DNA of 37,021 nt, from positions 1-37,021 of the forward strand of contig JYFJ02003836.1 in the NCBI GenBank assembly GCA_000934665.2. Direction: 5' to 3'. Numbering within the stretch: the stretch's first letter is position 1; the number at the start of each line of letters is the position of its first letter. The translations under genes and the position numbers were made by a program. This DNA is from Catajapyx aquilonaris. Its lineage: Eukaryota. The notes beneath the pieces were generated by a model. The model saw only the letters and a list, made by a program, of their open reading frames with translations. It did not search any database and was not told where the DNA came from. Below are positions 1 to 37,021 of this stretch, in pieces.

Positions 1-122
1 TGGATGGCCTCCAGAAGGAGGATCTCTCGCTCAAGTGTCGCGTTGTCACCCTCATCTCCTAGGTGGATTTGGAGGGAAACGGGGGACAGCAGGACGATAA
101 TGGTGCTCAGGAGAGAAAACAT
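1..122 (-). CDS. 5' part of exon 1 of another IR paralog (gene 0), runs off the window edge
   Basis: ATG at 122-120 reads MFSLLSTIIVLLSPVSLQIHLGDEGDNATLEREILLLEAI, matching the N-terminus of genes A, C, D, E and F. Intactness cannot be judged. Confidence 0.75.
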   Translation of the reverse strand, partial: MFSLLSTIIVLLSPVSLQIHLGDEGDNATLEREILLLEAI

Positions 123-424
123 TGTCTGCTGAGTGCTCGCAACAATGGAGATTCTGTGACAAACGCGCAGAGAAATAAGTGTACCGGAGAGCACAGCTTG
201 TTTTTATTAGCATATAGACCAGTGATGCTTTGATGTTTGGTCCCTTTGCCTTCTCATAACCATTGCCTAAGCGGTCATAAGAGAGTATAGAGCGCAATTC
301 ACATCATAACTTTTCTCCTTGAAATTCCGCAGTCGATTTAAATGTACAAAGGGAATCGACTTTAGGAAATGAGAGGCATATTTGAGTATGATTTTACTGG
401 AACCTGAGTTTACTGTCGAATTAT

Positions 425-802
425 GGCGAGGCGTGGTGGCAGAGTTGGTAACTACTTGGTTTGCTGAGCGAAAGGTCCCGGGTTCGATCCCCGTCCGGGA
501 GTTCCCCTTTGCTTGCGTCAGGAGGGTCTCCCCGCGCTTTGGAGGCGTCTGGCAACCTAACTTCCAGAGAAACTGCACATGACCCAGTTTCAGTCATTGC
601 ACAAGCACCATTGTCTCCTCCCCAAAAATCCCTATCCCTACCTCATGTCCTTTCTTCCCTGCACGGAGTTCGAAGAAAAACTAGATAAACGAAAAATGGA
701 AAATATATGGTAGTGGTGTTCCACCCCCTAAAATAGCGATATCCTCTCAATGGGGGCAAATAAATAAATAAATAAACAAATAAAATAAAATAAAAATAAT
801 GT
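425..802 (+). mobile_element. tRNA-derived SINE (family 1)
   Basis: A-box-like TGGCAGAGTTGG, B-box GGTTCGATCC, (TAAA)n tail. TSD TGTCGAATTAT at 414-424 and 803-813. Paralogous upstream regions show the empty site (GGTCGAATTATCTT near 17132 and 27020). Confidence 0.88.
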
Positions 803-2476
803 TGTCGAATTATCTTGACCAAATGAGTGCCTTTCGAATAGGACAATAGGTCTACGGAACTGGTTTCCGCAACAAATCCTGAAGTATACCACATGAAAAA
901 TACTGGTAATCGATGATCATATGAGATAGTATGAGATAGTATTAATTATGTTTACTTTGAAATATCATGATATTAATAGTCGATTGTAGCGTGGTGATAA
1001 AAGTTGCCAAGAGACGCTACACTAATGTGTCCCTTAGGATATGGAATGGCTCGATGTATGGGCAAGGAGTACGGTAAGCAATTTATAGATCAATATCGTA
1101 CATACAGAGACTTACGTTAAGCAATGACTAACTCAATACCGCTGAGCAAAATGTGACTATTCTTAGCGATCTGCAGTTCGGGGCTTAATATATTGGTTGC
1201 AAGTTTTAGTATTGATTAATTCCATATCAAATCGTACCACTGCGCCTTTTCTAATATCTAAGATATTACTTTCCATTACCACGTGACATTTTGTCCTTAT
1301 GAAATATTGAGCAAAGTGCTGGTGTGAGCCAATTTCCCTTTGCAGCAACCCGAAAAATGGCAGAAGTGGATTTGTGAATAACTTCGTAGTCTGTAGGTTA
1401 CCCTTTGCTTTGCATCAAAGCAACAAAGTAGGCATTACTGAGGTAATAAAAACGAATGGCAGGAAAATAGGCATGAAAGGGATATTAAGACTCTGGATAT
1501 AGGAACCACTCAGACATTTAGAGAACCTTTCGCAACTCTTTTCACATGAGTGTGCAAGACCTCTTGATATTAAAGCACATAAATCAAACCATTCATAGTG
1601 CTTGTATATGTTTTATTTCCTGTTTCATACACTGGTGTTATAATGTTGTAATGTTACGCAACAGTTCTAGGTGTAAAGCAGAATGCAAGGTGTTTCAGAG
1701 CATCACAGTAAATGTCCTTATAGGAGTTTCATAATTTCGTCTTGACAAACAGATTTTTCTTGGACTCCTAATAAGTGTCCACCATGACCCAAGAAAAATA
1801 ACAGCGTTAGCGTCCGATACTCCGATTTCACGTAATGCCGTGCGTACGAAGTCGCTCAATTCTACGGTAACATACATTAATATATTTATCAGATAATTTA
1901 AGTTCCGACCGTGGTTTCAAGTGAGGCTCGAATTTTGTCTTGTATAAGAAGCCAGCCCAGAGTAGAATGATGCCGAATATATTATTTTGTGCTTGTAAAA
2001 TTACATGAGGAATGCAGGAAGTAGTGTGTTAGATTTAGTTGACATTTATCGTAAATACTAGGTACAGCACAATCATCAGACAGTAGTATCTGATGGGACC
2101 GCATTTTTATATGCAGCTTACATGCCGCTTGAATCCTATGTAAGCTTATATTTTATTAGTTTAAGCTTGTCAACAGCACCTATTTTTGCATCTCTCTCGA
2201 CACGCGACAATTAGCTTCTCAATAATAAATGCAGGTAAGGCAAGCATACCGTAACCCACTATTAATCCGTAAAACAAACCTTTCGTCTGTTTAATGTTCA
2301 AGGCCAAGGAAGGTATACTTCCAGCAAGTGGCCTCTCTGTCGGGCTTCATTGACCTTCTCTTTGTAAGGAACGTAATATGTATACGCCAAGTATAAATCA
2401 ATCAATCCACCTCCCTCCATTCGAAGAAGCACGGAATCGAAACGTGGGATAAGAACGGCATGCTCTGGAAACATCA

Positions 2477-2643
2477 TAGTCGTGGGCCAGGACTGTCAGG
2501 CAGGTGCTGTCCAGCTGGGTCTGGATGGCCTCAAAAAGGAGGATCTCTCGCTCAAGTGTCGCGTTGTCACCCTCATCTCCTAGGTGGATTTGGGGGGAAA
2601 CGGGGGACAGCAGGACGAAAAGGGTGGTCCGGAGAGAAAACAT
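2477..2643 (-). pseudogene. Truncated IR exon-1 remnant (first ~56 codons only)
   Basis: MFSLRTTLFVLLSPVSPQIHLGDEGD...VLAHDY. Homology stops abruptly at ~2477 and no exon 2 or 3 lies between it and gene 0's upstream region. Confidence 0.85.
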
Positions 2644-2956
2644 TGTCTGTAGAGTGCTCGCAACAATTATTGAGATTCTGTGACTAACGGCAGAGAAATA
2701 ATAGTACTGTCCCTTAGCTTAGAGCACAACATACTTGTCTTTATAAGCATAGACCAGTGATCTTTGCTATCTTGGATATTTGGTCCCTTTGCCTTCTGAT
2801 AACCATTACCTCAGCGTTGATAAAAGAGTAGAGCCCATTTCACATCAACTCTTTCCCCTTTAAATTCGGCAGTCAATTTAAATGAACAAAGGGAATCGAA
2901 ATGAAGGTCATATTTGAGCATGATATTACTGGAATCTGAGTTTACTGTCGAATTAT

Positions 2957-3218
2957 GGGGAGGCGTTGTGGCAGAGTGGGTAACGACTCGGTTTGCTGAG
3001 CGGAAGGTCGCGGGTTCGATCCCCGCCTGGGAGTTCCCTTTCGCCTGCATCAGGATGGTCTCTAACCCGAGCTTGGAGGTGTCTGGCAACCTAACCTCCT
3101 GGAGAACTGCACATGCACCAGCACCCGTGTCTCCTCCTATAGTAACGTTCCACCCTCTGAAAGAGAGATATCCTGTCAATGGGGGTAAATAAATAAATAG
3201 AATAAAATAAAAACAATT
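2957..3218 (+). mobile_element. SINE family 1 copy, shorter internally, at the same site as 425-802 within the duplication
   Basis: Same head (GTGGCAGAGTGGGTAAC...GGTTCGATCCCC), A-rich tail, flanked by CGAATTAT on both sides. Confidence 0.85.
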
Positions 3219-3356
3219 CTAACGAATTATCTTGATCACAGCAGTGCCTTTCGAATAGGTTTACGGAACTGGTTTACACAACAAATCCACAAATCCTCAA
3301 GTATACCTAGCCACTTGAGAAATACCGGTCATAATCGATGATCATATAGGTATTAA

Positions 3357-3483
3357 GGGCCGGTTTCACCGAGCTCAGTATATGATAAAACCAGGGTTCT
3401 TTCTCAAAATCCCTATCTATTTGTATGGGATTTTCCTAAAGAAACCTGGTTTTATCATATACCAAGCTCGGTGAAACCGGCCC
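3357..3483. mobile_element. 127-bp MITE, PIF/Harbinger (Tourist)-like
   Basis: TIR GGGCCGGTTTCACCGAGCT; almost wholly palindromic. TAA TSD at 3354-3356 and 3484-3486. Absent from the duplicate at ~945. Confidence 0.88.
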
Positions 3484-4270
3484 TAAGTAGGTTTACTCTG
3501 AAATATCACTACATTAATAGTCTATTGTACGTGGTGATAAAAGTTGCCAAGAGACGCTACACCAATGTGTTCCTATGACTTTTATGCAATGTATGGGTAA
3601 GGAGTAAGCAATTTACGGATCGATATTGTACTGTACATGCAGAGACTTACGTTAAGCAATAACTAACTCAATTCTGAGCAAAATGTGACTAGTCTTATCG
3701 ATCTGCATTTTGGGGCTTAATTTATTGGTTGCAAGTTTTAGTATTGATCAATTCTATTTCAAATCGTACCACTGCACGTTTGCTAATATCTGACATATTT
3801 ATTTTCATAACCACATGATATTTTGTGCATATGAAATATGGTGCAAACTGCTGGTGTGCGCCAATTTCCCTTTGCAGGAACACATTACTCACCTTAGCGC
3901 TATTGCTGATGAAGGAGTATGTCCTCCAGAGTCCAGACCACTATTAATTTTATTGCGATCACTCAAGTCTGTGGCAAACTGACCTCCACGGAAGCAGCGT
4001 TACGATATCACCCACTTTTATTTTTTGGTCACCAATATAATTTTGCCATCAATGAAAATGTCTCCTCGTTTATACAGGGGGTGGAGATTTATCATACCTT
4101 CGCTTTGGAGGATGGTACTATTCGCAATATGTCGTTTGCCATTGTTATTTTGAGTGGTTATGCCTTATTTGATCATATTATTAATTTTCTGAAAATTCAA
4201 GTGTCTTGGCCTTACACAGTTAGATAATGAGACAAAGTAGGTGAGCATGTGACTATTAATTTTTTGCTCG

Positions 4271-6852
4271 TTATTTTTTATGCAGGATATGAAATGCGAA
4301 TTCCAAAACAAACACCAAAATCGCAACTAGGTGGCAAAATATTACACCGAAGAAGATTCCTTTCGTTTGACTGAAATTGAGAGCAAGGGACGGAGTAGGC
4401 AGCAAGTAATTCTTCTCCCTGGCTTCAAAAATCTTCCCAACGTAAACAGATTCGTAAATGTAGTTTCGATAATAACCCAGCAGGCCAGCAGAGTCCATTC
4501 GTATCAAAAGCGAGTTGAAACGAGGAGTGAGGACACTGTGCTTGGGAAACACCATGGAGCCGTAATATTTGGTTGACGTTTCTTCCGATGAAAGAAACGG
4601 CCATTTTCCAGCCATGTCCAAGAAATTAGACGCTTCCAGGAGCAAGATGTTTTGCGCTCCAAAACAGACGTAGTCTTCGTCTAAGGCCATCTGAAGGCAA
4701 TCCTCGAAGGTGTCCACAACTTCTATCCCATCGGAAAACTTGTGGTGATGATCCAGATCGGACTCGCTCATAATCACCCGGGCATATAGAGCGTGCATTG
4801 CTGTGCTGCCCCATCTCCATCCCTCTCGATTTGTCAACTCTGCGGTGGATCTGTACCGGGAAAAACATGGAATCAAGCTGTGGTGTTTTACACCATAATA
4901 TTGTGATTTGCCACTTTCAGTTTGGAATTAACATGACCTAAGTTTATTAAGTTATATTAGAGATGCTGGGCGGGGATACTTTTTGCATTCCCGTAATTCA
5001 TACCTGGGAAGCATCTCGTGATCCGGGTTGGCCAGAAACCCGATCAGCTTGGCCGTGTATCCACATGTGATGACCACAGCGAATGTCCACCAGAGAGAGA
5101 GGAACATCCTGGCAGAGTGTGACCTCGGGACAAGGTTTGGGTTCTCCTCGATCAGGGTCAGGAGGACATAGGTCAGGGAGTAAGGGAAGAGGGGAGGGGA
5201 GGGCTTGGAGAAGGGGGATGCGACCTTCTTGATGGTGACCAGGAGGAGAAGCCAGAGGAAGAGGCTTCCGATGATGCAGGAGATGGCGATCAGGACCCAC
5301 ATTCCCTTGGTGTACGGTCGGATTATCACGTCCCAGGAATTAATTACACGTGGTTTGCGAGTAAGGCATGCTCCTTGAGATAAGTGATAAATGTACCCAT
5401 ATTCGATAACCTCGAGGGGAGCAGTGAACGTGACTGTAATTGCACCAAGATCGTATTTTCTATACAAAACGGCGCCAACCATGCCAATCCATGTTCCGTA
5501 GTCCATCTTTGGTTCCACAGTCACTGCATTTTCCATCGTCTCCACGGTAAGCTCAAAATTAATTCTGTGTGCCAGTTCATAATATACAAGTTCGGCAAAA
5601 TGATCAATAGGTCGCCAGGAGTAAAACCTCTCTTGTATGTCATTTATGTCTGATGATATCGGGAGAGGAGAAATAAACCGGAAGTGCTTTCCTTGGAGAT
5701 TTCTCGTGAAGTCAGGATATAGCTCATCAAGAGCCCAGGAAGTAGATTCGATTTGGACTATGGGCTTTTTTTCTTTGTTGCAGAAGAAACAGTTTGACCA
5801 AAAAGAGAATACTTCCATGTCCACCACAATGTTGCGTCTGTAAGTTATAAAAGTATATAGTCTGACAAGCAGTATTCTGGATATCCAACATCAAGACGTA
5901 ACATCTTAGAAAAGGTTCTTGAGTGTAAGTTATTCTGAGGAATGCTATCAAAATCAAGCAGTGCTCAAAAACACTTTGCAAGGTTGAAAACATTTCACAA
6001 AATTCTCATTCTTTTCTCTGCTCTGATAATATAGTTACGTAGAATAGTAACATTTCAGTGCGCTGTTTAAAGAAAAATAATATTTCGTCAAGTACGCGCT
6101 ACCTGATGTAACTATTTTATTTGGCAATAGTCGAACATAATGTTTTCCTAGCGCCTCAGTTATCGTGATAGAAGGAGCCTGAATAATTTCACACTGTCAT
6201 GTTTTTAATGTCTGAATTTTTTACGAGTATTTTGTGCAGAAGATTCCTCTGTCTAAATAGTGACACTGTAGCCTGTAGGTCTGTAGGCTATCATTGCAAG
6301 CAAGTCTCCTACCACTCACCTGAGTATCCTGGAGTGTGGGTGCTGCAGTATCTCCTCCACCCCTCCATCCCTGGTGAAGAAGACGAAGTGGTGCAGACGG
6401 GTGTTGAGGAGGACACTGGCTGCAGTGGTCTCGATCAGTGATTCGAAGTTGTAGTGGTGAAGGAAGAAGACGAACAAAGTGCAATGGGACAAGTGTTTGG
6501 CTTCAGGACGATGCAACCAGTCGAACCAGTATGTCACTGGTGCTGTGTAGTTGACTGTGGGCTCCGTGGCCTCTGTGGTGGTGGAGTCTTCCTGTGGCCC
6601 GAGTCTGATGTGCAGAGTCAAGTGTTGGTCATCTGGACTGATGGGCCTGTCCACCAAGCGAGCCAGTTGGTTGGGCAGACGGGAGTAGTCGTGGGCCAGG
6701 ACTGTCAGGCAGGTGCTGTCCAGCTGGGTCTGGATGGCCTCCAGAAGGAGGATCTCTCGCTCAAGTGTCGCGTTGTCACCCTCATCTCCTAGGCGGATTT
6801 GGAGGGAAACGGGGGACAGCAGGACGACAATGGTGCTGAGGAGAGAAAACAT
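4271..6852 (-). CDS. Divergent ionotropic receptor A; exons 6852-6320, 5837-5004, 4850-4271 (648 aa; in-frame alternative ATG at 6861)
   Basis: GT-AG sites join in frame (1947 nt). Signal peptide; S1 motif GTWIGMVGAVLYRKYD; IRPY..GMW before M1; PRSHSARMFLSLWW and GYTAKLIGFL (SYTANLAAF equivalent); S2 FPKHS.L.PRFN..L.RMDSAGL; final TM helix. Confidence 0.9.
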
Positions 6853-8040
6853 TGTCTGCATAGTGCTCGTATCAAGTGGGGCACTTATTCTATGGCTAAT
6901 GGCTCAGAAAAGGGCGCAACTGAAAGGAAATCTTGTTGATTTAATCGACCGTGACCGACTGTTCTTTGACATTTGAGCCCTTTGCATTCCCATATGTCTA
7001 TTAATTGAGTCGTGATGTAAAATACAGGGCATTGCGCATTATTATTAATTCCTCTTAAAATTCCGAAGTAAATTTAAGTGGATACAAAGCAACAAAGGAG
7101 CCGACTCTGGGGAAATGGGAGTCACATTATTCGACATGTTTGTACTGGAACCTAATTTCTTCTGTCGACTAACCTTGAACATACCTATTGATCCTCTTGA
7201 GGAATAGTTGTTTCAGTCGCAGTTTCGTCTCCAGAATGTGCGTGGCCTATGAGTAATTGAATGGCTTTTCTCTTGCGAAGCCTCCCAGTAACTAATAGGC
7301 CAGAAAATTAAGAAAGTCGTAATAATAGTGGACACCAACCAAGAGGCAGGAGACATCCAGTTGTGAATATTAGATCTGCATACCGAAACGAGGTGATGTT
7401 ATTAGAGTCGTGGGTGATATTTTCTTTAAGCATAATTTTTGGCGTGCATAAAAAACAACCAGACTGATCAGGCTGAATAACAGTAAATTACAGCAAGATT
7501 CAGTGCTTTATATCGATTAAAGAAGAAGTGCAAACTCAAAATCAAGCAAAAGTGACTTGAAATAATGCTAACATGCAAGAGTATTCAATGTCCATTAAAA
7601 CTTTGACACACCTGACCTGATATTAATAATGTAAAAACACCAGTACTTGCGCTAAATTTATATTGCCAGATTTCAGACTAGAGGTTACGCCCAGCACTTT
7701 CCATTCAATCTATGCACTTACGTATTATATGCACCCACTCCGCGCGATTGGTTTGGATTATTAATAGTTGCTTCCCAATAAAGACCCTTAAAAAATCGTA
7801 GTGATTATGGTGCTACAAAGTCGTTATTTTCGAACAGTTGATTTTATTGGTTCTGAAAAATTAACTGCTAGTTTTGGGTTGAATGAAAGCATATTAATTC
7901 CCTGAATCCCTTCCTCCAATCATAATATTCTACAGGAGAAAATAAATAAGTCTACATATTGTAAAAGCTGTTTGTACTGTATTTGACGTCATCACAAATG
8001 ACAAATTATGATTCATACTGTTATTAACGGGTCTGGTATA

Positions 8041-8141
8041 GTTAATGGTATAGGAACTGAGGCAATTAAGGCAATAAGTGTGATGATATTAAATATCATC
8101 ACACTTATTGCCTTAATTGGCTCAGTTCTTATACCATTAAC
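8041..8141. repeat. ~100-bp near-perfect palindrome
   Basis: GTTAATGGTATAGGAACTGAGGCAATTAAGGCAATAAGTGTGATGATAT is followed almost immediately by its reverse complement (2 mismatches). Confidence 0.85.
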
Positions 8142-8192
<51 letters not shown>

Positions 8193-8534
8193 GATAATTC
8201 TGAGGTACCGTAATGTGCTTTCGCCCCCACATCGGGGCGTATCGCACGGACCTTTATTTATTGAGGTACATTTGGTGCCTATTCATTTGAAGCGCCCAGG
8301 CCCACGGGCAGGATGACAAGACGGGATGTGCAAGGTGCAGTGCAATGTCTTAATGTGGCCATTTTTAGTGAACTCCCCCGGGTGGTTTAGTCTGTTGGAA
8401 ATACCACCCGAGACGAAGCCAGAGGTGACCCTGAACTCTGCACGAGATGAAGGGGGTGTCCCAGGGTTGGGATCGAACCCGGGACCGTAACATCCGTGGG
8501 CGCATACGTTACCGCTGCACCACTTCGCCTCCCC
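8142..8534 (-). mobile_element. tRNA-derived SINE (family 2) with (GAT)n tail
   Basis: Minus-strand head GGGGAGGCGAAGTGGTGCAGCGGTAAC...GGTTCGATCCC. Body shared with 10145-10355. (CAT)n at 8142-8190. No clear TSD. Confidence 0.8.
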
Positions 8535-8898
8535 ATATTTCATCTATTTAATAATTGGTAACTCTGTAAAAGGGCGGGCCCTTTTCGGAGAACACCATGC
8601 AAAAGGGATCAGAAACAACAATGGTGCAAGGCATACATCATAATAAAGAAATACATAATTGACTCACGAAACATATATGCAAGAAACAGGATAATATACA
8701 CAATGAATCCAACAAACGCTTTTTGTTCAACTATTAAGAGATCTGGGATTTTCACATGAGACAACAAAGGAAATGAAGGGATTCTAATGTTCTTATGGGA
8801 CATAGCTCGGCCGGTCAAGGTAAGAGAAATGTCATATTACACCAAACATTATAAATGACGTGCACAGAAGTGCAATATTGAACAGTGACAGACACTTA

Positions 8899-9048
8899 AG
8901 GCCATTTCACAAAAAAAATGTCGCGCGGCAAACGGCGCGACTTGCGGCAAATTTTATTGTTGCCAACAATTGGCAACAATAAATATAAATAAAAATTTGC
9001 CGCAAGTCGCGCCGTTTGCCGCGCGACATTTTTTTTGTGAAATGGCCT
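8899..9048. mobile_element. 150-bp MITE, PIF/Harbinger-like
   Basis: ~57-bp perfect TIR AGGCCATTTCACAAAAAAAATGTCGCGCGGCAAACGGCGCGACTTGCGGCAAATTTT. TTA TSD at 8896-8898 and 9049-9051. Confidence 0.9.
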
Positions 9049-9258
9049 TTACAGGTCATAATTATATGCGATATCGCGATTATCACGACGTTTAGTTAAG
9101 TGTGAAGGTGTACGGTAAACAGGTCATCATGGTAGATGGTGAGAGAAGGACCAACAACTGTTTTTTAAAGTGATGTGAAGGCCCGAAAAGTATATCCCCT
9201 GTATTAGATAGCAATATCATAAGGTTAGTGACAAATGTGCCCATTGCGTATTATACCT

Positions 9259-12200
9259 TCATAACAAAATAACATCATTTTTATGCAGGCGATGACAGGC
9301 TAATTCCACCGCAAATACCACAACTGCAATGACGTGGCCAAATATTGTACCGAAGAAGATTCCTTTGGTTTGACTGAACTTGAGGGCGAGGGACTGGGTC
9401 AGCAGCAAATAATTCTTCCTCCTTGCTTCAAAAATTCTCCTAAAGTAAACAGATTCGTAAACGAATTTTCGATAGTAAGACAGCAGACCAGCAGCGTCCA
9501 TTCGGATCAAAATCGAGTCGAAACGAGGAGTGAGGACACTGTGCTTGGGAAACACCAAGGCGCCGTAATATCTGGAGGAGGAGTCTTCGGATGAGAGAAA
9601 AGGCCATGTTCCAGCCATGTCCAAGAAATTAGACGCTTCCAGGAGCAGGGTGTTCTGGGCTCCAATACACGAGTAGTCCTCGTCTAAGGCCATCTGAATG
9701 CATTCCTCGAAAGTGTCCGAAGCTTCTATCCCATCGGAAAACTTGTGGTGATGATCCAGATCGGACTCACTCAATATCACTCGAGCATATAGAGCGTGCA
9801 ATGCTGTGCTGCCCCATCGCCATCCCTCTCGATTTACCATATCTGAAGCATATCTGTAGCAGGAGAAATATTGAATCGGATAATTTTTTTTCTGCCTAGT
9901 CCATTACAGCTTAGAATTAAGGTGACTCCAACTAATGTAAATATAATTATTATAATCTAGAAACGGGTATATGACACTTTTATTGGTCATTATATATTTT
10001 TATTTATTTATTTTATTTTTTAAAATTATACCCCGTGCTAGGGCCGAAAGGCCCTCTTAGGGGGGTGGTAATACCACCATATTTGGAATCATGTGTATAA
10101 TTTACAATATTATTTAGTTGGTCCACGATTAGGGTAGGAAAGGAGGGGATGTGCAAAGTGCAAGTGCAATGTCGTTGCTTGGTCATTTTGTGAACTCCCC
10201 CGGGTGCATTAGTCTAGCGGAAATTTCCACCCGAGACGAAGCCAGAGATGGCCCAACTCTGCACGAGATGAAAGGGGGAACCCCGGGTTGGGTTCGAACC
10301 CGGGACCTTAACATCCGTGGGCGCATACGTTACTGCAGTGCCACTCCCGTCTCCCTATTGGTCATTATTTACTGCTGTGCGAACCTATATGCCACAACCC
10401 TAAGTATCATGTTTCAGCCACATTTCCCAATACAGTGTGAAGGGGGACGCTGTCGAAATTTTGGAAGGGGTTGAAAATGTGCCAGTTGTGGCGATTTTTT
10501 TCGGTTAGTGGAAGTGGTCAAAACCCAATAAACATACGAGTATATCAAAACAAAGAGAAAAACAAGATGAATTCAACTATGGAATTATTTTCCATCGGAA
10601 ATGTAACCAGAAAAACGTGTGCGGAATTCCACTGGTCACATGCTCAGTCACATGTCAAAGAATTTGTATGTCGGCAATTTATTAGTGTGTAGGTTATTTG
10701 CGTAACATCAGTCATATTTTGTGACAGGAGTTGTGATCCACACAAGCTTTAATATGTTCAGTTTCAAGCCTGGTACATGCATGGTTCACGAGAAAATATT
10801 AGAGATTTTTCTCGGGTTATCATTATTAATTTTCGGGGACCCAAATTCTTGTATATGTGACCGATGGAATTCCACACACATTTTTCTGGTTACATTTTAA
10901 AGGAAAACTAATTCCACAGTTGCATTTCGTTTTTATTTTATTTGATATGTATAATATTATGTTTAAAGAAAACCTAGGCTTTATTTTCAGTCCCTTATAA
11001 TTTTTTTTTATATTTTCCCCCTCCACACGGTATTGTGCAATATAATTATGCCTCCAGGGGGGTGAGGGAGTGTGGGAGGGCGGAGCAAAGCGAGTATGCT
11101 GAATAAAGTCCCCTGGCGAGGATGTAGGAGGAGGAGGAAGAATATAAATTATATGATGGAAAAGATCTCCCACGTCCCGAGGTCGTAGAAGGCTGGGAGA
11201 ACCACAGTTTGATTCCTTACCCACGAATTAGTTGAGCCAGCCCAGTCCAGAGCCCCATTGCCTCACAAAGCGAGTAGGTGGCGTTAATAAGCCTGAACGA
11301 CCAGAACTATCAGTTCTATAGCTCGTTTTTTTCGCCCAATGGCCGTTTTCAGGGTTTGAGCCTAACATATCCATCGTGAGTGTTTGACTATGATTGTGAT
11401 GAAGCCATTAAATGTAATACGCTGTGCAGAAGTGCACTATTTTATGATATCTATCGCGATTCGTACCTGGGAAGTGTCTCGTGATCCGGGTTGGCCAGAA
11501 ACCCGATGAGCTTGGCCGTGTATCCACAGGTGATGACCACTGCGAATGTCCACCAGAGAGAGAGGAACATCCTGGCAGAGTGTGACCTGGGGACAAGGTT
11601 TGGGTTCTCCTCGATCAGGGTCAGGAGGACATAGGTCAGGGAGTAAGGGAAGAGGGGAGGGGAGGGCTTGGGGAAGGGGGAGGTGACCTTCTTGGTGGTG
11701 ACCAGGAGGAGAAGCCAGAGGAAGAGGCTTCCGATGATGCAGGACAGGGCGATCAGGAGCCACATTCCATTGGTGTACGGTCGGATTATCACGTCCCAGG
11801 AATTAATTACACGTGGTTTGCGAGTAAGGGATGCTCCTTGAGAAATGTGGCAAAAGTACCCATATTCGACAACCTCTAGCGGAGCAGTGAACGTGACCGT
11901 AAATGCACCAAGATCGTATTTTCTGTACAAAACGGCGCCAACCATGCCAATCCATGTTCCGTCGTCCATCTTTGGTTCCACAGACACAGCGTTTTCCATC
12001 GTCTCTACAGTAATCTCAAAGTTACTTCTAATCGCCAATTCATAACATACAAGTTCGATAATATGATCTATAGGTCGCCAAGAGTAAAACCTATCTCGTA
12101 TGTTATTTCTGTCTGACGATATCGGGAAAGGAGAAACAGCCAGGAAGTGAGTTCCATGTAGATCTCTAGTGAAATCGGGATATAACTCATCAAGAGCCCA

Positions 12201-13135
12201 AGTAGTGGACTGGATTAGGACTATGTCTGATTTTTCTTTGTTACAATAGAAGCAGTTTGACCAAAACGAGAAGGCGTCCACGTCGACAGCAAGGTTGCGC
12301 CTGGAAGATACAAAATATGGAGCATGGTAGGCAGTCTAATGGATATGTAAAGGCAATGCAAATAATCAAAATACTGTAATGTGGAAGATCGTCAATTTCT
12401 CTGGTTTTATTCCCCACAGGCCAACGTATAGCTTTCCTGGTGCAACATAATAATATTGTCAGTGGGAGCCTTAATTGCACAATTCTTTTGGTGTCTGCAT
12501 TTTCTAATGTAGTATTTCGTACAGGAAGACTCTAGGATTAATGTTGCAATAAAGACAGTGGCATAATTATACAGGAGATCTCCTATCACTCACCTGAGTA
12601 TCCTGGAGTGTGGGTGCAGAAGTATCTGCTCCACCCCTCCATCCCTGGTGAAGAAGACGAAGTGGTGCAGACGGGTGTTGAGGAGGACACTGGCTGCAGT
12701 GGTCTGGATCAGTGACTCCAAGTTCTGGTGACGGAGGAAGAAGACGAACAAGGCGCAGTTGGAGTGATGGGTGGCACCGGGAAGATGCAGCCAGTCGAAC
12801 CAGTAAGACACTTGTGAAATCGTTTCATTGACGTTCAGATCATTTTGTGTCGCCTCCGTGGCAGCAGTGTCATTCTCCAAATGTGTCGGTCGAATAAGCA
12901 GCATCATTCGCTCTTTTTTATGAAATCGGCCCAGCAATTGTGTCAGGTGTTGAGGAAGATGATCATAATCGTGGGAAATGGCAATCAGGCAAGAGTCGTC
13001 GAGCTGGGACTCAATTTCTTCTAAGAGAACATGTTCGCCAGGAAATGTCTTGTTGTCACTTTCAGGCATATGTGAATTAGCAGATGCAATGGAAATTAAA
13101 AACGTAACCGCAAGAACGAACATATTGCCACCCAT
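9259..13135 (-). CDS. Divergent ionotropic receptor B; exons 13135-12594, 12300-11467, 9853-9259 (656 aa; start could be 13123)
   Basis: In-frame GT-AG joins (1971 nt) and the same IR motifs. Exons 2 and 3 are closest to gene A. Distinct signal peptide MFVLAVTFLISIASA. Intron 2 is expanded to 1.6 kb. Confidence 0.9.
9994..10355 (-). mobile_element. SINE family 2 copy in intron 2 of gene B
   Basis: B-box GGTTCGAACCC on the minus strand, A-rich tail, 13-bp TSD TATTGGTCATTAT at 9981-9993 and 10356-10368. Confidence 0.88.
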
Positions 13136-13674
13136 TGAATGTGAAATTGCGTGACAAAAATGAACGATATGTTTCGTAAACGGAGGATATACCGTTTGCG
13201 AGCAAGAGCAACAGAATATTGAGAAATCAAACTTGGTCAGTTTATCGTAAATCATGCAGCATCTATCAGATGAAAAAAATATCCCCAGAGCCCATATAGC
13301 TATAAGGGAGGAGGCAATCGTTTCATAAGTTTACGGACACACCCTTTTGATGTAGACTATAATAGAACATAATTTTATTGATAGTACAGAGTTTCATTAA
13401 GTGTTGCATAATGGTTATTCACAAAATATTTGGTCCCACCATAATTTCCAAAAAAAAACATTCTCTCAAAGGATTGTAATGTACGTTCCCGGATAATATA
13501 GTCATTTTATTTTAATCTCTAACTATTTGACAGCTTGGGTAACATTTAAGGTGTTTATTGGGCTTACCAACCATTAAGTTCTCAAGCCCACACTAAAATA
13601 CTAGCAAACAATACACAATAGCATACAGCAATACACAAATCAACAAAATTTAAACATTGGTAAACGAGAGCTGG

Positions 13675-13675
<1 letters not shown>

Positions 13676-13714
<39 letters not shown>

Positions 13715-14225
13715 TCATCAGGTCGGAGGTTAGGACCGCCATGAATTTTCTTCCTTCAATACAGCTTCAACCCGAAGGCAAAACTCATTAAAAGGGCCAA
13801 ACAATTGTGTCACCAAAGCGCTCTTTGAACATGGCCAACCCAGGCCCACAGAGATTGACGACCTCATCAATTCCCCCCTGGCCCTCAGAATCTCTGGCAT
13901 GGTACAATTACGAAGGATATGTGCCGCATCCTGAGCTCCATGACAGCACGGGCAAAGTTCGCCCCAAACTTGTTCCTCTTCAGAAAGGAGTCCGAACCTA
14001 GCTATACTGTAGGTAGGCCATGTACGGGCCATGGCCAGAAACGAGGTGGGCTATGTGGCCATGAAGGTGACGGGATGTCGAGACAACTGGTAAGAAGCCC
14101 TGGTACTGTACCACCTGTCCTTCAGAGCCGTCCAAGTAAGCCTCCTGCCAGCCGATCAAGGTCTCCCTCCAGATCCGACCCTGCATAGTCCCCGCCGTTT
14201 CAGGGAAATCTTGGGTAACAGGCAA
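13676..14225 (-). mobile_element. 5'-truncated non-LTR retrotransposon (LINE) 3' end
   Basis: ORF 14032-13730 has a CPCC-x-HILRNC zinc-knuckle-like motif typical of ORF2 C-termini. The stop is followed by a very short UTR and a (GAT)n tail at 13676-13719. The 5' boundary is approximate. Confidence 0.7.
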
Positions 14226-14324
14226 ATAAGTTCAACATACGAGTTATATTATTATATTTTATGTTACTTTATTTATATATCATTATATTATATTAATATA
14301 TTATTATATTATAGTTATATTATA

Positions 14325-14371
14325 GTTATTATAGTTATTACAGTGTTATTATAGTTATTATTCTCATTATT

Positions 14372-14418
<47 letters not shown>
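14325..14418. repeat. (TTA)n microsatellite and AT-rich low complexity
   Basis: Direct reading of the sequence. Confidence 0.9.
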
Positions 14419-14419
<1 letters not shown>

Positions 14420-14625
14420 TTATCGTATATTATTTAGACTCAGTGGTGCATTAATCAACATTGCAGCTGTAATATCGACAACTTTGTCCCTTTAAATTTT
14501 GTTATTCAGAAATGACGCATAACTCACTAAGTACGTACGGGTGTGACACCGAAAATACTATACAGTACAGTATTGTGATGTGATTTGTGTTGGGGTGATA
14601 GTCCCATTTGCGTTGAAGTTGAGAT

Positions 14626-16793
14626 TTACTTCCAGCGACGGATACTACACGAGAGAGAAATTTTTTCGGCAATGAACGTGATAAGTGCAATTGAATGCAA
14701 GAGTATAATGCCATAAAACATTCCCTGCATCTGAATAAAATTCAAAGCCATGGATGGGGCATGCCACACTGGACGGTTTCCAGCTCTGGCCTGGTTGACT
14801 TTTTCTATTTTCATTACGCTGAAACTGTACAGTGTGTAGTATTCGGAAAGACCAGAGGCCTCCAAGTGCAAAAATTTGCTATCGAAACGAGGGATAAGAA
14901 TGTCATGCTTGGGGAAAAAAACGGCGCCAAATAATTTAACAGAAGTGTCCATCGCCTTGATGAAAGGCAGGTTTCCTTCTTTGTCCAGAAATTCGTAGGC
15001 GGCCTGCATCAGTAATAATTCCCCGCTAATGCATGCAAAATCTGAGGTTAGAGATTCACGGAGACATTCGTCGAAATTTTCTATCATCTGAATTGGCTCG
15101 AGCAAGGCAGTCAGAGATTCCGCTTCTGCATCAGCGAATAAAATCTTGGCAAATATCACGTGCATTGGTATGGAACCCCAAGACCATCCTGGGCGATACA
15201 CCAACTCCAGTAGGTTACTGCAACAAAAAATTTACAATATTAGATGAAGAACTGATAATGGTGCGTAGTTTGCGTAAAAATTATTCATACCTTGGTAAGG
15301 ATTCATGCAGTGGATTGGCTAGAAACCCGATCAACTTGGCGGTGTGTCCACATGTGATGACCACTGCGAATGTCCACCAGAGAGAGAGGAACATCCTGGC
15401 AGAGTGTGACCTCGGGACAAGGTTTGGGTTCTCCTCGATCAGGGTCAGGAGGACGTAGGTCAGGGAGTAAGGGAAGAGGGGAGGGGAGGGCTTGGGGAAG
15501 GGAGAGGTGACCTTCTTGGTGGTGACCAGGAGGAGAAGCCAGAGGAAGAGGCTTCCGATGACGCAGGAGATGGCGATCAGGACCCACATTCCGTAGGTGT
15601 AGGGCCGGATTACCACATCCCATGAGTCTACCACTCTTGGTAGGCGTGTAACAAATGTCATTACAGTATAGTAATAGAAGTATCCGTACTCGATTACCTC
15701 GAGAGGATTGGGGAATGGTATTGAAAAAGGACAGAAGTCGATTCTCTGGTGAAGAATCTCCCCAATCATCCCTATCCATGTCCCGTCGTCCATCTTGTTC
15801 CCAAGAGCAATTGCGTTTTCCATTATTACTAGCACCAAATTAAAATTCATTGAGTCTGTCAGGTCCCGGTATAATAACTCGGGAAAGACAAGTGTCTTGC
15901 GATCTCTGAATTTTTGGTCCACAACGGTGGTGTTGGTTTCGATGTCCGCAAAAGCGAAAGTTCCCACCAAAGATTTTCCGTGCAAGTCCATAGTAAAATC
16001 CGGGAACAGAATGTCCAGTGTAGATGTGAGCTGATCGATCTCGACTACTTTCTGCTCTCCGTTGTCGCAGAAGAAGCAATTTGTCCAGAGAATTTCTGTT
16101 TCCATGTCCACTACAAGTTTATACCTGAAAGAATATGTGTACTTATATCCTGTACACGATATGCAAGCTGATGCTATAAAAATATTATCATCATGCGCAC
16201 ATTCTGCTTATACACCCTATAAAATAATGAGTTTATGATAATTATGGACTGAATGCTTACTTGAGATGGCGTGATCGTTGATGCAACAGGATCGTGTCCA
16301 CTCCCCCATCCTTGGTGAAGAACAGGAAGAGATGCATCCTGGTGTTGAGGAGGACAGTGGCTGCAGTGGTCTCGATCAGCGATTCGAAGTTCTGGTGGTG
16401 AAGAAAGAAGACGATGAAGGTGCAGTGGGACAAGTGTTTCGCTTCAAGACGATGCAGCCAGTCGAACCAGTACGTGACTGGTGCAGTGTAGTTGACTGTG
16501 GGATCCGTGACCTCTGTTGTGGCGGAGTATTCCTGTGGCCCGAGTCTGATGTGCAGAGTCAAGTGTTGGTCATCTGGACTGATGGGCCTGTCCACCAAGC
16601 GAGCCAGTTGGTTGGGCAGACGGGAGTAGTCGTGGGCCAGGACTGTCAGGCAGGTGCTGTCCAGCTGGGTCTGGATGGCCTCCAGAAGGAGGATCTCTCG
16701 CTCAAGTGTCGCGTTGTCACCCTCATCTCCTAGGTGGATTTGGAGGGAAACGGGGGACAGCAGGACGAAAAGGGTGCTCAGGAGAGAAAACAT
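14626..16793 (-). CDS. Divergent ionotropic receptor C; exons 16793-16261, 16124-15291, 15217-14626 (652 aa)
   Basis: In-frame GT-AG joins (1959 nt). IR motifs DGTWIGMIGEILHQRIDF, PRSHSARMFLSLWW, GHTAKLIGFL, FPKHDILIPRFD. Confidence 0.9.
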
Positions 16794-17704
16794 TGTCTGC
16801 AGAGGTCAGAGTGATCGTAGCAAGTGGTACATTGACTATCTGTAACTATAACTGCGGTCTGCGGATAAGACAGTATGCTCAACTGTGAAAGGACAATTTG
16901 TGTCTATATGAGCATGACCGTGGCATGACCAGCAGTAATGCTTTGAGATTTGGGCCTAGCAATCACGTAACCAATCCCTGCTATATTTGTATGTCACAAC
17001 TCCTGCCCTTCAAGTACTATTTCGGCATGTGAGGTGCACACGTGCGTGAATTTAAGTGAACGGAAATAAACCGCTGTAGGAAATGAACCACGCAGGCTTA
17101 TCTACATGCTTCCAATGGAACCTAATTTTACGGTCGAATTATCTTAAGCACACTCGAACACTTTGAATAGGTCTACTGAGCTGATTTCTAAAACAAATAT
17201 TTCGGGAAAATGCGCAACAGTTTCAGGGTCAGAGGTGGTACAAAATTAATAAATGTGGGTTTATTGATAGGTTCAGGTTAAGATATCACTAGAAGAACCC
17301 TCGCTTCGCGCGCAATTTTCTATGGTGCAGGCCTAGAAAACCACTCGCTTCGTTAGTTTTTTCTATCTCTGTGGACTGCGGTTTAAACCTTGTTGTTAAT
17401 GATGCCCATCCATCACCTATCCGCATCATATTCTCCCCCCCCCCTCTCTCTCTCTCTTCCTGCATAATTATACGATCGTATGCTCCCTGTCGTGGTGCTG
17501 ATTCGAAAGCGGGAGGTTTGCAACACGCCTTTTTTACGTTCGGTTGTACGTATTCGCCGGTAGTAAGTTTCTGACACTTTACCGAAAGAAGTTGGGAGTA
17601 GGCGGGTGCCTCGAAGACATTGTACTGTAGAGTACTTCCCATCTGTGAAAGTACCGCAAGGGTAGACCTACTCCAGCAGTTCTGAAGCAGTCCATTTGAT
17701 GATA

Positions 17705-17812
17705 AATTTTTAATGCTCTTCTAATGCTCTTGTAATGCTGCCGTGATGCTTTATGTTTCTAAAAAGCACCACACAGGAGCATTAGCAGAGCATTAGAAGA
17801 GCATTAAAAATT
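17705..17812. repeat. Imperfect inverted repeat built of TAATGCTCTT units (second copy ~27583-27676)
   Basis: AATTTTTAATGCTCTTCTAATGCTCT...AGAGCATTAGAAGAGCATTAAAAATT; probably a MITE relic. Confidence 0.65.
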
Positions 17813-18473
17813 ATTGATGTTCAATGAAAGACTCACCAGTGATGCTCTTTTAATGTTTTGTGGTTTACAGTGTAGCTATACAGTAGGCTATTGTACAGTA
17901 ACGTATTACAGTATATACGTACGTCGAGACATGTCGAGGTAACCATCTTCTTATTTGAGGTGTTCAGAAAGGATCAGAAAAACAAGCGCATAAGTAGTTA
18001 GACACTTTCGATGTAAATCATGCTGCTTACCGAATCCAAGGTACAATAAATGTATAGCAGGGTGGGTATTGATAAAGCTGTGGCTTTCAGCAAGAGAGAT
18101 GACAATTGTTTTCTCAATATCCCTACTTTATCAGTTACGATTGGCGCTATTAGGAGAAGGTGTAAAAACGAACAAGTCAACGAATGTGGCTTATTAATTT
18201 TATTCAGGTTACAGCATCCTCAGAATAGTCCTAGAAGCCCATGAAGTAATGTAAATCCTATATTTTTGTGTGATCAGGTGCGACAAATTCCAATGGCGCC
18301 TAACAACCATTATAAACATGACCTATTCGGTGCTCTGCCAGATTTAGTGCGACTATCATCCGGTGATTACTACATTTTTGTGATGATATTTGTGTCTCAA
18401 TAGTAAAATTTAAGTTTACAATTTGAACCTTCTCTATTGATTGCTTATTAACAGATCAATATACCATATTTAA

Positions 18474-21400
18474 TAGGCAAGCGGTCACTCGGCCTTCTGA
18501 GAGGTCCAGTGACCACTTCGGGTATAACAAGCAAATGACCTTTTTTTTGGAAAGTGCATATCGTGACTGCATCGTACATGAAATTTTTTTGATGTCGGAC
18601 CCCGGGAAGTGCCGGAAATGACGTCATCAAGATGGCCGAAATTGAACATTGCTAGGGTGCTAGAAATGAATTTATGGAGCCCCCAGAGTACTCGTTCTGA
18701 CTGCGGATTTTGGCTGCCAAGTTGTTAAGAAGTGCCTAGGCGATAATTACACAACCATACCGCTTCCTCAGGAATGAGTATGAGGTCACATGACTGACAA
18801 ATACGCCAAGCAACTTACCAAATTTCAGAGAACATTTCGCTTTAGTCACGTTTTGCTGCTCCCCCTTGAGGTATAGCAGAGAATACTTCCTGTAGACATT
18901 GTCGCGGGCTTTATTGTGGACATTTTGGCATTTATTAGAAGTCCATCGGTTGAGCATTGTACACAGGAGAGCATTTTTTGTGAGCGAGTGCGCGAGTGCG
19001 CGAGTAGGTGGCGCCTGGCGCCTGTAGTACGCCAGATGAGTGAAATATTTGTAAGAATGGCGTCTTTAATGATAGAAGCATGAAATTTGGCACACTTGTA
19101 GACAACACCCTAATGGACGTTTTTGGTAGGGTGGCCATCTCAGATTCTTCCTGTAATTAAATTGGCAGCCATTTTTTAAAATGGCGACTAGGTGTTATGG
19201 AAACGTCTTATTTTTTGTAGTTATTCATGTACAATCATTTACTTGTGGCCATACGATGACTATTAGAAGTTTAACGTACTTTAGAAGTAAAAAATAAAGC
19301 ATATTAGTACATAATAATCATCATCATATTCATAATTTATAGCATACTAGGTCTATCTAATTCTATTGTTGTAAAATTTTGTGGTATCATTCGCAGCCTT
19401 TTCCCATTTGCCACTGCCCATCGGGGTAACGAATAAATAAATAAATACATAAATTCATAAATAAGTTAAATACATAAATAAATGTCATTTTATTGGGGTA
19501 GTCGAGTGAAGAAAAATAAAATCATTCACAATATTATTGATAGTTGTTTATTCGATGCGCATGCAGTGTCTTGGATTAGCTATTTTTATTTTATTGTTCA
19601 TTATTAAATAAATATTGATGCTATCCCTCAAACCCATTAATTGTAATAACCACCCCTTCCATCCTCAAGTGTGCATCTTTCCTCGCAGGCACATGATATG
19701 AGTTCTCTGCAAAGTCTTCCAGGTGTCCCTTGCAGTCCTTCTGCCTCTTCCCCCATAAAAAGAGACAATTTCGCACCCAGTTATTGCGTGAAACATCGGG
19801 AAGGCATCGCAACCACCAGGATCCAAATCTCTTGATAACCCATCAGCAGCAAAGAATGGGAAATTCTTCCCATCAACTTCAAATGCAATCCGTAGTTCTT
19901 CATAGTCATCACGGATTATATATCTAGCCGTGTTACATACTGTAATAATTATTCTAGCTGAGATTTGACGTTCTGTATATGAACACAGTACTGGCAGAAT
20001 CTTCGTTGGTTTTTGCTAATGCTGGTCTCAGCATAATGGCAATTGCAGCCCGTCGAGGATGGTTAATTAGGTTGTTATAGTTTCAGAGTAGGGCCTAGTG
20101 TTTTTTCGGGTGTGAGTTACTAGAGGCATATCAATAAATCTAGCTTTGTTCTGGTTCTTAGTAGACACATCACTAGATTCAACAGGGCTGGAGGATATGC
20201 TTGATTACTATCATTCTAAAGAAATATCCATATCTCCATTACGTGTCTGTGATTCAATGTAGAGTCAATAAAATAGTGATCGGTCATTCCAATAAACATG
20301 GCAGAACTACCTTGTATTTCATTAATTTGGAGTTGGGAAGAACTATTTGTTCTTTTTGCCACTGATGACTTGATGAATGATCAAGAGATGTGGGTCCAGG
20401 TGGTTGCAATGCCTTCCCGATGTTTCACGCAATAACTGGGTGCGAGATTGTCTCTTTTTATGGGGGAAGAGGCAGAAGGACTGCAAGGGACACCTGGAAG
20501 GCTTTGCAGAGAACTCATATCATGTGGCTGCGAGGAAAGATGCACACTTGAGGATGGAAGGGGTGGTTATTACAATTAATGGGTTTGAGGGATAGCATCA
20601 ATATTTATTTAATAATGAAGAATAAAATAAAAATTGGTAATCCAAGACACTGCATGCGCATCGAATAAACAACGATCAATAATATTGTGAATGATTTTAT
20701 TTTTCTTCACTCGACTACCCCAATAAAATGACATTTATTTATGTATTTAACTTATTTATGTATTTATGTATTTATTTATTTATTCGTTACCCCGATGGGC
20801 AGTGGCAAATGGGAAATGGCTGCGAATGATACCACAAAATTTTACAACAATAGAATTAGATAGACCTAGTATGCTATAAATTATGAATATGATGATGATT
20901 ATTATGTACTAATATGCTTTATTTTTTACTTCTAAAGTACGTTAAACTTCTAATAGTCATCGTATGGCCACAAGTAAATGATTGTACATGAATAACTACA
21001 AAAAATAAGACGTTTCCATAACACCTAGTCGCCATTTTAAAAAATGGGTGCCAATTTAATTACAGGAAGAATCTGAGATGGCCACCCTACCAAAAACGTC
21101 CATTAGGGTGTTGTCTACAAGTGTGCCAAATTTCATGCTTCTATCATTAAAGACGCCCGGCATTCTTACAAATATTTCACTCATCTGGCGTACTACAGGC
21201 GCCATGCGCCACCTACTCGCGCACTCGCGCACTCGCTCACAAAAAATGCTCTCCTGTGTACAATGCTCAACCGATGGACTTCTAATAAATGCCAAAATGT
21301 CCACAATAAAGCCCGAGACAATGTCTACAGGAAGTATTCTCTGCTATACCTCAAGGGGGAGCAGCAAAACGTGACTAAAGCGAAATGTTCTCTGAAATTT

Positions 21401-21752
21401 GGTAAGTTGCTTGGCGTATTTGTCAGTCATGTGACCTCATACTCATTCCTGAGGAAGCGGTATGGTTGTGTAATTATCGCCTAGGCACTTCTTAACAACT
21501 TGGCAGCCAAAATCCGCAGTCAGAACGAGTACTGGGGGCTCCATAAATTCATTTCTAGCACCCTAGCAATGCTCAATTTCGGCCATCTTGATGACGTCAT
21601 TTCCGGCACTTCCCGGGGTCCGACATCAAAAAAATTTCATGTACGATGCAGTCACGATATGCACTTTCCAAAAAAATGTCATTTGCTTGTTATACCGAAG
21701 TGGTCACTAAACCCTTAAATAAGCGTCTTTTCCTTCAGTGACCGCTCGCCTA
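18474..21752. mobile_element. 3.3-kb non-coding foldback element with ~1.36-kb inverted arms
   Basis: 18474-~19836 is the reverse complement of ~20380-21752 (mirror ORFs in the track). Termini TAGGC(A/G)AGCGGTCACT. TAA at 18471-18473 and 21753-21755 (could also be read as a TA TSD). Absent from the duplicate region at ~28300-28330. Confidence 0.9.
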
Positions 21753-22444
21753 TAAGGACTATATTAAATACTAGTAGCGGATCCGTTGCCAAATTTTGGT
21801 AACACTGCTTGTCCCACCCCTCAACTTGGAATTAGTACTGTACAACAGGCCCCTACCAGTTGGCGCATAGACTCCCTCTGCACCCTACTGCCACATGCCG
21901 TGCTTAAAGGGAAGGTAGTACTGCATGCACGTTGGTGATGAGTCATCAACCAGGGTGCTATAACCAGCACGTGTCTCACCTCCATTGAAGTGGATCCCAC
22001 CCTTCTCTGACCCCCAAATGTTCTCTAATTATTGTTCAACGTGAAACGTAATAAACCATAGTTATACTAAAGTACTAGGCGATGAGTGTTGACGGACATT
22101 TAACCACGCAGAGAGGATAATGCTTTTATTGATATGATTATTAGATATAAGCAGTCCTATAATTACTGCACAATTTAGGTCAGAGTCCAGCCGCTCTTAC
22201 TTGACTAAATCTATAGAATAGCAAGCAACCCTGTAAGTACAGTACGTTGCAATCGGAAATAATAATATGCAAAAGAAGGAAATATTAATATATCTAACGC
22301 TACAGGACAGGTCAAGGGTAAGGCAAGAAGCCAACGGTCAATATCAGATTATGTAATCATTTACGTAACGTCACTTTTACTTCTCTATTTTTCTCATTTC
22401 GCATACTCTTTTCATTATCAAAAAATTGCTTTCAACGAGGGAAA

Positions 22445-23847
22445 GAATTAGTTTTTTTTCTATTTCTATTGTCCCGTGATAACCCGATTTTACCTCGGAT
22501 TTTACGGTTTGTAGGGGAGTGGACTACCGCCATATGTACTTGTGCACTTGTCCAAGTGCATTGTCCAACGCTGGGCCATGTGCAGTCCCCCTGGAGGTTA
22601 GGTTGCCAGGCACCTCCAAGGTGCAGGTCAGAAACCCTCCTGACGCAGGCGAAAGGTAACTCCCAGGCGGGGATCGAACCTGGGACCTTTCACTCGGCAA
22701 GCCGAGACGTTACCATACCGGCCGCGTATTCCCGAACCGTACCACATTCCAGCCCCATGTTAGTATACCCCGCCCCCTGAGCCCTTTTGACCACTCCGAA
22801 GACCCCAGTCCCACCACCCACCCATCCCCCTGCTCACCACCCCGTGCTCACCACCCCCTGCCAACCCCTCTGAGGTCAGTTGATGAGCTTGATGGGTGGG
22901 TGGGGGAGAGAGAGGTGGAGGTGAGGGATACGAAGCAAGTTATAGAGGTCGTATATGGCACAAACATTCGGTGGTATTTTCGTCGTACTAGTTACTTTTA
23001 ACTTAGCAGAACCATAGCATTACACTGGTACTGCTAAGTTAAAAGTAAGTAGTAGTACGATGAAAATTCCACCCATTGTTTTTCTACCGACAACAGCTGC
23101 CACTCAAGTGTTTTTTTTTATTTCTTAAGGTATCGTCCCCCACAAATTTTTCCAAAATTATGCGTAGCGAATTTATTGAGTTTCTCAATAAAATTGTGCT
23201 TCTGTGAATCCGGAATGGAATAAGCACAATAACGACATTGTGATATGTGATGTAAAAACTATGGAAGGAAGGAAATAAATGGAGTTTTGTCAATAACTGT
23301 CTTTCTATCTATTAGCCTCGTGCTTGCAGGTCTGGCGGTCGACTTCCCCATTCCAGGAAGACGAAGGGCCACTTGTCCCTACGTTGGGGGGGAGGGGGTT
23401 TATGGGGGGGGGGAGACCTTTGTGAAGAAAAAAAGAAATTTTTGTTGTTTTTTGGGGGGCAATTGAAGTTTAAAATGACAGACAGCAGGTGACATAAGTA
23501 CGTATTATTCCGTTTGGTCCATCTGTGTTATGGTGGAGAGGGAAAGGCACGGGGACTAGAAAAAATAAAATAAATAGTGGCTGTGAACAAAAGGTTAAGA
23601 GTGACCAAAAATTGTGATCATGCTCGAAAAGCTGCCACATTATTACCTTTGGTGCACGTCTTAATAGCTCTATTGCTCAGCCCATAGGCTTGGGCCAATA
23701 GGAAACATAGGGGCCAATAGGGTGGGTGGGTGGTGGGACTGGGGTCTTCGGATGGTTAAAAGGGCTCAGGGGGGGCGGGGTATACTAACATGGGGCTGGA
23801 ATGTGGTACGGTTCGGGAATACGCATCCCGGCCACCACACCTCCCAC
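22445..23847 (-). mobile_element. SINE family 1 copy interrupted by a nested DNA element
   Basis: Body 22445-22723, head tip 23825-23847. 13-bp TSD TCAACGAGGGAAA at 22432-22444 and 23848-23860. Empty site near 29056. Confidence 0.85.
22724..23824. mobile_element. 1.1-kb non-autonomous Mutator(MULE)-like element
   Basis: ~100-bp TIRs GCGTATTCCCGAACCGTACCACATTCCAGCCCCATG...; 9-bp TSD ATACCGGCC (22715-22723) / ATCCCGGCC (23825-23833), one mismatch; internal hairpin ~22971-23073. Confidence 0.82.
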
Positions 23848-24442
23848 TCAACGAGGGAAATATATTAAGGAATGCAAGAGTATGAAGTGTTCGACAGTTG
23901 TGGTTCACCATATACCGCTACTTGTCATCTCTTGCCAAACTGATTCCTTAAACTAGGCTTTTAATTATTATAATTATTTTGGCATATCAGATGGCACATG
24001 TATTTTTCTAATAAATGTCGCTAAAACTTGTTTCTATCGTGGCTAATAACAATTATTGCAACATGTGAAAGCAGTGTGATTTGCTGTCGACTATATGGAA
24101 TTGTGCAAAGTTAGATTATTATTTTCCTTTCGTGGATGATAACATGAAAACAAACTACTGGTGATATTTTATGCAGTCACTTGCAATACATAGACGTTGT
24201 CAGCTACTTATAAGCTAATTTCCTTGCTAATAACATTGTCGTGTCGAAGGCCAATCACTTTTTAAAACATATGTACTAGATGCGGGTTGCCGTAGACATT
24301 GTCGTGAAACTAATTACGATTAATCCACTTATGTTAATGTAGCAATACTGAGATTGAGCTGTGCAAAAATTACATTTCTAACAAGCCTGACAAGAACAAA
24401 TAATTATGTCCAGTTATATCTGCTTGTGTTTATGGCTGTGGT

Positions 24443-26704
24443 TCACACAAGGCCGCGCTTGATATGGTAGAAAACAACCTTCTCAATGACTGCAGCGACA
24501 ATTGCAGCGCAGTAAGTCAACATGACACCGTAATACAGGCCCTTCATTTGATTGAAATTCAATGCCATTGATGGGGTTTGCCACAAGTGATTTCTAACTC
24601 TAGCCTCGTCGATTTTGAGTACTCGGTGTACAATAAGATAGTATTGTTCGTAATATTCCAACAACCCAGATGCCTCCAGATGAAGAAAAAACTTGTCCAC
24701 ACGTGGAACGAGGATGTCGTGCATGGGAAAAATTAGGGTGCCCAGGTATCTTATGGATGTGTCAATGGACATGGAGAAGGGAAGGTTTCCTTCCATGTCC
24801 AGGAACTCGTAGGCGGCCTCGGTGATGTGCAATTCGCCACTTACACAGGCATAATCTTCTGTTAGGGCTATGTGGAGACACTCGTCGAAGGTCTCAATCA
24901 CTTCCATTGAGTCCCCTAGAGCAATCAGCGATGGTATATCCGACTCGCCGAGTAATACCTTGACAAATAAACTGTGCAGGGGTATACTTCCCCATGACCA
25001 TCCTGAACGACTCACCAACTCTGGTATGTTACTGCAACAGGAAACTATTGTTAGCAGTCAGTTTTAAATTTTAATGAATGAATTAAATTATGCATGGCAG
25101 GTATTCCTACAACGTACCTTGGTAATGACTCGTGATCCGGGTTGGCCAGAAACCCGATCAACTTGGCCGTATATCCACAGGTGATGACCACCGCGAATGT
25201 CCACCAGAGAGAGAGGAACATCCTGGCAGAGTGTGACCTCGGGACAAGGTTTGGGTTCTCCTCGATCAGGGTCAGGAGGACATAGGTCAGGGAGTAAGGG
25301 AAGAGGGGAGGGGAGGGCTTGGGGAAGGGGGAGGTGACCTTCTTGGTGGTGACCAGGAGGAGAAGCCAGAGGAAGAGGCTTCCGATGATGCAGGAGATGG
25401 CGATCAGGAGCCACATTCCGTAGGTGTATGGCCGGATTATCACGTCCCAGGAGTCGACTATTCGTGGTACGCGTTTGACAAATGTGACATGAGAAGAATA
25501 AAAGGGATAAATCATCTCTGTGACCTCCATTGGCTCGCTGAATGCCAGTGTTCCAGGGCAGAAGTCGACTCTCTCGTAAAGAATCTCTCCGACCAAACCT
25601 ATCCATGTCCCGTCGTCCATCTTATTTTCAAGCGGTATTGCGTTTTCCATCTCTACCATCACCAATTCAAAATTCATTAAGGCAGTCATGTCCTTGTAAT
25701 ATAGCTCGTGCTCCCAAACTGTCTTTCTATCGTAGAATCTTTGCCTTACGACATCCCAGTCCTTTTCGAAGTCAGGTAACCCATACAATCCTACCAAAGT
25801 TTTGCCATGTAAGTTGAAGGTAAAATCCAGATATAGTTTGTCTAAGTTGGAGGTGTACTGGTCCACCTCAATCACTTTCGGCTGTCCTTTGTCGCAGAAG
25901 AAGCAGTTCGTCCAGCGTACGTGTGTTTCCATATCCACTACAAGTTTATATCTGCAAGGATGCATTCCAATAATTGTTGCGCAAACTGGGGCATTCTCCA
26001 ATGAGAGTGCGAGGCAAAATTGAAAGGTTTTAAAACAAAATTATACTACTCAAACCAAACTCTACTTAGGTAGAGTTCAAATGGTCACCTTACATGCTTA
26101 TTAGTTATTACAATCATGTCGTCTTATGTACAGTACATCGCTGAGGCGAAGGACACTGAATGAGCACTTACTTGAGATGGCGTGATCGCTGATGAAACAG
26201 GATCTTGTCCGCTCCCCCATCCTTGATGAAGAATAGGAAGAGATGCATCCGGGTGTTGAGGAGGACCGTGGCTGCAGTGGTCTGGATCAGTGAGTCGAAG
26301 TTGTAGTGGTGAAGGAAGAAGACGAACAAAGTGCAATGGGACAAGTGTTTGGCTTCAGGACGATGCAACCAGTCGAACCAGTACGTGACTGGTGCTGTGT
26401 AGTTGACTGTGGGCTCCGTGGCCTCTGTGCTGGTGGAGTCTTCCTGTGGCCCGAGTCTGATGTGCAGAGTAAAGTGTTGGTCATCTGGACTGATGGGCCT
26501 GTCCACCAAGCGAGCCAGTTGGTTGGGCAGACGGGAGTAGTCGTGGGCCAGGACTGTCAGGCAGGTGCTGTCCAGCTGGGTCTGGATGGCCTCCAGAAGG
26601 AGGATCTCTCGCTCAAGTGTCGCGTTGTCACCCTCATCTCCAAGGCGGATTTGGAGGGAAACGGGGGACAGCAGGACCAAAAGGGTGCTCAGGAGAGAAA
26701 ACAT
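24443..26704 (-). CDS. Divergent ionotropic receptor D; exons 26704-26172, 25951-25118, 25031-24443 (651 aa)
   Basis: In-frame GT-AG joins (1956 nt), IR motifs; recent duplicate of gene E including the introns. Confidence 0.9.
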
Positions 26705-29353
26705 TGTCTGCAGAGTGGTCGTAGCAAGTGGTACATTGACTATCTATAACTATAACTGCGGATAAAACAGTACGCTCATCAACTGTGAAAGGACAATTTG
26801 TGTCTATGAATATGACCAGAAGTATTGCTTTGAGATTTAGGCCTAGCAATCCCGTAACCAATCCCTGCTATATTTGTATGTCACAACTCCTGCCCTTCAA
26901 GTACTATTTCGGCATGTGAGGTGCACACGTGCGTGAATTTAAGTGAACGGAAATAAACCGCTCTAGGAAATGAACCACATAATGCTTATCTATATGCTCC
27001 TAATGGAACCTAATTTTACGGTCGAATTATCTTGAGCACACTCGTACACTTTGAATAGGTCTACTGAACTGATTTCTAAAACAATTACCTCTACCAAAAT
27101 ATGCGCAACAGTTTCAGGGCCCACGTGGTACAAAAATGATGAATGTCGGTTTATTGATAGGTTCAGGTTAAAATATAACAAGAAGAACCCTCGCTTCGCG
27201 CGCAATTTTTTATGGTGCAGGCCTAGAAAACCACTCGCTTCGTTGGTTTTTTCTATTCCTGGGGCCTGCGGTTTAAACCTTGTTGTTAATGATGCCCATC
27301 CAACAACTATGCGCATCATATTCTCCTCTCCCCCTCCCTCCCCCTGCATATACGATCATATGCACCATGTCGTCGTGCTGATTCGAACCCGGGAGGTTTG
27401 CAACCCGCCTTTTTGTCACGTTCGATTCTACGTATTCGCCAGTAGTAAGTTTCTGACACTTCACCGAAAGAAGTTGGGTGTAGGCGTGTGCCTCGAAAAC
27501 ATTGTACTGTACTTCCCATCTGTGAAAGTATAGCAAGGGTAGACCTACTCCAGCAGTTCTGAAGCAGTCCAGTTGATGATAAATTTTTAATATTCTTCTA
27601 ATGCTCTTGTGATGATCCTGGGATGTTTTTTTGTTTCTTAAAAGCATAAGAAAGCATTAGAAGAGCATTAAAAATTGATGTTCCATGAGAGACTCACCAG
27701 TAATGCTCTTTTAATGTTTTGTGGTTTACAGTGTAGCTACAGTACTGTACAGTAGCCTATGAAGTATCCATGCGTAAAGACATATCAAGGTAAACCTCTC
27801 CTGATCAAAAAGGTCATCAGAAAATATCAGAAAAACAAGCGCATAAGTATGTAGTTAAGACACTTTCGATGTAAATCGTGCTGCTTACGAAATCCAAGGT
27901 ACAATAAACGTAGACGGTGGGTAATGACAAAACTGTGGCTTTCAGCAGGAGACATTACATATTTATTATTTTCTTATATCCCTTTATTACCGATTGGCTC
28001 TATTTGGAGAAGGAGTACAATAAAGCAGCGAATGTGGCTTATTCAGTTACTTATTCAGATTACAGCATCCTCAGAATAGTCCTAGAAGTAATGTAAATCT
28101 TATTTTTTGTGTGATCGACTGCGACAAATTATAATGGCTCTTAACAATAAGCATTATAAGCATGACATATTCGGTGCTGCCAAATTTAGTGATACTATAT
28201 CTGTGATTACAACATTTTTGTGCTAATATTTGTGTCACAATGGTGAAAAATAATGAAGTATACAACTTGAACCTTCCCTATTGATTACTTATTAACAGAT
28301 CCATATTTGTGTACTACCGTACATTAATATGCTAGTAGCGGATCCGTTGCCAAAGTTTAGCAACACTACTTGGCCCACTCCCCAACTTGGAAGTAGTACT
28401 GTATGACAGGCCCCTACCAGGTGGCTCATAGACTGTCCCTCTGTACCTACTGCCACATGCCGTGCTTATAATAGGGAAGGTAGTACTACATGTCTACATG
28501 CACGTACCAGGGTCCTATAACCAGCACGTGTCTCACCTGAAGTGGAACCAACCCTTCTCTGACCGCCAAATGTTCTCTATAATATATTGTTCAACGGGAA
28601 AAGTGATAAACCTTAGTTAACCTTCTAGACTATTTCTCTCTAACTATTCTAGGAGATGAGTGTTGACGGACATTTAAGCACACAGAGAGGATAATGCTTT
28701 TATTTATGTGATAATTATATATAAGTAGTCCTATAATTGCTGCACAATTTAAGTCAGAGTCAAGCCGCTCTTACTTGAATAAATATATAGTATAGCAAGC
28801 AACCTTGTACGTACAGTATGTTGCAATCGGAAATAATAATTTGCACACAGGTTATGTAAAGGAGGAAATATTGATATATCTAAAGCTACATACAGTATAG
28901 GTCAAGGGTAAGGCAAGAATCCAACGGTCAATGATCAGATTATGTAATCCATTACGTAATTACGTAATGTCACTTTTCCTTCTCTATTTTCAGTATATTT
29001 TTCTCATTTTAAACTTACATCCTCTATTCCTCTTTTCATTTTCCAAAAATTGATTTCAACGAGAAAAATATGTGAACAATTATTGCTACATGTGAAAGCA
29101 GTGTGATTTACTGTTGACTATATCGAATTGTGCTAAGTTAGATTATTATTTCCCTTTCGTGCATGATAACAGGAAACAAACTACTGGTGATATTTTATGC
29201 AGTCACTTCCAATACATATACGTTGTCAGATACTTATAAGCTAATTTCCTTGCTAATAACATTGTCGTGTCGAAGGCCAATCACTTTTCAAAACTAGCCA
29301 CGGGTTACTCATCTGTAATATACAAATTCGTAGACATTGTCGTGAAACTAATT

Positions 29354-29429
29354 GAATCGGTGGTTTTGAAAAGGGCAAGATACCATGCCCTTTTCATGTG
29401 AATATTGCCCTTTTCAAAATGACCGATTC
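29354..29429. mobile_element. 76-bp MITE with 4-bp AATT TSD
   Basis: TIR GAATCGGT..TTTTGAAAAGGGCAA. AATT at 29350-29353 and 29430-29433. The duplicate at ~24306-24320 has one AATT (GAAACTAATTACGAT). Confidence 0.85.
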
Positions 29430-29556
29430 AATTACGATTAATGCACTTGTGTTGATGTAGCAATACTGAGATTGGGCTGTGCAAAAATTACATTTCTAAC
29501 AAGCATGACAAGAACAAATATGCCCAGTTATATCTGCTTGTGTTTATGACGGTGGT

Positions 29557-31812
29557 TCACACACGGCCGCGCTTGTTTTGGTAGAAAACAACCTTCTCAA
29601 TGACTGCAGCGACAATTGCAGCGCAGTAAGTCAACATGACACCGCAATACAGGCCCTTCATTTGATTGAAATTCAATGCCATTGATGGGGTTTGCCACAA
29701 GTGATTTCTAACTCTAGCCTCGTCGATTTTGAGCACTCGGAGTACAGTTAGATAGTACTGTTCGTAATATTCCAGCAACCCTGATGCCTCCAGATGAAGA
29801 AAAAACTTGTCCACACGTGGAACGAGGATGTCGTGCATGGGAAAAATTATGGTGGCCAGGTATCTTATGGACGTGTCGATGGACATGGAGAAGGGAAGGT
29901 TTCCTTCCATGTCCAGGAACTCGTAGGCGGCCTCGGTGATGTGAAATTCGCCACTTACACAGGCATAATCTTCTGTCAGGGCAATCTGAAAACACTCAGC
30001 GAAGGTCTCAATCACTTCCATTGAGTCCCCTAGAGCAATCAGCGATGGTATATCCGACTCGCCTAGTAATATCTTGATAAATAAACTGTGCAGGGGTATA
30101 CTTCCCCATGACCATCCTGAACGACTCACCAACTCTGGTATGGTACTGCAACAGGAAACTATTGTTAGCAGTCAGTTTTATTTTAATGAACGAATTAAAT
30201 TATGCATGGCATGTACTCCTACATCGTACCGTGGTAATGACTCGTGATCCGGGTTGGCCAGAAACCCGATCAACTTGGCGGTGTATCCACAGGTGATGAC
30301 CACTGCGAATGTCCACCAGAGAGAGAGGAACATCCTGGCAGAGTGTGACCTCGGGACAAGGTTTGGGTTCTCCTCGATCAGGGTCAGGAGGACATAGGTC
30401 AGGGAGTAAGGGAAGAGGGGAGGGGAGGGCTTGGGGAAGGGGGAGGTGACCTTCTTGGTGGTGACCAGGAGGAGAAGCCAGAGGAAGAGGCTTCCGATGA
30501 TGCAGGAGATGGCGATCAGGAGCCACATTCCCTTGGTGTACGGTCGGATTAGCACATCCCAGGAGTCGACTATTCGCGGTACGCGTTTGGCAAATGTGCC
30601 ATGAGAAGAGTAAAAGGGATATACCATCTCTGTGACCTCCAGTGGCTCGCTGAATGCCAATGTTCCTGGGCAGAAGTCGACTCTCTCGTAAAGAATCTCT
30701 CCGACCAAACCTATCCATGTCCCGTCGTCCATCTTATTTTCAAGAGGTACCGCGTTTTCCATCTCTACCATCACCAATTCAAAATTTATTAAGGCAGTCA
30801 TGTCCTTGTAAAATAGCTCGTGCTCCCAAACTGTCTTTCTCTCGTAGAACCTTTGCCTTACGACATCCCAGTCCTTTTCGAAGTCCGGGAAACCGTACAA
30901 TCCTACCAAAGTTTTGCCATGTAAGTTGAAGGTAAAATCCGGATATAGTATGTCTAAGTTGGAGGTGTACTGGTCCACCTCGATCACTTTCGGCTGTCCT
31001 TTGTCGCAGAAGAAGCAGTTCGTCCAGCGTACGTGTGTTTCCATATCCACTACAAGTTTATATCTGCAAGGATGCATTCCATGTATAATATTGTTGTACA
31101 AATTGGGGCATTCTCCTATCAGAGTGTGATGCAAAATTGAAGGGTTTTAAAACAAAATAATACTACTCAAACTCTACTTAGGTAGAGTTCAAATGGTCAC
31201 ATTACATGCTTAAGTTATTAGTTATTACAATCATGTCGTCTCATGTGTACATCGCTGAGGCGAAGGACACTGAATGCGCACTTACTTGAGATGGCGTGAT
31301 CGCTGATGAAACAGGATCGTGTCCGCTCCCCCATCTTTGATGAAGAACAGGAAGAGATGCATCCGAGTGTTGAGGAGGACCGTGGCTGCAGTGGTCTGGA
31401 TCAGTGAGTCGAAGTTCTGGTGGTGAAGGAAGAAGACGAACAAAGTGCAATGGGACAAGTGTTTGGCTTCAGGACGATGCAACCAGTCGAACCAGTACGT
31501 CACTGGTGCTGTGTAGTTGACTGTAGTGGCCTCTGTGCTGGTGGAGTCTTCCTGTGGCCCGAGTCTGATGTGCAGAGTAAAGTGTTGGTCATCTGGACTG
31601 ATCGGCCTGTCCACCAAGCGAGCCAGTTGGTTGGGCAGACGGGAGTAGTCGTGGGCCAGGACTGTCAGGCAGGTGCTGTCCAGCTGGGTCTGGATGGCCT
31701 CCAGAAGGAGGATCTCTCGCTCAAGTGTCGCGTTGTCACCCTCATCTTCAAGGCGGATTTGGAGGGAAACGGGGGACAGCAGGACGAAAAGGGTGCTCAG
31801 GAGAGAAAACAT
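29557..31812 (-). CDS. Divergent ionotropic receptor E; exons 31812-31286, 31063-30230, 30145-29557 (649 aa)
   Basis: In-frame GT-AG joins (1950 nt), IR motifs; 6-bp in-frame deletion in exon 1 relative to D. Confidence 0.9.
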
Positions 31813-32669
31813 TGTCTGCAGAGTGGTCGTAACAATTATTGTGCCACAGCTAACGGCAGAGACGTAAGCGGTACTTAAATGACAACTAGTCTCTATATGA
31901 GCAGATTCGGAAATGCTTTGACATTTGACTTTTGATTCCCGTAATTATTACCCCTTGATTGATAAAGCGAAAAACCTATTTGCAAATAATATTTGATTTC
32001 AAATCAAATATTATTCTGGAATATGAAGTGCACCCGTGCAGTAAATATAATAGGCATACAATAAGAAACTGTGTTATTGATATGACATGCTTTAACTGGA
32101 ATCTAATTTTACGCTCGAACTCACGGGGACATTGTTACTCTTCGAATGAGGTATAGTGAGCTTAGTTTTGCTACAATTGGCCTACCGCGGACTACTGAGT
32201 AAATCTCTTTATTTATTGAATTTAGAAATGATAGAAACAAATCACTTTACTATACCACATGTCTAATTGCCTTTTACATGAGAGGACCGCCACATTGTTT
32301 TCTCGCAAACTGTTTTTATAACCACGTAAGATGAGCAAAAGTGAAGCTGAGTTTTTCATGCCTATGGCGATAATATGGATTTTAAAACACAATTTTGTTC
32401 CAATTGCCTACTTACAATAATTATTTCCAACAGAGGCGGGAAGGAAGCTTTAATCATTTTTGTTCTAATTATTTACGAGCGTGACAGATTATAGCAGCAT
32501 AGCCTGTTCTGTCGGCAATCCGTTGTATTACCCCCCCCCCCNCCCCCCTATCTGCGAGTACCAGACCAGGCTCCAGAATTTTTTTATACTATGGTCATGT
32601 GAGGGTAAGGAGGACCTGCACCTCATTATCTGCTGGCACCACTATATTTGGGAAAAGACGGGAGAGATA

Positions 32670-33242
32670 TAGTAAAACTTCTATAAGTCGAATATCCATG
32701 GGACCGGAAAAAACTTCGAGTTATAGAAGATTCGAGTTAGAGACGTTTGGAATTTTTTACGCACAGAAGTCTATGAGGAAGGCAAGGAGGAAGGCTGCCT
32801 TTATATCCAGAGACGAAAGGTGTTCAAAACTTAAAAATAACCGTCACTATCACACAATGTTCCTCACTGTTTTGTTTTTAAAAAATCTCCATTATGGACA
32901 TTTTACCTACTGTTAGATTCGAGGGTGCGATTGTCACAATCGAGTCAAACACTTCTTTCGGTATGTCTGGTAGATCAGGAAATTGAGCATTTCTGTACAT
33001 ATGTGGCTTACTCTCGACCCTTCGGCTGGAAAATGAGAAAATTTTCCGTACTCTTCGACTTAGGGAGACTGAAAATGCATTGATGTCCCATCGTAAGGCC
33101 CTGCCTGCACTTCGAGTTAGAGAAATTCGAGTTGGGGACGTTCATTTCCTATTATTTTACATTCTGACCAACCAAGCTCACGATTTTCTTCTACTTATAG
33201 AAAACTTCGACTTAGGGAAATTCGACTTATAGAAGTTTTGTG
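32670..33242. mobile_element. Tc1/mariner-pogo-like MITE
   Basis: TIR core AAAACTTCTATAAGTCGAAT at both ends, TA flanks, subterminal TTCGA(G/C)TTA repeats; extreme termini degenerate. Confidence 0.75.
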
Positions 33243-33412
33243 TATATGACAAATGTTGATTGACTAGAGCAGTAGTAAATTAATATGCCCAAAATCTGTA
33301 TATTCTGGTGGTCATTATGACTTAAATAGTAGAATTAAAAGGGGAAGATGAACATGTGCATAAATTACAGTAACTTAATTTTGTGCCTATACGAAGAAGG
33401 ATAAAGCAAAAT

Positions 33413-33680
33413 TACCGTCCATGTGACAGGCTTTTTGTCTCACTTCATGTTTTATTCATGTTTCAGGGTACACGAAAAGGACACCTCTGGGATACCTGGT
33501 GCACCTCAGCGGCAGATTTTGGTATGTCCCATCTTACACCTGATCACAAAGGTTGACAAATACGGGTAAGGTCAACAATACATAACTCAATGCCAAACCG
33601 GAGAACAAACCTTGCATTTGTTTTATATTCAGGGACAGGGCTACAACAAGTATTACTTTTTCGGGGCCTCTTTGAGATTA
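33413..33680 (-). repeat. Degenerate tandem copy of the 3' end of gene F (last TM, C-tail, start of 3' UTR)
   Basis: 33413-33680 aligns to 33681-~33955 (TACCGTCCATGTGACAGG...AAACCTTGCATTTGTTTTATATT) with indels. Confidence 0.85.
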
Positions 33681-33767
33681 TACCGTCCATGTGACAGGTT
33701 TTTAGTGTCACTGCATGTTTTATTCAGGGTACACGAAAAGTACACTTCCTGGATACAGGATGCATCT

Positions 33768-35923
33768 TCAGAGGCAAACTTTGATACGTCTCACTTTACA
33801 CCTGATCACAATTTTCTCAATAAGAAATGCGGGTAAGGCCAACAATAGATAACTCAATATCAAGCCGTAGAATAAACCTTGCATTTGTTTTATATTGAGT
33901 GCCAGAGAAGGAATCTGCAACAAGTACCGCCTTTTCCGGGCATCATTGAGCTTATCCACGAAAGGAGTGAAATATGAATACTCCAAATGATACGCATTCA
34001 ATCCAGCAGCATCCGATCGAAGAATCAGGGAATCAAAGCGCGGAAGAAGGACATCATGCTTCGAAAACACCATCCCGCATATGAACCCAGAGGAAGGGTT
34101 GTCCACCGCAACAAAAGGATAGTTGGCCTCCATGTCCAAGAAATCGTAGGCTGCAAAACGGATATACCAATTTTCGCTCAGGCAGGCGTAATCTTCGTTG
34201 AGGACTGAGAGGAGACATTCCTCGAAGTCGTCTCTGGATTCAAGGTTGTCTGCCAGATACTGAAGGCTGTCCAAGTCAGCCTCTCCAAGGAGCATCTTGG
34301 CAAAAATCGCGTGAAGGGAAATGGTGCCCCATCTCCAACCTGGACTCGATATCAGGTCTTCCACATTCCTATACATGCAAGGTGAAATAATGAGTCAGAA
34401 GACACAATTACATCACGGGTAGGCCTGAAGTTGTACTTACTTTGGGAGCGTCTCATAAAGCGGATTAACCAGAAACCCGATCAACTTGGCCGTGTATCCA
34501 CATGTGATGACCACTGCGAATGTCCACCAGAGAGAGAGGAACATCCTGGCAGAGTGTGACCTCGGGACAAGGTTTGGGTTCTCCTCGATCAGGGTCAGGA
34601 GGACATAGGTCAGGGAGTAAGGGAAGAGGGGAGGGGAGGGCTTGGGGAAGGGGGAGGTGACCTTCTTGGTGGTGACCAGGAGGAGAAGCCAGAGGAAGAG
34701 GCTTCCGATGATGCAGGAGATGGCGATCAGGAGCCACATTCCGTAGGTGTACGGTCGGATTATCACGTCCCAGGAGTACAGAATTCGAGGTTTGCGAGTG
34801 AGATAAGTCATGTGAGATCGGTAAAAATGGTAACCAAACTCGACCACTTCAAGAGGACCAGCAACGGCAATTGTTGCAATACTAAAATCAGCCTTCCGGT
34901 TGAGAATAGCTCCGGTCACTCCAATCCATGTGCCATCGTCCATTTTCTCATCCGCGGACACTGCATTTTCCATTAGATCAATCTTCAGCTGGAAGTTTAT
35001 CTTGACGCTCAAGTCTCGAAACAATAATTCCACTAGTTGAAGGTGTTTCCGATCATAAAATCTCTTTTCTATGAGATCATAGTCTGTGAGCAAGTTGTCA
35101 AATGGATAAGCCGCCACAACGGTCTTACCATGCATGTCAAATATGAAATCAGGGAATAAATTCAGCAGACTGGAAGTATTTGAGTCTATTTCGACAATTT
35201 GTGCTTCTCCGTGGTCGCAGAAGAAGCACACTGACCATCGTGACGAGGTCTCCATTTCCATTACCAACTTTTTGCTGTAAGTAACAAGATCAAGGGATTA
35301 TTACTCACATATTTCAAGATATGTGCAACTAAATATTCTGCTATATAATTCGGATTGTATGGACAGACTACAGAATTTACTCACCCGAGTATCCTGGAGT
35401 GTGGATGCAGAAGTATCTCCTCCACCCCTCCATCCCTGGTGAAGAAGACGAAGTGGTGCAGACGGGTGTTGAGGAGGACACTGGCTGCAGTGGTCTGGAT
35501 CAGTGACTCCAAGTTCTGGTGACGGAGGAAGAAGACGAACAAGGCGCAGTTGGAGTGATGGGTGGCACTGGGAAGATGCAGCCAGTCGAACCAGTACGTG
35601 ACTGGTGAGGTGTGGTTGACTGTCGGATCTTCAACTATGACCTCTGTGGTGGTGGAGTCTTCCTGTGGCCCGAGTCTGATGTGCAGAGTCAAGTGTTGGT
35701 CATCTGGACTGATGGGTCTGTCCACCAAGCGAGCCAGTTGGTTGGGCAGACGGGAGTAGTCGTGGGCCAGGACTGTCAGGCAGGTGCTGTCCAGCTGGGT
35801 CTGGATGGCCTCCAGAAGGAGGATCTCTCGCTCAAGTGTCGCGTTGTCACCCTCATCTCCTAGGCGGATTTGGAGGAAAACGGGGGCCAGCGGGACGAAA
35901 AGGGTGCCCAGGAGAGAAAACAT
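33768..35923 (-). CDS. Divergent ionotropic receptor F; exons 35923-35385, 35274-34441, 34368-33768 (657 aa)
   Basis: In-frame GT-AG joins (1974 nt). DGTWIGVTGAILNRKADF, PRSHSARMFLSLWW, GYTAKLIGFL, FSKHDVLLPRFD. Confidence 0.9.
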
Positions 35924-36392
35924 TGTCTGCGGAGTGATCGCAACAATTGTGCAACAGCTAACGGCAGAGAAGCGGTACTTAAATGACAACATACTAGTCT
36001 CTATGAGCAGATTCGTAAATGCTTTGACATTTGAATTTTCATTCGCGTAATTATTACCCCTTGATTGATAAAGCGAAAACCCAATTTGCAAATCACATAC
36101 GATTTCAAATCAAATATTATTCTTGAATACGTATGTGGTGCACCCGTGCGGTAAATTTAATAGGTCTACAATAAGAAACTGTGGTATTGATATGACATGC
36201 TTTAACTGGAATCTAATTTTACGCTCGAACTCACGGGAACATTGTTACACTTTGAATGATGTATAGTGAGCTTATTTTTTGTACAAATGGCCTACCCCAG
36301 ACTACCGAGTAAATCTCTTCATTTATTGAATTTAGAAATGATAGAAACAAATCACTTTGCTATACCAGGTGTAGAATACTATTGCCTTTTAC
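35924..36392. repeat. Upstream region of F, closely similar to upstream region of E (31813-~32278)
   Basis: Colinear from CAGCTAACGGCAGAGA through TTTAGAAATGATAGAAACAAATCACTTT to ATTGCCTTTTACA. Confidence 0.85.
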
Positions 36393-37021
36393 AAAACCGT
36401 TATGAAAGAGTGGCAACAACACGGACACGCCACAACAACACGTACTACAAGTAAAATAACAACATAATTATGTCAATGATTGCCAGTGTTGCAATAACTT
36501 TTGTGTTTATTTTGTCTGTGAATTGTGATACAAAGTCAATGATTTGCTTAGATATATGCTCAAAGTAAAACGAGGAAAGTTATAATTGAAAGCATGGTAA
36601 AATGTTAACTACCTATAAGACAGTCATGTCTCATCATTGTGCAGTATTCTTTTCTGGATCAAGGGAGATGGACAAGTAGTCTTCCCTAAGTAGCCTTGTA
36701 ATGGATAATACAAGTGTAAAAAGTGCGACGAAAATAAAAATTCTTATCCAAGAGGTATAAAATGCGTTGCTCCCTTGCTGCAATTATTATTATTATTGCT
36801 TCAATTTCCGGGGAAGGACGAGGAAAAGTAGGTCTATATACCAACTTGTGTAGTTTTCTCCTTCAGTAAAACTGTGCCTCCAATTATTGTCTTGGAAGTA
36901 ATAACTAATAAGTTATAATACACTTGGTTTGTATCATCAGTGAATCAAGTATTGTCCCGCCATGCGGGTTACAGTCTGGCCAGGATAACTTTGACCTCGC
37001 TCGTTAACCATCGACTACGCT

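Follow-up and report, generated by a model that had tools for sequence, protein, structure and literature searches.

The question raised by this locus is how the first exon of a row of tandem genes can carry an ancestry that conflicts with that of exons 2 and 3. The window (the whole stretch analysed, contig JYFJ02003836.1 of Catajapyx aquilonaris, 37,021 nucleotides) contains six intact three-exon divergent ionotropic receptor (IR) genes, A–F, which encode 648–657 residues, have all reading frames open and are interrupted by introns that are all of phase 2 with GT..AG ends. A sequence-only reading had described exon 1 between 6320 (the last base of exon 1 of A) and 35923 (the ATG of F) as a mosaic of three blocks; these coordinates hold, and the block motifs match those quoted. 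The features are as follows.

1..122, minus strand: gene 0, start of block 1, the rest cut off by the contig end.
2183..2643, minus: remnant, a pseudogene; 167 bases of block 1 (2477–2643) joined out of frame onto the 3′ half of exon 3, with an internal deletion.
4271..6852, minus: gene A, intact IR, 648 residues; exons 6320–6852, 5004–5837 and 4271–4850; by identities and tree tests, an apparent chimera with a B-type body behind a 5′ tract of D/E type.
6445..6852, minus: D/E-like tract of gene A (block 1 and block 2); over its 408 bases, 9 differences from D and 40 from F.
6417..6444, minus: switch in gene A from D-type to family-type sequence (last D-type site at column 417, first F/B-type site at column 446).
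9259..13123, minus: gene B, intact IR, 652 residues; exons 12594–13123, 11467–12300 and 9259–9853; apparently native block 1 with a family-type 3′ half of exon 1 (read contigs 12782–13350 and 11933–12616).
12594..12811, minus: constant segment 1 (blocks 2 and 3, majority form) in gene B.
11461..11801, minus: constant segment 2 (coding for M1–pore–M2, equivalent to iGluR M1–M3) in gene B.
~5015–5354 (A), ~15303–15627 (C), ~25112–25494 (D), ~30250–30580 (E) and ~34435–34817 (F), minus: constant segment 2 in the other genes.
14626..16793, minus: gene C, intact IR, 652 residues; exons 16261–16793, 15291–16124 and 14626–15217.
24443..26704, minus: gene D, intact IR, 651 residues; exons 26172–26704, 25118–25951 and 24443–25031; C-type upstream region, then an E-type body (95%).
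26711..29556, minus: E–D spacer, in pieces 79–91% like the D–C spacer (16807–24442).
29557..31812, minus: gene E, intact IR, 649 residues; exons 31286–31812, 30230–31063 and 29557–30145.
33768..35923, minus: gene F, intact IR, 657 residues; exons 35385–35923, 34441–35274 and 33768–34368; body 96–97% identical to a gene on contig C5605, upstream region 87% to that of E.
35385..35630, minus: constant segment 1 (majority form) in gene F.
35639..35923 (F), 6568–6852 (A), 16509–16793 (C), 26420–26704 (D) and 31528–31812 (E), minus: block 1, homogenized among its carriers.

Judged from sequence, the family appears to consist of ionotropic receptors of the iGluR superfamily. The ligand-gated channel domain (PF00060) is recognized in exon 2 above the cut-off in A (E = 9e-11) and in F (E = 5e-11), the S1 domain (PF10613) lies at the cut-off in F and below it in A, the family profile matches GluA2 with an E value of 4e-17 and the atlas neighbours are arthropod iGluR/IR clusters. 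When the family profile is aligned with GluA2, the arginine of LVREEVIDF, which binds glutamate in S1, is matched by P/L within 'ta.plevvey', and this arginine appears to have been lost, as in divergent (tuning) IRs. The region preceding S1 comprises ~175 residues of exon 1 and ~40 residues of exon 2. An ATD Pfam family was sought in the exon 1 proteins and was absent from all 35 of them; a short N-terminal region (~200 residues) without a full ATD is characteristic of IRs in the accessible text of Croset et al. (2010; PMC2924276). The model of the N-terminal region is of low confidence (pLDDT 54), with best matches at Z = 5.8 that are tied between residues 109–231 of the GluA1 ATD (r.m.s.d. 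3.4, 118 aligned) and LacI-type domains, and a Foldseek search with it gave no match at E ≤ 0.001. A profile search of exon 1 returned three matches, all distant and none named, and a weak protein search with exon 2 of B among longer proteins scored none of 2154 candidates. The genes are probably divergent (tuning) IRs, for which chemosensory expression and assembly with IR25a/IR8a are presumed from the class.

Block 1 is near-identical in A, C, D, E and F, unlike in B, as had been claimed: the nucleotide identities are 95–99% among the five carriers and 52–53% to B, and gene 0 (97.5%) and the remnant (94.6%) share it too. Block 2 is 99% identical between A and D, 97% between A and E, 89% between A and C and 99% between B and F, with 76–80% between the groups, and the EAKHLSHC form has four matches in the whole assembly, only in A, C, D and E. 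For block 3 the values are 96–98% within A/B/F, 92–96% within C/D/E and 69–76% between the groups. In both variable parts of exons 2 and 3, A and B are indeed close (85%), and F is 51–57% identical to the other five. In the triplet of A against D and F, informative sites run 25:0 in favour of D and then 2:29 in favour of F (permutation p ≤ 5e-5, 20,000 shuffles). A single topology for all blocks, which the sequence-only reading had named as fatal to it, was not found: each of 105 topologies fails the AU test in at least one of the six blocks, a result that, where block 1 of the six genes is concerned, depends on the long branch of B and has little weight alone, the family trees and identities carrying the point. 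Because of these site runs and AU tests, the exon 1 mosaic is confirmed as real and not due to chance. Block 3 alone is compatible with the tree of exons 2 and 3 (pAU 0.65), its anomaly lying in short branches. Conversion and crossing-over in exon 1 survive from the earlier proposal, and three freely shuffled modules do not: the main exchange is one cut, between promoter plus block 1 and the remainder, and the separate pattern of blocks 2 and 3 arises from one local event, the copying of a D/E-type tract into A.

Three coding stretches are homogenized, and the genes affected form a different set for each: block 1, which codes for a predicted signal peptide and the first half of the N-terminal domain, in 9 of 36 gene models; the 3′ half of exon 1 in 27 of the 36, B and F among them; and M1–pore–M2 in most genes, with 95–99% identity among all six of A–F. 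The 36 models are survivors, 28 of 64 exon 1 matches having been set aside because they were broken or lacked a part. Membership of the three sets differs from gene to gene. The stretch in exon 2, a second one beyond exon 1, was missing from the sequence-only reading. Four-fold-site identity over the 36 genes is 75–90% in the exon 1 stretch, 75–92% in the pore stretch and 36–60% in the variable part of exon 2. GC3 of block 1 is 70% in the nine carriers and 45% (36–56) in the 27 others, and that of the pore stretch is 80–83% in members and 58–62% in non-members (16 genes shown); when members and non-members are compared over the same segment, GC3 is high only where the gene belongs to the set of that stretch. 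The near-identical silent sites and raised GC3 of all three stretches seem to be the mark of repeated gene conversion, and the tracts show what is expected of regional interlocus conversion, including trees discordant between tracts and flanks. Programmed or site-specific cassette exchange fails as a description, as the 5′ ends of the exon 1 tract are scattered over residues 93–107 in most members and the donors are ordinary intact genes, not silent copies.

Upstream DNA goes with block 1, and intron 1 and everything after it goes with the body. An upstream score of at least 60 was reached by 15 of 34 pairs that have only block 1 in common, by none of six that have only the body in common and by two of 568 with neither. 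That upstream DNA travels with block 1 argues for unequal crossing-over in exon 1; the upstream regions of carriers align at ~65–95% and block 1 at 95–99%. Supported splits conflict in 5 of 14 cases between block 1 and the S1 part and in 0 of 12 and 0 of 17 between the S1 and S2 parts, the trees of which are compatible. All 15 pairs with at least 80% identity in the S1 part reach at least 75% in the S2 part and only 10 of the 15 do so in block 1, the discordant pairs being non-independent and representing about four to five events. No crossover was seen in the pore stretch, where it would separate S1 from S2, and hybrids of that kind are probably removed by selection. Flanking markers are exchanged in array order, as in hybrid genes, clearly in E–D–C and in a triplet on C5605 and weakly in B–A–remnant (62% in the upstream region, over 337 bases). 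A comparison of the 3′ flanks of A and B gave no likeness, an outcome that is compatible with a crossover model but is no demonstration of it. The likeness of the spacers suggests that the duplicated unit is the body of one gene with the upstream region of the next.

With a probability of roughly 0.8, we consider that conversion-maintained stretches and unequal crossing-over in exon 1 explain the mosaic genes, on comparisons all made within one genome with the three distant matches as the only protein relatives. The six genes belong to a lineage-specific expansion of at least 50 divergent IRs, in which repeated GC-biased interlocus gene conversion would keep the three stretches alike. Tandem genes paired out of register would then recombine unequally through the homology of these stretches. 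Where the exchange falls in exon 1, the resulting middle gene would take its promoter, its signal peptide and the first half of its N-terminal domain from the downstream neighbour and its body from the upstream one, a polarity that E–D–C, B–A–remnant and the C5605 triplet have in common. The copying from D/E into A would be a later conversion of ~410 bases.

Misassembly, in which a short-read assembler paired 5′ parts with the wrong 3′ parts through the near-identical exon 1 stretch, or the copies were evened out by polishing, would fit the 2014 short-read data and the many contigs that end within shared blocks. It is improbable as a general explanation and could still account for single pairings, such as that of F. 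The pore stretch is longer (~300–400 against 215–290 bases in most members) yet has no conflicts between its flanks, GC3 cannot be raised by assembly, and C, D and E reach their bodies from block 1 via their own form of blocks 2 and 3. Free of any phasing, block 1 occurs at 15 exact places without a matching set of near-identical bodies, the median identity of the carriers' bodies being 56%. In contigs built independently from raw reads (four runs, all from a single sample that is probably the one behind the assembly), the blocks appear as shared words of high depth, with 376–1291 in bins over shared blocks and 35–46 in unique bins (run X1); a further run, X5, contained none of the words. These k-mer contigs cannot phase across 165–450 shared bases and are not seen to bridge the switch point of A, but they join, without differences, block 1 of B to the family form and the bodies of A and B to the family block 3, and so confirm the multi-copy blocks and three joins. 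At their loose ends and joints a SINE-like repeat filled the tables, and no tract boundaries were found there.

Alleles or haplotigs are ruled out for A and B, which lie on one contig, are 85% alike and have equal depth (the depth analysis covered both). F and its C5605 twin, with a block 1 unrelated to that of F (42%), may be such a pair. An overlap of the window end with C5605 was rejected, the 92-base exact match being a repeat with at least 40 matches, and adjacency is not supported.

The sequence-only reading had viewed B as a diverged copy and had implied, besides free modules, a specific exchange between B and F over 23 kb. The two are 96.5% identical over 230 bases, including 32 of 32 four-fold sites, but this version is very improbable and largely refuted. 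Both genes carry the majority form, from which one 32-mer occurs at 36 places in the genome; block 2 of B is 99% identical to many genes (at least 95% to 26 of the 35 others in the family) and that of F 100% to several, which leaves no particular B–F link, and block 3 fits the backbone tree. The polarity was also wrong, as it is the B/F form of blocks 2 and 3 that is family-wide. Block 1 of B clusters with that of two genes on contig C251 (UFBoot 97), a lineage that is sister to A and B in exon 3 (UFBoot 99); the original front end would thus persist in B and have been replaced in A, and the chimeras appear to be A, F and D. A joint switch at YWFDWLH holds for B, where the tract starts (residue 107), and not for F, where the match to family sequence begins ~9 codons earlier.

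Even less credible is selection without recombination, acting on the nucleotide sequence (RNA structure or an exonic enhancer) or on the protein alone. Conservation is expected of stretches that code for structural parts (pore and N-terminal domain), but silent sites are saturated at conserved motifs elsewhere (the DDGTWIG window has 71% amino-acid and 42% silent identity), folding of the two constant segments is no better than that of shuffles (z-scores −1.1 and −0.03) and membership of the three sets varies gene by gene. Moreover, the minority WLHRP state is found in two distant homologues that are unlike one another at this place, which makes the majority form the apparently derived one. 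Least probable of all is recent whole-gene duplication with very fast divergence of the ligand-binding parts, which would likewise alternate alike and unlike parts and is refuted by the silent-site contrast (between A and F, 19 of 58 four-fold sites alike in the saturated variable parts versus 49 of 51 in block 1; Fisher p = 1e-12) and by the diverged introns and upstream DNA.

A functional extension of the conversion and crossing-over reading is tentative and, in our estimate, rather unlikely. The conversion-maintained 3′ half of exon 1 might act as a standing 'socket', where repeated crossovers would give a promoter, together with the front of the N-terminal domain that faces the co-receptor, another intact ligand-binding domain as partner. 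A given specificity would then come to be used by other neurons (or another co-receptor), with selection purging crossovers in the longer pore stretch. One promoter/front-end type would in this way have come to stand on at least four unrelated receptor lineages, and chimeras may still segregate. According to the accessible part of a cryo-EM preprint (10.64898/2026.09.30.755715), all that a tuning IR subunit retains of the ATD is the R2 lobe, and this lobe is in contact with the co-receptor.

On the favoured reading, conversion islands and front-end swaps, and not plain birth-and-death, can shape the evolution of an arthropod-type IR repertoire, and whole-gene trees mislead for such families. 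The natural pairs A/B and F with its 96–97% twin make the contribution of the promoter and short N-terminal domain testable against a nearly constant ligand-binding domain. A literature search found no IR case of such homogenized stretches with front-end swaps.

Unequal crossing-over in tandem arrays yields hybrid genes such as Lepore globin and the L/M opsin hybrids, where, as here, one neighbour supplies the 5′ end of the middle gene and the other its body. The parents of those hybrids are alike throughout, whereas the likeness of the IR parents is ~55% outside short islands that are maintained by conversion. For chemosensory families of Drosophila, the text available of PMC4122928 gives the effects of gene conversion as negligible, with few IR cases, and judges plain birth-and-death the rule; a huge IR expansion is attributed to unequal crossing-over in PMC6938034, the main text of which does not contain 'gene conversion', and the available portions of PMC7944917 and PMC6211649 hold nothing on IR conversion. 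As in the divergent IRs described in the text seen of Croset et al. (2010), the genes have Lig_chan domains, a short N-terminal region and lineage-specific tandem expansion; divergent IRs of Drosophila are mostly single-exon, unlike the present genes with two fixed phase-2 introns.

Fugu clustered protocadherins, in the accessible sections of PMC1852091, show a similar sharp boundary between 60–80% and ~99% identity, subclusters each with its own converted sequence and GC3 raised from ~41% to 54–69%, as GC3 is raised in the IR stretches. They have one converted 3′ region per subcluster, whereas the IRs have three internal ones of overlapping, independent membership and exchanged flanks at one of them. 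The avian γ-c odorant receptors, as far as the available text of 10.1101/2025.11.14.688425 describes them, are likewise chemoreceptor mosaics, with ~300-base GC-rich homogenized tracts, diverse ligand-contacting parts and discordant trees, and the authors propose partitioned conversion tracts. Unlike the IRs, they are single-exon vertebrate GPCRs for which that text reports no per-tract gene sets and no promoter or front-end swaps; their species-specific clades have been shown, whereas the IR comparisons were made within one genome.

The 285.6-Mb assembly comprises 20,583 contigs, and the window is the whole of one of them (C2035). Its minus strand carries, in order of transcription, the six intact genes F, E, D, C, B and A, followed by a remnant (a pseudogene piece) and the start of gene 0, which is cut by the contig end. 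Each of A–F has three exons (about 530, 834 and 590 bases), separated by two introns that are both in phase 2, and encodes 648–657 amino acids in an uninterrupted reading frame. Exon 2 of the family genes encodes ligand-gated channel domains, and a profile of the exon 2 protein, built from 26 sequences, matches GluA2 (E 4e-17) but lacks the S1 arginine present in GluA2. The atlas neighbours of the family proteins are mostly arthropod. By sequence, A–F are divergent ionotropic receptors (IRs). The window also contains the following features.

2183–2643, minus strand: the remnant, in which an internal deletion joins 167 bases of block 1 (the 5′ block of exon 1) out of frame to mid exon 3
18508–21708: foldback element of 3.2 kb between C and D, with arms of about 1,340 bases (98% complementary) and a 525-base middle
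8320–8550 and 10143–10371: two copies, 82% alike, of a tRNA-like SINE-type repeat
446–587, 2979–3122 and 22570–22715: a second SINE-type family
33413–33955: the end of F exon 3, tandemly repeated just downstream (77%)
36930–37021: the 92-base end of a repeat, matched almost exactly at 40 or more places, mostly contig ends
8002–8130, 3356–3484, 8896–9050 and 22724–23824: short perfect or near-perfect MITE-like inverted repeats in spacers
13730–14050: a fragment upstream of B with no Pfam match, which by motif we take to resemble the terminal part of a non-LTR reverse transcriptase/RNase H

The exon 3 part of the remnant is 79% like a gene on contig C6651. Over 700 bases, the region upstream of gene 0 (123–700) shares 95–96% identity with its counterpart in a gene of contig C6071 that carries block 1 (stretch L040), the two being either recent duplicates or alleles. 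A block 1 carrier near 9000–10138 of C6071 (L012/L040) has exon 1 joined to exon 2 by an in-frame-looking deletion and a broken exon 3. A short piece resembling a transposase (frames 19665–20015; no Pfam match) lies at the ends of the foldback arms. For the first SINE-type repeat, the summed contig depth exceeds 100,000, implying thousands of copies, and ARAGORN finds no tRNA in it. The 92-base repeat end marks a young element at which the assembly breaks. More distant IR-like genes that lack the constant segments adjoin family members elsewhere (L041, plus strand, 462–1727; L034, minus strand, 7209–9065).

A sequence-only reading had described exon 1 as a mosaic of three blocks, and its block patterns held as given when sequences and identities were re-checked. 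None of the 105 six-gene topologies passes the AU test in every block: six survive in each of blocks 1, 2 and 3, 34 in the pore stretch (the M1–pore–M2 coding segment of exon 2) and one each in V1 and V2 (the variable parts of exons 2 and 3). The single tree allowed by V1 and by V2, ((A,B),(C,(D,E)),F), is rejected by block 2 (p = 2.5e-5) and also by block 1 (p = 0.006; weak, since B is a long branch), and is not rejected by block 3 (p = 0.65). Only A, C, D and E carry block 2 in its EAKHLSHC form. In gene A, D-like sequence gives way to F/B-like sequence between 6445 and 6416 (sites 25:0 and then 2:29, p ≤ 5e-5). Because A and D differ at only 9 of 408 bases up to this switch and at 31 of 97 beyond it, the D-like 408-base stretch is most readily explained as a local conversion tract.

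The family was surveyed with 36 gene models obtained from 64 exon 1 matches in 40 fetched stretches, 28 matches being discarded as cut, broken or unspliceable. With one mismatch allowed, a block 3 32-mer occurs at 36 genomic places and a pore-stretch 27-mer at 52 (reversed controls, 0); a block 1 30-mer occurs at 15. Two details of the sequence-only reading, that B had diverged in block 1 and, by implication, that its likeness to F was special, are not borne out. B is an ordinary gene, since the form of the exon 1 3′ half (blocks 2 and 3) that it shares with F is the majority form, carried by 27 of the 36 models, and in block 1 its sister group is a pair of genes on contig C251 (UFBoot 97), the relation that A+B show in exon 3 (99). 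For both B and F, block 2 is at least 95% identical to that of 26 of the 35 other family genes. It is the nine genes with the shared block 1 that stand out: they are 95–99% alike there, have a median V1 identity of 56% and occupy four separate places in the V trees. The body of F (the gene after block 1) is 96–97% identical to a gene on contig C5605, whose block 1 is only 42% alike to that of F. The minority WLHRP state is also seen in two distant homologues, which suggests that the majority form is derived and spread as a sweep.

The shared stretches probably stay alike through gene conversion. Identity at four-fold sites among the 36 genes is 75–90% in the exon 1 3′ half, 75–92% in the pore stretch and 36–60% in V1; the conserved DDGTWIG window shows 71% amino-acid and 42% silent identity. 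GC3 tracks set membership: 70% in block 1 carriers against 45% in the others; 80–83% in pore-stretch members against 58–62% in non-members; and, in the exon 1 3′ half, 70–77% in majority genes and A/C/D/E against 51–63% in the five other minority genes. Membership of the three homogenised sets is independent; six genes have a private pore stretch despite the majority exon 1 form, and the converse, a shared pore stretch without that form, holds for C, D, E and four others. The block 1 tract ends near the ATG, the carriers' upstream regions being homologous yet mostly 65–88% alike. As RNA, the exon 1 3′ half and the pore stretch fold no better than shuffles.

Upstream DNA tracks block 1 and intron 1 tracks the body, with upstream scores of at least 60 in 15 of 34 pairs sharing block 1 only, 0 of 6 sharing the body only and 2 of 568 sharing neither. 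D combines the body of E (95%) with the upstream region of C (87% over 694 bases), and the E–D spacer matches the D–C spacer. In a C5605 triplet, the middle gene has its body from the upstream neighbour (96%) and its block 1 and upstream region from the downstream neighbour. A has the body of B and a weakly remnant-like upstream region (62% over 337 bases). All three arrangements (E–D–C, the C5605 triplet and B–A–remnant) share one polarity and are as expected from unequal crossing-over within exon 1. Among 32 genes, supported splits conflict in 0 of 12 and 0 of 17 cases between V1 and V2 and in 5 of 14 for block 1. This asymmetry, with conflict at block 1 but not across the pore stretch, is suggestive rather than proven, because the discordant pairs represent about four or five events.

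Apparent chimeras could also arise by misjoining across the shared parts of exon 1. Contigs from four runs of one sample were compared over A and B (4950–13350). They follow, without differences, gene B from its upstream region through block 1 to the family form (12782–13350) and the bodies of B and A into family block 3 (11933–12616 and 5470–6342), with no phasing across the shared parts. Depth in run X1 is 35–46 in unique bins and 376–1291 over shared blocks, where summed depth gives no copy number. Misjoining is nevertheless very improbable as the general cause: the pore stretch is longer than the exon 1 stretch, yet has no mismatched flanks, GC3 is raised in the shared stretches, and block 1 at 15 copies lacks a set of matching bodies.

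A structure model of exon 1, although poor (pLDDT 54), shows two α/β halves with a low-confidence linker at residues 84–109, within which the majority tract starts. Its best structural matches (Z 5.8, from this poor model) are the GluA1 ATD, tied with LacI-type domains. A preprint (10.64898/2026.09.30.755715) describes a tuning IR that retains only the R2 lobe, which contacts the co-receptor; the GluA1 match is in line with this, although LacI-type domains match equally. An exon 1 swap would replace the promoter, the signal peptide and half of a putative R2-type lobe, leaving the ligand-binding domain whole.

The mosaic is real and is a variant of a known process. Our literature search found no paper on such IR mosaics, its coverage of subscription papers being thin, and genome-paper supplements may bear on the question. 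In Drosophila chemosensory families the effect of gene conversion is given as negligible in PMC4122928. Fugu protocadherins (PMC1852091) and avian gamma-c odorant receptors (10.1101/2025.11.14.688425) resemble the genes of the window in undergoing regional conversion with raised GC3. To these systems the window adds the polarity of the chimeras, three conversion sets whose memberships are independent, a promoter that moves with block 1 and the absence of conflict between S1 and S2, the two ligand-binding halves.

Follow-up and report, generated by a model that had tools for sequence, protein, structure and literature searches.

This locus raises the question of how a short channel-coding stretch came to be so uniform in a cluster of receptor genes that otherwise differ widely from one another. 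The window (i.e., the whole stretch of 37,021 nt that was analyzed) carries six ionotropic-receptor (IR) genes in tandem, each intact and made up of three exons, all on the minus strand. Each has an open CDS of 648-657 amino acids, and exon 2 measures 834 nt in all six. Gene A (4271..6852; 648 aa) is composed of exons 6852-6320, 5837-5004 and 4850-4271, with GT-AG introns and a single open CDS. The remaining genes are B (9259..13123; 652 aa; exons 13123-12594, 12300-11467 and 9853-9259, with a second intron of 1613 nt), C (14626..16793; 652 aa; exons 16793-16261, 16124-15291 and 15217-14626), D (24443..26704; 651 aa; exons 26704-26172, 25951-25118 and 25031-24443), E (29557..31812; 649 aa; exons 31812-31286, 31063-30230 and 30145-29557) and F (33768..35923; 657 aa; exons 35923-35385, 35274-34441 and 34368-33768). 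The Pfam family Lig_chan (PF00060) is detected in exon 2 of gene B (E = 3.4e-11) and in gene D (E = 2.5e-11; 44 bits versus a cut-off of 30.8), and the gene D protein can be aligned to GluD2, NMDA and AMPA receptor chains. Among the relatives of the six proteins that bear a name, the best are springtail iGluR-domain proteins, at 26-30% identity. Judging from their sequences, these are functional-looking, divergent IR genes of the smell/taste type.

The six genes comprise the lineages (A,B), C, (D,E) and F, and the members of the A/B and D/E pairs are alike in their flanks as well. The duplicated unit of D (24312-26727) matches that of E (29430-31835) at 94.8%, and gene E is apparently a recent duplicate of gene D. 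The original prediction held that introns can be aligned only between D and E; these indeed rise above shuffled controls, at 94-95% identity, with the addition of a weak signal in intron 1 of A/B (72%; score 52 versus a shuffled maximum of 21). Apart from the young pairs D/E and A/B, the duplicates are probably old, since the flanking synonymous sites are saturated and the introns cannot be aligned.

At the 3' end of exon 2, all six genes contain a block of 278-324 nt with 95.3-98.4% identity between lineages. In an alignment to GluD2 chain 9nwq_A (pre-M1 to the SYTANLAAF motif), the block extends from the S1-M1 linker/pre-M1 region through M1 and the pore loop to the SYTANLAAF-like gate helix; it thus spans everything that separates the two halves (S1 and S2) of the ligand-binding domain. 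Its coordinates, obtained as maximal-scoring segments and converted to window positions, are 5015..5338 in gene A (exon 2 nt 500-823; 96.0-97.1% identity to D, E and F, with five private sites in the core), 11478..11801 in B (96.6-97.4% to D, E and F), 15315..15628 in C (exon 2 nt 497-810, or 533-810 versus A/B; 95.3-97.3% to the others), 25129..25454 in D (98.4% to F), 30241..30566 in E (98.1% to F, with an exact run of 239 nt) and 34469..34777 in F (exon 2 nt 498-806), again all on the minus strand. An independent repeat finder returned a 300-nt family of six copies at 92-96% identity, and the two results agree with the six positions proposed originally. The match of 236 consecutive bases reported between D (25193-25428) and F (34516-34751) is exact. 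The limits of the block vary by pair (nt 497-533 of exon 2 at the 5' side and 804-823 at the 3' side), and it ends just past the gate motif, 12-30 nt short of the exon end.

Amino-acid identity between lineages is 91-96% in the block, 37-49% in S1 and 31-44% in exon 3. The claim that S1 and S2 are diverged even as protein consequently applies between lineages, but the A/B and D/E pairs remain similar. Likewise, the notion of a constant channel is appropriate for the core block; the last membrane helix, encoded by exon 3, is variable among the six genes, though it is part of the channel domain, and a second homogenised block, at the N-terminus, had been missed.

As anticipated, the near-identity of the block includes its silent sites. 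Between-lineage pairs show synonymous p-distances of 0.07-0.21 in the block versus 0.49-0.92 in S1 and 0.66-0.83 in exon 3, i.e., silent divergence is not equal in the cassette and its flanks. Identity at third codon positions ranges from 0.89 to 1.00 in the core, compared with 0.16-0.63 in the flanks. Where the amino acid is invariant and its codon degenerate, the codon columns are identical in all six genes in 74 of 85 cases in the block, compared with 8 of 72 in S1 and exon 3 together (Fisher p = 5e-23). GC3 reaches 0.80-0.82 in the block, compared with 0.43-0.58 for S1 and 0.49-0.54 for exon 3, whereas GC12 is nearly flat (0.45-0.46 versus 0.39-0.44 in the flanks); over 44 windows, GC3 is correlated with third-position identity (Spearman 0.74, p = 1e-8). 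Raised GC3 is the usual footprint of GC-biased conversion.

Per-segment trees, a check suggested in the original prediction, set the block apart from the rest of the genes. The S1 and exon 3 trees are concordant, ((A,B),((C,(D,E)),F)), with 99-100% support, and their lengths are 1.81 and 2.34, respectively. The tree built from the block has about one tenth of their length (0.19) and is incongruent with them, grouping C with F (89%). Within nt 498-806 of exon 2, 27 of the 309 sites are variable, comprising 18 singletons and 9 informative sites, and the four-gamete test is failed by 16 of the 36 informative-site pairs. The informative sites are confined to the block edges (nt 499-542 and 772-791), such that a uniform centre with private mutations only is bordered by reticulate, mosaic edges. 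The signal of reticulation comes from these nine sites, at some of which recurrent mutation could have contributed. Since the S1 and exon 3 trees agree, the exchanges were patches rather than crossovers, which would have joined S1 to the S2 of another gene. Between lineages the block has diverged by 1.6-4.7%, the same order as the D/E introns (5-6%), and conversion is therefore neither very recent nor very frequent.

Formally, the contrast between a little-diverged block and strongly diverged flanks is symmetric, and the same pattern could arise if all six genes were young and their ligand-binding parts, silent sites included, had diverged by locally accelerated mutation. However, introns 1 and 2, which border the diverged coding parts, align like shuffled sequence in every pair other than D/E, apart from the weak A/B signal in intron 1 noted above, which means that divergence is not limited to the ligand-binding codons. 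Such mutation would also leave the GC3 difference unexplained, and we know of no germline mechanism that accelerates mutation locally in this manner. We find this reading hardly credible.

The silent sites could also have been held uniform, with no copying, if the nucleotides of the block were themselves under constraint, for instance from an overlapping reading frame, a regulatory element, or an RNA that has to fold or be edited. All six genes do have a second sense frame open over the block, and all six copies have the block, so that no unconverted copy serves as direct counter-evidence. An alternative sense frame is nevertheless open in 31% of synonymous shuffles of the block's own codons, the antisense frames contain stops, and the RNA fold is no better than that of shuffled sequences (z = -0.41). 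A search of 1.84 billion representative proteins gave 1082 relatives, the best at 26-34% identity, and no relative was found in the metagenome contigs searched; hence, there is no sign of deep conservation. Constraint would leave both the GC3 step and the four-gamete failures unexplained, and the sister block in exon 1 (described below) is unconstrained, since gene B differs there. This explanation is therefore considered highly improbable.

In the comparison of these paralogues of one array, interlocus gene conversion is, with high probability, the best explanation of the block, in keeping with the repeated intergenic conversion originally proposed. Five independent lines of evidence support repeated conversion confined to the channel block: silent-site identity remains once amino-acid invariance is controlled, elevated GC3 is restricted to the homogenised stretches, the block tree is both short and incongruent with the flank trees, the informative edge sites fail the four-gamete test, and introns are unalignable and flanks saturated. 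A GENECONV-like permutation (polymorphic-site) test, also among the checks suggested, detected exchanges in exon 1 and nothing else. The test is blind to the pore block because every copy in the window is converted and there is no outgroup copy; the case consequently rests on rate heterogeneity, GC3 and reticulation.

The second homogenised block is more uniform than the channel core and covers the signal peptide and codons 1-80. It is carried, always on the minus strand, by five genes (A, C, D, E and F), one dead relic and one fragment at the window edge. In gene A it occupies 6613..6875, from about 23 nt upstream of the ATG through codon 80, and in the other genes 16554-16816 (C), 26465-26727 (D), 31573-31835 (E) and 35684-35946 (F). 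Among these five genes the synonymous p-distance is 0.02-0.05, the codon is shared in 66 of the 70 degenerate columns with an invariant amino acid, and GC3 is 0.71-0.72. The unconverted homologue, codons 1-80 of gene B (12884..13123), shows a synonymous p-distance of 0.66-0.70 to the other five genes and a GC3 of 0.41. In the dead relic (2182..2666), codons 1-56 of the block are joined to a diverged remnant of the exon 3 tail in shifted frames (tblastn HSPs at 2643-2476, 2480-2322 and 2313-2182), and both S1 and the channel block are missing. Over positions 2477-2666 its DNA matches the live copies at 93-97% identity, and its exon 3 remnant shows protein identities of 33-69%. The edge fragment (1..145; codons 1-40 by tblastn) belongs to the N-terminal block of one more gene, cut off by the start of the window, and shows 94-98% identity to the other copies. 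The N-terminal block thus offers two internal controls: gene B escaped, and the dead relic still carries the block. Retention by the relic implies that homogenisation in the array needs no selection on the recipient.

A different concern is that pooled paralogue reads led assembly or polishing to write one consensus into six copies. The read evidence derives from four DNA runs of one sample in one study, the sample probably being the assembled one, and was seen as per-run de Bruijn contigs, which drop rare variants and break at the shared stretch. One contig, 15532-16480, reproduces the junction between the C flank and the block, crossing the 5' block edge with 0 other letters, and carries the C private site 15562 joined to C's own S1; among the pieces listed, it is present in runs X1 and X2, and to 16372 in X4. 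Among 40 of the 112 'other letter' rows, none falls in a block core, and three, at 34449-34460, lie in the variable exon tail of F. Moreover, the copies do differ, with the private and shared variants enumerated above, and their graded mosaic edges and GC3 step are unlike consensus collapse. The pooling of reads itself presupposes true sequences that are nearly identical. We judge an artefact of this kind improbable.

We propose that the 278-324-nt segment has been replaced time and again by the sequence of other copies, through non-crossover interlocus gene conversion, with the result that all six genes share nearly one channel core in DNA. Tracts would start centrally and stop at variable points. 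Purifying selection on the channel would keep homology, and conversion would continue there, in a self-reinforcing process limited to the block; the diverged ligand-binding flanks may halt heteroduplex extension, or converted ligand-binding sequence may be selected against. No more than this passive process is required: conversion depends on homology and goes on wherever purifying selection has preserved that homology.

The same conversion may, alternatively, be accompanied by selection favouring a common channel or assembly module (e.g., for one co-receptor partner or alike gating), whereby converted variants spread and conversions into the ligand-binding lobes are purged. Both ends of the block fall at transitions between ligand-binding and transmembrane domains, the shared tree of S1 and exon 3 indicates that both lobes of each binding domain are kept together, and the second uniform block, at the N-terminus, is also a non-ligand part. 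The same limits, however, are predicted by the passive, homology-dependent model, the dead relic too retains its block, and the last membrane helix is not uniform. In addition, uncorrected pN/pS in the ligand-binding parts of the young pairs D/E and A/B is about 0.25-0.46, with no gene-wide positive (diversifying) selection seen in these pairs. Selection for a common module is thus possible, though we would not expect it, and as between passive and selected uniformity of the channel core we incline slightly towards the former.

The closest known systems, as far as the accessible parts of the respective papers describe them, are the protocadherins. For the fugu Pcdh2 subclusters, regional conversion was argued on the same two grounds as used here, identity at silent sites and elevated GC3 (Yu et al. 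2007, PMC1852091), and it is reported for zebrafish and mammal protocadherins (Noonan et al. 2004, as described in Ohta's 2010 review, PMC3966226). Like the protocadherins, the IR array consists of tandem paralogues in which a discrete segment, near-identical down to its silent sites, lies beside diverged recognition domains; GC3 is higher in the homogenised part, which is membrane-proximal and non-recognition, and trees need the unconverted part. Unlike that family of cadherin adhesion receptors, the present one encodes ligand-gated channels. In fugu the homogenised segment takes up the entire 3' part of one variable exon, at >99% identity (PMC1852091), whereas the IR block is an internal patch of 0.3 kb, with limits on both sides and 95-98% identity, that separates the two halves of the binding domain, and a second patch is present at the gene start.

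In Drosophila, interlocus conversion was detected by GENECONV among chemosensory paralogues, IR orthologous groups included, and was treated as a disturbance of gene trees with small overall effect (Almeida et al. 2014, PMC4122928). The accessible text of that study names no domain-limited block common to a whole array, in contrast to the one block in all six genes here, and a block so distributed is missed by a polymorphic-site test. The array also resembles the IRs of early-branching hexapods and other arthropods, which form large, fast-evolving, clustered families with short N-termini and idiosyncratic introns. Campodea augens has 2,424 expanded IRs (PMC6938034). Both that paper and an arthropod-wide survey of chemosensory families (PMC5850775) describe birth-and-death turnover, and in their available text the term 'gene conversion' has 0 occurrences. 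When the channel block was compared by sequence with other scanned stretches of DNA, no look-alike turned up.

The array is most likely a clean example of an already known process, region-limited conversion, in receptors whose ligand-binding parts have diverged far from one another while a channel stretch of about 300 bases is nearly letter-identical.

The six neighbouring ionotropic-receptor (IR) genes of the window, designated A to F, are all intact and lie on the minus strand; stop-to-stop ORFs, splice-site inspection and the assembled models give each of them three exons (numbered in gene direction) separated by GT-AG introns. The proteins are 648-657 residues long, and exon 2 measures exactly 834 nt in all six genes. 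Exon 2 matches the Pfam family Lig_chan (PF00060) over residues 178-269, with 44 bits in D and 43.6 bits in B (cut-off 30.8). S1, the predicted ligand-binding half that precedes the channel, shows a weak match to Lig_chan-Glu_bd (PF10613; E = 0.012-0.027, 15-16 bits) that is below the cut-off of 30, and exons 1 and 3, the latter including the predicted second ligand-binding half (S2), match no Pfam family at E <= 0.1. Exon-2 residues 110-269 align in phmmer searches to GluD2, NMDA and AMPA receptor chains of solved structure. In the alignment to the GluD2 chain 9nwq_A (E = 2.4e-13), the gate motif SYTANLAAFL stands opposite GYTAKLIGFL of the window, with pre-M1, M1 and the pore loop likewise aligned. 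Hydropathy profiles contain an M1 peak in all six genes and, at about residues 618-646 of all six proteins, a last helix (peak 1.86-2.80, 19-residue window) that has no profile match; a signal-like N-terminus appears in five genes, B being under the threshold.

The positions of S1 and S2, before M1 and after the gate helix, respectively, agree with the IR/iGluR layout. Exon 1 (175-179 residues) encodes a short N-terminus that lacks a large amino-terminal domain, as fits divergent or tuning IRs; its structure model, built from the six-sequence alignment, was unusable (mean pLDDT 33.9). Exon 1 is thus predicted to carry the signal peptide and a short N-terminal region, exon 2 S1 together with pre-M1, M1, pore loop and gate helix, and exon 3 S2, the last helix and the tail. 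Judged by their sequences, A to F are divergent IR-type genes, whose closest named relatives in a library of 1.84 billion proteins are springtail iGluR-domain proteins (26-30% identity). Intron 2 of B (9854-11466) measures 1613 nt, compared to 72-153 nt in the other five genes, and contains a repeat copy with an 82% match to 8320-8550. The 3' end of exon 3 of F, comprising the last helix and tail, is tandemly duplicated directly downstream (33413-33681 / 33681-33955, 77%).

The 3' end of exon 2, from pre-M1 to the gate helix, is nearly identical in all six genes (hereafter, the pore block). A repeat finder recovered it as a 300-nt family of six copies with 92-96% identity, and maximal-scoring segments place its limits at exon 2 nt 497-533 and 804-823, that is, on the minus strand, A 5015-5338, B 11478-11801, C 15315-15628, D 25129-25454, E 30241-30566 and F 34469-34777. 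The original prediction had located this cassette to within a few bases, except for the 5' edge of C, which extends up to 28 bases farther out. The run of 236 exact bases that it reported between D 25193-25428 and F 34516-34751 is present, and E and F share one of 239 bases.

The regions flanking the block, S1 and exon 3, divide the genes into four lineages, (A,B), C, (D,E) and F. Between lineages, S1 has a synonymous p-distance of 0.49-0.92 and exon 3 one of 0.66-0.83, both saturated at the upper end of their ranges, and the pore block one of 0.07-0.21, so the near-identity claimed from inspection does extend to synonymous sites. The corresponding amino-acid identity reaches 91-96% in the block, compared to 37-49% for S1 and 31-44% for exon 3, and the description of both binding halves as heavily diverged at the protein level likewise holds. 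Restricted to columns with one and the same degenerate amino acid in A to F, the comparison gives codon identity across all six genes in 74 of the 85 columns of the block, as opposed to 8 of the 72 columns of S1 and exon 3 combined (Fisher p = 5e-23). The identity of the pore block exceeds protein-level constraint. The introns served as a neutral background: those of D and E align at 94-95%, intron 1 of A and B aligns weakly, and all other pairs are at the level of shuffled sequence. The introns had been considered unalignable except in D/E, which is correct for that pair but overlooks the weak A/B similarity. Since the introns beyond these pairs cannot be aligned while the silent sites of the block are alike, the genes are old and the block is young.

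Silent sites could also be held by a second reading frame, and a second sense frame is indeed open across the block. Such a frame, however, remains open in 31% of synonymous shuffles that draw on the codons of the block itself, and stops interrupt the antisense frames; dual coding was therefore rejected. RNA structure was discarded as well, the predicted fold being no better than those of shuffled sequences (z = -0.41). A constraint on the nucleotide sequence itself, to be recognized by deep conservation, was sought in protein libraries and metagenome contigs. A full HMMER scan of 1.84 billion representatives produced 1082 matches, the best at 26-34% identity, and no close relatives. A word-indexed search of exon 2 of D against longer proteins gave 841 candidates, none of them at E <= 1e-5, and a search of metagenome loci for the 108-residue block gave 261 pattern matches, none of which was confirmed.

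The block carries several signatures of copying between genes. Its third-position GC content (GC3) is 0.80-0.82, versus 0.43-0.58 in S1 and 0.49-0.54 in exon 3, with first- and second-position GC nearly flat, and GC3 is correlated with third-position identity (Spearman 0.74, p = 1e-8; 44 windows of 15 codons). The maximum-likelihood trees of S1 and exon 3 (lengths 1.81 and 2.34) agree on ((A,B),((C,(D,E)),F)) with 99-100% support. In the tree of the pore block (length 0.19), C no longer groups with (D,E) but with F (89% support); the comparison of per-segment trees, suggested earlier as a check, thus places the block in conflict with two concordant flanks. Exon 2 nt 498-806 contains 27 variable sites, of which 18 are unique to a single gene and nine are informative; of the 36 pairs that the latter form, 16 fail the four-gamete test. 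The informative sites are confined to nt 499-542 and 772-791, at either edge of the block; every change in its centre (nt 554-760) is private. The limits of the block also vary by gene pair, the 5' limit by up to ~35 nt and the 3' limit by up to 19 nt. Any crossover within it would have joined the S1 of one gene to the S2 of another; the single tree common to S1 and exon 3 therefore shows that sequence was exchanged in patches, with no crossover. A GENECONV-like permutation test of polymorphic third positions detected exchanges in exon 1 (p <= 0.0005 in 9 of the 15 pairs). The pore block escapes this test, since it is common to all six copies and retains few polymorphic sites. Taken together, interlocus gene conversion of the pore block is very probable, and it is demonstrated as far as a single genome permits.

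The homogenization of a pore cassette, as originally predicted, is borne out for the pore block but incomplete as a description, since part of exon 1 has been homogenized too. This N-terminal block occurs in five of the six genes (6613-6875 in A, 16554-16816 in C, 26465-26727 in D, 31573-31835 in E and 35684-35946 in F, all on the minus strand), and spans a leader of about 23 nt upstream of the ATG, the signal peptide and the remaining codons through codon 80. Among the five genes, its synonymous p-distance is 0.02-0.05, its GC3 is 0.71-0.72, and 66 of 70 invariant degenerate codon columns use the same codon. The counterpart in B (12884-13123) is at a synonymous p-distance of 0.66-0.70 from the others, with a GC3 of 0.41. 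The diverged version in B indicates that there is no universal nucleotide constraint on this stretch, and its low GC3 compared with the converted copies indicates that raised GC3 goes with conversion. The remainder of exon 1 is a mosaic, in which B 12588-12817 and F 35379-35608 are 96.5% identical and F clusters with A and B in the tree.

A further control is a dead relic at 2666-2182 (minus strand). It has lost S1 and the channel, and its N-terminal codons 1-56 are followed directly by a diverged, frameshifted remnant of the exon-3 tail. Its N-terminal block retains 93-97% DNA identity to the live genes; homogenization is thus independent of selection on the recipient. The start of another family member (codons 1-40 and leader), and with it one more copy of the N-terminal block, is found at 1-145 on the minus strand, cut by the edge of the window, and the region upstream of this copy resembles that upstream of the relic (1-587 vs 2522-3121, 82%).

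Near-identical copies might also result from collapse during assembly. The read evidence consisted of Logan contigs, built run by run from a single sample that is probably the one assembled. These contigs reproduce the flank of C joined to its block (15532-16480) with no other letters, and they end 30 nt beyond the private site of C at 15562, as expected of a 31-mer graph at a true repeat. Among the 40 rows of 'other letters' listed, out of 112, none falls within the block cores. The Logan contigs thus make an artefact less likely. Summed contig depth, which is not a copy number, is ~100-360 in bins with blocks, versus roughly 17-60 in most neighbouring repeat-free bins.

The upstream regions are paired differently from the gene bodies. 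C and D have 1.6 kb of upstream sequence in common (16248-18462 / 26155-28306, 86%), and E and F share ~0.45 kb (31322-32278 / 35421-36393, 87%). The bodies of D and E are recent duplicates (24312-26727 / 29430-31835), whose homology ends 23 nt before the ATG. The switch from one pairing to the other occurs within the N-terminal block, which suggests re-assortment of promoters at this point. The 7-kb gap between C and D contains an inverted repeat (18508-19845 / 20371-21708; 1.34 kb, 97.8%) with a spacer of ~0.5 kb, which probably represents one transposon or a pair of transposon copies. The intergenic stretches 22617-23283 and 32622-33288 are dispersed repeats of very high copy number in the reads, with a summed contig depth of ~16,000-72,000, compared to roughly 17-60 in most repeat-free bins. 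Three ORFs (267-593, 2811-3218 and 22322-22780, the last partly inside the 22617-23283 stretch) have in common a motif resembling a translated tRNA-derived element.

We consider a passive explanation the more likely one for the confinement of conversion to the block. The channel core would have been under purifying selection, which would have slowed its divergence, leaving it the sole stretch besides exon 1 similar enough for heteroduplex formation, and each conversion would restore identity and thereby ease the next. The diverged S1 and S2 would halt tract extension, or else selection would remove converted binding lobes. Tracts would begin centrally and end at variable points; a central start fits the uniform centre and mosaic edges of the block. 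At its exact centre, the coding strand bears a polypyrimidine run (exon 2 nt 618-656, 36 of 39 positions C or T; e.g., D 25296-25334, minus strand) that encodes the Pro/Ser-rich linker between M1 and the pore. One may speculate that this run is recombination-prone and initiates conversion.

The original prediction read the array adaptively, as a common channel or assembly module favoured by selection. That reading is compatible with the domain-exact limits of the block. The last helix is nevertheless variable and the dead relic was converted, which suggests that uniformity can arise without selection for it; the uncorrected pN/pS in the binding parts of young pairs is ~0.25-0.46, at which gene-wide diversifying selection is not evident. 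A broader combination, in which a constant-plus-variable design of IR arrays extends genome-wide and the pore block is seeded by the central polypyrimidine tract, is improbable on present evidence. Under such a design, short conversion blocks would keep the parts in contact with partner subunits (N-terminus and channel core) alike in many tuning receptors, and each binding domain would retain its own pair of lobes, which could then diverge. If true, it would be a protocadherin-like arrangement, reached independently in a ligand-gated channel family.

The clustered protocadherins, with their regional gene conversion, are the closest described system; the signature and logic are those of the A to F array, whereas the family and the geometry differ. 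Raised GC3 has been applied as a criterion of conversion to the fugu protocadherins (PMC1852091). In Drosophila IR paralogues, conversion was detected and is reported as minor and not as a domain block (PMC4122928). Chemosensory IR families are usually described in terms of birth-and-death evolution (PMC5850775), and the available text of papers on hexapod IR expansions treats birth-and-death turnover and does not mention conversion (PMC6938034, PMC5850775). Among the openly available papers listed by literature searches, no domain-limited or channel-core conversion block in IRs was evident. The process is already well known, and the array is a clean, well-controlled example rather than a new principle.

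For the IR family, the array represents a probable, sharply bounded island of concerted evolution within old paralogues. Unless the channel core and first exon are masked, phylogenies, dating and selection scans of such families will be misleading, and GENECONV-type screens can overlook a block that is present in every copy. The genes of the array are six natural chimeras, with one channel core, one N-terminus in five of the six and four ligand-binding lineages, and would make a convenient system for finding the IR regions that determine ligand tuning and those that determine gating or assembly.
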